Source: a virus (lineage: Duplodnaviria > Caudoviricetes). Taken from it: DNA of 50,465 bases. Shown piece by piece: positions 1 through 50,465 of the stretch. The stretch is taken from the IMG/VR virus record IMGVR_UViG_3300024429_000003, positions 1 through 50,465 of that record. One strand, given 5' to 3'. Both the position numbers and the translations under genes were made by a program. The notes under the pieces are model-generated. The model was given only the letters and a program-made list of their open reading frames with translations. It ran no database searches and was not told where the DNA came from. Numbering within the stretch: the first letter of the stretch is position 1; every line of letters begins with the position of its first letter.

Positions 1-127
1 GGCTAAATAAATCTGTTGCTGTATCAATATCATCAAGTAATTTCCATAATTTAATTGTTTTTTCTTTCATATGCCTTTATTCCTTTCAGATAACGCAGAA
101 TTAACCGGATTGTGAGGGCTTTTCCGA
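1..127. repeat. Terminal overlap identical to 50339..50465 (circular contig)
   Basis: The first 127 nt match the last 127 nt exactly; 127 is a common assembler k-mer size. Confidence 0.97.
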
Positions 128-155
128 GCAATTCCGGTTAAATGACTTGTTATAC
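88..155 (-). repeat. attC-like site D (family 1, near-identical to 839..907)
   Basis: Minus strand: R'' GTATAAC, 5 nt, L'' ATTTAACC ... L' GGTTAAT, 5 nt, R' GTTATCT; imperfect hairpin with extrahelical bases. Confidence 0.88.
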
Positions 156-262
156 GGTTTCTTTTTTAAATTTTCTCTTATCTGATATCGGTAACAATTA
201 TATTTAATATTTTTTATTTTACAAATTTGCCGTAAACTACAATTAATAAAATCACATTTCAT
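101..262 (-). CDS. Small Cys/Lys-rich cassette ORF (MKCDFINCSLRQIC..., 53 aa; possible TTG start at 280), reads into attC D
   Basis: Translated by hand, below the ORF-track cutoff; lies between attC C and attC D. Confidence 0.5.
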   Translation of the reverse strand: MKCDFINCSLRQICKIKNIKYNCYRYQIRENLKKKPYNKSFNRNCSEKPSQSG

Positions 263-297
263 TGATACACCCCAAATCAAAATGCCTTATTCCTTTC

Positions 298-361
298 GCA
301 TAACGCTGCGATAACCTGCCTGAGCCTTTATGCGAAGGTCAGGTTTATTGGCTTGTTATAT
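298..361 (-). repeat. attC-like site C (family 2, near-identical to 606..669)
   Basis: Minus strand: ATATAAC-AAGCC-AATAAACC ... GGTTATC-GCAGC-GTTATGC. Confidence 0.88.
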
Positions 362-362
362 T

Positions 363-578
363 TTAATCATCTAATTGCATACAACATCCTAATTTTGTGG
401 TAGCCCCATCAGGCCTTGGCATCCTCGGAGTTGATTTTGGACGGTTGAATCTTTTTGCGCAGGCGGCAAGATGTTCAAGACCAAGAAAACAATGCCCATT
501 TTTTTCCTCAATAAAATCATCTTCCCCCCAAATATCCCAATTGTTACAATTACTATTAACACATTTTTTTCTTCTCAT
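363..578 (-). CDS. Cys-rich cassette protein (MRRKKCVNSNCNNW..., 71 aa)
   Basis: GGAGG RBS before ATG 578; the stop codon lies 1 nt from R'' of attC C. Confidence 0.65.
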   Translation of the reverse strand: MRRKKCVNSNCNNWDIWGEDDFIEEKNGHCFLGLEHLAACAKRFNRPKSTPRMPRPDGATTKLGCCMQLDD

Positions 579-605
579 TTTACCAACCTCCAATTATTAT
601 TTAAA

Positions 606-669
606 ATATAACGCTGCGATAACCTGCCTGAGCCTTTATGCGAAGGTCAGGTTGATTGGCTTGTTAGGG
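606..669 (-). repeat. attC-like site B (family 2)
   Basis: Minus strand: CCCTAAC-AAGCC-AATCAACC ... GGTTATC-GCAGC-GTTATAT; extrahelical C in L'' as in canonical attC. Confidence 0.9.
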
Positions 670-810
670 GGTGTGTCGGTTAAATACCAGGCTTTCCCAA
701 CACAAAGCTCTATGAGGCTGCATAAACCTGATCAGTTTATGCTTTCAACTATACATAATCCTAACCATTCGCTACCTGGGCACTTGGCCTACTTTGGCGT
801 ACAGTCCCCC
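667..810 (-). ncRNA. Candidate structured RNA in an ORF-less cassette
   Basis: GGGGG/CCCCC terminal stem, CCAGG/CCTGG stem and GCATAAAC/GTTTATGC hairpin; only a 6-codon ORF follows the RBS. Confidence 0.35.
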
Positions 811-838
811 TTATTATAATTTTTTTATTATCATTCTC

Positions 839-907
839 CCTTAACGATAGAATTAACCGGATTGTGAGGGCTTTTCCGAACAATTCCGGTTAAATGACTG
901 GTTAGCT
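839..907 (-). repeat. attC-like site A (family 1)
   Basis: Minus strand: AGCTAAC-CAGTC-ATTTAACC ... GGTTAAT-TCTATC-GTTAAGG. Confidence 0.88.
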
Positions 908-960
908 AATTTTTCCATAAGAAAATTAATGCAGTTAATTAGTTCATCAATTTTTACTTA

Positions 961-1623
961 TTAATTATCTCCGGAAATCTTTTTTGCTTCAAGTTTTTTG
1001 ATGACCGTAAAGACATCGCCGATAGTCCAGGCATAGCCGATGACCCTGCCGGCTGCCTCAGCTTCCCGGCCCCATTTTTTCTGCAGAGGAGAAGGGGTCC
1101 CTTTTGCAGATTTAAGCTCTACAGATCCGGCCGCGCCTTTCCAGCATAACAGCCAATCATGGATACCGGCACAACTGCAATATTGACCTTGCTCTTTCCT
1201 GGTTGCCTGAAGATCTTTACCGAAAAGAGGCCATAACTTTTTTACTTCTTTATTCAGGTCCTTTTCTAAACGATATTTTTTGTTAATGATTGATTCAAAT
1301 TTAGACAAGTCAATGCCAAAATTTTTTTTGAAATGGAGGAGAGTATCTTTTTCAGATAATGGTCTTATTTCATTACTTGTTATTTTCATAGATTCAGACA
1401 TTTGTGTGGAATTTTGCCATTTTGAATCCTGATTAAATGTTTTCATATCATACAACCAAGATTCAAATTCATTATCTCCCATAACATGCCGCATTGCATC
1501 TAATAAGCTATTGCCTACTTCATCCCGTTCTAAAGTTTTATCTTTAAGATAATATTTACAATAAACCCATTGGCAGGCTGCTAACAGCTTTCCGATAGTC
1601 CTATTTAAATTGTCAATTTTCAT
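961..1623 (-). CDS. VRR-NUC (PD-(D/E)XK) nuclease with an N-terminal extension
   Basis: C-terminal AGIHD...VELKSAKGTPSPLQKKW...GYAWTIGDV pattern typical of VRR-NUC. Confidence 0.75.
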   Translation of the reverse strand: MKIDNLNRTIGKLLAACQWVYCKYYLKDKTLERDEVGNSLLDAMRHVMGDNEFESWLYDMKTFNQDSKWQNSTQMSESMKITSNEIRPLSEKDTLLHFKKNFGIDLSKFESIINKKYRLEKDLNKEVKKLWPLFGKDLQATRKEQGQYCSCAGIHDWLLCWKGAAGSVELKSAKGTPSPLQKKWGREAEAAGRVIGYAWTIGDVFTVIKKLEAKKISGDN

Positions 1624-1647
1624 AATTTTTCATAAGTACGGATTTTT

Positions 1648-1950
1648 TCATAAGGCATCCTCACATATATATTCTTGTCTAAATTTTATTATAATATCCA
1701 TCTTAATCATTTTTACAACATCGCGATAAGTAACCAAATTTTTGTATCCATTTTTAGGGTCTTTTACGTATTTAATATTATTTTCTTTTATTATGAAAAA
1801 GAAAAATTCTTTTTTCATTTTATCGCCGACTATTCCCATATCTTCTTCTATTCGCCTATTTAAATCATTTTGGTTCCATTTTTTCCCATAATCATTCATT
1901 ATTTTTTCTGTTAGTCGTTCTTCTTCTTCCCAATTTATTTTATAGGCCAT
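1648..1950 (-). CDS. Hypothetical protein
   Basis: 100-aa ORF in the leftward operon. Confidence 0.6.
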   Translation of the reverse strand: MAYKINWEEEERLTEKIMNDYGKKWNQNDLNRRIEEDMGIVGDKMKKEFFFFIIKENNIKYVKDPKNGYKNLVTYRDVVKMIKMDIIIKFRQEYICEDAL

Positions 1951-1978
1951 TTTCTTTTTCTAAGGGTATATAGCTTTT

Positions 1979-2155
1979 CTACTCCCCGATTATATGAATT
2001 TTTAAAAGTTGTACCGTTAACGGTTGCCGAAGATATTCTTCCAGCAATTCAGTAACCAGACACGAATAGCTTTTTTTTGTGACCGTTGAAAGCACTTTTA
2101 ATTTCATATGTAGTTCCGGCGTCATAACCAGGCTTACTTTCCCTTTATACATCAT
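1979..2155 (-). CDS. Ribbon-helix-helix DNA-binding protein (HicB C-terminal/CopG-like), 58 aa
   Basis: Hand translation MMYKGKVSLVMTPELHMKLKVLS...KSYSCLVTELLEEYL. Confidence 0.7.
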   Translation of the reverse strand: MMYKGKVSLVMTPELHMKLKVLSTVTKKSYSCLVTELLEEYLRQPLTVQLLKIHIIGE

Positions 2156-2204
2156 AATATTATAATTCCCTTCATTGTCAGTGAACTTATGCCTCTGTTA
2201 AAAC

Positions 2205-2233
2205 TAATATCACTATATTCCCTGTTTTGTCAA
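2205..2233 (-). promoter_or_regulatory. Putative leftward sigma70 promoter for the RHH/VRR-NUC/cassette operon
   Basis: Perfect TTGACA at 2233..2228; weak -10 (GATATT). Confidence 0.4.
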
Positions 2234-2240
2234 GTTTAAT

Positions 2241-2269
2241 TTGCAAACTATTTTGATTAGTGGTATAAT
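2241..2269 (+). promoter_or_regulatory. Sigma70 promoter of the integrase
   Basis: TTGCAA-17 nt-TATAAT with extended TGn. Confidence 0.7.
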
Positions 2270-2297
2270 AACAATACCTCCGAGGTTTTAGCAAAAA

Positions 2298-3422
2298 ATG
2301 AAAATCAGAACTAAAGAAAAATGTCCTTTGTGCGGGGGGAGATTTGTCGATATAGGCTGGACCTTTATCTGCCCGAAAAGAGAATGCCTGACACATCCGA
2401 AATATTATTATATCGAGATATGCTGGAAGGGAAAACAATATCGATTATATTCTTCGAGTAGAGGAAAAGGATTTAAAACCTTCGATTCCGTAAAAGAAGA
2501 ATTTAAGCGAATAGAAGACAGGATTGCTGAAAGGTCCTTTGACCCGGAGGACTATCAAAAAAATAGAGAAATACACTTTTCCTTCGAGCATTATGCTGTT
2601 AAGTGGGTAGAGCAATGCCGGACAAAACTTGACCAAAATATTATTGCTCCTCTTACATACAAAGCATCGGAGAGATATACCCGCCTCTATTTTATTCCTC
2701 ATTTTAAAAAATCTGATATCAGAGATATTAATAACAGCGATATAACCGACTTCTGGCATGATCTTCCGGCTTCTCTGAAAATTAACACACAGAAGAATAT
2801 TCTCCGCTGGCTGCATACATTATTTTCCTACGCAAGACAACGGCAGGATATTTTTTATCTTCCGGTTTTTCCTAAAATAAAAGCTGAAGACAGCTTTATG
2901 CCTATATTAAACACAGAAACTATAAAAAAAATTTATAACCGGGTCAGACCGGCATACAAGCCTGTAATTCTATTCCTCTGGAAACAAGGCTGCCGACCGG
3001 CAGAGGCCAGATCTCTACAAATAGAGGATATTAATCAACATAATAAAACAATAACTATCAGACGATCATATTCAGGAAATGTTTATCGCGCGAAAACTAA
3101 AAATAAAAAAATCAGGATAATTCCTATCCATCCTTTAGTCTGGGAAACATTAAAAAAAATAACAAAAAAAGAAGGTTTCATCTTTCTGACTCCTCAAAAT
3201 AAACCAATCAGTCATTCCACTATTCGGCGTGTGTGGCTTAAGGCTGTTACAGCTTGTGATTTGCCTCATTGTCCCCCGTATACCCTCCGCCATAGTTTTT
3301 GCAGTCGGGCCATTAACGCCGGCGTATCAAAAAAACTCGTCATGGAATTTTTGGGGACTACTGTTTCCAATTATATCCATATCTCTCCTGTCGGCCTTCA
3401 GGCATGTCTTGAAGAAGATTAA
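2298..3422 (+). CDS. int: Phage tyrosine integrase with an N-terminal CxxC and arm-binding-like region
   Basis: GCRPAEA (R), KTKNKK (K), YTLRHS (box II), C-terminal Tyr; followed by an excisionase. Confidence 0.92.
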   Translation: MKIRTKEKCPLCGGRFVDIGWTFICPKRECLTHPKYYYIEICWKGKQYRLYSSSRGKGFKTFDSVKEEFKRIEDRIAERSFDPEDYQKNREIHFSFEHYAVKWVEQCRTKLDQNIIAPLTYKASERYTRLYFIPHFKKSDIRDINNSDITDFWHDLPASLKINTQKNILRWLHTLFSYARQRQDIFYLPVFPKIKAEDSFMPILNTETIKKIYNRVRPAYKPVILFLWKQGCRPAEARSLQIEDINQHNKTITIRRSYSGNVYRAKTKNKKIRIIPIHPLVWETLKKITKKEGFIFLTPQNKPISHSTIRRVWLKAVTACDLPHCPPYTLRHSFCSRAINAGVSKKLVMEFLGTTVSNYIHISPVGLQACLEED

Positions 3423-3443
3423 TAATTTTTTTTATTTTTTTTC

Positions 3444-3472
3444 TTGACAAGGTAATATAAAGCTGATATAAC
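3444..3472 (+). promoter_or_regulatory. Sigma70 promoter upstream of xis, overlapping the inverted repeat ATATAAAG-N9-CTTTATAT
   Basis: TTGACA-17 nt-TATAAC with TGn. Confidence 0.65.
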
Positions 3473-3590
3473 TTTATATAGCTAAAGTAAATAATTTTTA
3501 CCGATAAGGTTATTAAGGGAAGGAATAAAGATGGAAGAAAGAAGAGGTTGTGTAGGAATATTGGAAAAGCACTTAAACGGGGAGGAGGAT

Positions 3591-3773
3591 ATGGCAAAAA
3601 AATTTATTACCGTTAAACGATTTGCTGAGATACTTAATATGGATCATCAAACAATAAGACGGAAAATTAAAGCCGGAGAAATACCTGCCTATAAAATAGG
3701 GGGAAAAGTACTATTAAAAAGAGAAGAAATTGATAAGTGGATTGAATCTCAAAAAATAGAGGTAAGAAATTAA
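3591..3773 (+). CDS. xis: Excisionase-family HTH (HTH_17) protein
   Basis: ITVKRFAEILNMDHQTIRRKIKAGEIPAYKIGG pattern; GGAGG RBS. Confidence 0.85.
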   Translation: MAKKFITVKRFAEILNMDHQTIRRKIKAGEIPAYKIGGKVLLKREEIDKWIESQKIEVRN

Positions 3774-3964
3774 GTAAAACTACAAGGGAGGGAATAAAAA
3801 TGAGTATAACCAGTAATTACGTGTCCTTGTCACCCCTTGTCGTTTCACTTAATTTCTTATCAGATAAAAAACCCTTAGGGGAGAGGAGAAAAAAGCATGG
3901 ATAATATTACCGTTTACAAAAGGGCAGTCATCCTCCCCGATCATTATTATAACCAGGTGACACA

Positions 3965-4192
3965 ATGAATACAAGAGAAATAGCAAATATATTTGATTAT
4001 CTGAATTATAAAAGAATATCGCTGGAACATAGTGTACCATTTTGCTTAAGACTTCTCAATAAGCAAATAAATGAAATAGCAGAGCAGGCAGGCGTTTCAA
4101 GAGGGTATTTTTATAAATCTCTTACCGGCGCCAGAAAAATAAATAAGGGAATAAGGCAGGAATTAGAGAAGCTGGGGATTAATATTAATTAA
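3965..4192 (+). CDS. Cro/XRE-like HTH protein
   Basis: INEIAEQAGVSRGYFYKSLTGAR helix-turn-helix. Confidence 0.7.
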   Translation: MNTREIANIFDYLNYKRISLEHSVPFCLRLLNKQINEIAEQAGVSRGYFYKSLTGARKINKGIRQELEKLGININ

Positions 4193-4679
4193 GGGAATAA
4201 CGGCTGAATAAAAAAAGGTAACTGCACGTATCGACGCCACGATGGCATACGAACGACGCCTTTGCCCGGATACGCGGAAAGATGCAGGAATATGCCGGGC
4301 CTATTCAGCCGGCATGAAAGCTCTATAAAATGCCCTGCGGAACCGGACAGACACTAAAAATAATGTCGTCGGCCAGAGTATAGGTGAGCTGAAAAACAAC
4401 TATAATCAAGGAGGGTATGCCTATGAAATGCTAATGTTTTAATTGGATTGGAGCCAGTATATCTAAGAGGACACACGGGGCCGGGTTTTTACGGCTCGGC
4501 TCCGGACTTAACGGCACGGTAAAAAAGAGAGGGAAGAATACTCCTACCAAGATGAATTCTTCCCCCCACAAAAACACAAAAAGGAGAGAGTTTTTTTATT
4601 TACTCCCTCCCCTTGCGCTTTTTTAATTATAACACTAATCAAAATAGTCTGCAAGGTTTGATCGGCTGAAAGGATAAAT

Positions 4680-4946
4680 ATGAAAGATTTAAAAGTATTA
4701 AAAAAACAGTGCCTGGAGGCGCTAAACGATCCAAAAAATTTACTTGCCGCTCTGCTTTTTCAACTCGGCGGACAGGCAACCATTGAACATAAACATTTAG
4801 TCAGGGCGGTTAGCGGGTTTGACGGGCGCTGTTACGGTAAAAATACACCGACAGGGTTAATTTTGACTATGGAACCAACCGGGCAGCCTGTTAATGATGA
4901 TTTTCTAAATAAAATATTGGAGCAAAATCATGCCCCGTCCTGTTGA
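4680..4946 (+). CDS. Hypothetical protein
   Basis: AGGA RBS; overlaps the next gene. Confidence 0.6.
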   Translation: MKDLKVLKKQCLEALNDPKNLLAALLFQLGGQATIEHKHLVRAVSGFDGRCYGKNTPTGLILTMEPTGQPVNDDFLNKILEQNHAPSC

Positions 4947-6375
4947 AACCGAAACGACGAAAACAAAAATTCCATCGTCATTTAATTATTTGATGGATCA
5001 TCAAAAAACAGGGCTGCTCATAACGCAGACAAACGATTATTATGGTTTCTGGGATGATATGGGCGTCGGCAAAACAGCAATGATGATTGCTGTTATCCAA
5101 ATGACGGGGCTTAAAACCTTAGTCGTCTGCCCTCGAGGGGTCATAAAAACTGCGTGGATTAAAGATCTAAAAAAATTTGCCCCGGAGTGGCTCCCCTATT
5201 ATGTGAATTTATGGGAATTATGGAAGAAGCGTAAGAATATCGGCGGACAGCTTAAATATGAAACAAACCTAAAACATTGCAAAATTGGAATCGTGAATTA
5301 CGAATCGTTCAAATCTCAAATTGAACATATTTGGAACGCCGGTTTCAAAATGGTAATTCTTGATGAATCTACCCGCATTCGGGACCCTAAATCTTCCATT
5401 GCTAAAATGATGATCGAATATTGCGATACTATTCAATACGTTTACCTTTTGTGCGGCGAGCCTGCGCCTAATCATTATCTTGAATATTATAACCAGATCA
5501 GGGTCATGGATAAAAAAATTTTTGGCAGGAGTTATTATGCTTTCAGAAACACTTATTTCAGACCTCCAAATAAAGCTGTGAAAGAAGTCCACTATGTTAT
5601 GAAGTACGAAATGAAACAGAAATTTTTAGACAAACTTAAATCAGTTTCTCGTGTTGTCTTCAAGGAAGATGTTCTGGACTTGCCTGAAAAAACGTTTAAT
5701 ATCCGCGAAGTTACCATGGATGCCGTCGAGACGAAAGCGCACAAAGAGATGAAACGACATTTATACACTCTGTTCAAAGATGTGGAATATGTAGCCGCTA
5801 ACTCAGCCGTAAAAATAATGAGGCTCAGGCAGATTACAGCGGGGTTTCTAATAAGCGCAGATAAAAGAGTCACAAGGCTTGGAAAGAGTAAATTGGATGA
5901 ATTGATATTGCTCCTCGATGAAATCGGAAATCATCAAGTATTGATTAGCGTGCAATTCCATCCGGAAGGGGATCAAATAGAGAAATATTTTTCTGACTAT
6001 AATGCCATTCCTTCTCATGAGCACAAAAAGACGTGGGGAAGGTACGACGGAACAGTTTCTTATAAACAACAAGATAAGGCCATAGAAGATTTTATGGCCA
6101 AGAGAACTCAATATCTGATCTGTCATCCAAAGTCAATGGGCCATGGGACTGACGGCCTGCAGCACGTATGTTCTTATGGTATTCATTTCTCAGTTTCTTA
6201 CTCTTCCGATGCAGATAGACAATGGAACAGCAGATTGCACCGTAACGAACAAAAGAACATATGCACGTATTATTACCTGCTGGCGGCTAATTCTATAGAC
6301 CTTGTTATCTATAGAGCTTTTCGGAATAAGCAAGATGTATCAATGGCAGTTCTTAGATACATTCAAGGGAGGTGA
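4930..6375 (+). CDS. SNF2-family (SF2) helicase/ATPase
   Basis: DDMGVGKT, LVVCP, ILDESTRI, GHGTDGLQ, SRLHR motifs. Confidence 0.92.
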   Translation: MPRPVETETTKTKIPSSFNYLMDHQKTGLLITQTNDYYGFWDDMGVGKTAMMIAVIQMTGLKTLVVCPRGVIKTAWIKDLKKFAPEWLPYYVNLWELWKKRKNIGGQLKYETNLKHCKIGIVNYESFKSQIEHIWNAGFKMVILDESTRIRDPKSSIAKMMIEYCDTIQYVYLLCGEPAPNHYLEYYNQIRVMDKKIFGRSYYAFRNTYFRPPNKAVKEVHYVMKYEMKQKFLDKLKSVSRVVFKEDVLDLPEKTFNIREVTMDAVETKAHKEMKRHLYTLFKDVEYVAANSAVKIMRLRQITAGFLISADKRVTRLGKSKLDELILLLDEIGNHQVLISVQFHPEGDQIEKYFSDYNAIPSHEHKKTWGRYDGTVSYKQQDKAIEDFMAKRTQYLICHPKSMGHGTDGLQHVCSYGIHFSVSYSSDADRQWNSRLHRNEQKNICTYYYLLAANSIDLVIYRAFRNKQDVSMAVLRYIQGR

Positions 6376-6378
6376 ATT

Positions 6379-6657
6379 ATGTCTACATTAATTGAAGACA
6401 CTTTATACGAACCAAAAATCGACAAAATAATCGAACAGCTTGCCGCTAAACGCTTAGCGCTGTTAGAAAGGGATGAATGCCCTGTGTGCCTTTTATTCGA
6501 GAAATGCTGTGTATTTGAAGCTATGGAGAACGAAGAAGGCGGAGATATATACGATGCGCTTATGCCGAATGGTGAGTGCAAGGTAAAAAAAAGACTGGAA
6601 AATATTTCGGATAAAGACCTCGGAGATTTTTATCTGCTCAGACATTGGGAGGATTAG
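6379..6657 (+). CDS. Hypothetical Cys-containing protein
   Basis: GGAGG RBS; CPVC motif. Confidence 0.6.
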   Translation: MSTLIEDTLYEPKIDKIIEQLAAKRLALLERDECPVCLLFEKCCVFEAMENEEGGDIYDALMPNGECKVKKRLENISDKDLGDFYLLRHWED

Positions 6658-6753
6658 GGCATGAAACCAGCAAGCTCCATGCCCTTTGAAAACATGCAAC
6701 TCGGTTATAAAGGATACCCCTCAAAACTAACATATCAATAGAAGGTATGTCAA

Positions 6754-6933
6754 ATGATTACATGCGCGGAAATCACAAAAGACGACACTAATGAGAAAGA
6801 CCCGCAATATTTTCTTACTGTGAAATCTATCAGGCTTCAAAAAAGCTGGAAAGTTAATCTAAATTTAATTCCGGACCCGGCGCAAAGAGAAATATTTTTG
6901 TCCTGGGCGGAAGAAACCTGGGAGGTAATGTAA
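6754..6933 (+). CDS. Hypothetical protein (59 aa)
   Basis: Hand-translated MITCAEITKDD...; TAATG coupling to the next gene. Confidence 0.5.
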   Translation: MITCAEITKDDTNEKDPQYFLTVKSIRLQKSWKVNLNLIPDPAQREIFLSWAEETWEVM

Positions 6934-7505
6934 TGTATGAACCGGCTGATATTATTGATGAAGGAATTAATAAAGCATTACAGGTAAGTCAGATGTTTGA
7001 AGATAAAGAATCTAAGGCCAATATCTTGGAATTAGCGCAAACCCTGAAGTTGAAAAATGACAGGCAAACGGCTTTAGAGGCGGAAGCTAAGACCCTTAAA
7101 TCCGAACTGGCAAAAGAAGGCGAGCAACTGTACTCGCTGATGATTGAAGCGAATATGCCGTCAGTGGGGATAGAAAATAAAACCTTAGCCCCTAAGCTTT
7201 ACCGGACTGCGTCTATTCCGACGCATATGAGAGAAGAGGGGCACGAACAGTTAAGGAAAACAGGTAAAGAGGCTTTTATTGAAGAGAAGACGAACGCTCA
7301 GACTATTGGCGCCGATTTCCGTCAAATGGTTGAAACAGGCGAAGCAATCAAAGAAGAAATCGACGGTGAAAAGGTATGGGTTTATGCTGACGGGCCGTTA
7401 AAAGGGAAACAAATTGCCTTTTCTATCACCGAGAAGAAGCAAATAGGAATAACAAGTATTTCAGCTAAAAAGAAAGGCAAAATGAAGGAGATGAGGGGGA
7501 TATGA
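6933..7505 (+). CDS. Phage replication-module protein, coiled-coil N-terminus
   Basis: 190-aa ORF with GGAGG RBS. Confidence 0.65.
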   Translation: MYEPADIIDEGINKALQVSQMFEDKESKANILELAQTLKLKNDRQTALEAEAKTLKSELAKEGEQLYSLMIEANMPSVGIENKTLAPKLYRTASIPTHMREEGHEQLRKTGKEAFIEEKTNAQTIGADFRQMVETGEAIKEEIDGEKVWVYADGPLKGKQIAFSITEKKQIGITSISAKKKGKMKEMRGI

Positions 7506-7732
7506 TAATCCATAACTGGACTGAAATAAATCTTCCATGGGGAAGAGAATACAGCGAAAAAGATTCATTTTGTAAACAACAGCTAAATAAAGCAGGGACT
7601 TTAATTGAATTAAAATCGGGAGACGTTTTATTAATCGGAGACATAAATGAATTAAGCGGTATCTGTGATGGTTGTACCGCTATCTTAGAAGATACAATTA
7701 TTAAACGATATAAAATTATTTGGAAAAAATGA
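7502..7732 (+). CDS. Hypothetical protein
   Basis: ATGA overlap; LIGDINELSGICDGC motif. Confidence 0.65.
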   Translation: MIIHNWTEINLPWGREYSEKDSFCKQQLNKAGTLIELKSGDVLLIGDINELSGICDGCTAILEDTIIKRYKIIWKK

Positions 7733-7857
7733 AGGAAATGAGTGAGAGATGATCCAAGCTGTTTATGAAGCCATAGGAGGTGTTATTTTCGGCATATGGA
7801 TAGCAGAAGGATGGATAATTTTCAAAAATCATTTTAAAAATAAGAAAGGAAAATAAA

Positions 7858-9408
7858 ATGTCATCACTATTATTACAGAAAACTAAAATTATTAATGTCG
7901 GGCCAATCAAAAACATTGAGCTGATTTTCAATGGCCCGGGGGTCTATACCATTTCCGGGAAGAACGATGTAGGTAAAACTACTGCCTTACAAGCTATTGC
8001 AATATTATTACAACCCTTTCCAAGAAAAGGAGAAAACCCTCTGAAAAACGGCGAAAAATCAGGTGAAGTCATTGCCTGGCTGGGAGATTCCGGCAACGGT
8101 TTAGAGGTGCAAGATAATCCGACGCCTGAAATCCACAAATATAAACTTTCCCGCAGATTTACGCCTGATAGTATATCGAAGGATAAAAACAACGTAGATG
8201 TATTGGTAAAAGGAGTTGGCTCCGTCGTTTGTGAATATGTAGGAAATGATTTCAAAGGAAAAATACCTCCAAAGGATGTATTGAATAGTTTTATTGCTGA
8301 TTTGGGATCATTTGATCCGTGGGCTTTTATAAAACTGGATGACAAAGACCAGATGGCGGCGGCTTTAACAGTAGTAAAAATTTCGCTCGATCGACAAAAA
8401 CTGGCTGAGATTGCAGGACTTGACCCTGAAAGAAATGCCTGGATCTGGCCGGACAGTGATCTGGACTGTATGGATCAACTATCAAATAAGCTATATGTAT
8501 GCAGGCAGGAGACGAACCGGTATCTTGAACGAGCTAAGGCTGTTTTTGCTGACATTGTGATCCCGGAAGACCGCAAAGATACAAAAGCCGTAAAACTTGT
8601 AGAGTTGCTGGCTGAAAAGCAGATATTAGATGAAAAGAAGGAAATTAATGATGCAAAACATATAAAACTTATTGATTTGAAGGTTGATAAGGATGATAAG
8701 CTTCGTGAGTTTGAAAATTGCACAAAACAACAGGTAACAAATATCGACACCATAGACAATCAGATAGCAGTTCTACATAAGCAAATCAATATGCTCAAAG
8801 AAGAAAAAATAATCCAGATTAATGCCGGGAACGTTGGACGTGAGAATCTGAAAAAACAAATTAAAAATATCAACAGCGATATCGATTTTCAACAAAAAAC
8901 TGTTGATGCTCTTATCCCCGTTGATTACACCGAGATCGACTCCAGGATTTCCAAAGCCGACGAGACAAACGTCTGGGCCGCGAAGGTGGAAGATAAAAAG
9001 ATCAAAGAAGCTGAAGTCGATAAACTTTCCAAAGGAAGCATTGATTTTACTCTGAAAATGCAGAAAATTACCGAGTACAAAAGAGAACTCCTCTCTCAAA
9101 CAAAATTTCCCTGCGAGGGAATGTCCTTCGCTGACGGAAAAGTAACCATGAAAAATAAAGACGGTATAGATATTCCCCTCCGGTCCCATGGCGGCAAAAC
9201 TCAACTTTTTGCCGCATTTGAAATATTAAGAGCGCAGAACCCGAAGCTTAAGGTTGTTCTTTCGTTCAGTGAAACACAAATTGATGAAGAAAACACAGCA
9301 GTTTTAGATAAATTAGTCAAAAAATACGGGTTCCAGTTCTTACGCTGCCAGGTGGCTGAGGTCGCAGAGGACGGAATGTTTTTTATTGAAAATGGTGTAA
9401 TGGGGTAA
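7858..9408 (+). CDS. SMC/Rad50-like P-loop ATPase with coiled coil
   Basis: N-terminal GKNDVGKTT Walker A, long coiled coil, degenerate C-terminal signature and Walker B. Confidence 0.85.
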   Translation: MSSLLLQKTKIINVGPIKNIELIFNGPGVYTISGKNDVGKTTALQAIAILLQPFPRKGENPLKNGEKSGEVIAWLGDSGNGLEVQDNPTPEIHKYKLSRRFTPDSISKDKNNVDVLVKGVGSVVCEYVGNDFKGKIPPKDVLNSFIADLGSFDPWAFIKLDDKDQMAAALTVVKISLDRQKLAEIAGLDPERNAWIWPDSDLDCMDQLSNKLYVCRQETNRYLERAKAVFADIVIPEDRKDTKAVKLVELLAEKQILDEKKEINDAKHIKLIDLKVDKDDKLREFENCTKQQVTNIDTIDNQIAVLHKQINMLKEEKIIQINAGNVGRENLKKQIKNINSDIDFQQKTVDALIPVDYTEIDSRISKADETNVWAAKVEDKKIKEAEVDKLSKGSIDFTLKMQKITEYKRELLSQTKFPCEGMSFADGKVTMKNKDGIDIPLRSHGGKTQLFAAFEILRAQNPKLKVVLSFSETQIDEENTAVLDKLVKKYGFQFLRCQVAEVAEDGMFFIENGVMG

Positions 9409-9668
9409 TGAATACTATTATTGTTGATCTTTTCAAAGCTGATCTTTTAGAAAAGGAAGAAATTCCTGATGTATATATACATATTACAGATAGACTTCCT
9501 GAATTTAAAGGAAAAGACTGTTTCAAAAATGCTGAAGAGCTTTATGAGAAAGAAGCTGAAAGATTAGAAGATATTCTTCAAAAATGTTTACCACAAGGAG
9601 TAAAGGACAGACTATTAATAAAATTGATGAAACGTAAAGTTTCATTGTATAGAGGAATAACATCATGA
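9408..9668 (+). CDS. Hypothetical protein
   Basis: Translationally coupled ORF. Confidence 0.65.
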   Translation: MNTIIVDLFKADLLEKEEIPDVYIHITDRLPEFKGKDCFKNAEELYEKEAERLEDILQKCLPQGVKDRLLIKLMKRKVSLYRGITS

Positions 9669-10732
9669 ATGAGCCAATAATAGCCCATATAGATTATGCC
9701 CCTGCACCGGGATGCTCTAATTCTGATACTTATGGGGAAATATGTGTCAAATGTAACCAATGCGGCAGGTTCAATGAGCCTACCCAAAAAAAAGGAGAAA
9801 TAATTATGTGTAATACAGCATTAGCGGAAGAAGCAAAAGAGCAGTCAGCGAGTTCACAACCATCCGGGGGTCAACCTCTAAAAGGTCAGTTAGCGAGTCC
9901 ACAACCCCCCGAGGGTCAACCTCTTCATCAAAGAACAACAAATGAAAAAGCATTAGCACAAACATTACCACAAGAGGCAAAAGATCAATTAGCGGCAGCA
10001 ATACAAGGGAATCAGGAAATAGTAAAGCAACCGCAACAAGCTTTATCTGTACCGGAAGCGAAGAAAGCAATTCTTGATTTATTCAAGGATAAAGCGCCGG
10101 CAATTGAACAGCTTCCTAAGATTAAAATTATTCATGAGGCGCAAATGTTCCAAATGCCGGGGGAGCTGGCAGTAAAAGAGATTCGCGGATGCATTATCGA
10201 TCAGTACAAATGTAATGCATATTGGGAAAAAAGGGAAAATGAGGACGAAATTTCTCCTCCTCTATGCAAGTCTTACGATAGTATCAAGCCGGCAATCACA
10301 AGTCAAAAAATTCAGTGTGAAAAGGGCTGTGCTTTATGCCCGATGAATCAGTTTCAGAAAGATGAAGAGGAAAATTGGTTTAAAATGTGTAAAAATATGC
10401 GGCGTTTATTTTTGATGGTTGGTGATTTTCAGCTTCCTTTGCAGTTATCCTGCCCGCCGAAAAGTATTCCAGCCTTCAGCGATTTTTCTACAGACATAAT
10501 GGGCGCAGGTTGGCCGTATCAGGCGGGGAATGTGAAGTTGACTTTGGATAGGGAAACTAAAGGGAAAGCGGTATATTCAATTCTGAAGATAGCTACGACG
10601 AGTATCGAACAAGATATTGAGGCATGCCGTAAGCGCCTTCAGGTAGCCGATCAATTTGAAACTATTATCCATGAACAGGATATAACTTTCGATGATTACA
10701 TCCCAAACATTACAGGAGACAGTAATGAATAG
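9665..10732 (+). CDS. Phage Zn-binding recombination/ssDNA-binding-like protein (internal start likely at 9806)
   Basis: CKSYD...CALCPMNQF...CKNMRRL motif; AAGGAG RBS before ATG 9806. Confidence 0.55.
   Translation: MNEPIIAHIDYAPAPGCSNSDTYGEICVKCNQCGRFNEPTQKKGEIIMCNTALAEEAKEQSASSQPSGGQPLKGQLASPQPPEGQPLHQRTTNEKALAQTLPQEAKDQLAAAIQGNQEIVKQPQQALSVPEAKKAILDLFKDKAPAIEQLPKIKIIHEAQMFQMPGELAVKEIRGCIIDQYKCNAYWEKRENEDEISPPLCKSYDSIKPAITSQKIQCEKGCALCPMNQFQKDEEENWFKMCKNMRRLFLMVGDFQLPLQLSCPPKSIPAFSDFSTDIMGAGWPYQAGNVKLTLDRETKGKAVYSILKIATTSIEQDIEACRKRLQVADQFETIIHEQDITFDDYIPNITGDSNE
9842..9924 (+). repeat. In-frame imperfect duplication, 45-bp period
   Basis: cagtcagcgagttcacaacc...ggtcaacctct versus cagttagcgagtccacaacc...ggtcaacctct. 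Confidence 0.85.
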
Positions 10733-11306
10733 AGAACAAATCAAAAATGAAATACAAAAATTATGGGATACTGTTGAACGTATGGGAGTTAGCGATCTTT
10801 ATGCATTTCTTGAAGATTCCGATTTCTTTGAAGCTCCTTGCTCCACTGAATATCATCTCTGTTATCCGGGCGGGTTAGCCGAACATTCTCTGAATGTTTT
10901 TAATCTGCTGAAAGAGAAGACACAGAGATACAATTGTGGAGGTGTATCTAATGACACGATGATTATATGCGCTCTCGGTCATGATCTGTGCAAAGTTAAT
11001 TTCTATGCCAAGGGAACAAAAAACGTCAAAGAAGATGGCCGATGGATCACAAAAGAAGTCTATAAGGTCAATGATCAATTCCCTATAGGGCATGGTGAAA
11101 AATCGGTGTCCATCCTGCAAGATTATATAAGTTTGACTGAAGAAGAGAAGTTGGCTATTCGTTGGCATATGGTAAGTTTTGACCCGGGGATACATTTTAA
11201 TTATCCTTCCGGATTTCCCTTTAGGACGGCAACCAATAAGTACCCTTTAGTAACTCTTCTCTTTACCGCAGATTATGAAGCAAGTCAGATTATCGAAGCT
11301 AAGTAA
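10725..11306 (+). CDS. HD-domain phosphohydrolase (YhaM-like)
   Basis: YHL.YPGGLAEHSLNV, LGHDLCK, GHGEKS, AIRWHM, TAD motifs. Confidence 0.9.
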   Translation: MNREQIKNEIQKLWDTVERMGVSDLYAFLEDSDFFEAPCSTEYHLCYPGGLAEHSLNVFNLLKEKTQRYNCGGVSNDTMIICALGHDLCKVNFYAKGTKNVKEDGRWITKEVYKVNDQFPIGHGEKSVSILQDYISLTEEEKLAIRWHMVSFDPGIHFNYPSGFPFRTATNKYPLVTLLFTADYEASQIIEAK

Positions 11307-11313
11307 ATCACAT

Positions 11314-11453
11314 GGCAGGGTGGCGCAAAAGGTAACGCAAAGCCGGTAACGTGCCGGAGGTCCTGTTGCGGAAGTGGCTCCTGAAAAATGGTGATCCATG
11401 AATTGACATGGTCATACGGGCAAACTGGGGGGTGCAAATCCCCTGCCCTGCCA
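11314..11453 (+). ncRNA. tRNA-like RNA with an insertion of about 70 nt
   Basis: GGCAGGG/CCCTGCC acceptor-like stem, D-like arm GCG-CAAAAGGTAA-CGC, T arm GGGGG-TGCAAAT-CCCCT. Confidence 0.65.
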
Positions 11454-11512
11454 AACCACAGCATGTAGTAACGCTTTTTTTGGCCAGTTCCATATATAAT
11501 ATTTTAACCTAA

Positions 11513-11566
11513 TTTAATAAGAGGGGAAATTTTATTATGTTTAATAAGAGGGGAAATTTTATTATG
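11513..11566 (+). repeat. Perfect 27-bp tandem duplication of RBS plus ATG
   Basis: tttaataagaggggaaattttattatg x2. Confidence 0.95.
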
Positions 11567-12058
11567 GGAACCAGACCGTTTGGCTCTGCCGATCCTGATG
11601 ATCTTCATCCGGAAAATAATAGAACAGAAGTACCCCAAAGTGATAATACTTTAGACAATGAGGATACAAAGAATATTTTAGACAGTATTAATTCAGAGAT
11701 CGAAGCCATGAAGGAAGAAAACGCAAAGCTGATGGGAACGATTACCAGGCTTAGGGGTGAGAACCTGGATTCAGGTAAGCAGATTAAAGAACAACTTGGA
11801 TTGATTCAAATACAGTTCAATTTAGGACCAAAGGATGATGAGGGAAATTTTGAAATTTTGTTCAATAAAGTTATTGAAAACATTCCCCCCCTTAAAGCCA
11901 AAGACATCCTCGGCTACGGAGTGTTCCGTAAAAAGATTTTAGGTCTCACCGGCCGGTTATTGCCTGATGTTGATAAGACGGGTTGGGAGCTTTTCCTGCA
12001 GGAGAATATTCAGGTATGGATAAAAAGTTTCAAGATCAAAGACGACAAAGAAAATTGA
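11537..12058 (+). CDS. Hypothetical coiled-coil protein (alternative start 11564)
   Basis: ORF with duplicated RBS. Confidence 0.65.
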   Translation: MFNKRGNFIMGTRPFGSADPDDLHPENNRTEVPQSDNTLDNEDTKNILDSINSEIEAMKEENAKLMGTITRLRGENLDSGKQIKEQLGLIQIQFNLGPKDDEGNFEILFNKVIENIPPLKAKDILGYGVFRKKILGLTGRLLPDVDKTGWELFLQENIQVWIKSFKIKDDKEN

Positions 12059-12306
12059 TCTGGATTATAAATTATCTTGTTGAAGAAGATTTTCCCTCTG
12101 AACATTTAGACGCTATTTCTCATATTATTGGTCTTTTTAACGAAGACAAAGAATCGGAAAGAAGAATATTTGAATTCGCAAACAAACTGTATAAAAAGTA
12201 TGTAGGTGAACGTCCTCAAGTAAAAAAACAAAATTCTGCCAAAAAACTCCTTGGCGAAAATGACCATATGACTGAAGCGGATTATCAAACGTGGGATAAG
12301 CTTTGA
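11983..12306 (+). CDS. Hypothetical protein (start uncertain)
   Basis: Fills the gap between genes; overlaps the helicase start. Confidence 0.45.
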   Translation: MGAFPAGEYSGMDKKFQDQRRQRKLIWIINYLVEEDFPSEHLDAISHIIGLFNEDKESERRIFEFANKLYKKYVGERPQVKKQNSAKKLLGENDHMTEADYQTWDKL

Positions 12307-13796
12307 ACATATACCGTATCGTCGGCCCGCCAGGGACCGGCAAAACCTACAAAATATTAGAGCTAATTGCTTCGGCCTGTGATAAGTATTCCCCCGAGCA
12401 TATCGGAGCGGTCAGCCACACCAATACAGCAGTGAATACAATGATCGATCGAATTATTCAATCGTCTGATGTAGACCCTAAAGTTATTAAGTGGGTAAAA
12501 ACTGAGCATGGTATGTGTTTCAACCTGCTCTCTCTGGATAAGGAACAGGTAGCGGATAAAAATCTCCGGGAGTGGAATAAGGAATTTCCGCAGTACATGC
12601 TGAAAACAACTTCTCTTGATGAAGACCAGACAAAAAATGAATTGATTGACACTAATGAAGAGATCTGGCAGGCGATACAAATATGCCGTAATAAGATGAC
12701 CCCGGAGGGGTCCTGGCCGGCATATGTGCTGGACTTTTGGAAATGCTGGAAAAATTGGTGTACCGAGATGGGTTATATCGATTTTACTGGCATGTTAGAG
12801 CAAATCCTGCTCATCGGCAGGTGTCCTCCTGTCAAAGTTCTGTTTGTCGATGAAGCGCAGGATTTAACAAAACTCCAGCTTGAAGTGATAATGATGTGGG
12901 CCAAGTCTGTAGAGGTATGCTGCTTAGTCGGTGATGCCGATCAGTGCATTTACAGATTTGCAGGGGCGGAACCCGAAAATTTTCGCAATATATCCTATAA
13001 ATGGGGGGATGTTCTAACTCAAAGTTACCGGGTCCCGCCCACCGTCCATAAAAAAGCTATGGACATTTTGTCTCAAATATACGACAGGGAAAAAATTGAG
13101 TACCGTCCATGCAACACAAACGGCGAAGGGCAAGTAATATACTGCAATGAACCGGATTTTTCCCTCCCGGGTAAGCATATGATCATTGCCCGCTGCAATT
13201 TCAGGGTTGAACACTGGCGGCGAAGATTGGAGTCTGAATATATGCTCTGGGAAAATCCTTGGAGACCGGAAGATAAAATATTGAACATCGAAAAAACAAG
13301 TGAATTTTCGGCGATTAAGACTTATTTAAAATTGGCGCATGGTGAGGATGTCTTTGAGCCAGATCTAAAGAAAATGGCCATAAAAATCCGTGCTGAGGGG
13401 AACATTAAGAGAGGGGAGAAAAAAATCATCGAAGCTAAAATTGTTTCAAAAACAAAAAAAATAGATATCTTTGATTATGCCTCCTGGGGGTTCACTGATA
13501 ATTTTTTAGCGTTTAATAAGTCTCTTGATGAGATCATAAGCTTCAAGACATTAAGCGGAAAATACGCCAAAATTTTGGCTGATATGGACAAATTGGACCA
13601 AGAGGCCGTTATCCTGGGCACCATCCACAGTGTTAAGGGCGGTGAAGCCGACAACGTGTGGATCGATCCCATTAAGACCCGCAGGATTTTACAGGCCGAA
13701 GCGCAGGATCAAAGCGTCCGGGATGATGAACTCCGGATTATGTATGTGGCCATAACCAGGTCGAAAAACACGGTCGGGATTATGGGGAGGAGATGA
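12303..13796 (+). CDS. UvrD/Rep-like SF1 DNA helicase
   Basis: GPPGTGKT, VDEAQD, GDADQ, QSYR, TIHSVKGGEAD, YVAITR. Confidence 0.93.
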   Translation: MNIYRIVGPPGTGKTYKILELIASACDKYSPEHIGAVSHTNTAVNTMIDRIIQSSDVDPKVIKWVKTEHGMCFNLLSLDKEQVADKNLREWNKEFPQYMLKTTSLDEDQTKNELIDTNEEIWQAIQICRNKMTPEGSWPAYVLDFWKCWKNWCTEMGYIDFTGMLEQILLIGRCPPVKVLFVDEAQDLTKLQLEVIMMWAKSVEVCCLVGDADQCIYRFAGAEPENFRNISYKWGDVLTQSYRVPPTVHKKAMDILSQIYDREKIEYRPCNTNGEGQVIYCNEPDFSLPGKHMIIARCNFRVEHWRRRLESEYMLWENPWRPEDKILNIEKTSEFSAIKTYLKLAHGEDVFEPDLKKMAIKIRAEGNIKRGEKKIIEAKIVSKTKKIDIFDYASWGFTDNFLAFNKSLDEIISFKTLSGKYAKILADMDKLDQEAVILGTIHSVKGGEADNVWIDPIKTRRILQAEAQDQSVRDDELRIMYVAITRSKNTVGIMGRR

Positions 13797-14212
13797 TGAG
13801 ACAACTTATAATATGCACTATATGTAAAAAAAAATTTATCACAACAGCAAAGAGGCTCCCGAAAAACTGCTGGAAATGCCGGAAAGAAAAAACAAATAAA
13901 GCACAGAAAGAAAAGGCAAATAAAGCACATAGAGAAGATTATAAAAAACATAGAGAAGCAAGATTAAAATATCAAAAAGAATATGATTTAAAACATCGGC
14001 CTCCTAGAAAACCTAGAGAAGCAAGAAAACCTCGTAAAACATATGAAGAAATAAAAGAGCAAATGCGTATTTACAGCAAAGAGTATTATCAAAAAAATAA
14101 AGAAAAAATATCAGAGTATCGACGAAAAAACAGAAAGAATATGAATATATTAAAGTATGAAAAAATATTAATGAATGGGCTGAATATGCCAAACAATATT
14201 ATCAAAAAATAA
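13793..14212 (+). CDS. Lys/Arg-rich Zn-ribbon protein, possibly a truncated HNH/EndoVII-type gene
   Basis: CTIC...CWKC followed by YxKNKEK-type repeats; no nuclease domain. Confidence 0.55.
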   Translation: MMRQLIICTICKKKFITTAKRLPKNCWKCRKEKTNKAQKEKANKAHREDYKKHREARLKYQKEYDLKHRPPRKPREARKPRKTYEEIKEQMRIYSKEYYQKNKEKISEYRRKNRKNMNILKYEKILMNGLNMPNNIIKK

Positions 14213-14276
14213 AAGAAAAAATATTAATTCGACTAAAAAAATAAAAAATCTTATTTCAGGTTAAAGGGGGGAGATT

Positions 14277-15656
14277 ATGGATTTAGTAGATTATGCAATA
14301 GCTTACAGAGCCCTCGGGTGGCCGGTTATTCCCCTGCATCATATTATGGCGGACGGGTATTGCTCTTGTGGCAAAGGCGATAAGTGCGATTCGAAGAACC
14401 GCGGCAAACATCCGACAATTAAGACCTGGACGCCGTATCAAAAAGAATTGCCGAGCGAAGAAAGGATCAGATATTGGTTTACTGATCGGCATAAGAATAT
14501 CGCTGTCGTTACAGGCAAATTATCTAAGCTCTTGGTTACAGACTACGACGGCCTGAAAGCACAAGGAATATATCAGAGGATCATAGGAGACCGGATTAAT
14601 ACCATCAGACAAAAGACCGGTGGCGGTCCTGACAGAGAGCAGGATTTTTATATCCGGCCGGAAGGTATGCATATAAAAAACGCAACGGATTTATTCGGCG
14701 AAGGTTCCGGGGTCGATATCAGGGCAGAAGGCGGGTACGTAGTTGTTCCTCCATCAATTACCAAAAATCAATATAAATGGATTATTGACCCCGTTGAAAT
14801 GGGTCTTAATGATCTCCTTCAAGCGCCGAAAGAGCTACTGCAGTTCCTTATTGATTCAGGCAAGAAAACAATAAAGGAACAAAAAAACGAACCCGACTGG
14901 CAAAATAAATTATTAGCCGGCGTATGTGAGGGCGGAAGAAATGCGGCAGCCGCCAGGCTTTTTGGGTGGTGGCTGCTTATATGGAAAAATAAGCAGGCGG
15001 CTTTTGATCGCCTATATGGGTGGAATCAAAGAAATATTCCTCCATTGACTGACGCAGAATTAAGAAAAGTTGCAGACAGCATATCGGGCCGGGAGGGAAT
15101 TACGTGTTTGAAAGCCTGCGCTGATTTCTCCTTTGAAAAAGTCGTAATCAGAGATGCTGTAGATGGTCACGGGGACGCTATTTTTTATTTTGACAAGGGG
15201 AAAAAATGTGTCATCACCGGCAAAGAAGCTATTTCATACAGATTATTAAGAAGCTCTGTCTTTAATGCGAGTGGAGAATATTTAATGCCGGTAACTGAAA
15301 AAGTTATAGCGCCGATAATGCAAAAAGTTTTCGCTGAGGCAGAGCATATTGAAAAGCCATTAGAGTATAGCGCCTATTCTATTATAAGACACGTGATAGA
15401 ACGACGGATTGATGATATTACTCATAGCGCCCTTGAAATGGTCGAAAAATCGATTGTTGTGCACGAAGGATATATTTACGTCAGCATGTATACAATCATC
15501 CAGCAGGTGGACAATATCTCCAAGAAAATAAGCCAGGCAGAGATTGTTGACGCATTGATATTTTTCGGATTCACAAAAAAAGTTATCCGGACAGAAAAAA
15601 AACAATTACGGGTTTGGATCTGTGAGTTCGATAAATTCAAAAATATAATTTTGTGA
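14277..15656 (+). CDS. Bifunctional DNA primase/polymerase (Prim-Pol) with PriCT-1 domain
   Basis: GWPVIPL, CSCG..C...GKHP, NIAVVTG, TDYD, DIRAEGGYVVVPPS, EGGRN, WNQRNIPPL. Confidence 0.92.
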   Translation: MDLVDYAIAYRALGWPVIPLHHIMADGYCSCGKGDKCDSKNRGKHPTIKTWTPYQKELPSEERIRYWFTDRHKNIAVVTGKLSKLLVTDYDGLKAQGIYQRIIGDRINTIRQKTGGGPDREQDFYIRPEGMHIKNATDLFGEGSGVDIRAEGGYVVVPPSITKNQYKWIIDPVEMGLNDLLQAPKELLQFLIDSGKKTIKEQKNEPDWQNKLLAGVCEGGRNAAAARLFGWWLLIWKNKQAAFDRLYGWNQRNIPPLTDAELRKVADSISGREGITCLKACADFSFEKVVIRDAVDGHGDAIFYFDKGKKCVITGKEAISYRLLRSSVFNASGEYLMPVTEKVIAPIMQKVFAEAEHIEKPLEYSAYSIIRHVIERRIDDITHSALEMVEKSIVVHEGYIYVSMYTIIQQVDNISKKISQAEIVDALIFFGFTKKVIRTEKKQLRVWICEFDKFKNIIL

Positions 15657-16045
15657 CACCTCAAAAAACTCCTGGGGTACTATAGTGTTTTTTGACTTTT
15701 GGTGTCACAGAGCATTATTTATTTTTATCAATTAGTTATCTATATTTCTGTGACACTTAATTTTATAGTGTCACAAGGTTATTATTTGTTTTTTAAAATA
15801 TAAGTATTGTTTTGTGACAGTGTGACGGCATATCTCGCAATTTTTTTAAATAAAATATTATTTTATTTATGAAAATACGCAAATAAATGGGCTGTAGTGT
15901 CACAAAATGACTTTTATTTCAATTAAAACAAATAATAAGGCTGTGACACCACTACCTGGAAGGTGTCACAAGGTAGATATAAATTATTGAAGTCGCTAAA
16001 GGTCGCTGTGACACCAAAAGGGTTTTTCGGTAAAGAGATGTCACA
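15652..16045. repeat. Putative replication origin: 11 TGTGAC(AC) iterons in both orientations, AT-rich spacers and an IHF site
   Basis: Copies at 15652, 15702, 15749, 15768, 15813, 15821, 15897, 15942, 15963, 16007 and 16038; TATCAATTAGTTA at 15726. Confidence 0.8.
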
Positions 16046-16250
16046 GACAAATTCTTACAATTTAGTATATTATAAATTATAATTTTGAAAAAAAGATAAA
16101 AATCAAAAAAAATCAGTATAATATAATGAGATAAATTATTAAAATTATTGAGAAAAAAGCACAAATGAACTACTTTTTTCAGATGTTTGTTTAAAAAAGA
16201 ATCGTATGTTGTAATATTATAATGTTCTAATATTTAAGGAGAAATTAATT

Positions 16251-16484
16251 ATGACAGAAGAAATGATAGTTTTATATGATTGGACGTATGCAACGGACAC
16301 AATTGAAATAAATACAGGTTTTATATCTATGTTGGAATATTTTCATCGTCAAGAACAACAGATTATGAAATCCCCTGACAGAAAAGTGAAAATTGAATCC
16401 AAGGGTTCTTTAATCCGTTTTTTGGTCAATGATATTGCGGATAGTAAAAATGTGCAGAGAAATGAATTTAAAAAGGGGCTGTGA
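16251..16484 (+). CDS. Hypothetical protein
   Basis: AAGGAG RBS. Confidence 0.6.
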   Translation: MTEEMIVLYDWTYATDTIEINTGFISMLEYFHRQEQQIMKSPDRKVKIESKGSLIRFLVNDIADSKNVQRNEFKKGL

Positions 16485-16497
16485 CGCCCCTTTTTTT
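16470..16497. terminator. Bidirectional intrinsic terminator
   Basis: AAAAAGGGGC-tgtgac-GCCCCTTTTTTT between convergent genes. Confidence 0.75.
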
Positions 16498-16514
16498 CTG
16501 TTGCAGTCTATAGT

Positions 16515-16679
16515 TTAGAATAATTTAGAATAGTCTACTTGAAAAAAATATCCACAAGAACAACATTCAACCTCCCCTTGATCCTCCTCTTCTTCATTTC
16601 TCGTTCCACAACGAGGACAAATCCATTTGTATCCAATTAAAATTAATTCTATTCTTTTAGGACTATGCCCTTTTTTCAT
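16515..16679 (-). CDS. Small Zn-ribbon protein (54 aa)
   Basis: Hand translation contains WICPRCG...ECCSCG; ATGA overlap. Confidence 0.6.
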   Translation of the reverse strand: MKKGHSPKRIELILIGYKWICPRCGTRNEEEEDQGEVECCSCGYFFQVDYSKLF

Positions 16680-16867
16680 CTCTCAATTTCTTCTTTTACT
16701 CGTTTACTTATTACCCACGCCTCACCTTCACCACCACAAGGTGTGACGAGATAATCCACTCTGCCGAATATCTTGCGTGTGCCGACTATCTGTACAGGTA
16801 TTGTTAAGATTGTCGGCTTACGGATATTGTTGGCCCTTACTCTTATGTAGCCGGTTTTCATCTTCAA
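16676..16867 (-). CDS. Small hypothetical protein (SH3-like)
   Basis: Preceded by the GCCGCAAGAGGAGAT motif. Confidence 0.65.
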   Translation of the reverse strand: MKMKTGYIRVRANNIRKPTILTIPVQIVGTRKIFGRVDYLVTPCGGEGEAWVISKRVKEEIER

Positions 16868-16897
16868 TATCTCCTCTTGCGGCGGGAGCGATCCCGA

Positions 16898-17107
16898 TTA
16901 TTGGTTGGTCTCCTGTTCTTCAGTTAATTCTTTACCTTCCAAAGAGTAAATTTTATCTATTCTTACCCAAATGACTTCAACTTTATCTATGTCTAAACGT
17001 ATGCTGTTTTTAATAAGAGCATCATTTCTTGTAAAATTCATCAGTAATGCGTCAAACTGCTTATTTGATCTAAAATCAGTTCTGGCAAGTCTTATTTTTG
17101 CAGGCAT
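16898..17107 (-). CDS. Small hypothetical protein
   Basis: Preceded by the repeat with GAGGAG RBS. Confidence 0.65.
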   Translation of the reverse strand: MPAKIRLARTDFRSNKQFDALLMNFTRNDALIKNSIRLDIDKVEVIWVRIDKIYSLEGKELTEEQETNQ

Positions 17108-17158
17108 CTCTCAATCTCCTCTTGCGGCTAGGGTAGGGGTTAGCCTCCCCGGTTATTA

Positions 17159-17359
17159 TCAATCAAAAAAATTTTCAGCAAAATGTTCTTCAACAACAGA
17201 AACTCCATCAAGACTGTATTCGTCAATAATCTCTTGCGCTTCTTTCTTACTATCAAAAGCACACAAATAACTAGGGTTAATGTTATGCCATTCAACAATC
17301 CCACCCATCTCAAAATGTAAAAATAAATCGCCACTTTTTAAAATATATTTAATCATCAT
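17159..17359 (-). CDS. Small hypothetical acidic protein
   Basis: Preceded by the repeat. Confidence 0.6.
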   Translation of the reverse strand: MMIKYILKSGDLFLHFEMGGIVEWHNINPSYLCAFDSKKEAQEIIDEYSLDGVSVVEEHFAENFFD

Positions 17360-17418
17360 TTATTCCCGCCTTTCGGCTGTTATTGGTTATCATTCATCCT
17401 TCCCGCCTTGGTTATTGG

Positions 17419-17712
17419 TTAATTAGGAAAAAGTATTTCAAGAACAGCTAAATATACTTTTTCTGTATTAAGCCGCATTTTGTATGACCACCAGAAGATC
17501 TCAACACTTTTCACTACATCCTTTTCTATTTCCTGGAGTGTAGAAAAAGTGTTGATTATTTTTTCATTTTTATTGACAGCGATAGCAGGATTATTTCCAA
17601 CAACAATATCTCTTGCTATTCTTTTTGCTATTCTTTTTTCCTCTTTTTTAATAATTTCCTTATTAGTTATTTCCTCTTTTTCTGAAAATCCTATTAATTT
17701 TTCCATCCTCAA
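17419..17712 (-). CDS. Small hypothetical protein
   Basis: Preceded by the repeat. Confidence 0.65.
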   Translation of the reverse strand: MRMEKLIGFSEKEEITNKEIIKKEEKRIAKRIARDIVVGNNPAIAVNKNEKIINTFSTLQEIEKDVVKSVEIFWWSYKMRLNTEKVYLAVLEILFPN

Positions 17713-17752
17713 AATCTCCTCTTGCGGCGGAATCGCTCCCGCTGGTTAGCTG

Positions 17753-18112
17753 TTAATTATTTTTCTTTATATAATCCAATTCTTCTCTCACAAAATTATT
17801 CATCTCTTTTTCAAGAGTGCCTCTTTCCGGGAACTCTTCATCCGTTTCCACCGCTATCCATTTATCATCGAATGAATTTATGTTATCCACACACACAGAA
17901 AACATAATTCTGGTAGTTTTTAAAGCCGTAAAAATTTTTTTTATATTCAAGGCCCGGATTAATTTCGGACGATTTTCTTTGGGTATCGTCCAAAGAAGAT
18001 CTAGGTTTACAATAAAAACTATACAGGCGTCAACGCCTTGATAATAGTCCCTAACAACCTGTGCTCGATCAACGGCGAGCCCTATCTTGTGTTGTTCGTC
18101 TACGCATCTCAT
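17753..18112 (-). CDS. Hypothetical protein
   Basis: Preceded by the repeat. Confidence 0.65.
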   Translation of the reverse strand: MRCVDEQHKIGLAVDRAQVVRDYYQGVDACIVFIVNLDLLWTIPKENRPKLIRALNIKKIFTALKTTRIMFSVCVDNINSFDDKWIAVETDEEFPERGTLEKEMNNFVREELDYIKKNN

Positions 18113-18190
18113 CTCTCAAATCTCCTCTTGCGGCGAGATCGCTCCCGCCTTGCGTTTCCCCGTCCAGCCGATAGGTCAGCTATTGATGGG

Positions 18191-18424
18191 TTATACTCTT
18201 TTCCCGTTAAGATAACGAAAAACATTATCTTTTCCACCAAGATTGAAGGATTTTTCCCTTCCAACCTCCAGAATATAATATTCCCCTTGAGTATAATATT
18301 GATCTGATTCAATGGCATGTCGAAAAACGTATACTCTTGCTCCGGTTTTTTTTAGCTTCTCGGTTGCTGATTGTCGCCTTGCTTTGTCCATTGCGTTTTT
18401 TCTGATCATTCCCTGCATTGGCAT
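18191..18424 (-). CDS. Hypothetical protein
   Basis: Preceded by the repeat. Confidence 0.6.
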   Translation of the reverse strand: MPMQGMIRKNAMDKARRQSATEKLKKTGARVYVFRHAIESDQYYTQGEYYILEVGREKSFNLGGKDNVFRYLNGKRV

Positions 18425-18461
18425 AATTCATTATTCCTTCCCACCTTGCGGCTGTTATTGG

Positions 18462-18677
18462 TTATCTTACAGTGATACCATGACTCTGCGCATAATCCAC
18501 AGCTTCATAATATCGATTGAATTTTTTCGGCGTTATTTCACATCCGTTAATATCACATAATATCCGAGGTAACGGACCTACATAAGTATATTGTCCATCG
18601 TATCCTCTAATTACTTGAGGGGTATCCCAAAGGACTTTTGGCTCTTCGTTCTGAACTTCATCATTTTTTATAAGCAT
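18462..18677 (-). CDS. Hypothetical protein
   Basis: Overlaps the upstream gene; stop codon is part of the TAACCAATAAC repeat. Confidence 0.6.
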   Translation of the reverse strand: MLIKNDEVQNEEPKVLWDTPQVIRGYDGQYTYVGPLPRILCDINGCEITPKKFNRYYEAVDYAQSHGITVR

Positions 18678-18987
18678 GATATTCTCCCCAGTAATAATGA
18701 TTAATTGTGTCTAGTGTGCCATAATAATGTCCTCTATGGATTACACCATAAGCCTTAATTCCCCATATTTGCCCATCCGCATCAACCATATATTTCCCTG
18801 ATGTTCCCACATCTACTTTTACGTATTTCTTGCCTGGTTTGATCTTTACTTTGCATTCCTCAATATTGCCTTGGCAATTCCATCCTGCACGCTTTAGTCT
18901 GTCTAATTGATCATTTTCCAATACCGTGGCAAAATTTTGAAGTTTGCCCGCTAACCGCTCAAATATTTTCAATACGTCCTTAATCAT
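18661..18987 (-). CDS. Phage hypothetical protein (KKYVKVD...GKYMV...GIKAYG)
   Basis: GGAGG RBS before ATG 18987; first gene after the sigma54 promoter. Confidence 0.7.
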   Translation of the reverse strand: MIKDVLKIFERLAGKLQNFATVLENDQLDRLKRAGWNCQGNIEECKVKIKPGKKYVKVDVGTSGKYMVDADGQIWGIKAYGVIHRGHYYGTLDTINHYYWGEYHAYKK

Positions 18988-19042
18988 TACATTACCTCCA
19001 ATACGGTTAATGTTATGTTGCCAAATTACATTATTATCTAAT

Positions 19043-19058
19043 AGCAAGTTATATGCCA
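19043..19058 (-). promoter_or_regulatory. Sigma54 (RpoN) -24/-12 promoter
   Basis: TGGCATATAACTTGCT versus consensus TGGCAC-N5-TTGCW; IHF-like TAACAACCACTTA at 19068..19080. Confidence 0.75.
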
Positions 19059-19289
19059 TATCAATAATAACAACCACTTAGCATATCCGATGCGGAGCTA
19101 GGTCTGGGTTTTTGTAACGGAATTGAGACGTCTTATATATATAAGGATTAGAAAACCTAGGCTTATGAACTGGTCGAATGCAATTTAGTCGTGGTTATTT
19201 ACGCAATTATCAATAATGAAATTACAGGTCTCTATGGACGCTGTTTGTGAGACTTATGGATAATTATCGTAAGGTTATGGATATTTTAC

Positions 19290-19319
19290 TTGACAAATGA
19301 CTATAGATGTGACTACAGT
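19290..19319 (+). promoter_or_regulatory. Putative sigma70 promoter of the packaging/late operon
   Basis: TTGACA-18 nt-TACAGT, with a TATAAT at 19323. Confidence 0.5.
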
Positions 19320-19346
19320 TATTATAATTATAGGGTATTGGTGTTT

Positions 19347-19787
19347 ATGACTGAGAGACAGAAAAGATTTGTTGATAATTATATTGATTCCGGCAATGGA
19401 GCGGAGGCAGCACGAAACGCCGGGTATGCTGAGGGTAACGCTCGGCAGCAAGCTAACGAGAACATTACAAAACCCGACATAAAGGCCGCTATAGCAGACA
19501 GGATGGACTCTGCCGGGATTACTGAAGCTAAGTTATTGAAAGTATTAGAGGAAGGTTTAGCCGCTACTAGAACGCATCTGGACAAGGATGGTGGCATAGA
19601 AGAAACCGACGATTTTTTAACCCGCCATAAGTATCTTGAGACAGGTCTCAAGCTTCGTGATGCCTTCCCTGCTGAAAAGAAGAAATTAGAGCATGATTTT
19701 ATTACGCCCGAGGCTGAGAAAGCCGCTACAGAGAGGGTTAATAAGCTATTTGTCAAAAAACAGACTGAAGCTAACACAAAAGGATAA
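19347..19787 (+). CDS. terS: Terminase small subunit
   Basis: MTERQKRFVDNYIDSGNGAEAARNAGY HTH pattern; upstream of TerL. Confidence 0.9.
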   Translation: MTERQKRFVDNYIDSGNGAEAARNAGYAEGNARQQANENITKPDIKAAIADRMDSAGITEAKLLKVLEEGLAATRTHLDKDGGIEETDDFLTRHKYLETGLKLRDAFPAEKKKLEHDFITPEAEKAATERVNKLFVKKQTEANTKG

Positions 19788-19788
19788 T

Positions 19789-21681
19789 ATGAAACTAATA
19801 GCATTATCATTTATATTGTTATTTATCGTTATTTTTTGTCGTTCTATTTCTATATCCCAAGCATATCAAGAGAGTCTGGCTACCGAGAAGGCTATAATCA
19901 AGTTTGATCCTCTAACGTTGGTCGAGGAGGGATATCTCAGAATTAAGATCAAGGACATAAAACCGGGTGATGAGGAAAAAGGGACATTCATCCCGCTCAT
20001 TCCTAACCGTCCGCAGCGTCGATTTCTTCAGTTGTTCCGAAAACTTCAAAAAACCAATCAACCAATCCGTATAGTCATTCTCAAAGCTCGTCAATGGGGA
20101 GGCACTACCATTGTTGATGCTATTATGTATGCTCTCACAGCCTATCAATCCAATATCAACAGTATGATTATTGCTGATGAGAAAAAAGGAGCGACATATA
20201 TTCTTGGTATGGCACAGAATTTTCAGAAATCCGTCGAGGATGACTATCCCCATCTTGCGATATCAACAGTTCATAATAATAAGCTTGAATTGGCTTTTCG
20301 TGATACTCGATCGGTGATATTCATTGAATCTTCTGAGAATAAGGATGCCGGCCAGAAGTACACGCTTCATTATTTGCACTGCTCAGAGGTCTCTAAGTTC
20401 CATTATACCGATGAGCTCTTCGGCGGACTCCTACCCGCAGTCTCGAAAGCTCCGGGATCGATTATTGTGATGGAGTCCACAGCTAACGGAATCGGAGACT
20501 ATTTTCATTCATTATGTATGCAGGCCGAAGAGAATAGCGAACGGTTCAAGGATGGCGATTACTCAAGCTATAGGGGGGAGTGGTTGCTATTTTTTGTACC
20601 GTTCATGGAACATGAAGAATATAGCAAGCCATTTGAGAATCAGGAGCAGCGCCAATCGTTAATCAATTCCCTTGACGATGAAGAGCAGGCATTGTTAAAA
20701 CTGCAATATTCGACTATCGACGGTCCAAGATACACGTCTCTCAAGAACCTCAATTATCGTCGATGGGTATTAGAGAACGACTATAAGCGAGACATTGATA
20801 GGCTTCATGAGATGATGCCGACCACAGTCGATGAGGCATTTCTGGCTAGTGGACGTATGGCCTTTGATCCTAAACGCTGCAAAGAGATATACAATTATAC
20901 CCTCACCCAATCTTATAAGATCGGCATCCTTGAACCACAGAAAGACAATTCCAAGTTAATTAATTTCTTCGAGCAGCGAAACGGAGAATGGAAAATATGG
21001 GAGTTCCCACCCACTGAGCGCAACCCAATACATCCTGTTGACTATGTGCTGACTGTCGATCCACCGGGGCAGAAAGAGATTGAAGGGAATGTGGACGGCA
21101 AGAAGGGTGATTATGGCACAATAGGTATCTTTAGACGTAGACAGCCGGGAGAGCTGAAAGACTTCCCACAGGTAAGGCTTGAGCAGGTAGCTGAGTTCAG
21201 ATCACGTATGGCGCCTGATTTACTGGCTGATGAAGCCTATCATGGGGCCTTAGCTTATGGTATTAAGATGGTATTTCCAGAGGCTAATAGTTATGGATTG
21301 ACGACCATCGATCATCTGAAGCATAGGATAGGCATATATGTTCGTGAAACATACGACGAAAAGGCTAAGAAAGTTAGCAAAAAGCTCGGCTGGTATACCG
21401 GGCCAGGCATATCGGGCACAAAAAAGCTGATGATCACTGAGCTTGCCGCAGCTATAAGAGAACGAACAATTTTCGTAAGGTCTACGGTAATGGCAAACGA
21501 ACTTAAGACCTATATAGTAGCCGCAGACGGCACAACCAACGCTCAAGAAGGCTGTTTCGATGATACGGTTATTGAGGCTGCATTGGCAATACAGGCCGAT
21601 TTGAGGACACCGAGAAAGTCAGCATATAGCCAGGTGATACAGGTAAGTACAGAGAGAGGAGAGGATAAATGTGATTGTTAA
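19789..21681 (+). CDS. terL: Terminase large subunit with a hydrophobic N-terminal leader
   Basis: ILKARQWGGTT Walker A, LHCSE Walker B, ESTANG, nuclease VDP...EAN...CFDD. Confidence 0.93.
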   Translation: MKLIALSFILLFIVIFCRSISISQAYQESLATEKAIIKFDPLTLVEEGYLRIKIKDIKPGDEEKGTFIPLIPNRPQRRFLQLFRKLQKTNQPIRIVILKARQWGGTTIVDAIMYALTAYQSNINSMIIADEKKGATYILGMAQNFQKSVEDDYPHLAISTVHNNKLELAFRDTRSVIFIESSENKDAGQKYTLHYLHCSEVSKFHYTDELFGGLLPAVSKAPGSIIVMESTANGIGDYFHSLCMQAEENSERFKDGDYSSYRGEWLLFFVPFMEHEEYSKPFENQEQRQSLINSLDDEEQALLKLQYSTIDGPRYTSLKNLNYRRWVLENDYKRDIDRLHEMMPTTVDEAFLASGRMAFDPKRCKEIYNYTLTQSYKIGILEPQKDNSKLINFFEQRNGEWKIWEFPPTERNPIHPVDYVLTVDPPGQKEIEGNVDGKKGDYGTIGIFRRRQPGELKDFPQVRLEQVAEFRSRMAPDLLADEAYHGALAYGIKMVFPEANSYGLTTIDHLKHRIGIYVRETYDEKAKKVSKKLGWYTGPGISGTKKLMITELAAAIRERTIFVRSTVMANELKTYIVAADGTTNAQEGCFDDTVIEAALAIQADLRTPRKSAYSQVIQVSTERGEDKCDC

Positions 21682-21923
21682 AAGGATATTCGGATAAAAT
21701 GATCGAATGTAAGCAAGTGATAGACGTTATCTGTGATGTTTGTGGAGCAAAAAAGCAGATCTCTACTCATATTTGTTATGGTGACGATCAGCCAAAAATA
21801 AAAGAAATGATAAAGGCCGAAAATTGGCGGATTATAGAGTTTGATAATATTGCTACAGTGGTATGTTCAGAGCATAAAACAGAATATTATAGTGGTTATA
21901 TGATCGATGAGAAGAAACTATAA
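21675..21923 (+). CDS. Hypothetical Zn-binding protein
   Basis: CDVC...CSEH. Confidence 0.55.
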   Translation: MLKGYSDKMIECKQVIDVICDVCGAKKQISTHICYGDDQPKIKEMIKAENWRIIEFDNIATVVCSEHKTEYYSGYMIDEKKL

Positions 21924-24245
21924 ATGAAACGCCAAAAGCATTTAAACATAGAAAATCAAATCATCCTTAATCGCATCATCAACGATCAGGCAAAAGATGA
22001 GCAAGATTCTGGCACATACCGAGCCAATCGTTTGAAGTGGGACGAACAGAATGAAGCTTTAGAAAAAAAAACTTCAGAGAGAAAATTCAATACAAAAGGC
22101 ACTGAAACCAACTCATCAGGTGATATATTAATCAGTCGGGTATTATCTATTATTCAAAAACCTGTCTCTTTTATGCCGACTGAAAAGAACGACGCAGAGA
22201 AAGCTGAGAAGAATGAGGAATTCTATCGGTATTACGTCAATGATTACCTGGATGGATTCCATAATTTCATCGTTGAATATATCACTACCATTAAGGATTA
22301 TGGCTTTGGAATAGCTCAGATTAATTGGGAAAGGAGAGAAACTAAAGATATAGATATACGTCCATATCCTGTTGAAATAATGATTGACGAACAAGGCCAA
22401 GAACAGTTAGTCAGCCAGGAGACAGGCGAATATATAACACAAGAGACGATAGTTCGGGAAATATTCTCATCTGATAAATATCGGATTCAAGAGCCTACAG
22501 GCAAAATAAAAGAAATCGGTGAAGACCGTCTTGAGATAATCTATGAACAGCATATTGATAACCCTACCGATCCGAATAAGCAGTGGGACATAAAGGTATG
22601 CATAATAGATTTCAGTGTAGATGAGAGTAACGGCATATTAATTGCTAAGGTAGAAATGCCGCAAGTCGAGTATGATGGAGTAGTAATTGATAATCTCAAC
22701 TATGATCGTGTCTTCCATCCTGCCGACGCCAAAGACCTGCAACGCTGTGATCATGTGATAGTCGAGTTTGAGACAACCATATCTGAATTGATTGCCGGCA
22801 ATGAAAAAGGCGAATATCATATTTCTCCTGAAGATATGGACATCATTAAAAAGAATACCGATCATCAGAAAAAGTATACTTATTCTTCTGTAGAGCAGAA
22901 GGAAAAAACCGTTGAAGGCACTGAAGAGTCAATGCACCCTGAAAATTATAAGCCTGTAACCTGCTTAACCGGGTATTATTTGTTTGATGTGGAGGGTAAT
23001 GGTAAACTTGAACAGTGCATATTTACTATAGTTTCTAAATGTAGAGTAGTGATAGAGAAAAGGTATTTATCAGATAAGTACCGGCATGGTAAGCGTCCCA
23101 TAACTTGTGGTAAGTGGTTGCCAAGAAAATATCGGCTGTTCGGTATTGGCTTACCTGAGAAAATGCGTTCTCTTCAGTTATTGATAGACGATCTAAGGAA
23201 TCAGATATTAGAGACAGCCGCATATATGGCCAACCCACCCGGTTGGTATGACCCGGTAGGCGGCACAAACGAAAAAATTACTACAAAGATAGGGCAATAT
23301 CTTCCCTACCCTGGTGGTAGTGGTAATCCGCCTGTGACCATACCGATTAATGCGGATCTCAGGGCTCTGTTTGAGATGTTGAAACATTATATGGAGCAAT
23401 TTCAGAAACAATCTATGGTTTCTGAGCCACTGCAGGGGCAGCAAGGAGGGTTGAAGACGGCTACGGCATTCATGAAGGCATTAAGCGAGAATTATCAGAA
23501 TCTTTCTATTATTTTTAAGAATGTTCTTGATGCAATAAAGCAAGTTCATAAGATGATTTGGATGAATATAGTCGCTTATATGCCTGACGATATGGAATAT
23601 CGGACAAAGGGTAGCACAGAAGTGCAGACATTTTCCAGACGAGACATAATCAAGAATCCGGATATAAATATTGATGTGACTGCCGAAGAACTTTCTAAAG
23701 AGTATATGCAAACGGCGATCACGGAGGTATTTATGAACTTGGCCAATAATCCGTTAATGATCCAGGCCGGCATAGTGCAACCGAGGAATATGTATGAGAT
23801 GGCTAAAGACTATGCTGAGTCATTCAGTAAGGGAGCCAAAGATTATTTAACTGAACCTCCGCAACCTGAACCTCCGCACGATCCGGAAGAAGAGAATTAT
23901 CTTATGGTGCAAGGGGAAGAGGTTGTTCCTTCGCCTTTGGATGATGATGCACAGCATATACAGATACATCAGGTATTTCCGGTGAATAATGCGCAACAGA
24001 TACAACCTGAAGTCTTCGCTCAAGTAGTAATGAGAATACAGGCGCATAATAATTTGCACATACAAGCGCAGCAAGCTAAATTGCAGCAACAGTTAATGAT
24101 GGCACAGATGGCAGGGCAGCAAGGGGGCAAAGGAGCGGGACAAGGCGGGCAGTCTCAAAATCAGGGGGGGCCGGCCATGGTGTCACCGCAAGGTAATATG
24201 ACAGGCCTTAATATGCAGATGCCGGGGATGGGGGAGATAGGGTGA
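21924..24245 (+). CDS. Portal protein (P22-like)
   Basis: Follows TerL; 773 aa; DYGFGI, LFGIGL, KTATA, DDDAQHIQIH and Q-rich tail. Confidence 0.88.
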   Translation: MKRQKHLNIENQIILNRIINDQAKDEQDSGTYRANRLKWDEQNEALEKKTSERKFNTKGTETNSSGDILISRVLSIIQKPVSFMPTEKNDAEKAEKNEEFYRYYVNDYLDGFHNFIVEYITTIKDYGFGIAQINWERRETKDIDIRPYPVEIMIDEQGQEQLVSQETGEYITQETIVREIFSSDKYRIQEPTGKIKEIGEDRLEIIYEQHIDNPTDPNKQWDIKVCIIDFSVDESNGILIAKVEMPQVEYDGVVIDNLNYDRVFHPADAKDLQRCDHVIVEFETTISELIAGNEKGEYHISPEDMDIIKKNTDHQKKYTYSSVEQKEKTVEGTEESMHPENYKPVTCLTGYYLFDVEGNGKLEQCIFTIVSKCRVVIEKRYLSDKYRHGKRPITCGKWLPRKYRLFGIGLPEKMRSLQLLIDDLRNQILETAAYMANPPGWYDPVGGTNEKITTKIGQYLPYPGGSGNPPVTIPINADLRALFEMLKHYMEQFQKQSMVSEPLQGQQGGLKTATAFMKALSENYQNLSIIFKNVLDAIKQVHKMIWMNIVAYMPDDMEYRTKGSTEVQTFSRRDIIKNPDINIDVTAEELSKEYMQTAITEVFMNLANNPLMIQAGIVQPRNMYEMAKDYAESFSKGAKDYLTEPPQPEPPHDPEEENYLMVQGEEVVPSPLDDDAQHIQIHQVFPVNNAQQIQPEVFAQVVMRIQAHNNLHIQAQQAKLQQQLMMAQMAGQQGGKGAGQGGQSQNQGGPAMVSPQGNMTGLNMQMPGMGEIG

Positions 24246-24496
24246 ATATATTAATGGATATTGTAGTTGTAATTATATCTCTTATTGTTATTGTTGTGTC
24301 AATATTTCAGCGAAAATATAAACCTACAGTATTGATTAAATATAAAAACGGTAAAAAGGAAGTATTAAAAGGTCCTATATTAACAGAAAAAGAGATGTTT
24401 AAATGGATTGATAATATGGACGAGAAATTGTTTAAAAATAAAGAAGTTGCAAGTACGAGTTATGAATATGGGTATGTGAAGTGTGAGACATCATAA
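24242..24496 (+). CDS. Small protein with an N-terminal transmembrane helix
   Basis: IVVVIISLIVIVVSIF. Confidence 0.6.
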   Translation: MNILMDIVVVIISLIVIVVSIFQRKYKPTVLIKYKNGKKEVLKGPILTEKEMFKWIDNMDEKLFKNKEVASTSYEYGYVKCETS

Positions 24497-24666
24497 TGGT
24501 AGAATTAATCTGTGAAGGGTGTAAAGGTAATTTAGATATATGCACTAATTTAATGCTATATATAAGTAATCATCATTTGGTGATTAGGTGTCCTATGTGT
24601 AAATGGGAAACAAGAATTACGGTTAATGAGCATGGATTTGTTACGAAGGTGAAGGATTGTGAGTAA
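24496..24666 (+). CDS. Small Zn-ribbon protein (56 aa)
   Basis: Hand translation CEGC...CPMC; TAATG coupling. Confidence 0.6.
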   Translation: MVELICEGCKGNLDICTNLMLYISNHHLVIRCPMCKWETRITVNEHGFVTKVKDCE

Positions 24667-24898
24667 ATCGGTATTTTTTCTTGATGGTCCAGAAAAAAAT
24701 AAATTAATGTCTCTTCCCTATGAGAAAGGGAGTATATCATTTTATAAATATGAAGGACATGGAAAGAATTTTTTAAAAAATCCACCATTATTAAAAGAAC
24801 CACCTCAGCCCAAAGAGTATAAATATGTTATTTCTAAGATAGCTGAAGGATATCCAAGAGGGTATGGATTAGATTTATATGGAGCTAGATTATCATGA
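24659..24898 (+). CDS. Hypothetical protein
   Basis: Coupled ORF; FLDGP motif. Confidence 0.55.
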   Translation: MSKSVFFLDGPEKNKLMSLPYEKGSISFYKYEGHGKNFLKNPPLLKEPPQPKEYKYVISKIAEGYPRGYGLDLYGARLS

Positions 24899-25197
24899 CC
24901 AAACCCCAAAAACATAGCGCCTTACCATACAAGAAGCATAGCAAGCGCTGGAAGCGGAAGAGAGAGGCTTATTTGTGGGCACAAAGCAGGACAGAATATT
25001 TAACTTATGAGTTTATAGAAACTACGACTAAAAAAATAAGAAAGAAGGTTTTTCGTGATAAAGGTTTTCAAATATGCAGGAAAGTATTGGCCGTAGTAAA
25101 TTTTGCAAGACAGTTAGTAATGTATCAACAAGGGTCAAGAGTAAGGGAATTAGAGGTTTTTTGTAATTGGAAAGGTTTTCAGGGGATAATTGTATGA
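24895..25197 (+). CDS. Basic hypothetical protein
   Basis: ATGA overlap. Confidence 0.6.
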   Translation: MTKPQKHSALPYKKHSKRWKRKREAYLWAQSRTEYLTYEFIETTTKKIRKKVFRDKGFQICRKVLAVVNFARQLVMYQQGSRVRELEVFCNWKGFQGIIV

Positions 25198-25427
25198 AAG
25201 AAGGCTGGATATGTCCAAGATGTAAGACGATACATGCGCCGTATATAGATAAATGTGATTGTTCGGCTGATTTGCCTATAGTTGAGGAAATAAAAATAAA
25301 ACCAAGTGTGCCACCACACCTGCCTTATATATGGCCAAATGAAATGGAAAGATATAGGATAATGCCTACACCTACACCTAAACCATATTATCCATCAGGT
25401 ATCCATCAGGTATGGGACCTTTTTTGA
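25194..25427 (+). CDS. Small protein with GWICPRC...C-D-C motif
   Basis: MKEGWICPRCKTIHAP; ATGA overlap. Confidence 0.65.
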   Translation: MKEGWICPRCKTIHAPYIDKCDCSADLPIVEEIKIKPSVPPHLPYIWPNEMERYRIMPTPTPKPYYPSGIHQVWDLF

Positions 25428-25455
25428 TATACGGAACAGGAGGACAGTATTTTAC

Positions 25456-25881
25456 ATGATTCCCTTATACTACACAAAGCTGCACAAATATAAATATAAG
25501 CTGGCTAAGCCATTCAAGTATAATACCGGCATAAAAGGCCGTAGAGCTACAACAGAATATATATTGCTGTTCCCTGACGGTGAGTTGACCATAAAAATTG
25601 GTTATAGGTGGGATGGGCCTAGTGGCCCCACTCCCGATACAAAAACGTTCATGCGAGGAGCATTAATTCATGATGCGTTGTATCAGCTAATCAGAATGTA
25701 TATATTACCTGTATCGTTCAGGAAAATATCAGACAGATTATTAAGGAGGGTATGTATACAAGATGGCATGAATAAAATAAGAGCATGGTGGGTGTATAAC
25801 GCTGTGAGGTTGGCAGGTAAGGGATCTGCCGAACCCGGTACACAGAAACCGGATAAAATTTATTGTATAGGAAAGGAATGA
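25456..25881 (+). CDS. DUF1353-like protein
   Basis: GYRWDGPS...GALIHDALYQ...DRLL...WVYNAVR. Confidence 0.8.
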   Translation: MIPLYYTKLHKYKYKLAKPFKYNTGIKGRRATTEYILLFPDGELTIKIGYRWDGPSGPTPDTKTFMRGALIHDALYQLIRMYILPVSFRKISDRLLRRVCIQDGMNKIRAWWVYNAVRLAGKGSAEPGTQKPDKIYCIGKE

Positions 25882-25882
25882 A

Positions 25883-26155
25883 ATGCAAGATCAGTGTGCG
25901 CCACCAAAAAACTTGTATGAAATAGAAAGAGAGGTAGATCAATTAAAAGGGAATATTGAACAAATGGTCGGTATGAGTGAGACGTTACGAGACAAGCTAT
26001 CTGTTGTTTTGCGATCTGACCCACTAGAACCTTCTGCGGATAAACTTTCCACGAATACTTGTACCCCTCTGGGAGCTAAACTCAGGACTTTAGCAAATCA
26101 GGTAAATAATATAACGGATATACAAGCGGATATATTAAACAGATTAGAACTTTAA
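25883..26155 (+). CDS. Hypothetical coiled-coil protein
   Basis: AGGA RBS; ends with RLEL. Confidence 0.65.
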   Translation: MQDQCAPPKNLYEIEREVDQLKGNIEQMVGMSETLRDKLSVVLRSDPLEPSADKLSTNTCTPLGAKLRTLANQVNNITDIQADILNRLEL

Positions 26156-26192
26156 AAGAATAACCATCATATAAGAAAGGATAATAAAAACA

Positions 26193-26951
26193 ATGAATAG
26201 CAATCTAAAAGCGTTAACCAAAGGCTTTATCATCACATTAACCGTATTTTTTACAGTGTGTGTATTATTGGTTTGTATGACCTACGCTCAAACCAAGGGT
26301 GTCATAGACTTTATGGTGCAGAAAGCATCTGAAACGGGTATTGAAGATTTAAGTGTTGATGCTGACTTCCAGGTGCATCGGGAAAATATAAAGATAGAAT
26401 TGGATTTTGAATTAAATAAGGTGCAGACAGCCGAGAAGCTTGACAAACTGGACGTTTATACCGGGATTCAATACAATATTCTATTAAGTAAGCAGGTATA
26501 TACTTATGCGGCTATGAAATATAAAACCAATACCGGCTATGAAATAAGGAGTTCTACTTCCTTCGGAATGGGTGGCGGGTATTTTCCTGGGTTACAAGAT
26601 CCAAACCAAGAGGATTTTTTAGACTATAATATTCAGGCCGGACTTTTTTTAAATACAAAATATTTTGATGATAATACCTATGAGCGCAATACCATTCTGA
26701 ATTTATCCGGAGGGATTATTTACCCGATCAATGATATTTTTTCAGCATACGGTGAGGCGGAGATCGACTTTAATATGAGAAGGGCTTTTTATGACTATGA
26801 GAGTATAGTTGATGCAGGTGTAAAGGCGAAATTAACTGAGGGTGAGAAAGTATCCTCAAACCTAAAGATATGTAACGTATGGCGGCATAATCATTTAGCT
26901 GATATAGAAGACCAGAAGGTTTACGGGATAAAGATAGGGCTTGAGTTTTGA
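26193..26951 (+). CDS. Outer-membrane beta-barrel protein (DUF481-like) with signal peptide
   Basis: Hydrophobic signal ending TYA, alternating amphipathic strands, C-terminal GIKIGLEF beta-signal. Confidence 0.72.
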   Translation: MNSNLKALTKGFIITLTVFFTVCVLLVCMTYAQTKGVIDFMVQKASETGIEDLSVDADFQVHRENIKIELDFELNKVQTAEKLDKLDVYTGIQYNILLSKQVYTYAAMKYKTNTGYEIRSSTSFGMGGGYFPGLQDPNQEDFLDYNIQAGLFLNTKYFDDNTYERNTILNLSGGIIYPINDIFSAYGEAEIDFNMRRAFYDYESIVDAGVKAKLTEGEKVSSNLKICNVWRHNHLADIEDQKVYGIKIGLEF

Positions 26952-27133
26952 AATATACCAATACATCAGGTAAACCATTATCGGTGGAGGTCCTGGAAAA
27001 GGCCTATAACGGTCTTAAAGTAATGAGCAAGAATGGCGGGAAGTTACAATTAGAACCACAGGTAAAGATAAAACTGTCTGAGTATATTTTTCTTAATAAA
27101 GCGCAACAAAGATTTTATGAAAGTATGATATGA
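26948..27133 (+). CDS. Hypothetical protein
   Basis: Coupled ORF. Confidence 0.45.
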   Translation: MKYTNTSGKPLSVEVLEKAYNGLKVMSKNGGKLQLEPQVKIKLSEYIFLNKAQQRFYESMI

Positions 27134-27393
27134 AAGCTCATCTTCGGGCATGTTCGGCTTGTGGAAGCACAGAGTTTTACGACGGTAAGACTGAAATACA
27201 GTATTTAAAGATTAAGGGAAAGCTTGTAAATGGCTTTACTCATAAAATAAGTTACATGTTAAGGTGTGCTGTATGTGGGCGTCCTTGTATGGAAGATAAT
27301 GATTTTATCGAAAGTAAAAAAACAATGGAATTAACCGAAGATGAGACAAAAGCTATGAGAGACATTAACAGCCGGGCCAATGCGGAGTTCTAG
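27130..27393 (+). CDS. Zn-ribbon protein
   Basis: CSACG...CAVCG. Confidence 0.65.
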   Translation: MKAHLRACSACGSTEFYDGKTEIQYLKIKGKLVNGFTHKISYMLRCAVCGRPCMEDNDFIESKKTMELTEDETKAMRDINSRANAEF

Positions 27394-27506
27394 GCTTACA
27401 GCCAATGACCTGGCTTAATTTATATCCCGCGGAGGACTTATCTTATTAATATCGACAGTGAGAAAATGGATAGGTCTTCCAAGGGATCATTTTATTAGAG
27501 TGATAA

Positions 27507-27686
27507 ATGGCTTTTGAACTGACAGTAAAAGACAAAGATAAATCGTACAAGATTACAACGGGTGATATTCTCGATGTAAGAAATAATTGGGATTATTGGA
27601 TAGAAAAAAAAGATGGCGAAGGCCAGAGTATAAGTGAAAAGAACCTCTTTGATATTCTTGATAAATTTTTTGAGGAAAATATGTAA
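27507..27686 (+). CDS. Hypothetical protein (59 aa)
   Basis: Hand translation MAFELTVKDK... Confidence 0.55.
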   Translation: MAFELTVKDKDKSYKITTGDILDVRNNWDYWIEKKDGEGQSISEKNLFDILDKFFEENM

Positions 27687-27866
27687 ATGGATTATAGCAC
27701 TTATGAAATAATGGAAATGATTATAGATGAGATGTTTGGCGCATTAGGCTGGCTTGATGGAACAATAGCGCTAAGTGATCGTGCTAGAGAGTATAAGGCT
27801 GAAAAGTTAAAGAAGTTATTATTAGAAGCTGAATTACATTTAAAGACGTTAAAGGATAAGACGTAA
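27687..27866 (+). CDS. Hypothetical protein (59 aa)
   Basis: Hand translation MDYSTYEIME...; abuts both neighbours. Confidence 0.55.
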   Translation: MDYSTYEIMEMIIDEMFGALGWLDGTIALSDRAREYKAEKLKKLLLEAELHLKTLKDKT

Positions 27867-28082
27867 ATGCTAAAAAAACGATTAAAGAAGGATATTATTA
27901 TTAAAGCAGGTACAATTTTTGAAGATTGTTCTAATCGTATAATAGAGATGCACGACAAAGAGCATATAAGATATGATTTCGGTTTTACAAAAGACGGTAT
28001 AGGAACAGTGCTTTGTAGTTACGAAAAAGACGACACAGAATTAGAGGAATGGTTTGAAGATGCCAAAAGCTCTGCACAATAA
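27867..28082 (+). CDS. Hypothetical protein
   Basis: LKKDIIIKAGTIF motif. Confidence 0.65.
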   Translation: MLKKRLKKDIIIKAGTIFEDCSNRIIEMHDKEHIRYDFGFTKDGIGTVLCSYEKDDTELEEWFEDAKSSAQ

Positions 28083-28185
28083 ATTAGCTAAAGAGGCAGC
28101 AAAGCAAGGATTAAAAGGTAAACGGAAACTTGCTTATGTTTACGGTGCTATGAAGAAGATTGAGAAGAAGAAAGGTAAAAAATGA
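28060..28185 (+). CDS. Small basic protein (41 aa)
   Basis: Hand translation MPKALHNKLAKEAAKQGLKGKRKLAYVYGAMKK... Confidence 0.6.
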   Translation: MPKALHNKLAKEAAKQGLKGKRKLAYVYGAMKKIEKKKGKK

Positions 28186-28394
28186 CACCACAAAAAGTAA
28201 TAGACAATAATTTTATTTATCATGCGCCAAAAGAAGGTCAACAGGAAAAATATCAAGCATTAAGATCAAAAGCAAAAGAATTTGCAGAATTAATTAATAA
28301 GGTTTGTCCTGACAGTAGAGAAAAATCTGTTGCCTTCACTCAGCTTGAAACATCAATTTTTTGGGCTAATGCATCAATAGCCAGGGACGAATGA
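28182..28394 (+). CDS. Acb2/Tad1-like cyclic-nucleotide sponge (anti-CBASS/Thoeris candidate)
   Basis: NNFIYHAP...CPDSREKSVAFTQLETSIFWANASIAR helical-hairpin signature. Confidence 0.75.
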   Translation: MTPQKVIDNNFIYHAPKEGQQEKYQALRSKAKEFAELINKVCPDSREKSVAFTQLETSIFWANASIARDE

Positions 28395-28404
28395 GGATGA
28401 AGAA

Positions 28405-28668
28405 ATGACAATAAGACCAATTGGAGACAGACTTTTGGTTAGGCAGAATGTTGTTCCCGAGAAATCAAAAGGCGGCATAATCATGCCGGACGGAGCAAGA
28501 GAAAAGAGTATGTTTGGCGCTATAGTGGCTATAGGCAAGGGATTAGTCAATTTCAAGATAGGTGATACGGTGTGTTTTGGCAGGTATGCCGGTCAGCTAT
28601 TTGAAATTGATGAGGTCCCTCACTTGATTATAAGATTTGATGATATTTTGGCTGTGGATCAGGTATGA
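28405..28668 (+). CDS. groES: Co-chaperonin GroES (Cpn10)
   Basis: IRPIGDRLLV, KSKGGIIMPD, GAIVAIGKG, GDTV.FGRYAG, DDILAV. Confidence 0.93.
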   Translation: MTIRPIGDRLLVRQNVVPEKSKGGIIMPDGAREKSMFGAIVAIGKGLVNFKIGDTVCFGRYAGQLFEIDEVPHLIIRFDDILAVDQV

Positions 28669-28892
28669 CCAAAGAAGAGTCCGAAGCAATAATCACCTTA
28701 TCGCATTATCCTGAAGCCGATGTATTGAAAAAGGTGCAGGCGGAGGAGTTAGAGAAACTAGCTAATAATATTTTATCCCGTAATCATACAACCCCGCAGA
28801 GATTAATTGATTATGAGGCAGGGCTATATCAAGGCAAAAAATTGTTTTCTTTTTTGGGCATGAAAGAGCAGGCGAAGAAGGTGGGGAAATAA
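28665..28892 (+). CDS. Small helical protein, possibly head-assembly associated
   Basis: Coupled ORF; YEAGLYQG. Confidence 0.6.
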   Translation: MTKEESEAIITLSHYPEADVLKKVQAEELEKLANNILSRNHTTPQRLIDYEAGLYQGKKLFSFLGMKEQAKKVGK

Positions 28893-29108
28893 ATGCTAAT
28901 AAGCCGTGATAAATTGCATGAATTACAGGTATTGGAAATGGAGGCCTTCAATAGAATGTTTCCAAACGCAGAACCCGGAGAAGGCGGGTTATTGTTTAAG
29001 GTTAAAGGGTTTAAAGAAAGAGAAGAAAGAAGAGGTCCCTCAATCCGCCACACACACAACCTACGCTATCGTAAATATAAGGCGTATTTGGAAAGGTGTT
29101 ATGGATGA
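28893..29108 (+). CDS. Hypothetical protein
   Basis: Abutting ORF. Confidence 0.55.
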   Translation: MLISRDKLHELQVLEMEAFNRMFPNAEPGEGGLLFKVKGFKEREERRGPSIRHTHNLRYRKYKAYLERCYG

Positions 29109-29278
29109 AAGATTTTGGTAGAAGTGAGTTTTGGGATATAGAACCGGATAAAATTATAGAATGTAAAATAAAGGGTCATATTCTAACAAATGAGCCAATT
29201 AAAAATAAATACGCAATGCATAGATTAACGTGTAAAGATTGTGATTATACTTTTACATATTTGTGTCATTCTGATTAA
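29101..29278 (+). CDS. Small Zn-binding protein (start approximate)
   Basis: C...GH...CKDC. Confidence 0.5.
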
Positions 29279-29290
29279 AAGAAAGGCGCT

Positions 29291-29725
29291 ATGGATAAAA
29301 TTTTAAAAATATTAAAAGAAGCTAAAAGACACGGCACACAGAAAGACTATCCTGAAGGGTCAAGATATATTGTATTTTCTGAAACGCTGATAAATGAGAT
29401 GATCGAACTAATAGAGCATTGTATTGGTATACCAATTTTGATACAGGCATTAGAAGATTTTGAAGAGGGGGAACTTATTATAGATAATGGAGTTCATGTA
29501 ACAAATAATGATAAGGTTAATTCTTTTTTTGTTGGCGAAAAATGTATCATAGGTGATTTATTACAAGTAGACAGAAGAGATGGCAAGGTAAAAAAAGTAA
29601 CTAGCTATGATTTTGATAATTCAAAATTCAGAAAAGAACTAGCTAAATTAAATGCAAAGGAATATTTAATACAAAACGCTCCTTCAAAAAGTGTAGTCAG
29701 ACGGTTGGAGAAACAGGTTAAATGA
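29291..29725 (+). CDS. Hypothetical protein
   Basis: GAAAGG RBS; DYPEGSRYIVFSETL motif. Confidence 0.65.
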   Translation: MDKILKILKEAKRHGTQKDYPEGSRYIVFSETLINEMIELIEHCIGIPILIQALEDFEEGELIIDNGVHVTNNDKVNSFFVGEKCIIGDLLQVDRRDGKVKKVTSYDFDNSKFRKELAKLNAKEYLIQNAPSKSVVRRLEKQVK

Positions 29726-29931
29726 CCCAAACCAAAGAGTTGCAAGATAAATTAAAATGGCCTATAACGACGATGCTTACTTGCGTTATTGATAATCCTG
29801 ATTTTGCAGGGAAGGTTCTTACTTCGTTTAATAGCGGTGGAGTTGTCGGTGTAGAAGTAACGCATAACCAGATTAAACCGCCCAAATTAACAGACAGAAT
29901 AAAAAAATTTATAGAAGGGATATTAAAGTGA
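29722..29931 (+). CDS. Hypothetical protein
   Basis: ATGA overlap. Confidence 0.6.
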   Translation: MTQTKELQDKLKWPITTMLTCVIDNPDFAGKVLTSFNSGGVVGVEVTHNQIKPPKLTDRIKKFIEGILK

Positions 29932-30302
29932 GTAATACATTGCATTTACCGCCACAGGAATTAGTCAAGAAATTAAGATTTGAAAATATGCAGTTGCAGC
30001 ATACGATAAATGCTTTGTTGGGTGTTGATAATCTGCGACGTGAGGTAGTTGAATTATGCGTATTTTTGGCGTATAAAAATGGTGGTACAGTAACTATTAC
30101 GCCGGAAGATTTGAAAGCTGTTGATAAATGCACAGTACATAAAAGCACTGATAAGGAAACAGGCGCGCGGACATATAGTATTGAGTTAAGGAAGGAGCAG
30201 GGGCCCTGTGATTCTTCTAATTCAGCTATAGATAAGGAGTTACAGGCATCAAAAATAGAGCTCCTAAAGAAAAAGGAACCAATATTAAAAGCAGTAAAAT
30301 AA
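29928..30302 (+). CDS. Hypothetical protein
   Basis: GTGA overlap; GGTVTIT motif. Confidence 0.6.
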   Translation: MSNTLHLPPQELVKKLRFENMQLQHTINALLGVDNLRREVVELCVFLAYKNGGTVTITPEDLKAVDKCTVHKSTDKETGARTYSIELRKEQGPCDSSNSAIDKELQASKIELLKKKEPILKAVK

Positions 30303-30347
30303 AGTAGTGGGACTTTAGATTTAACCTATTATAAGGATTTAAACCTG

Positions 30348-30389
30348 AACCCCTGTTGAGATCGTAATTGATCTTGGCAGGGGTTTTTT
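30348..30389 (+). terminator. Intrinsic terminator-like hairpin before the scaffold gene
   Basis: AACCCCTGTTGAGATC-gtaatt-GATCTTGGCAGGGGTTTTTT. Confidence 0.75.
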
Positions 30390-30421
30390 GTTTTTTAACC
30401 CTGTTTTTGAGAAAGGTTGTT

Positions 30422-31333
30422 ATGACACAGGAAGAATATAGGGCAGCGAAAAGATTAAAGGAGCCGGAAACGCCCCAAGCTCCGGATTTGGGCGCACAGC
30501 CGGAAACGCCCCCGGCAGAAGAGTTGTCAATGGGATATGAAGAACATCTACAGTCATCAGAGAAAAATCAACAGCCTGAAGGTGATCTATCTCCTGAAAT
30601 CCCACAAGAGAAAACTCCGGAACAAAGAGCGCAGGAGGATGCAGCGGAGTACAGGCGGAAATATCAGGAATCGGAGGGCAAGGTTGGACTATTGCAACAG
30701 CAGATGAATTTTACACAGCAGCAATTATTTGACTTGCAACAGCGGAATAAGCCACAGCCTCAAGTACCACAGCAGGAAGAAATCCCGGAGTTTGAAGATC
30801 CGAAAGATACAATAAGATGGATACAGGCGGATAATGCCAAACAGCGTAAAGCCGATCTGGACGCATTAGAGCAAAGATTTGAGCAAAAATCTCTAAAGGC
30901 AGAAAGAGAGCAGGCAGCGGGAAGAATAATTAATTCATATGTTGATATGGGTAATCCTGCATCTGTGTTACATCAGCAGTTTACGCAAGACTGTTGCCAG
31001 CGAGGGATTGATCCACAGACGGCAGATCCGTTTACGTTGGAATCTGTAGCAGCTATAGCCGCACAGAAGTGTGGTGTTTTACCACAGAACATTCAACAGA
31101 ATCCTCAAGTTGGGCAGCCATTACAGCAAACAAGACCGGCAATTCCCGGCATACAAAGACCTGCAGGGCCGAAACCTGTAGACAGTTTACCACAGCTTTC
31201 TCAAAGACAGCTTAATTGGTCTAAGCAATTAGGACGAGATCCTAAGAAAGTACAGCAATTTATGAAAACGAATGAGGCCAAATATGTTAGGTCTGATGGT
31301 ACGCCTCTTTACGGAAAGGGCAATCAATCATGA
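30422..31333 (+). CDS. Capsid scaffolding protein
   Basis: E/Q/P-rich N-terminus, coiled coil, C-terminal LSQRQ...QLG motif; precedes the capsid genes. Confidence 0.75.
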   Translation: MTQEEYRAAKRLKEPETPQAPDLGAQPETPPAEELSMGYEEHLQSSEKNQQPEGDLSPEIPQEKTPEQRAQEDAAEYRRKYQESEGKVGLLQQQMNFTQQQLFDLQQRNKPQPQVPQQEEIPEFEDPKDTIRWIQADNAKQRKADLDALEQRFEQKSLKAEREQAAGRIINSYVDMGNPASVLHQQFTQDCCQRGIDPQTADPFTLESVAAIAAQKCGVLPQNIQQNPQVGQPLQQTRPAIPGIQRPAGPKPVDSLPQLSQRQLNWSKQLGRDPKKVQQFMKTNEAKYVRSDGTPLYGKGNQS

Positions 31334-31866
31334 GCGAAAAACAAGCGCAAACAGCAGTAAAAGAGGCGCCAAAAGCAGAAGTTACACAGCAGGAAAACGC
31401 TTCTTCGGAAACGCCACAACAAGCAGAGCCACAAAGAATCAATATTCCTATATGGAGAGAAACAGATCCGCGCGAAATAAAGAACCCCGTTCCCGGTAGA
31501 CGCTATCATTTTTTATCTGATGAGGATGTAAAAAAAGGGGATTTAGATGGTTGGGATTTAGATCATGGGCCTAATGATCCCATGAGAGCTAAATCAGCGA
31601 ACCCTAATTCCGGGCAACTTACTCACGGGTCAGTTACTAATGCGGGTACGGAAGTGCGTGTCGGGACTATGGTGTTGGGATGGATGCCGGAAAAGATGGC
31701 TCTGGCAAGAGAGAAGCATTATGTAGACAAAGGCAACGCTCCAATAAGAGATATGCAGGACATGAAGCAAGCGACTGAAGCGGCGCAGGAAAAGTTACGC
31801 GAACAAGGAGTTTCGCCTGATCTTATAAAAGTGTCGGGCGGAATTACTATGAACAGGAGGTTTTAG
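31330..31866 (+). CDS. Head-associated protein
   Basis: PGRRYHFL...DGW...MVLGWMP pattern, between scaffold and capsid genes. Confidence 0.65.
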   Translation: MSEKQAQTAVKEAPKAEVTQQENASSETPQQAEPQRINIPIWRETDPREIKNPVPGRRYHFLSDEDVKKGDLDGWDLDHGPNDPMRAKSANPNSGQLTHGSVTNAGTEVRVGTMVLGWMPEKMALAREKHYVDKGNAPIRDMQDMKQATEAAQEKLREQGVSPDLIKVSGGITMNRRF

Positions 31867-31868
31867 AA

Positions 31869-32426
31869 ATGATTAATGTTTTTATGTTAATTATTGGCAT
31901 ATTTATTTTTCTTATATGCCTTTGCGCAAACGGAGATACACCTTTGGGCTTTCGACCTACAGGGCATATGTACGGGACACATCCTTACCAGGTAAGCAGT
32001 AGTTATGCTACAGCCATTAAGGAAGGCAGTCCGATTAAGCCGGTAGCAGGTGGGTATGTAGAGCTTGCGGCAACGACTAACACAGGAATTTTAGGTGTTG
32101 CGGCTAACGCTATTGCGGCCAGCACAGGCGGGACATTGTGGGTTTACGACCACCCGTTGCAGCATTTTATATGTCAAGATGATGCGTCGGCAACCTTAGA
32201 TATTACCATTCAGAATGCGAATATGGATTTTTCTACTGAAGGCTCCTCCACCGATCAATCGGATGTTGAGCTAATTGCAACGGCTATTACATCAGACGGA
32301 CAATGCAGAATATTGTACCCGGCAAAGACCAGATACCCGGATGGAGTTGAAAACGTTGTTGGAGATAACTGTGATTGGGTATGTATGATTAACGAGCAAG
32401 CACGCAAAGCTACGGCCGGCGTATAA
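31869..32426 (+). CDS. Capsid decoration/cement protein with a 19-aa hydrophobic leader
   Basis: ANGDTPLGFRP...ILGV...VYDHP pattern, directly upstream of the MCP. Confidence 0.7.
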   Translation: MINVFMLIIGIFIFLICLCANGDTPLGFRPTGHMYGTHPYQVSSSYATAIKEGSPIKPVAGGYVELAATTNTGILGVAANAIAASTGGTLWVYDHPLQHFICQDDASATLDITIQNANMDFSTEGSSTDQSDVELIATAITSDGQCRILYPAKTRYPDGVENVVGDNCDWVCMINEQARKATAGV

Positions 32427-32444
32427 TGAGGAGGTGAAAATACT

Positions 32445-33356
32445 ATGACTATGCTACGAAGCCAATTTACAGACTTATTTGCTGAGTTTTTAGCCTTTTT
32501 GGATATGATGATATTCGAAGAGTGGAACGAATACGATCCAATCTATAAACAAGTCTACAACGTAAAGTCTACTTCTAAACCTTATGTAGAAGGGACAGGA
32601 GTTTCTGGATTAGGATTGTTTCAGGAAAAAGAAGAATCCGACGACGCAGCTTTAGACCGCATGTATCAAATGTACGATAATCGGCTGACAATCCTTAATT
32701 ATGCCTTAAAATACGAACTTTCCGAAGAGTGCCTGGAAGATGATCAGCTTGGAGTAATGGAGAACGCGGCCAGAGCTATGGGTAATAGCGCAGCGGTAAC
32801 GCCTGACTTAATAGCTGTGAATAAATTCAATAATGGGTTTACTTCAACAACTGATTGCCCTGATGGTGTGGCTTTCTTTTCTGACGTTCACCCGATTCTA
32901 GGTGGTACGACGAAAAATGAGCCTACAACCGGAACTGATTTTTCCGAGAGCGCCTTAGAGCTTGCAATTAATGATTTTCAGACTTATCAAGTTAATCATC
33001 GAGGCCGCAAACTTCATATTATTCCTAAAGTATTACTCCATGCGACAGCTAATCAGTGGAAGGTGGAAAAGGTCCTTAATGGTCAGCAGCAAACCGATTC
33101 GGCTAATAATGACCTTAATGCCATCAAGAGAAAGACCAGTCTTAGAGGAATTACATGGCATCACTTGTCAGATCCTAAAGCATGGTTTTTGGGCGCAGCG
33201 CCAAATCAGCATAAGCTGATGATGTATGAGAGAAAAGCCTTCGGCACAGCGCACGATACGGATATCAGTAAACAGATCGCAATTACCGTGGGAAGTTTCC
33301 GACAGAAGGAGGGTCATTTTGACTTTCGTGGTTGGTGGGGAAGTCCAGGACAATAA
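32445..33356 (+). CDS. Major capsid protein (HK97 fold)
   Basis: SGLG, YAL...SEE..EDD, DGVAFFS.VHP, N.RG, AWFL, DFRGWWGSPG. Confidence 0.88.
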   Translation: MTMLRSQFTDLFAEFLAFLDMMIFEEWNEYDPIYKQVYNVKSTSKPYVEGTGVSGLGLFQEKEESDDAALDRMYQMYDNRLTILNYALKYELSEECLEDDQLGVMENAARAMGNSAAVTPDLIAVNKFNNGFTSTTDCPDGVAFFSDVHPILGGTTKNEPTTGTDFSESALELAINDFQTYQVNHRGRKLHIIPKVLLHATANQWKVEKVLNGQQQTDSANNDLNAIKRKTSLRGITWHHLSDPKAWFLGAAPNQHKLMMYERKAFGTAHDTDISKQIAITVGSFRQKEGHFDFRGWWGSPGQ

Positions 33357-33368
33357 GGAGGGATTGAT

Positions 33369-34274
33369 ATGCCATTAACAAATTTTCCGAACGGAATTAC
33401 TTCTTTTGGTATACCTCAGTTAGGTGAAAGCATTCCCATAGCTCTACAGCAGAGTAAATATTATTTTGTAGATAATAAATACGGGAGTGATAGTTATATT
33501 GGAGACACGCCTGACGAGCCTTTTGCTACTATTGCGGCTGCTATAACTGTTATGAATGCTAGGATTGATTGGTCAGATACACGATGGGCCGCTAATGATG
33601 TTTTGGTTATATCCCCTGGTGTTTATGCGGAGAATCTTACTTCATTGCCTTATGGGTGTTCTGTAATTGGGTTAGGGGATGCTTTTGATCTTAACGGACA
33701 AAGGGGAGTAACTATTAAACCTGCCTCCGGGAGTCCTGTTGATTGTACTTCTGTAATCAATTCACTGATTAAGAATATTTGTTTTGCGTCTCCCACGGAT
33801 GCAGGTACGGAAGTATTATTTCAAGCTGATAATTTTAATCGTAATGTTATGATCGGGTGTTTATTCGCCGGGGTAGCCGGGGCGTCTCCTACCACAACAA
33901 GGGGTTTTGAAGTAGTTAAAGATATGACTGGCAATATATTAAGCGGGTGTAAATGGTTGGTATGCAGAAATGGTATTTATATAAATACGGATAATGCCAA
34001 CAGCAAACAAGCATCTGGTAATATAATTGAAAATTTTGTGATAACAGGCGGTGATCAAAAAGGTATCTATTTTGACGCAAACACTGTCCCGTCATATACG
34101 CAATGCAATAACGGAGTTATTAACGGGGGTGGGACAACTCTTGCTCTAGGAATTGATGATGATACTGATTTAGTTCACTTTAATAACGTTATGGTAGAGG
34201 CGTCGGCAAATGATCCTGCTACCGGATCAGGTAAGTATAATAAATGTTATCTTAATGGTGGATTAATCACTTAA
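33369..34274 (+). CDS. Virion beta-helix (pectin-lyase-like) protein
   Basis: TNFPNGITSFG start, YYFVD, PFATIAAAI, DVLVISPGVY, Asn-rich repeats. Confidence 0.7.
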   Translation: MPLTNFPNGITSFGIPQLGESIPIALQQSKYYFVDNKYGSDSYIGDTPDEPFATIAAAITVMNARIDWSDTRWAANDVLVISPGVYAENLTSLPYGCSVIGLGDAFDLNGQRGVTIKPASGSPVDCTSVINSLIKNICFASPTDAGTEVLFQADNFNRNVMIGCLFAGVAGASPTTTRGFEVVKDMTGNILSGCKWLVCRNGIYINTDNANSKQASGNIIENFVITGGDQKGIYFDANTVPSYTQCNNGVINGGGTTLALGIDDDTDLVHFNNVMVEASANDPATGSGKYNKCYLNGGLIT

Positions 34275-34296
34275 AACGGATGAATAAAAGAGCTAT

Positions 34297-34328
34297 AGGG
34301 GAGAGGTTTCATAGCCTCTTCCCTTGTT
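34297..34328 (+). terminator. Intrinsic terminator-like hairpin
   Basis: AGGGGAGAGGTT-tcat-AGCCTCTTCCCT followed by TGTT. Confidence 0.55.
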
Positions 34329-34346
34329 CTTAAAGGAGCAAACATT

Positions 34347-34550
34347 ATGGCAGACAGTAAGAATGTTGCAAAAAAGACAGTGCAACCAAAAAACGTAACA
34401 TCATTATCCAAAGCATCAAAGATCGGTGATATGGTGAGTTTTATTATGAAAACAGGTGAAAAATTACAGGGAGAGTTGTTAAATTTTATAGGCGATAAGG
34501 GCGCAATGGTTCTTATGGCTGGTGGAAAACATCAAGCTGTAAAGGTCTAA
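34347..34550 (+). CDS. Hypothetical protein
   Basis: AAGGAG RBS. Confidence 0.6.
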   Translation: MADSKNVAKKTVQPKNVTSLSKASKIGDMVSFIMKTGEKLQGELLNFIGDKGAMVLMAGGKHQAVKV

Positions 34551-34553
34551 GAA

Positions 34554-35423
34554 ATGGATTTTCAGGAAATATACGAAACGGGTATGAGGGCTTGCCATCA
34601 TCCCGATTTAACCGGCACAGACGCCGAGTTACTCATTGAGGTTAAAAAATGGATTAATCACAGATATAAAAATATCTGTTCTCTTTTAGGGCATCGTGAC
34701 CCTGTATACGGTAGGGCAAAGTCTACTTTGGAGACTGTAGCTTCTTATAATACCGGAACAGTTGAAGTAGATGGAACTACTGCTCTTGTCGGGACTGATA
34801 CGGTATGGACTGAGGCTATGGAGGGAAGGAAATTTAAACTTAGTTCATTCAATGAGGTTTATGAACTCGATACCTATACCTCTGCCACAGCCTTTACGAT
34901 AACAAAAGCCTGTAATGAGGATGCCGGTGATGAGTTTTCTTATGTGATCTATCAAGACATAATTTCTCTTCCTGCCGATTGTGCCCAAGTTGTATCTATT
35001 GGTCAGTGGAGAAGACCGAAGGCTATGGATAAAATCGGTATTAGAAAAATGCGTGAATTACAACTTGCAGATCCATTCTCTGTTGATCCGATTACTGTAG
35101 CCGATCCTTTGTATTGGTGTTATAAGACGCCTTCTACGATTATCGTTTATCCTGTTCCATCAAGAGTAATTCTTTTACCTATTGATTATACAAAGGATTT
35201 GACTAACTTATCAGATGATGCCGATGAGCCGATATTTGACATTAATTTTCATGATGTGCTTGTTATGGGTCTTATGGCAGATATTTATAAATATGATGAT
35301 GATCTTCGAGCAAGAGATGAATTAACTGAGTTTAAACAACGACGGGCAGAATTAATCAGAAAGGCAGCTTGGGATACTGACCCATTAGAAATCACGCCGA
35401 ATATAAAAAGAACGGCAGTATAA
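34554..35423 (+). CDS. Head-tail adaptor protein with inserted beta domain
   Basis: WIN..Y, SLPAD, P.YW, IVYPVP, LSDDADEP, FHDVLV pattern. Confidence 0.75.
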   Translation: MDFQEIYETGMRACHHPDLTGTDAELLIEVKKWINHRYKNICSLLGHRDPVYGRAKSTLETVASYNTGTVEVDGTTALVGTDTVWTEAMEGRKFKLSSFNEVYELDTYTSATAFTITKACNEDAGDEFSYVIYQDIISLPADCAQVVSIGQWRRPKAMDKIGIRKMRELQLADPFSVDPITVADPLYWCYKTPSTIIVYPVPSRVILLPIDYTKDLTNLSDDADEPIFDINFHDVLVMGLMADIYKYDDDLRARDELTEFKQRRAELIRKAAWDTDPLEITPNIKRTAV

Positions 35424-35426
35424 GAA

Positions 35427-35481
35427 AAAAATCAATAACTTATTTATGAATGTAGGGGTTACAGATTTTTTAATATGTAAC
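35427..35481. repeat. About 55-bp element, copy 1: IHF consensus plus GTTACA-N12-TGTAAC
   Basis: Near-identical to 40003..40056. Confidence 0.85.
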
Positions 35482-35537
35482 GCTTAACAAAGTCTAAGAA
35501 AATGGTAAATGCCAGGCCTTTACCATAGGAGAAAATT

Positions 35538-36128
35538 ATGGACTGTATAGGTTTTGAAACGCTGACCGTTACAAATGTGGCGATCGGTTTTGCGAATATA
35601 CCGGGGACACTTAGGGCCGGGCCCATAACTCAGAGCACGGGGTCAGGGCTTAATGATTTAACTATTGACGCTTCAAGCTTTACCGGCAAAAAAGCATATA
35701 ATTATCAGATAGTTGTTGATGATGATGCATCTGACCCGGAGACGGTTAAATGGTCAGATGATGGCGGATCTACATTTAAGAAAACAGGTGTAGCGATGGT
35801 GGCCGGGACACCTGTCACATTAAATCGTGGGCTTACATTTACTTTTGCAGCCAAGACAGGGCATACGGAAGATGATGTTTTTGATTTTACTGTGTATCCT
35901 GATGGGCTTATCCCTGTGCCTGAAAAAGCTCGTTGTGTGCTTGAAACGGCAGATATAAGGAGCCGGGAGGATGGTACAGATCCAACAGCTACCGTAGGAC
36001 GACTTCATAAAACGCAAGTTACCGAAGATGATTTTTTTGATATTATCGGGATAAATAATATAAAGAAAGTTCGGTTTTTTCGTGACGGCGGAACCCCCGG
36101 TGTTTTAGATATTCATTATTATAGGTAA
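35538..36128 (+). CDS. Virion structural protein
   Basis: GFETLTV...ETADIR.REDG.DPTA..G...YY pattern with an inserted domain. Confidence 0.65.
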   Translation: MDCIGFETLTVTNVAIGFANIPGTLRAGPITQSTGSGLNDLTIDASSFTGKKAYNYQIVVDDDASDPETVKWSDDGGSTFKKTGVAMVAGTPVTLNRGLTFTFAAKTGHTEDDVFDFTVYPDGLIPVPEKARCVLETADIRSREDGTDPTATVGRLHKTQVTEDDFFDIIGINNIKKVRFFRDGGTPGVLDIHYYR

Positions 36129-36133
36129 ATAAA

Positions 36134-37528
36134 ATGTCTCTCGGTAGACCTACAAGAAATATGAATCTCGTCATACATGAAGATTCTATTATCGATCATG
36201 ATGCTCTGCTGAATTTTGAAGCGAATGAGCATATAGATTGGACAGATACGGATGAAGATTTGCTTACTATAGGCACACTAGGCGCAGGAGCAATTACGGG
36301 CACATCATTTATTATTGGTGCAAATACCCTAGATACGAATGAGTTTGCCTTCCTTGACGGGCAGGATCAATCGGTTTTAATAGCCTCATCTCCCACTTTT
36401 AACGATATTACAATTTCTACCCCGTCAAATATTTATGCACTGTCTCATGATAATTTTGCTGATTTTATAGCAGATGAGCATATTAATGTAAAAAATTCAT
36501 TTACACAGAATGATGCGCAATATATCGCCACAGATGAAATCAGGGCCAGGGACGGCGACGGATTAAAGTTGCATGACGATGACGGCAACGGGATATTTGT
36601 TAAGGATGGGGGCAACGTCGGTATAAACGAAATAGCCCCCGAAACCCTCCTTGAGATGTCATCTACGGCTCCTTATTTAACATTACATAATAGTACAGCA
36701 GAAGATACAGAAGGAGGACGAGAAGGTAAAATCATATTTAAGGGTGAGCAGTCGGGTGGCGAAGAAACAACTCTTGCAATAATACAGGCTTCACATGACG
36801 GTGTTGGTGATGATCAGAAAGGCGATTTGATATTCTATACTAATGACGGGACGGACGGTGATACTCCAACAGAAGCTGTTAGAATTGATAGCGCCGGGTT
36901 AGTTACTATTCTGAGAAATAATTTAAATGTAGGTGAAGATGATGTGGCTGACAGAATTTTGAATGTTTATAGCGACACAGCAGGTTCATATATCAGTATT
37001 CGTTCACAGGGCAATGCTGCCGGTTGGTATACTTATGGGACTAGTATGAATTTTGCTGCGGCTACAGCATCAAAAAATATAGTTTTTTATGCTGGCGGTC
37101 TTACTGCTGGTGATTTAGCTATGACAATAAATCATTTTGGCAATGTTGGGATAGGTGACTCAACACCTGCGGCACGGGTTGAAATACTTACTGATACATT
37201 TATACAATTGCAACTTTCTCATGATACTACAAATCATATTACTTTTGTCGTACAATCAGACGGCGATTTAACTATAGACTCAAATAAGGCGTCCTATGAC
37301 CTTGATTTCGGTGACGGGAACCTGATTACTACCGGCGCCCTTGGCGCGGGATTAGCCACAACGGCTAGTCATTATCCTTCGGCAGATGATACTTATTATC
37401 TGGGCAAAAATGATGATGATGCGCCTGCGGCCTGGAAGGGTCTTATTCTGAAAGATCAGACAGACGATAAATATTATCGGATAGAGCTTAATAATGGTGC
37501 AATAAGCATTGTAGATTTAACGGATTAA
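36134..37528 (+). CDS. Tail fibre protein
   Basis: HD.L.NF.A.EHI repeats, GNVGI repeats, G/T/D-rich. Confidence 0.75.
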   Translation: MSLGRPTRNMNLVIHEDSIIDHDALLNFEANEHIDWTDTDEDLLTIGTLGAGAITGTSFIIGANTLDTNEFAFLDGQDQSVLIASSPTFNDITISTPSNIYALSHDNFADFIADEHINVKNSFTQNDAQYIATDEIRARDGDGLKLHDDDGNGIFVKDGGNVGINEIAPETLLEMSSTAPYLTLHNSTAEDTEGGREGKIIFKGEQSGGEETTLAIIQASHDGVGDDQKGDLIFYTNDGTDGDTPTEAVRIDSAGLVTILRNNLNVGEDDVADRILNVYSDTAGSYISIRSQGNAAGWYTYGTSMNFAAATASKNIVFYAGGLTAGDLAMTINHFGNVGIGDSTPAARVEILTDTFIQLQLSHDTTNHITFVVQSDGDLTIDSNKASYDLDFGDGNLITTGALGAGLATTASHYPSADDTYYLGKNDDDAPAAWKGLILKDQTDDKYYRIELNNGAISIVDLTD

Positions 37529-37537
37529 GAAAAAATA

Positions 37538-37711
37538 ATGACATTTGAATTAACAGAGCAAGAACATAAAAATCTCAACGTATTTTTAAATTTGGTTGTG
37601 TTTCAAGGAACCAGAAGAGAGATAGTTCCAGAACTAAACGAACTTAATCGATTATTGCAGATATTTAATCCTGCACCTAAACCGAAGAAACCAATACCAG
37701 AGAAAATATAA
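37538..37711 (+). CDS. Small protein, possible fibre chaperone (57 aa)
   Basis: Hand translation MTFELTEQEHKNL...; follows the fibre gene. Confidence 0.5.
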   Translation: MTFELTEQEHKNLNVFLNLVVFQGTRREIVPELNELNRLLQIFNPAPKPKKPIPEKI

Positions 37712-37724
37712 AAGAAATAAAAAG

Positions 37725-39929
37725 ATGCCGACAAGACGGATATCGTTTAGTGTAGACGCTCCATTTCTTGGGCTTATGTATGAAAATAAGCCGGGATTCG
37801 ATTCTCGATATTTATCCAAAGCCTATAATATATTTTTGGATCGAAACGGATATGTGGAAAAACGTCCGGGCGTCTCTCTGGAAGATATGTCTTTAGCCGC
37901 TCTTGGAGATGTAGCTATAAACGGTATATTTGAGTATACCAAACAGGGCACAACGGGCAACCCTACGGTAAAAAAAATTATTCATACCGGCGGATACGCT
38001 TACAGTTTATCCGGATCTGATGTTTTGGCTAATAAATCGGCATTAAATTCAACGGCTATGGCTGTAGGAAATTATATTTCCCATGCAGTCTTAGCAGACA
38101 AATATTACGCTGCTGACGGAAATACTATACTTCAATATTATGATGGAACTACTTGGCAAGATATTGATACACCGCCCGAGAGCGGAATAATCGGTACTTT
38201 TGCTCCTGCCGTAATCGCTGTCCATGGATGGAGTTTATGGGCAGGAGGGCATCCCGGCAATCCGTCTTATTTATATAAATCAGTGCCTCATATTGGTTAT
38301 GATTTTAATACAAATCTTGCGGCCTATAGCGTAATAGATGGGTTTGCTCTTGTCGGAGCGTCACAAATTCCTGTCAGAACTGATGATGGGACTGTGATTA
38401 CCGAGATAATTGGTGATCATTATGAGCAGTTAATTATTGGAAAAGAAGATTCAATCCATAGGATAATCGGGGCAACTAAAGCCGATTTTGTCATGCCCCC
38501 TGCCGGGATTATTGATGGGATAGGCATGATTAGAGGTTCGGTAGTAAAGGCGAACAACGATTTATTTTTTGCCTCTACAAAAGGTATCCATCGTTTATCT
38601 ACCGTTGAGCAATATGGAGACAATAAAGAGTTTTTTATTTCTCATGCTATCCAGGATCTTTATGACGGGTTCGATAAAACTAATATGCTGAATTGGTGCA
38701 GGTCTGCTCATTGGCCGTCTAAGTCATGTATCGCTTGGGTCTTTCCCAGTAAGGATGCAGACACAAATGACACTATTATATTTTTCTTTTATGCGGTCCC
38801 CCCTAATGGCGGTTGGGCCATAATGACAGGGCATAATATTTCATCTATGGGAATTCTTACGCATAACGGAACCCCTTCATTGTATATGGGAGATCACTCA
38901 AGGCGGTTATTAAGAGTAGCGCCCGAGATGGGAAATGATTACGGTTCTGCTTTCACTATGGAAGCTGAATGGGTAATTAACCCAAAAGACAGAAAAATAT
39001 GGAAAGGATTTAGAGAAGCATTTATCAGTTTTTCACCTACAGGTGGCGGGATAGACGTAAAGACTAAAGTTGATAATAATGATTGGTCGGATACTCACAG
39101 CATAATTTCAAACGAGAAAACAGCCTCAGCTGACGAAATCAGAGCAGAAATCGCCAGATTCCCTGTTGATCGATCAGGACATATCTTAACGATCAACTGT
39201 CAAAATTCAGCTTTTGAGGAGGCAGTTGAAATATATTCCGTAGGCGGTGAATTTGTGTCGCAAGGGATCAGGGGGAGAATTGTTCCAACGGCTTCGGCCT
39301 ATATCTCTATCGATATTCTTTATATCAAGACTGCTGTGCATTGGGGCAAAGATGAAGATAACACCTGGCGGATGTTTAATAATCAACCCGACGATGCAGC
39401 TAGTGATTATCCGGATGATGTAGCTTTTGAGCGTAAAGATTTCAGTGTATGGACAGAGAAGTTTGCTATTGAATCAAATACGGCGGCTGTTTTAGGTTCA
39501 GCTACGGTAGATTTTAATGATGTATTTACAAAGAATGTCTATATCAATGACGGCGGGTGTATATACCTTTTTGCTACAGGCGGAGATGAGACGACTAATG
39601 GCTGCTATCGTATTACATGGTTTGAAGGTGTTGTATATTGGCATGAGTTAATAACTGGCACATGGACTTTGATATTTGATACTAAGCCGGTTACAGCAGA
39701 CCCTTCAGTGCCTGTAGAAATATCAGGGTATACCGAGCCATTAGACCCGACAATCCTTGAGGCTGACAATTTCTATTTGGATAAAGCCGGAGCGATTTAT
39801 CTTTATCCTTCAGACAATGAGCAGACAACGGATAATTGCTTAAGAATTACCCGCAGCGTTCAGGATTTAGCAATAAAAAAGAGATCTCTTGGCGGATGGT
39901 TAGAAACTTTTGCCTTTACCAGAAAATAA
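37725..39929 (+). CDS. Tail nozzle/stabilisation protein (P22 gp10/T7 gp12-like beta-propeller) with C-terminal extension
   Basis: F.GL...AYNI...EKRPG start, LIIGKEDSI, LFFASTKGI, FISHAIQ, K.FRE. Confidence 0.8.
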   Translation: MPTRRISFSVDAPFLGLMYENKPGFDSRYLSKAYNIFLDRNGYVEKRPGVSLEDMSLAALGDVAINGIFEYTKQGTTGNPTVKKIIHTGGYAYSLSGSDVLANKSALNSTAMAVGNYISHAVLADKYYAADGNTILQYYDGTTWQDIDTPPESGIIGTFAPAVIAVHGWSLWAGGHPGNPSYLYKSVPHIGYDFNTNLAAYSVIDGFALVGASQIPVRTDDGTVITEIIGDHYEQLIIGKEDSIHRIIGATKADFVMPPAGIIDGIGMIRGSVVKANNDLFFASTKGIHRLSTVEQYGDNKEFFISHAIQDLYDGFDKTNMLNWCRSAHWPSKSCIAWVFPSKDADTNDTIIFFFYAVPPNGGWAIMTGHNISSMGILTHNGTPSLYMGDHSRRLLRVAPEMGNDYGSAFTMEAEWVINPKDRKIWKGFREAFISFSPTGGGIDVKTKVDNNDWSDTHSIISNEKTASADEIRAEIARFPVDRSGHILTINCQNSAFEEAVEIYSVGGEFVSQGIRGRIVPTASAYISIDILYIKTAVHWGKDEDNTWRMFNNQPDDAASDYPDDVAFERKDFSVWTEKFAIESNTAAVLGSATVDFNDVFTKNVYINDGGCIYLFATGGDETTNGCYRITWFEGVVYWHELITGTWTLIFDTKPVTADPSVPVEISGYTEPLDPTILEADNFYLDKAGAIYLYPSDNEQTTDNCLRITRSVQDLAIKKRSLGGWLETFAFTRK

Positions 39930-40002
39930 AAAAATAAAAAACCTGGTATTTACGGTAGAAACCAGGTATTTACCATTTTTTTAAAAAAAGGACTAAGTAA
40001 TG

Positions 40003-40056
40003 AAAAATCAATAGTTTATTTATGAATATAGGGTTACAGATTTTTTAATATGTAAC
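40003..40056. repeat. About 55-bp element, copy 2: IHF consensus plus GTTACA-N12-TGTAAC
   Basis: Near-identical to 35427..35481. Confidence 0.85.
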
Positions 40057-40088
40057 AGGTAAATAGTTGAAAAATAAAAGGAGACCTT

Positions 40089-42575
40089 ATGAAAAAAATA
40101 ATGTGTATTTTGTGTATTTTGTTCTTTGCTTCAACAGCGTACGCCGGTTATCGATCAACAGACGGCTCCTACCATGTAGGGGATACGGTTTCAATCAGCC
40201 AGTATTCGGATAATCTGAGTACGGCGCTTGCTGCTATCGGCTCGGACGATAAGGAATTAATAATCAATGAAACAATTGCCTTAACGGCGCATTGTGTAGT
40301 CCCTGCCACCTGTAAAATTCGTTTCACCAAAGGCGGAATAATTACCCTCGGAGATTATAATTTAACAATCAATTCCCCTTTCAGGTGTGACCGGCAATAT
40401 ATTTTTAATGCTACAGGTACAGGAGTTGTTGCTTTTGGCGCAGACTCAGTAAAAGAAATTTTGCCCGAATGGTTTGGAACAGCCGACGACGATGTAGTAT
40501 TGCAAGATGTTATTGATGCTCTTGGGGCTAGTAGTATTCCTCTTTATTTTTCTCAAGGCACATGGGACATAGATGCGTCTTTGACTTTTGTAGCGACCAC
40601 TACAATGAAATTTGATAAAGGCGCTATTTTGGATGTGAATGATGGCATAACTGTAGCAATAGGCGGATATGTTGATGCAGGGCCGTATAAAATATTTGAT
40701 GTAGACGCTAATTCAACAGTATCGCTTGCCGACACAACGATAGATGTTTATTCGACATGGTTTGATGAGAATTTAACTGCGGCCGTAGGTTCTATCGCTT
40801 CTTACGATCAGATTTTGCATATCACTGACTCGACACTTAATTCCTCTATTGCAATTGCTAAAGATATAAAAATTGTTCTTGAGTGTGATGCTACCAGCAC
40901 ATTATCAGCAAGTGCGATTTTTGATGTTGACGGAGTTTTAAGTGAGTCTACTTACGCACTTTCGGCAGACGAGGACGAGGGATCAGAAAGTGTAGTGGTT
41001 GCAAGCGCTACAGGGCTTGCAGTTGGAGATTATATTTACTTCCGTCAGCCGCAGACAACGGCATATGTTGATTCTCATTATAGAATTGTCAGTATCGCTG
41101 ATACTACATTAACTCTTGACAGAGATTTAGATATTGACGCAGATTCGAATTGTATTATCTATGAGCATACGCCATATAGATTTAATTTTGACGGAAATGG
41201 GAAAACAGTCTCAATGTCTGGTGATAGACCACAGTTTATTAACATGGTTCATAGCAGAGACTCTAAAATATCAGATACTCATTTATACTTTTCGGGAAAT
41301 GAACCAACTACATCCAGTTCCGTTATAATCCCTGTTTTTGTTGATAAATGTTACGGAATTACTATTGAAAATATGACATTTAAAAATCTTGACGGAGGTG
41401 AAAATTTTTCCTGCTTGGGAGTATATCGGTCTTCGGGCATAGACGTTGATAATATTTTTATCCCGGGCACAAAAGGAAAGGCTGGAGGATTAGTATTTTT
41501 ATATAATACTCAAGGGAACGTGCATCATTGTAGGCTTTTCAAGGTACAGACCTCGGGGACGGGAGTTATATTTTCTTATCTTTGTCATTATTTTGACATT
41601 AATAATAATATAATTCATTCATCAACTTATCATGCGGCCGATACATCAGGATCAGGAATACAAATAACCGCTTGTGTTAATGTTAATTGCAATAATAATA
41701 CAGTTGCTAATTGTAGAGGTATTGCCGAAATATATGTTTCAGGATCTTCTGACAGAGTAAATATTACAGGTAATATCATTTCTCATTCCGGGGTTGGAAC
41801 AAACGATTATAAATCAGCTATCCAGCTTCGATCAGGAACGAATATAAAATGTAATAGTAACTTGATTGAAACTGATGGGGCCACCGGGATACATCTTAGA
41901 GGAATTGATGGATATTCTTTGCAAAATAATACGGTAATTTGTACTGGAATTCACGGATTACTATTAACAAAAGCCGGTTCAGATGCCGATGAAGCAACCT
42001 ATTATCCCTCAAACGGTATTGTTTCAGGGAATGATATAAAATTAACTAATGCTGTTGCTACCTGCACTGGTCTTAATTTGGGCAGTAAGGCATATGAAAA
42101 TAAAATATGTGATAATAAAATTGAGTATACTAGCACTAGTGTTGCTGCCGGTAACAAATGGGGAATGCTGTTAAATACGGCAGATACAAAAACGGCTGTT
42201 CATGATAATTATATTTATACTGCTATTACTGACGCCAATTTTCCTATTATCGGGATTCAGTTATCTTCTTTTGCCGGGGCTTTTTGGAATAATATGGTTG
42301 AGGGAGACAATGATACACCGTATACATTTACTACCCCAACGGGGTACGGGCACGATAACTGGTCTGTTGGTTCAAATCTTGGTTATGGATATGTAGCCGC
42401 AGTAATAAATACAAAAACCTTTGCCGGCACGTGCGCAAGGAAAATGGGGACTACAGCGGCCAGGCCGACACTGGGGGCCGCCGATGCAGGGTTTATTTAC
42501 TGGGATACAAATTTAACTGAAGCCATTGTATGGAACGGATCAGGGTGGGTGGCTTGTGACGGGACAGGGTTATAG
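40089..42575 (+). CDS. Tailspike/right-handed beta-helix protein with a Sec-type signal peptide
   Basis: MKKIMCILCILFFASTAYA; PEWFG...DDD; many I.GN/NN repeats; C-terminal GTTAARP...YWDT...WNGSGWV. Confidence 0.78.
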   Translation: MKKIMCILCILFFASTAYAGYRSTDGSYHVGDTVSISQYSDNLSTALAAIGSDDKELIINETIALTAHCVVPATCKIRFTKGGIITLGDYNLTINSPFRCDRQYIFNATGTGVVAFGADSVKEILPEWFGTADDDVVLQDVIDALGASSIPLYFSQGTWDIDASLTFVATTTMKFDKGAILDVNDGITVAIGGYVDAGPYKIFDVDANSTVSLADTTIDVYSTWFDENLTAAVGSIASYDQILHITDSTLNSSIAIAKDIKIVLECDATSTLSASAIFDVDGVLSESTYALSADEDEGSESVVVASATGLAVGDYIYFRQPQTTAYVDSHYRIVSIADTTLTLDRDLDIDADSNCIIYEHTPYRFNFDGNGKTVSMSGDRPQFINMVHSRDSKISDTHLYFSGNEPTTSSSVIIPVFVDKCYGITIENMTFKNLDGGENFSCLGVYRSSGIDVDNIFIPGTKGKAGGLVFLYNTQGNVHHCRLFKVQTSGTGVIFSYLCHYFDINNNIIHSSTYHAADTSGSGIQITACVNVNCNNNTVANCRGIAEIYVSGSSDRVNITGNIISHSGVGTNDYKSAIQLRSGTNIKCNSNLIETDGATGIHLRGIDGYSLQNNTVICTGIHGLLLTKAGSDADEATYYPSNGIVSGNDIKLTNAVATCTGLNLGSKAYENKICDNKIEYTSTSVAAGNKWGMLLNTADTKTAVHDNYIYTAITDANFPIIGIQLSSFAGAFWNNMVEGDNDTPYTFTTPTGYGHDNWSVGSNLGYGYVAAVINTKTFAGTCARKMGTTAARPTLGAADAGFIYWDTNLTEAIVWNGSGWVACDGTGL

Positions 42576-43001
42576 CTTTTTTAATTTTTTAACAAAAATA
42601 TATAAAAAAATTAATATACCAAGCACATAAAAATGACGGGTACGAATAGTTTCACCAAAAAGAGACAATTTTCCATCATGAAAATAATGGCAAATAACCC
42701 TATTCGTAAAAGGAATGTCCCAAATCCAAAAGCTTAGGGGAAGAAATGAAAAGAAGAAGGCCATAATAATTTTTTTTATCTGTGGGTGTGTAGGGGACAG
42801 TCGTAAGATTATTATTGCAATTATAATAGCCCACGGCAAAGAGGGGTCATATGATAACCATTTAATGAGAGAAATTACTGTATAATCCTTACCAAATGGG
42901 TTCAACATGCAAGTTGGATAATAGAAAATAGCGTGGTGTAAAATTGCGGTCAACGGTATGATGAGGAGGGGTAAAAATTTTATCATAGATTTTATTTTCA
43001 T
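42570..43001 (-). CDS. Polytopic membrane protein on the antisense strand (moron-like)
   Basis: About four hydrophobic segments; own promoter; AT-rich. Confidence 0.7.
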   Translation of the reverse strand: MKIKSMIKFLPLLIIPLTAILHHAIFYYPTCMLNPFGKDYTVISLIKWLSYDPSLPWAIIIAIIILRLSPTHPQIKKIIMAFFFSFLPLSFWIWDIPFTNRVICHYFHDGKLSLFGETIRTRHFYVLGILIFLYIFVKKLKKL

Positions 43002-43007
43002 AAAAAA

Positions 43008-43036
43008 AATATAGACAATAAAAAATTTGTTGTCAA
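43008..43036 (-). promoter_or_regulatory. Sigma70 promoter of the membrane-protein gene
   Basis: TTGACA-17 nt-TATATT with TGn; predicted +1 near ATG 43001. Confidence 0.65.
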
Positions 43037-43159
43037 GGTAAATTAAATATAAAAAATAACCTGAGGAGATGAAACTGCTAAATTTACTGATTACACCATA
43101 TGCCATTCAGAGAAGCTTGCAAGGTGTGAGGCGTTATAAAATAAGAAGGTAAAATAGAT

Positions 43160-44089
43160 ATGATAACATTAAGTTTGTTTCGTTTTTTCTTTTGTCCGGT
43201 ATTATGTTTTTTACTGTATTTTTGTTGGGTTCAATGGATTCCCGCGGCTATTAGTGCTGTCGGTGCTATTGCGGGGGCGGTTAAAGGCAGCCAAAAAGGC
43301 TCGGGGAGCACACCTGCGACAGTACCAACGTCAGGAACGTCGTGGCAGACATCAAGACAAGCTTTGCCGAGTGCTACACCAATGCAGGCATATGGCGAAA
43401 ATGCTCTCATGCAGATGATGCAAGGATATAACCCACAAGGGCAATTAGGGTTAGCCGGACAGTCTACGGGGGCCATGAGTAATCTTTTCGGAGGGGCGGC
43501 CCCACAGGTATCCCCACAGCAGCAAGCACTCATTCAGGGTCAGACACAGAATTTTATGCGAGGATTACAGCAGCAATTAGAGCAGTACGCCAAAGGCGCA
43601 AAGTCAGGCAATCAGCAGTATTGGCAAGGTAGAGGATTACCAGGATCAAGCATGGAGGTAGGTGGCCAATCTAATATTGACGCTCAAATGATGCAGCAAT
43701 TAGCGCAAGGGTATACTCAGGCCAAGGGGCAGGAGTTACAGAATCTTTTACAATATCCCATGCAGAATCTTCAGTATATGCAAGGTATGGGAAGCTTGCA
43801 GCAGCAATATAATCAGCCGTTCTTAGAGATGATTAATCAACTTGGTATGTCAAGACTGCAAGGACCGAGAGATGTTACACAGACAGGAGCTACTACCGGC
43901 ACGGCAGTAGCGCAGCAAGGGGCGTCTACAGGCGGCGGGATAATGGATATTCTTGGAGGTGCTAAAGGCGGACTAGAGATGGGCCAAGGGCTTAATACTC
44001 TTATTAGCCTTTTTGGTAATAAAGGTAGTGGTGGGTCAGGGAATACAACACCGTCCGGATGGGTTACGGATGACACTGTACGCGCATAA
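43160..44089 (+). CDS. DNA ejection/pilot protein 1 with a hydrophobic leader
   Basis: WIPAAISAVGAIAG, G/Q-rich, GRGLPGSS motif, C-terminal glycine-zipper. Confidence 0.72.
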   Translation: MITLSLFRFFFCPVLCFLLYFCWVQWIPAAISAVGAIAGAVKGSQKGSGSTPATVPTSGTSWQTSRQALPSATPMQAYGENALMQMMQGYNPQGQLGLAGQSTGAMSNLFGGAAPQVSPQQQALIQGQTQNFMRGLQQQLEQYAKGAKSGNQQYWQGRGLPGSSMEVGGQSNIDAQMMQQLAQGYTQAKGQELQNLLQYPMQNLQYMQGMGSLQQQYNQPFLEMINQLGMSRLQGPRDVTQTGATTGTAVAQQGASTGGGIMDILGGAKGGLEMGQGLNTLISLFGNKGSGGSGNTTPSGWVTDDTVRA

Positions 44090-44105
44090 TAGGAGGTAAA
44101 AATAT

Positions 44106-45299
44106 ATGCCAACGCTTTCCGAAATGCTGATAGAAGGAGAGAAAAGAAGAAGAAGGAAAAAGAAAGGTGTCGGAGCGGGTGAGCTCCTTGAACAATTAAC
44201 AGTAAAGAAGTTATTCAAGCCCGGCAGGGAAGAGTATTGGCGATATATGCAGTCAACCGGCATGGAATCTCAGGATATAGTAGACGCCATTTTTAAGGAT
44301 CAGAAAAATAATATTGCAAACCCGAAAGATATTTCAGCCGCACAGGAGAAAGCAACACTACAGACCCAGACAGGGCAGAATCTTCTTGATGTATTGAGTC
44401 AGGGGTTACAACAGCAGGCGCAGGGTGCGCAACCTCCTTCAACTATGCCTCGACAGAATATACAACAAGCCCCTTCAACTATGCCTCAACAGAATATACA
44501 ACAACAGATGCCTTCTGCTTTACAGCAGCAAACAGTATTACCAATGCAAGATGAATGGCGACAGGATATACAACTGCCTGCTGCCTTACAGCAGCAAACA
44601 GTATTACCAATGCAAGGTGAATGGTTTCTTTCTCCACAGCAGCAAGGCATTCGCGGATTAATGCAGGCCGATCCCCGGTCAGCTACCTTTGAGACTATGC
44701 AGAAGAGTTTCCCTCAAAGGTTTAGTCCTCCTCCGGATCCATTAACTCCATCAGAACGAATGACACAGGAAGAACTTGGTATATTAAAAGGTGTTAAAGG
44801 TAAAGAGAGAAAAGAGATTGCTGCTTTTCCATCATTAAAACCGCATAAACCGCTAAGTCCTTATGAAGAACGAAGACTTAAATTAAGTGAAAGACGACAA
44901 AAGTCTTTGGAGGAATCCAGAAGAATAGGATTAATAAGAGAAAAACGGCTTAGTTTGGCCGATGACCGACGATATGAGATCGCTGTAGAAAGATTAGGTT
45001 TAGCTACTGCAGACCTGGATTTGGATAATCGAAAATATTTAGTAGAATTAGCCAAAATAGATGAAGCCAGCGATTATAGAGCAATTAAGGCAATATTAGA
45101 GCAGGCCAAAGCAATAGCCCCCGGCCAAGGAATGACGAATGATCTTTTAGGGCAGGCTATCGAACGACTAAAGATAATGGATACCAGATTTGATAAAACG
45201 CACAAGCGTGCGGTAAAGCGAGTAAAATCATGGTTTTTCTGGGAAAAACCTACATTGAGAGGGGTTAAAGAAATTGACCAATACGGAGATCTGTTTTAA
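44106..45299 (+). CDS. DNA ejection protein 2
   Basis: Position between ejection genes; Q/P-rich plus coiled coil. Confidence 0.6.
   Translation: MPTLSEMLIEGEKRRRRKKKGVGAGELLEQLTVKKLFKPGREEYWRYMQSTGMESQDIVDAIFKDQKNNIANPKDISAAQEKATLQTQTGQNLLDVLSQGLQQQAQGAQPPSTMPRQNIQQAPSTMPQQNIQQQMPSALQQQTVLPMQDEWRQDIQLPAALQQQTVLPMQGEWFLSPQQQGIRGLMQADPRSATFETMQKSFPQRFSPPPDPLTPSERMTQEELGILKGVKGKERKEIAAFPSLKPHKPLSPYEERRLKLSERRQKSLEESRRIGLIREKRLSLADDRRYEIAVERLGLATADLDLDNRKYLVELAKIDEASDYRAIKAILEQAKAIAPGQGMTNDLLGQAIERLKIMDTRFDKTHKRAVKRVKSWFFWEKPTLRGVKEIDQYGDLF
44436..44624 (+). repeat. Two in-frame duplications (36-bp and 66-bp period)
   Basis: PSTMP(R/Q)QNIQQ x2; P(S/A)ALQQQTVLPMQ(D/G)EW x2. Confidence 0.9.
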
Positions 45300-48200
45300 T
45301 GCCCAGATGGTCAGAAGTTGAAAAAGATCCCCGATATCTGACTTTAACAGATGAGGTAGAGCGTCAAAAAGTAAGACAGAAATTTTATGATAAACATGTT
45401 GTCCCCCGGTTTAATAGTTTAAATGCTTCTGAAGAAGAAAAAAAAAGAGTAATAAATAAAATATTTAAAGGCAAATTTGTTCAGGCGCCCTTTGAAAAAG
45501 CCAAAACAAAAGTTTTGAATATTGCAGCGCAGAGGGCGCAGCCGCAAGAGATACAACCGGGCATAAATGCGCTTATTCCGGGTACGGCTATGCCGCAACC
45601 CTCCCCTATGCAGAACCTAGAACAGAGTTTTGCCGCTGTTCAGGAACAACTAACCGATCCATTAAAGCCTTACGGGAAAATTCAAAAATTATTACCCCAT
45701 ACCGATTTTCAACAGAAGGCTTTTCAGCACGGATTATTGCCGACACAGCCAAAAGAGCAAAGGCTTATGTTGAAGATGGCTAAAAAGGATTATCCTGTTT
45801 CTTATTATGGCGGGCAACTCACAGGTTATGCTCTTAGTTATATACTTACTGGTGGAGTTAGCGCTGCAATGAAAACCAGTCCCCGGATATGGTTAGCAGC
45901 TCAGAGGTTTGGACCTAATATTAATCAGACAATCAATATTATGGCCAATGCCGCTAGAAGCGTTTCTGCGTATGGCGCTAAAAAACTTGCTGATAATATC
46001 TTAGATATAGCCGTGGGAGGAGAAAAACCCACAGTCGGGAAGCTTGTAGGCGAACCTTTAGAGATGGCAGGTTTTGGATTAGTTCTGGGTGGCGCTGTAG
46101 GGATAGAGAGTACAGCCGCTAGATTAGCAGTAACGGGGGCAGCTAGTGCAGGGTATGACACAATAGTAAAAACAGGTAAAAGGCTATGGGAATTATATGG
46201 CGGGCAAGAGCATACTAAAGAAGATGTAATAAATGACTTAAGAGATATTACGCTCATGGCAGGTATAAGGACAGCGGTTCGGTCTATTGGCTCTGCAAAA
46301 CTTACTCAGCAATTAAAAGAAGCCAGAATAGTAGATTTTTATCAGAATAAATCTCTTGCTGGTATTATGCATGGAAAAGCTGGTACTGCAACAGAGTGGG
46401 CATCTGCCAGAAAAACATTATTAGAACCAAAGGCGCTGTCAAAGGCTATAGGAAAACAGGTTTTTGGTATGTCTGAGGCTGAAGTAAGCGCTAAATTAGT
46501 GAAGCCTGGACCGCATCATCCTACCATAAAAGAGCTTCATGATATGGTTTTTAAAACAGCTGGCCCAATAGTTTACGAACAGGTAATTGAAACAAAGATG
46601 CCGGGTTTTGAAGGACTGCCCCCGGACATGAAAGAAAAGCTTGTTGGCGGTATTATTGGATCTATAAAAGGCGGGATGCCGATAGCACAGGCCATTGATT
46701 CGGCCGCCGAGGCGGTCAGGCCGATAACCGAGCAGGGATTAATGTTTTTACAGAGCTTAGCCGGACAAATACCGCCTGGTGAACAAGTCATATCTGGCGA
46801 GCCTGCTATCTCTTCGCCACAAAAAATATCCTCACAAGAAAAGATGCAGGCATTTTTTACGGGAGGTTTGCCGAAACAAGCGCCTGCTCTGCCAAAAATA
46901 AAGGTCCCGGTTAAGCCGATAATTAAAAATTCCGCTATTCAAGATGCATATAATAAGGCCATGGAATTAATCCCTGAAGATATTAGAAACGACATCGATG
47001 TAAAGGCTATTGTAGAGGTAAAATTTTCAGATCTATATGAAGGGGAAGGGGGAAGGCTTGAAAGAGGCGGCAAGGGTGAACATTTTGTTTTAATAGAAAA
47101 GGGTGAAAAAGATATTGTCGAAACATTAACCCATGAATTATTACATAGCTATGTTCTGAGACATCCGGAGTTAGAAGAAGGCGGCGGATATTTCTGGATG
47201 GAAGACGCTGTTAATAAATTACATGATAAAATAAAAGGGCGTCCTGGGGCCAAAGCAAGAGCTCAAGTGATCAAAACAAAATACCTCACGCAAAAGCCTG
47301 TCACCGAGCAACAAAAAGCTACTATCAAAAATCTTCGTCCTAAGATCAAAGAGCTGGAATTAAAATTGCAGACAGGCAAATCATCAATCAATAGTCTCAC
47401 CTCTTCTGAAGCCGATCAGTTGATTAAAAAGTTACAGGCTGAAAAACAAACTGAGACAGCAACTAAGATGGAAAAGTTTTTCGGCATAAAGAAAGCTAAA
47501 CCAAAAGTCGGTCTGACATTAGAAGAGGCAATAAAGAAACCTGTCCCCGGCATACCTGAAAAATTTCCCGGTAAAGAAGAAACTGTCGGCATTAAATTCA
47601 AGGCTGAAGGGCAAGAGTTATACAAACCTATTATCGAGGGAACGAGTAATAAAATACAGCGGAAAATAGTGCATACCATGGCCAAAGATGCCGGGATGAA
47701 TGAGGTTGCTTACAGGGATATAATAGAAAAAATGGCAGGGGTTAGAAGTATTACACAAGTATCCGAAGAGGATGCACAGAAAGTTATCCACGCCATTGAT
47801 GATAAATTGAGAGTGCAGGAAGATAAAACGCTGAAAAGTATATTGATTTCGCCAAAAAGGAAAGCTGAAATATTAGAAAACAGAATTACCAGATTGGAAC
47901 GAATAGGCCGAACAGTTGCGCCGGCAGATTATGAAAACCAGGCAAAGGCAGTTGAGAGGATTAATCAAGGCAAAGTCAGCAAAAAAGATTTAAAAGATCT
48001 TGGCGTATATAAAGCTATGACCGAAACTAAAGAAAAGGATTTCCCAGGTATTGAAGCGACATACTTATCAAATTTACGACCTGTGAGACATGTATTTAAG
48101 GCAGATCCTAAAGCATGGCGTATGTATAAGCCTTTAGAGAAAGCATCAAAGGCTGCGGATAAATTACGATTCAGCCTGGAAAAAGAAGTGAATGAAGTAG

Positions 48201-49762
48201 TGAAAAAATTAGGCATGTCTGATAAAGACCTTATTGCCGTCAGGGAATTTATGGAACGTACCAAAGAGGCGCCTACGACACTAACAGAAAAACAGGCTAA
48301 GTTCAGGGATTGGCTGCACAAAAAACAGGGTGAAAATCCGGGTGAAGGATTGCACGGATTATTCAAAGTAAAAGGATTCGTTAAAGAGGATTATATATCC
48401 AGGCGCCTTGATCGGGAAGCTTTCAGCATGGAAGAAATTTTACGGGATCGGCTGACTGACTTTGTCGATGATAAGAAGGTATTACCGAAAATCAAAAACT
48501 GGTTCGATCTGACACGGACAGGAAAATTAAAGGGCGCTAAGAAAAATGCTCTTGATATTTACAAAGACTATATCCGGGCAGGGACCAGGAAGTTATATTT
48601 TGACGATTTGCTAAAAAATATGCGTAAAGAAGACCTCACAAAATTGCAGCCGGGCATGAAAGAGGCCATGAATGATTATATCTATCGGCTTCTTGGGTAT
48701 CCGACAACACAGGCATATAAATTTCAGGAATTATTAAATAGAAGTTTGAGCGTTCTCCCTGGGGTAAAAGGTGAGCTTAGTTTAAAAGGCACAATGAATT
48801 TAGCTCAGTTCTTAGTGGATTTTGCTTATGTCCGGCACCTTGGATTCAGATTAAAGAGCCCTACTAAAAATTTAATTCAGACTATAAATAATACTGTTCC
48901 GGAATTAGGTTTGTATTGGACAGCCAGGGGGTTTGGTAGATTATTTCAAAAAGGATTTAAGGAAGCTAGTAAAGCAGGTATACTTTTAGAGTTTGCGCCG
49001 GTCATGTTCAGAGAATTTGCTAAAGGTGATTATGGTGATTGGTGGAAGACCACTAAGGATTACTCTTTAGGCATGTTTCAATTCAGTGATATGGTAAATA
49101 GGTGTATTGCTTACTATGGATCTATTGATAAATTCGACCATTTTTTAAAGAGCTATAGAAAACATAAAAATATACCTAAATTCCTTAAATGGCTTGAAGT
49201 TAATCATATGCACCCTCGATACCAAGAAGACATAACGGAAGCGCTACAAACGGGTAATGTCAACGAAGCACGAAAGATATATGCTGAGAAGATCACAGGC
49301 GATACACAATATCTTTATACAAAGCAGGACTCTCCATTAATTACGTCCCATCCCGGGGGTCGGATGTTATTTCAATATGCCTCCTGGCCGATTAATTATA
49401 CTGAATTGTTGGTTGATGATGTTAAACAGAAACATTGGCAGGCTATTGCAAGAAGATTGTTATTATATGTGGCCATTGGTGGGCTTATAAAAACAGGGGT
49501 AGTTGATGAAAAAAACCTGTTAAGGCAAGCGACGGGGTTAGGGCCCTATAAATGGAAACGTCAAAAAGATATAGTCCCGGCTTCTTTAGCTCCAATTGCT
49601 GATACACTTGATTTAATATTATTGCAAGGGGCCAGGCAGGCTTTACAAAAGAAACTTTTAACTAAAAAACATTTTACAAGATATGGAAAGAAAGTTCTTC
49701 CATTAGTAGGGCAGGATATTCAGAAAGCAATAGAGAAAAAATCCGTAAAGGAATTATTTTAA
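45299..49762 (+). CDS. Large DNA ejection/polyvalent protein with a zincin-like HExxH motif
   Basis: 1487 aa, last late gene; LTHELLH; C-terminal TQYLY...LFQY..WP pattern. Confidence 0.72.
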   Translation: MPRWSEVEKDPRYLTLTDEVERQKVRQKFYDKHVVPRFNSLNASEEEKKRVINKIFKGKFVQAPFEKAKTKVLNIAAQRAQPQEIQPGINALIPGTAMPQPSPMQNLEQSFAAVQEQLTDPLKPYGKIQKLLPHTDFQQKAFQHGLLPTQPKEQRLMLKMAKKDYPVSYYGGQLTGYALSYILTGGVSAAMKTSPRIWLAAQRFGPNINQTINIMANAARSVSAYGAKKLADNILDIAVGGEKPTVGKLVGEPLEMAGFGLVLGGAVGIESTAARLAVTGAASAGYDTIVKTGKRLWELYGGQEHTKEDVINDLRDITLMAGIRTAVRSIGSAKLTQQLKEARIVDFYQNKSLAGIMHGKAGTATEWASARKTLLEPKALSKAIGKQVFGMSEAEVSAKLVKPGPHHPTIKELHDMVFKTAGPIVYEQVIETKMPGFEGLPPDMKEKLVGGIIGSIKGGMPIAQAIDSAAEAVRPITEQGLMFLQSLAGQIPPGEQVISGEPAISSPQKISSQEKMQAFFTGGLPKQAPALPKIKVPVKPIIKNSAIQDAYNKAMELIPEDIRNDIDVKAIVEVKFSDLYEGEGGRLERGGKGEHFVLIEKGEKDIVETLTHELLHSYVLRHPELEEGGGYFWMEDAVNKLHDKIKGRPGAKARAQVIKTKYLTQKPVTEQQKATIKNLRPKIKELELKLQTGKSSINSLTSSEADQLIKKLQAEKQTETATKMEKFFGIKKAKPKVGLTLEEAIKKPVPGIPEKFPGKEETVGIKFKAEGQELYKPIIEGTSNKIQRKIVHTMAKDAGMNEVAYRDIIEKMAGVRSITQVSEEDAQKVIHAIDDKLRVQEDKTLKSILISPKRKAEILENRITRLERIGRTVAPADYENQAKAVERINQGKVSKKDLKDLGVYKAMTETKEKDFPGIEATYLSNLRPVRHVFKADPKAWRMYKPLEKASKAADKLRFSLEKEVNEVVKKLGMSDKDLIAVREFMERTKEAPTTLTEKQAKFRDWLHKKQGENPGEGLHGLFKVKGFVKEDYISRRLDREAFSMEEILRDRLTDFVDDKKVLPKIKNWFDLTRTGKLKGAKKNALDIYKDYIRAGTRKLYFDDLLKNMRKEDLTKLQPGMKEAMNDYIYRLLGYPTTQAYKFQELLNRSLSVLPGVKGELSLKGTMNLAQFLVDFAYVRHLGFRLKSPTKNLIQTINNTVPELGLYWTARGFGRLFQKGFKEASKAGILLEFAPVMFREFAKGDYGDWWKTTKDYSLGMFQFSDMVNRCIAYYGSIDKFDHFLKSYRKHKNIPKFLKWLEVNHMHPRYQEDITEALQTGNVNEARKIYAEKITGDTQYLYTKQDSPLITSHPGGRMLFQYASWPINYTELLVDDVKQKHWQAIARRLLLYVAIGGLIKTGVVDEKNLLRQATGLGPYKWKRQKDIVPASLAPIADTLDLILLQGARQALQKKLLTKKHFTRYGKKVLPLVGQDIQKAIEKKSVKELF

Positions 49763-49763
49763 C

Positions 49764-49939
49764 ATGCCGGCAATGTGTGAATGGGGAGTAAAGGCCAATG
49801 AATCTATAGAAAGGGAGCTTGAAGATATGAAAGTCTGGATTAATAAAATTGAAGAAAGACTATATGTGCTGTAGTGAGATCTTTGGTCTTTATAATTTTG
49901 CAATTCATCACCATAGGGTTAGTGATGTTAAGAAATAAC
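49764..49939 (+). pseudogene. Possible frameshifted holin/XhlA-like small membrane gene
   Basis: Coiled-coil ORF ...KIEERLYVL* continues in the -1 frame as VRSLVFIILQFITIGLVML and runs into attC E. Confidence 0.3.
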
Positions 49940-49995
49940 GAATACATCAGGGGCGCACAGCTCTATCGTGCGTCCCTTGAATGCGCTGGTTATAT
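49933..49995 (-). repeat. attC-like site E (third sequence type)
   Basis: Minus strand: ATATAAC-CAGCG-CATTCAAGGGACGCAC...GTGCGCCCCTGATG-TATTC-GTTATTT. Confidence 0.85.
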
Positions 49996-50217
49996 TTTAA
50001 ATAGTGTCAATTGTCTCTCAGACACCGATTTCTCTTTAATTTTTTTAATGCCTAATTGTACTCTGATTTCATCACACCAAATTTTGTACGGGTGCATTGC
50101 CCTTTCGCCGTAGGGATATGCCTGTCGTAGTTTTTTACGTAGATTTTTTATATCAGATGTGCCAACTATAGATATAATCTCTGCGATTATAGGTCTTACC
50201 TGATCACGCCTAGTCAT
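49990..50217 (-). CDS. Cassette protein (AYPYGERAMHPYKIWCDEI motif)
   Basis: The TAA stop lies inside R'' of attC E. Confidence 0.75.
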   Translation of the reverse strand: MTRRDQVRPIIAEIISIVGTSDIKNLRKKLRQAYPYGERAMHPYKIWCDEIRVQLGIKKIKEKSVSERQLTLFKI

Positions 50218-50408
50218 ATTTTCTCTTTAGTTTCCGGATCAAATAAATTATACCCATCCGAAATAAATATTTTATGCCGTTCCTGCTGTTTTTTGGTTAC
50301 ATATTTATAATATGCTTCATAAGATTTTAAATCGTGGAGGCTAAATAAATCTGTTGCTGTATCAATATCATCAAGTAATTTCCATAATTTAATTGTTTTT
50401 TCTTTCAT
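50214..50408 (-). CDS. Cassette protein (LWKLLDDIDTA.D motif)
   Basis: AAGG RBS just after R' of attC D; ATGA overlap with the next ORF. Confidence 0.75.
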   Translation of the reverse strand: MKEKTIKLWKLLDDIDTATDLFSLHDLKSYEAYYKYVTKKQQERHKIFISDGYNLFDPETKEKI

Positions 50409-50465
50409 ATGCCTTTATTCCTTTCAGATAACGCAGAATTAACCGGATTGTGAGGGCTTTTCCGA
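50339..50465. repeat. Terminal overlap identical to 1..127
   Basis: Exact match. Confidence 0.97.

Follow-up and report, generated by a model that had tools for sequence, protein, structure and literature searches.

Integron cassettes have been described in phage genomes. A screen of 10,705 phage genomes yielded three complete integrons, one In0 and 17 CALINs, according to the accessible part of that report (Qi et al., 2023, Front Microbiol; PMC9892861), and five of the six attC sites tested there, which came from virulent phages, recombined with IntI1. In the literature searched, this was the only paper we found with attC arrays of phages as its main subject. Cassettes can also be inserted at secondary genome sites (attG, 5′-GWT-3′), giving rise to SALINs and small CALINs, as set out in the consulted portion of a preprint (Loot et al., bioRxiv 10.1101/2022.09.11.507474). 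The window analysed here, i.e., the whole stretch of 50,465 bp, is an entire IMG/VR virus record, and it contains a clear new example of a phage cassette row, an element of an already known kind; the 17 phage CALINs may include similar cases, as far as the accessible part of their description goes (PMC9892861). Five attC-like sites are located within 2.9 kb across the circular junction of this genome, and no IntI is encoded in its 50 kb. The element is very probably a CALIN (an attC cluster without integron integrase) built by an IntI acting in trans.

The first and last 127 bp of the window are identical, and hence the assembly is circular, with a length of about 50,338 bp. As this terminal repeat joins the window ends, sites E and A of the row, which stand at opposite ends of the record, are neighbours. 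PHROGs matches in the genome include a large terminase, a portal/adaptor protein, two helicases and a primase. Nearly all genes are encoded on the plus strand, from 2298 to 49762; the cassette row lies inside a short minus-strand block that extends from 49990 through the circular junction to 2155. Three minus-strand phage genes (961–2155) stand between the array and the integrase gene: ORF220 (961–1623), with an endonuclease-like C-terminus, ORF100 (1648–1950) and ORF58 (1979–2155), an Arc-like repressor. The PHROGs matches of this group are phrog_93 (1.3e-9) and phrog_3180 (0.0026). A second small minus-strand block is present at 17400–19100 (ORFs 17753–18112 and 18661–19077), with reversed GC skew, in a genome that is otherwise plus-strand. 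In the contigs of one public run, which may be the source sample and is therefore not independent evidence, depth is 42.7–52.3 for the unique cassette pieces and 43.4 for a 43.7-kb backbone piece, and this equal depth argues weakly against an assembly chimera. Neither an alternative cassette order nor circles were found in the contigs of that run; contigs drop rare variants, so this result has no bearing on excision. Searches for relatives of the phage, via its integrase in viral and metagenome contigs or via its 1487-aa protein, gave pattern matches, none of which was confirmed by tblastn.

The sites of the row, all of them on the minus strand, are A (88–155; TAAC to GTTA, 91–152), B (298–361; 301–358), C (606–669; 609–666), D (839–907; 842–904), which is the one nearest to the genes on the integrase side, and the attC-like site E (49933–49995; TAAC to GTTA, 49936–49992) at the far end of the array. 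Site E, the fifth one, located at the other end of the window, was not part of the sequence-only reading of this DNA from which we started. Three attC sequence types occur in the row: A/D (type 1; A is 96% identical to D over 56 nt), B/C (type 2; B is 98% identical to C), and E, which has the structure in common with the others. All five sites have TAAC...GTTA ends, 57–63 nt apart, and measure 63–69 nt from core to core. The attC core consensus is RYYYAAC/GTTRRRY; the cores of A–E comply with this textbook form only loosely, their constant part being TAAC/GTTA. In site E, the top (minus) strand reads R″ = ATATAAC and R′ = GTTATTT. The cassette ORFs are also encoded on the minus strand, and the sites are therefore co-oriented with them.

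Three window sites were aligned with six sites of another viral contig, L006. In all nine, two columns (16 and 23) of the 5′ arm of the top strand are unpaired, and the folds of sites A and D show one extra base on this same arm. When the window sites are folded, the unpaired bases fall on the 3′ arm of the plus strand, from which it follows that the plus strand would recombine, as the bottom strand, with the minus strand serving as top (coding) strand; we equate these bases with the G and the T that are canonical for a bottom strand. Among the nine sites, 11 of the 15 inner-stem pairs have changed on both sides. About 82–85.9% of the inner-stem cells are paired, against 25–40% when the partner is slid by 1–3 columns, and the covariation score was reached by none of 500 shuffles. 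Window positions 1–2400 gave no terminator-like hit, and no T-run follows sites A–D. In Rfam, no family reached its gathering score and the hits at E ≤ 5 were noise; no tRNA was detected. On the absence of terminator-like hits, the attC architecture and the inner-stem covariation, the earlier argument that the repeats are not terminators or REP elements holds: they are neither intrinsic terminators nor REP-like dispersed repeats. Judging from their sequences, we consider it very likely that the five repeats are genuine integron attC sites, and IntI is predicted to recombine A–E.

attC sites were detected with two covariance models made in this analysis, which stand in for the curated IntegronFinder/HattCI models. 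R1 was built from the nine aligned sites, E being part of the training set; R2 was built from the six L006 sites only and is independent of the window. R1 scored two sites that were not in its training set, A (35.7 bits, E 1.2e-6) and D (18.9 bits, E 0.048), as well as site E, which was included in it (59.4 bits). In the 50-kb window, R1 returned nothing beyond the five sites at E ≤ 1, all hits being on the minus strand; further copies of the repeats were thus not found elsewhere in the genome with this model, and the sites are confined to a 2.9-kb stretch. R2 finds three of the five window sites at E < 0.05, namely C (36.8 bits, E 1.6e-6), B (30.8 bits, E 4.8e-5) and A (19.4 bits, E 0.029); site E was scored at noise level (9.5 bits, E 7.1), and D was not listed at E ≤ 10. 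Taking into account that R2 leaves E in the noise and omits D, both sites rest on their architecture, and D also on its 96% identity to A. Site E is the least certain of the five.

A 20-nt arm of sites B/C is present in nine bacterial contigs, four of them from Desulfobacterota. At least four of these nine contigs contain full attC-like hairpins, and several have further sites nearby. IntI was detected above the NCBI curated cut-off in all five tested genomes with the B/C arm, and in none of 14 control genomes; the identical arm was found in IntI-encoding genomes of Desulfobacterota, Hydrogenovibrio and Acidobacteriota. Patterns for the A/D type, either exact or stem-only, gave no match in viral contigs or metagenome contigs, and sequence searches found neither a host nor an IntI-bearing relative of types A/D or E. 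Upon blasting window positions 1–960, a single 41-nt hit of chance level was obtained with isolate phages and nothing with plasmids. Against 401 genomes from the phylum of genome G004, short hits were obtained in six (E 8e-5 to 5e-4), one of them over site B, with no host signal. A 218-nt contig from the same public run (depth 2.2) contains part of an A/D-type site (window 91–123) with two differences and unrelated flanks; it may come from a different genome of that community, one with a related attC.

It is a feature of integron biology that attC sites within an array are hybrids. In our comparison of the cores, the left box of each site was reverse-complemented and compared with the right box of its left-hand neighbour. 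The limits previously proposed for three cassettes (94–303, 304–611 and 612–844) coincide exactly with the G|TT crossover points when the minus strand is taken as top. For cassette 304–611, C matches B at 7/7 core positions, and the start of the cassette was again seen to match the R″ side of site B, in inverted form, at 12/12 positions (GTTATATTTTAA). For cassette 94–303, B matches A at 6/7 positions, and the 7/8 match reported earlier, GTTATGCG against GTTATACG, was obtained again. Cassette 612–844 (D against C, 6/7) had been credited with an 8/9 match; its start is GTTAAGGGA, not GTTAAGGGG, and the true count for the 9-mer is 7/9. A matches E at 6/7 positions. Within sites, the cores match at 5/7 positions in A and B and at 4/7 in C and D, in agreement with the 4–5 of 7 given for A–D, and at 6/7 in E.

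The main claim of the sequence-only reading was that each R′ fits the R″ of the neighbouring site better than that of its own site. This is confirmed at the variable positions 5–7, with 9/12 matches for the cassette pairing against 2/12 for own-site pairing (5/12 with the opposite neighbour). Over the seven core positions, the pairing of cassette A→E (6/7), which that reading did not list, is no better than that of site E's own cores (6/7). A score of 9/12 is the best over the 120 possible right-box assignments and is reached by four of them, the observed one and three ties; with only four cassettes, the window alone gives a p value no better than about 0.03, and the statistics are thin. Comparing the folding of rebuilt circular cassettes, a check proposed along with that claim, supports it. 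As bottom-strand DNA, the rebuilt circular attC sites fold with a total of −47.7 kcal/mol, against −39.4 kcal/mol for the same bodies in the array, and 6 of the 120 assignments are at least as stable. C→B (−14.2 vs. −10.5) and D→C (−11.2 vs. −7.8) account for the gain; A→E shows none, and B→A gains through an alternative fold only. Altogether, the pairing signal is clear in two of the four cassettes (304–611 and 612–844), and that of 94–303 is marginal.

Two further similarities were noticed among the cassette starts. That of cassette 304–611 (window 597–612) and the R″ side of site E (49989–50003) are complementary at 15 of 15 positions, which exceeds the 12/12 match of this cassette to its own site B; this hints that the start of cassette 304–611 and the end of E were once together in an earlier arrangement. 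Cassettes A→E and B→A resemble each other at their starts (window 77–106 and 287–316), with 80% identity over 30 nt, a stretch consisting of an R′ remnant and the ribosome-binding region (TTATTCCTTTC..ATAAC), which suggests that both cassettes are of common origin.

All four cassettes are in minus-strand orientation. A→E (493 nt) spans 49939–50431, i.e., 49939–50338 plus 1–93, read through the terminal-repeat copy, and includes ORF64 (50214–50408) and ORF75 (49990–50217), which overlap by ATGA. B→A (210 nt; 94–303) includes a 53-aa ORF (101–262) that runs into attC A, and C→B (308 nt; 304–611) a Cys-rich ORF of 71 or 76 aa (363–578/593). No minus-strand ORF of at least 20 aa is present inside D→C (233 nt; 612–844). 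This ORF-less cassette is bounded by GGGGG..CCCCC; it shows no unusual RNA fold (z −1.43 and −1.49, both strands analysed) and no Rfam match. Searches of Pfam, PHROGs and NCBIfam gave no match for the four cassette ORFs (53, 71/76, 64 and 75 aa), and among 5.8 billion proteins no relative of the 76-aa protein was found beyond itself.

ORF75 has 18 homologue clusters, with 43–59% identity in the alignment and a conserved core (AYPYGERAMHPYKIWCDE). Its relatives are encoded in 15 viral loci; in none of these is there an attC within 3 kb of the relative or a hairpin after its stop codon. In five of the 15 (L032–L035 and L044), the relative is encoded immediately downstream of an integrase, a tyrosine recombinase that is a distant relative of Int374, the integrase of the window phage. 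The family may be a lysogeny-module factor, e.g., an excision helper. The stop codon of ORF75 itself is inside the R″ of site E. As the family occurs without attC in 15/15 loci, the A→E unit may be native phage DNA, not an imported cassette. Either ORF75 is a phage-lineage gene turned cassette, or the unit is native phage DNA that came to be flanked by attC sites; the core pairing, 6/7 either way, does not discriminate between them.

Rows of this kind are found in other viral sequences as well. A second, unrelated phage has six co-oriented attC sites and seven small ORFs, one of them a DUF7352 protein (L006:9745–11941, corresponding to about 25071–27267 of G001). This 47-kb, myovirus-like phage (100% complete by CheckV estimate) has genes for sheath, portal, terminase and major head protein, and no tyrosine recombinase was found in it. 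Its cores match at 15/20 positions across sites and at 8/20 within sites, and 2 of 720 assignments reach 15/20. The first cassette of its row starts at G|TTAGGC, matching its own R″ at 7/7 positions, directly after non-attC phage sequence. A small palindrome (ATGCTG..CAGCAT) stands right before this start.

A survey of viral arrays with one narrow geometry pattern for this attC subfamily matched 56 viral-contig stretches. In 55 new viral loci (L049–L103), R1 detected 112 attC-like sites at E ≤ 0.01: 29 loci have two to seven sites, always co-oriented, 18 have one and eight have none. The likely duplicates L092, L097 and L099 were left out of the pair test, which drew on 26 loci with 61 neighbour pairs; the spacing is 1500 nt or less in 57 of the pairs. 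In these 57 pairs, cross-site matching amounts to 202/228 (44 perfect pairs) and own-site matching to 104/228, and none of 2000 shuffles reached the observed value. This signal shows the logic of the earlier reader to be sound, and the attribution of the pattern to cassette recombination at G|TT is supported by its recurrence in these 26 loci. The window fits the general picture of viral arrays, with more mismatches than most. The large terminase phrog_2 is encoded on the same contig in four of ten array-bearing records checked; some records of the survey may be proviruses with host flanks, or misclassified. No homologue of the cassette proteins of the window was found in the 55 loci, and no IntI-like gene in the DNA fetched around them.

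The only tyrosine recombinase (PF00589) gene of the window genome lies on the plus strand at 2298–3422. It encodes a 374-aa protein, Int374, an ordinary phage integrase (phrog_1 at 2.2e-44; PF00589, 73 bits). On TIGR02249 it scores 43 bits, against a cut-off of 265, and no IntI was found in the genome. Int374 is 20–22% identical to three IntI proteins, without a segment of about 40 residues common to them, and is, by its sequence, not an IntI. Its N-terminus has a Cys-rich, zinc-ribbon-like stretch (window 2298–2400; CPLCGG ... CPKREC), which is unusual for phage integrases of this size. Promoter-like consensus hits occur on the minus strand at 2233–2206 and 2181–2154. As regards an attI, no junction matching the R″ of site D was found in 908–2400: the best 7-mer, GTTAGCA (1590–1584), is inside ORF220 and at chance level, and only chance-level candidates exist in that interval for the start junction of the cassette that owns site D. 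Given that there is no IntI here, no tyrosine recombinase in the L006 phage and no IntI-like gene in the 55 loci, the economical explanation is an IntI acting in trans, as we infer.

The row could then have been formed as follows. Each attC would fold as a single-stranded hairpin, with the plus strand of the window as the recombining bottom strand. An IntI, presumably supplied in trans by the bacterial host, would cut between G and TT of the R′ core, where the circular cassette would open; its TTxxxx end would go to the upstream junction, and the rest of its attC would stay downstream. A site within the array would in this manner be a hybrid of two cassettes, giving the pairing observed. At least cassettes 304–611 and 612–844 would have been joined by separate G|TT exchanges, and the cassettes would be read from a promoter on the ORF58 side. 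The sequence comparisons support an IntI-type G|TT exchange that joined the cassettes at some time in the past, be it within the phage or within a donor array.

Two other accounts concern the nature of the repeats and of the enzyme. The repeats could be non-recombining intergenic hairpins, terminators or REP-like, spread by duplication and pairing by chance in AT-rich sequence. The near-identical pairs A/D and B/C look as if derived from duplication, four of 120 pairings reach the observed score, and a weak terminator-like sub-hairpin is found inside E on the plus strand; but the 2400 positions searched include no terminator-like site and no T-run after A–D, and sites of unrelated genomes likewise have AAC/GTT ends, bases left unpaired on one arm and covariation in the stem. 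Besides, the independent model R2 detects three of the five sites, an identical arm exists in IntI-encoding bacteria, and the sites occupy one 2.9-kb stretch of a 50-kb genome, all of which makes this account extremely improbable. Very improbable, too, is that the phage integrase at 2298–3422 runs an integron-like platform and itself recombines the hairpin sites. The layout does resemble an integron, with a recombinase divergent from the cassette row and promoter-like sites in between, and Int374 is the sole recombinase of the genome. Against this stand its 43 bits on an IntI model with a cut-off of 265 and its 20–22% identity to three IntI proteins, the shared segment of about 40 residues being absent; ORF58, ORF100 and ORF220 are interposed between its gene and the first attC; and the L006 phage, with its array of six sites, is without any tyrosine recombinase. 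In the fetched DNA of the 55 viral loci, which includes no IntI-like gene, a weak Int374 match appears in one of 55; relatives of Int374 with which its association with arrays could be assessed were searched for, and none was found.

A different question is where the row was built. In temperate phages, as established for lambda, attP lies near the integrase region, and hence so does mis-excised host DNA. The array of the window occupies such a position, with the plus-strand gene block ending on one side of it and the integrase region on the other, and it might have been built in a bacterial chromosomal integron and captured by the phage as one block, e.g., by aberrant prophage excision or illegitimate recombination near the attachment site. 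The pairing pattern would survive block transfer unchanged, a search of the D side (908–2400) gave no start junction of the IntI type, and Vibrio anguillarum prophages with pieces of the host chromosomal integron are published, according to the accessible part of the report (PMC9892861). Block capture is nevertheless confronted with three unlike attC types (A/D, B/C and E) in a five-site row, chromosomal integron arrays tending toward homogeneity as the same source states in its accessible part (PMC9892861). The ORF75 family is found in viral contigs, the first L006 cassette begins at a precise G|TTAGGC after phage sequence, which points to insertion into phage DNA, and searches gave no bacterial copy of the window's cassettes. 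We hold block capture to be possible though unlikely, and the same degree of belief applies to its corollary that the hybrid cores record recombination in the donor and not in the phage. The three attC types, the viral lineage of ORF75, the first junction of L006 and the published GWT route are in favour of insertion into phage DNA.

Insertion into phage DNA, extended to phages in general, would mean that phage genomes are regular substrates of host IntI, cassettes being inserted singly at GWT or attC sites and phage-lineage genes travelling as cassettes. We put this forward as a speculative and quite unlikely generalization, for which ORF75, bounded by attC here and an ordinary attC-less gene in 15/15 other viral loci, provides a lead. 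Should it be true, integron recombination would be a route of gene exchange among phages, and the locus would be a phage gene caught turning into a cassette. As it stands, the window provides a fully assembled example of mobile integron cassettes in a temperate phage without integron integrase, with junction sequences that constitute internal evidence for the building of the row by an IntI-type enzyme. A by-product of the analysis weighs more: attC rows, of up to seven sites each, occur in 29 of 55 further viral loci, and the published screen, with 17 CALINs in 10,705 isolate phage genomes in its accessible part, may understate cassette carriage by phages (PMC9892861). This is relevant to the movement of cassettes between bacteria and to the question of whether the cassette pool serves phages as a source of accessory genes of their own. 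Two points deserve following up: the case of ORF75 and the recurrence of such rows in further viral contigs.

Compared with known systems, the row resembles the arrays of sedentary chromosomal integrons in its ORF-plus-attC units, their co-orientation, the hybrid R boxes, the presence of ORF-less cassettes and the mostly orphan cargo; it differs from them in its small number of cassettes (four), its mixture of attC types and its phage carrier, and neither an IntI nor a recognisable attI accompanies it. The Vibrio anguillarum prophages are likewise temperate and have integron parts close to their ends, as described in the accessible part of the report (PMC9892861). According to that same part, they carry the IntIA of their host together with attC sites of Vibrio type, a subset of those in the host array (PMC9892861), whereas the window phage is without IntI and a matching host array was not found. 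The attG route, as far as the consulted portion of the preprint describes it (10.1101/2022.09.11.507474), was shown in the E. coli chromosome and not in phage DNA, and on the near (D) side of the present row no junction was found; yet it could let a host IntI place a first cassette in phage DNA without attI, and both the far junction of site E (G|TTATTT) and the first junction of L006 (G|TTAGGC) fit GWT. The published phage CALINs, in the accessible part of their description (PMC9892861), likewise consist of attC sites lined up in one orientation, accompanied by small ORFs without assigned function, in phages that encode no IntI. With respect to what is set out there, the present case, known from sequence only, is an uncultivated temperate phage from a metagenome, assembled as a circle, with five sites of three types, in which the record of G|TT exchange left in the hybrid cores is made explicit.

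Follow-up and report, generated by a model that had tools for sequence, protein, structure and literature searches.

In the 50,465-nucleotide stretch of viral DNA analysed here (the window), the large terminase (TerL) and a cement/decoration-like head protein of an uncultured short-tailed phage begin with short hydrophobic leaders. To judge from their relatives, both leaders are inherited within the clade with their hydrophobicity maintained. An inherited leader of this sort is an unusual feature in an enzyme that packages DNA and in a protein that cements the capsid; both kinds of protein are considered soluble and cytoplasmic. A third leader is found on a putative ejection protein. We prefer, with confidence somewhat short of even, to read the three as translated leaders that are independent of one another and either signal-peptide-like or membrane-interacting, in one podophage lineage, and not as copies of one tag.

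The phage and its relatives

The phage is a member of an SU10-like temperate podophage lineage. Its portal matches Pfam SU10_portal (E 2.8e-36) and its adaptor SU10_adaptor (E 9.7e-11). After the tail genes comes a run of genes for ejection proteins, as with gp20-24 in SU10 (Kuravirus), whose gp10, a candidate for a minor capsid protein, is Ig-like and was not observed on the capsid (PMC9509320). The phage differs from SU10 in also encoding an integrase, and the available part of the SU10 report mentions neither leaders nor N-terminal processing (PMC9509320).

A Logan contig from the same source run is identical to the window over positions 24000-43999, spanning two of the three leaders, but it is no independent sample because it was built from the same reads. 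Megablast of positions 19200-44100 against public phage records gave no match, and neither did IMG/VR scans with single-protein queries (the cement protein, the ejection protein and an 828-aa protein described below). An alignment-based IMG/VR scan recovered one leader-bearing locus, L090, while metagenome and genome scans gave leaderless relatives only (L083, L084 and L086). The cement family was sought in the records behind L086 and L002 and was not found.

Start sites

The original prediction had placed hydrophobic N-termini of 17-22 residues on three genes with plausible starts, and the open reading frames at 19789, 31869 and 43160 were confirmed, together with their ATGs and Shine-Dalgarno (SD) sequences, all on the + strand. 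The SD-like AAGGA of TerL (19780-19784) lies 4 nt upstream of its ATG, the AGGAGGT of the cement gene (31855-31861) 7 nt upstream and inside the end of gene 31330-31866, and the SD-like AAGG of the ejection gene (43146-43149) 10 nt upstream of the ATG at 43160. It had been allowed that the true starts might lie downstream. However, no in-frame candidate start within or just past the leaders has an SD in any of the three genes, and none has a canonical start downstream of the leader but before the conserved residues. The next canonical in-frame start of TerL is TTG 19918 (codon 44), past the DPL motif at residues 40-42, and that of the cement gene is TTG 31944 (codon 26), past the conserved N21 and P25. 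Since an SD is present only at the leader ATGs and the downstream starts lie beyond conserved residues, translation must begin at the leader ATGs. The frames also stay open through the leaders in five TerL and six cement lineages.

The large terminase

The product of 19789-21681 (+ strand, 630 aa) is a large terminase by sequence, fold and the adjoining small terminase (TerS) gene. It matches phrog_2 (E 1.5e-19), and its AF2 model (mean pLDDT 91.7) gave a Foldseek match to T4 gp17 (E 4.1e-20) and was also paired with the HK97, Sf6, D6E and P74-26 terminases. The TerS gene (19290-19787, + strand; phrog_51 terminase small subunit, E 2.6e-19) ends with a TAA (19785-19787) 1 nt before the TerL ATG; in the leaderless L086 the two genes overlap as ATGA. 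The open TerL frame reaches back to 19693, and a TerS-TerL frameshift fusion was considered and rejected as not needed, no evidence of it having been found.

The leader comprises residues 1-17, MKLIALSFILLFIVIFC (19789-19839, + strand), followed by RSISISQA and then YQ. Among 120 homologues compared, it was present in five of the ten nearest (P0012, P0013, P0014, P0015 and P0021) and in none of the 110 more distant ones; a sixth match, in P0110, lies internally, at residue 27, and is not N-terminal. Five TerL relatives, at 53-55% identity, have no leader (P0016-P0020). The leader sequences diverge widely between lineages whose bodies are 49-72% identical, and the leader Cys has no common position among four of the relatives. 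In a maximum-likelihood tree, the leader label needs three changes; given the poorly supported backbone, the TerL leader may still have a single origin. Leader-bearing TerLs have N-termini no longer than those of P0017, P0019 and P0020. In the AF2 model, residues 2-39 form one continuous helix (block pLDDT 76-89), and the charge bias of the leader is too weak for topology prediction.

The cement-like protein

The cement/decoration-like gene (31869-32426, + strand, 185 aa) immediately precedes the major capsid gene (32445-33356; Pfam Mu-like_gpT, E 6.5e-15), and the same position just before the capsid gene is found in five loci (the window, L001, L083, L084 and L090). The family has 1790 representatives at E<=0.001. 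The protein matches phrog_37556, for which no function is assigned, and gave no Pfam match at E<=0.01. Its nearest named Atlas clusters (scores 0.85-0.87), with Phage_cement families in 15-33% of their members, serve as a lead only. A PDB profile search returned only designed beta-propeller 'Pizza' proteins (E at least 1.5e-3), which were judged to be noise.

The leader, residues 1-19 MINVFMLIIGIFIFLICLC (31869-31925, + strand), is followed by ANGDTPLGFRP, so that the family-conserved ANGD starts at residue 20. According to the original prediction, decoration homologues begin M-A-N-x-D and the leader takes the place of the initiator Met. Both points agree with the family: 127 of 150 representatives start with M[ASTG][NDEAST], and 131 of the 150 have no N-terminal extension relative to the profile. 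Only 2/150 have such a hydrophobic N-terminus. From this rarity among homologues, as from that seen for TerL, leader hydrophobicity is more than chance.

Cement leaders recur in four close relatives and one distant one (P0005, P0007, P0008, P0009 and P0139). The residue at the junction is C in P0005 and P0139, and A in P0007, P0008 and P0009. Conservation is higher in the leader than in the mature domain within one sub-clade, with 18/19 identical leader positions against 71% of the mature part for P0007-P0009 and 15/18 against 71% for P0007-P0008; for P0005-P0007 the values are 11/17 and 70%. Leader divergence is fast between the window and P0005 (7/16 identical, mature part 86%), and the closest relative but one, P0006 (69% identity), has no leader. 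The L090 gene repeats the SD-ATG-leader layout of the window. Between these two, 45 mature codons are identical, 63 differ synonymously and 58 non-synonymously, so that synonymous sites have been heavily turned over, and the leader is still open and hydrophobic in both (19 and 20 codons).

Thus, for TerL and the cement protein the original prediction of leader-bearing proteins stands, because the upstream starts hold and relatives have conserved the leaders. For each of the two genes there are close orthologues with and without a leader, which provides a clean natural experiment. The leaders are also dispensable, since P0006 and the five TerL relatives do without them. In a full-text literature search, the listings and abstract openings included nothing on a terminase with a signal peptide or transmembrane helix leader, nor on a decoration protein with a signal peptide leader.

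The putative ejection protein

The third gene (43160-44089, + strand) encodes a Gly/Gln-rich protein of 309 aa and is assigned as a putative ejection gene by position only, as the first of three genes (43160, 44106 and 45299) at the podovirus internal/ejection protein position. Its leader, residues 1-22 MITLSLFRFFFCPVLCFLLYFC (43160-43225, + strand), is a hydrophobic N-terminal stretch joined to a Gly/Ala-rich hydrophobic N-terminus that is also present in some relatives. None of the four relatives found has the leader, so here the expected conservation did not extend beyond the window phage. A nearby Atlas cluster (score 0.94), 13% of whose members carry Pfam P22_gp7, is a lead only: neither the protein nor its four relatives gave a Pfam match, and P22_gp7 was found in 0/5 of these alignment members at E<=1.

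Properties of the leader peptides

The Kyte-Doolittle 15-residue maxima of the TerL, cement and ejection leaders are 3.29, 3.37 and 2.31, within the range (2.29-3.63) of the membrane and secreted proteins that the phage itself encodes. Uncharged runs span 13-21 residues in TerL leaders and 10-17 in cement leaders, and the cores of 10-15 residues in P0005, P0139, P0013 and P0021 are short for a stable transmembrane anchor. A K or R precedes the core in 5/5 TerL leaders and in 4/6 cement leaders (the window and P0139 being the exceptions), while in the ejection leader R8 sits within the hydrophobic stretch. By eye, small residues at -3/-1 are found as SQA in the TerLs of the window and P0013 and as GLA in three cement relatives, and LLA, GLC and CLC fit as well. 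P0015 (RSA, then Pro), P0021 (no site), P0139 (Y at -3) and the ejection leader (none obvious) do not fit. As a positive control, the signal peptide of the DUF481 protein (26193-26288, + strand) was used, encoded by an outer-membrane-type gene at 26193-26951 (Pfam DUF481, E 9.8e-9, a match that clears the curated cutoff). The Cys-containing style of the leaders is also seen in the phage's own secreted proteins.

The (F/L)C ending from which a common tag had been proposed is real in the three window leaders, but the junction Cys is not conserved in relatives. Beyond an F/I/L/C-rich composition the three leaders have no motif in common, which speaks against a single shared tag. By eye, the three leader DNAs show no similarity either, and a shared DNA element or mobile insertion was rejected. 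A lipobox has the form [LVI][ASTVI][GAS]C at the cleavage site. As had been predicted, no such motif precedes the junction Cys, which follows I-F in TerL, C-L in the cement protein and Y-F in the ejection protein, and a lipoprotein reading was discarded.

T in the leader codons is highest at position 2 (0.62-0.78), like in the phage's genuine transmembrane segments. In the L090 leader T makes up 0.26 of third positions compared with 0.35 genome-wide, with GCA, GGA, ACG and GCT among the codons used. Since L090 repeats the layout without third-position T enrichment, the codons place the constraint on the peptide and not on U-richness or RNA structure.

Possible role of the leaders

In the reading that we prefer, the leaders would have arisen separately in each gene with a similar layout: a short n-region, often with K/R, a core of 10-19 uncharged residues and then small residues. 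They would carry the nascent protein to the inner membrane. The cement leader would most likely then be removed, regenerating the canonical Ala-Asn N-terminus, because it is fused exactly at the position of the initiator Met and its last residue is small (C or A). The TerL leader is more likely to be retained as a membrane- or partner-binding helix, because in the model it makes up the leading half of a long helix at the N-terminus; the ATPase/nuclease body would stay cytoplasmic. A true export signal would be self-defeating on TerL, since the enzyme requires cytoplasmic ATP and DNA. The ejection leader would merely extend an already membrane-active, Gly/Ala-rich N-terminus as a phage-specific addition.

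A stronger proposal, which we regard as unlikely, is that the clade put signal-anchor-type leaders on TerL and the cement protein, and in this phage also on the tailspike-like and ejection proteins, so that late assembly and DNA packaging are tethered to the inner membrane and released by leader cleavage. To our knowledge, membrane-organised head completion has not been described for tailed phages outside the portal-initiation step of T4.

If the leaders are truly heritable, sequence-constrained and signal-peptide-like, some tailed phages would package DNA and complete their capsids at the membrane, or would process these proteins, or else strongly hydrophobic N-termini would be tolerated on phage proteins at little cost. 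TerL is a standard marker for viral taxonomy and prediction pipelines, and filters based on SignalP or TMHMM would misclassify such proteins.

Alternative explanations

Near-neutral displacement of the start codon is possible, although on the unlikely side. Here, after loss of the original ATG, an SD-ATG further upstream would have been taken into use, and a former AT/T-rich spacer or variable N-terminal segment would now be translated without function. The peptide would be hydrophobic only because T-rich DNA encodes F, L, I and C, and it would be tolerated or cut by cytosolic peptidases. Such pseudo-leaders can be found in the same phage: the negative control, a T-rich non-coding intrinsic terminator with an 18-bp stem and T-run (30347-30396, + strand), gives a spurious hydrophobic, transmembrane-like 'leader' before the real ATG at 30422 when read from TTG 30368. 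In leaderless relatives the cement gene is preceded by a spacer, which measures 29 nt in L083 and 111 nt in L084, where it includes a hairpin and T-run, and the upstream stop lies only 2 nt (window) or 8 nt (L090) before the leader ATG. The patchiness and dispensability of the leaders and the restriction of the ejection leader to this phage would also fit. So would P22 gp7, whose N-terminal 20-aa leader, in the part of the report available, is cleaved by the host oligopeptidase OpdA, is absent from the mature virion protein and can be deleted with about 60% of the burst retained (PMC8402733). However, functionless translation does not readily explain a cement sub-clade whose leader has changed less than the mature sequence next to it, or frames kept open and hydrophobic across lineages despite the synonymous turnover. 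The third positions of L090 are not T-rich, the TerL leader adds no length and TerS-TerL coupling stays tight, and proteins that are abundant, or are nucleases, would probably pay a price for carrying a strongly hydrophobic tag.

It is quite unlikely that the leaders are protein-protein elements, such as helices buried in the motor ring, a TerS contact, a capsid groove arm or an oligomerisation segment. In the AF2 model the TerL helix does run into the conserved helix before DPL, the leaderless TerLs P0016 and P0018 are moderately hydrophobic before DPL (KD11 1.9-2.4), and the cement motif LF-x-x-VFGF-x-x-FGL is conserved in sequence, which is unusual for signal peptides. Against a specific contact, TerL leaders vary widely on bodies that are 49-72% identical, and the otherwise fixed M-A-N start of the cement family suggests that a free Ala-Asn end functions. 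The cement AF2 model is too poor (pLDDT 57.8) to inform on packing.

An RNA or DNA element that is in frame by chance (a U-rich translational enhancer, attenuator hairpin or promoter) is highly improbable. The leaders are the T-richest tracts on the late + strand, and the window cement leader region folds better than shuffles (z -2.26; 5/200 fold as well), but the three other regions folded gave z-scores of -1.26, -0.28 and -0.11, the codon-position pattern is that of ordinary transmembrane coding, and promoter-like matches are at shuffle level (65 against 61.4 expected; 36 against 35.8). Equally hard to credit is an annotation artefact with untranslated leaders and true starts downstream: the window ATA at 19852 aligns with Met20 of P0013, P0013, P0014 and P0015 carry internal Met residues inside the hydrophobic stretch or right behind it, and a public gene call for the cement protein (P0004, 180 aa) begins at Met6, but the start-site results, the frames open across lineages and the L090 layout all oppose it, and the SD at 31855-31861 matches that of the capsid gene in quality.

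Comparison with known systems

The signal-peptide-like reading has a parallel in Sec/SPase I signal peptides and SRP anchors, with the n-h-c layout and, by eye, small -3/-1 residues in most leaders, which resemble those of the phage's secreted DUF481 protein and 828-aa beta-helix protein. They differ in cargo, which is cytoplasmic (TerL) or placed on cytoplasmically assembled capsids, in some cores of only 10-13 residues, and in the Pro after the candidate cleavage site of P0015.

P22 gp7 is similar as a podovirus ejection protein with a leader of about 20 aa, and it is an apt precedent for a dispensable, host-cleaved leader (PMC8402733). It is no evidence for the gating of assembly that had been proposed by analogy. 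The window ejection leader differs in being strongly hydrophobic and phage-specific, on a protein without a Pfam P22_gp7 match. We know of no such leader on the terminase or decoration protein of P22.

In staphylococcal phage 80alpha, short N-terminal leaders on the capsid and scaffolding proteins are reportedly removed by the host protease Prp. Both cases have in common that more than one morphogenetic protein of a phage carries a short leader. The 80alpha leaders mimic the extension of ribosomal protein L27 and are not transmembrane-like, and Prp, a cysteine protease, acts in processing of this type on an L27-like motif. In contrast, the three window genes have no common motif, and a Pfam scan of the 60 translated window ORFs found no Prp-like or other protease family.

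SAR domains, in which an N-terminal hydrophobic segment holds a phage endolysin at the membrane until release, are similar as a concept. They are Gly/Ala/Ser-rich, weakly hydrophobic and export the catalytic domain to the periplasm, whereas the window leaders are F/I/L/C-rich and their cargo should remain cytoplasmic.

Apart from the three genes of the original prediction, a fourth signal-peptide case was observed in the 828-aa tailspike-like protein (40089-42575), which begins with a textbook signal peptide, MKKIMCILCILFFASTAYA (40089-40145, + strand). The protein matches Pfam Beta_helix (E 1.2e-6) and the virion structural protein family phrog_20787, and its C-terminus resembles the tailspikes of crAss-like Bacteroides phages (E 2e-4).

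Start sites of the leader genes

The hydrophobic N-termini of TerL (19789, residues 1–17), the cement-like protein (31869, residues 1–19) and the putative ejection protein (43160, residues 1–22) were found in the sequence exactly as the original prediction described them. When every in-frame ATG, GTG, TTG, CTG and ATH candidate of the three genes was scanned for true starts downstream of the leaders, a Shine–Dalgarno (SD) match was found at the leader ATGs only: AAGGA with a 4 nt spacer for TerL, AGGAGGT with 7 nt for the cement gene (equal in quality to the SDs of the capsid gene and gene 44106) and AAGG with 10 nt for the ejection gene. The next canonical start in TerL is TTG 19918, codon 44, past the conserved DPL motif (40–42), and in the cement gene TTG 31944, codon 26, past the invariant N21 and P25. 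Within the first 35 codons of the ejection gene, the sole canonical alternative is TTG at codon 6. Since an SD is present only at the leader ATGs and no suitable later start exists, the leaders lie within the only frames yielding the conserved proteins. These start sites show that the leaders are translated. The TerL ATG follows the TerS stop by 1 nt, the usual coupled arrangement; in the leaderless related locus L086, TerS and TerL are coupled by an ATGA overlap. A contig from the same sequencing run, built by a different assembler, is identical to the window over 24000–43999.

T-rich DNA can mimic a leader. An ORF from TTG 30368 reads as a TM-like peptide; this pseudo-leader is the translation of a strong intrinsic terminator (30347–30396, +, 18-bp stem and T-run) directly upstream of the scaffold-like gene, whose real SD-ATG is at 30422. 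Genuine hydrophobic N-termini are found in the DUF481 protein (26193), two small TM proteins (24242 and 49874) and the beta-helix protein (40089), and the codon signature of the three leaders matches these genuine cases, with a T peak at position 2 (0.62–0.78) and an unremarkable position 3.

Conservation of the leaders in relatives

The TerL and cement extensions are present in relatives. The cement family comprised 1790 representatives at E ≤ 0.001; among the best 150 of these, 131 had no extension, 12 had a short MPYLR-type extension and only 2 a hydrophobic one (P0139, whose 10-residue leader has Cys as its last residue, and the cluster of the window itself), while 127 start with M[ASTG][NDEAST]. 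Near the window, a leader of 17–19 residues, joined exactly at the family's initiator-Met position, occurs in the homologues P0005 (82%), P0007, P0008 and P0009 (~60%); P0006 (69%), P0010, P0011, the loci L083 and L084 and pelagiphage HTVC027P gp58 have none. Between P0007 and P0009, the leader is identical at 18/19 residues and the mature part at 71%, differing from the third mature residue onward. The corresponding values are 15/18 vs 71% for P0007 and P0008, and 11/17 vs 70% for P0005 and P0007. The divergent leader is the window's own (7/16 vs 86% mature, against P0005). Judged by these comparisons, the cement leader is not drifting freely. In leaderless L084, a hairpin followed by a T-run (1330–1395) lies directly upstream of the cement-gene SD; it may be an attenuator that separates the cement and capsid genes, which are highly expressed, from those on the scaffold side.

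The DNA was compared with L090, the syntenic IMG/VR contig encoding P0007. Its layout is that of the window: the upstream gene ends in TMNRR, containing AGGAG, followed by ATG, 19 leader codons and ANGD. At third codon positions its leader shows no U enrichment (T 0.26), and codons for Gly, Ala, Ser and Thr occur in it. Of 108 mature residues conserved between the window and L090, 63 are encoded by different codons, so the two lineages are old, yet leader frame, length and hydrophobicity have been kept. The L090 leader also contains a 15-nt tandem direct repeat (2079–2108; two units, each GTATTCGGATT plus 4 nt) that encodes VFGF-T-VFGL, which suggests that the leader grew through internal duplication.

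A TM-like N-terminus was found in 5 of 120 TerL homologues, all among the ten nearest. In overall identity, the leader-bearing proteins beside the window's are P0013 (72%), P0014 (63%), P0015 (55%) and P0021 (49%); P0016–P0020 (53–55%) and L086 (49% in its best-matching segment) are leaderless. The leader adds no length, the region N-terminal to DPL being 39 residues in the window vs 21–41 in leaderless TerLs. The backbone of the maximum-likelihood tree is without resolution among the ten nearest; the best tree has three leader-label changes, and its well-supported branches are compatible with a single leader origin. In the confident AF2 model of TerL (120 sequences, pLDDT 91.7), residues 2–39 form one helix, and the terminase fold was confirmed by Foldseek.

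Conservation was not borne out for the ejection protein, since the F/C-rich leader is absent in all four relatives (46–67% identity over the alignment). Two of them, P0133 and P0135, have long N-terminal Gly/Ala-rich uncharged stretches aligned to window residues ~23–45, so the window leader lengthens an N-terminus that is hydrophobic in any case, and it is specific to this phage. The "ejection" label itself derives from gene position alone; a Pfam search of the protein gave no match, and the Atlas pointed weakly to clusters resembling P22 gp7 (13% share). A lone minus-strand ORF (42570–43106) interrupts the late plus-strand block here, and the divergent intergenic region beside it abuts the ejection-gene leader. 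An 11/12 sigma-70-like promoter match (TTGACA-17-TATATT, 43008–43036) lies inside the annotated 5′ end of this ORF, which probably begins at a Met downstream of the annotated start.

Nature of the leaders

The observation of the leaders is thus real and non-trivial, and the sequence comparisons show that two of them are inherited and that the constraint on these two acts on the peptide. The idea of one shared tag ending in (F/L)C was wrong in detail: the three leaders share composition only, no further common motif was found, and the junction Cys is not conserved. They contain no lipobox, and no protease families were detected among 60 scanned window ORFs. We infer that the leaders are signal-peptide-like, membrane-interacting segments that may plausibly have a functional role. 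Because the cement leader is fused precisely where the family's Met stands and has a small residue ahead of Ala-Asn, its simplest fate would be removal. Terminase works in the cytoplasm, so the TerL leader would more plausibly stay on as a hydrophobic helix than direct export. Leaders on podovirus ejection proteins have a precedent in P22 gp7, whose leader is described in PMC8402733 as cleaved by the host and largely dispensable. Of the cases seen here, that of TerL is the most unusual.

The main rival explanation, loss of the start codon and then near-neutral capture of upstream sequence, fits the patchy leader distribution and the pseudo-leader read from the terminator, but fits poorly with the 18/19 leader conservation and with the codon data. 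RNA structure did not account for the leaders (folding z of −2.26, −1.26, −0.28 and −0.11). Promoter-like matches were no more than at shuffle level.

Genomic context and other signal-peptide proteins

The record is a complete virus of 50,465 bp with direct terminal repeats and ~39% G+C; identical 60-nt strings at 36–95 and 50374–50433 fit this repeat (about 127 nt by offset). Early genes encode an integrase, SNF2- and UvrD-type helicases and a prim-pol. The late block, on the plus strand, comprises TerS (19290–19787), TerL (19789–21681), an SU10-type portal (21924–24245), a GroES homologue (28405–28668), the scaffold-like gene (30422–31333), a 178-aa gene, the cement-like gene (31869–32426), a Mu-gpT-like major capsid gene (32445–33356) and an SU10-type adaptor (34554–35423), followed by tail genes, the beta-helix gene and three plus-strand genes in the podovirus ejection-protein position (43160, 44106 and 45299). 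A minor contig of the source run has a 4-nt insertion (ATCC) behind 37707 (depth 8.5 of 51.9), and low-depth fragments of 80–95% likeness map to ~35.5–39.9 kb, which together point to related strains with variable tail genes.

The 828-aa right-handed beta-helix protein (40089–42575, +) has a textbook signal peptide (residues 1–19, ending AYA), and its C-terminal part resembles both a PHROG annotated as "virion structural protein" and the tailspikes found in crAss-like Bacteroides phages. Since an A/T-rich region lies upstream of its gene and the minus-strand ORF downstream, the protein may be either a secreted, tailspike-derived moron or a fourth virion protein with a leader. Among the small genes between portal and scaffold, 26193–26951 (+) encodes a DUF481 protein (outer-membrane beta-barrel type) with a signal peptide, suggesting that the host is diderm and that the gene serves lysogenic conversion. 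The 70-aa protein of 28182–28394 (+), adjoining the GroES gene, scores above the curated cutoff for the Acb2/Tad1 hairpin domain of Pfam (E 1.5e-20); it is a candidate sponge for cyclic nucleotides that would counter defences of the CBASS/Thoeris type.
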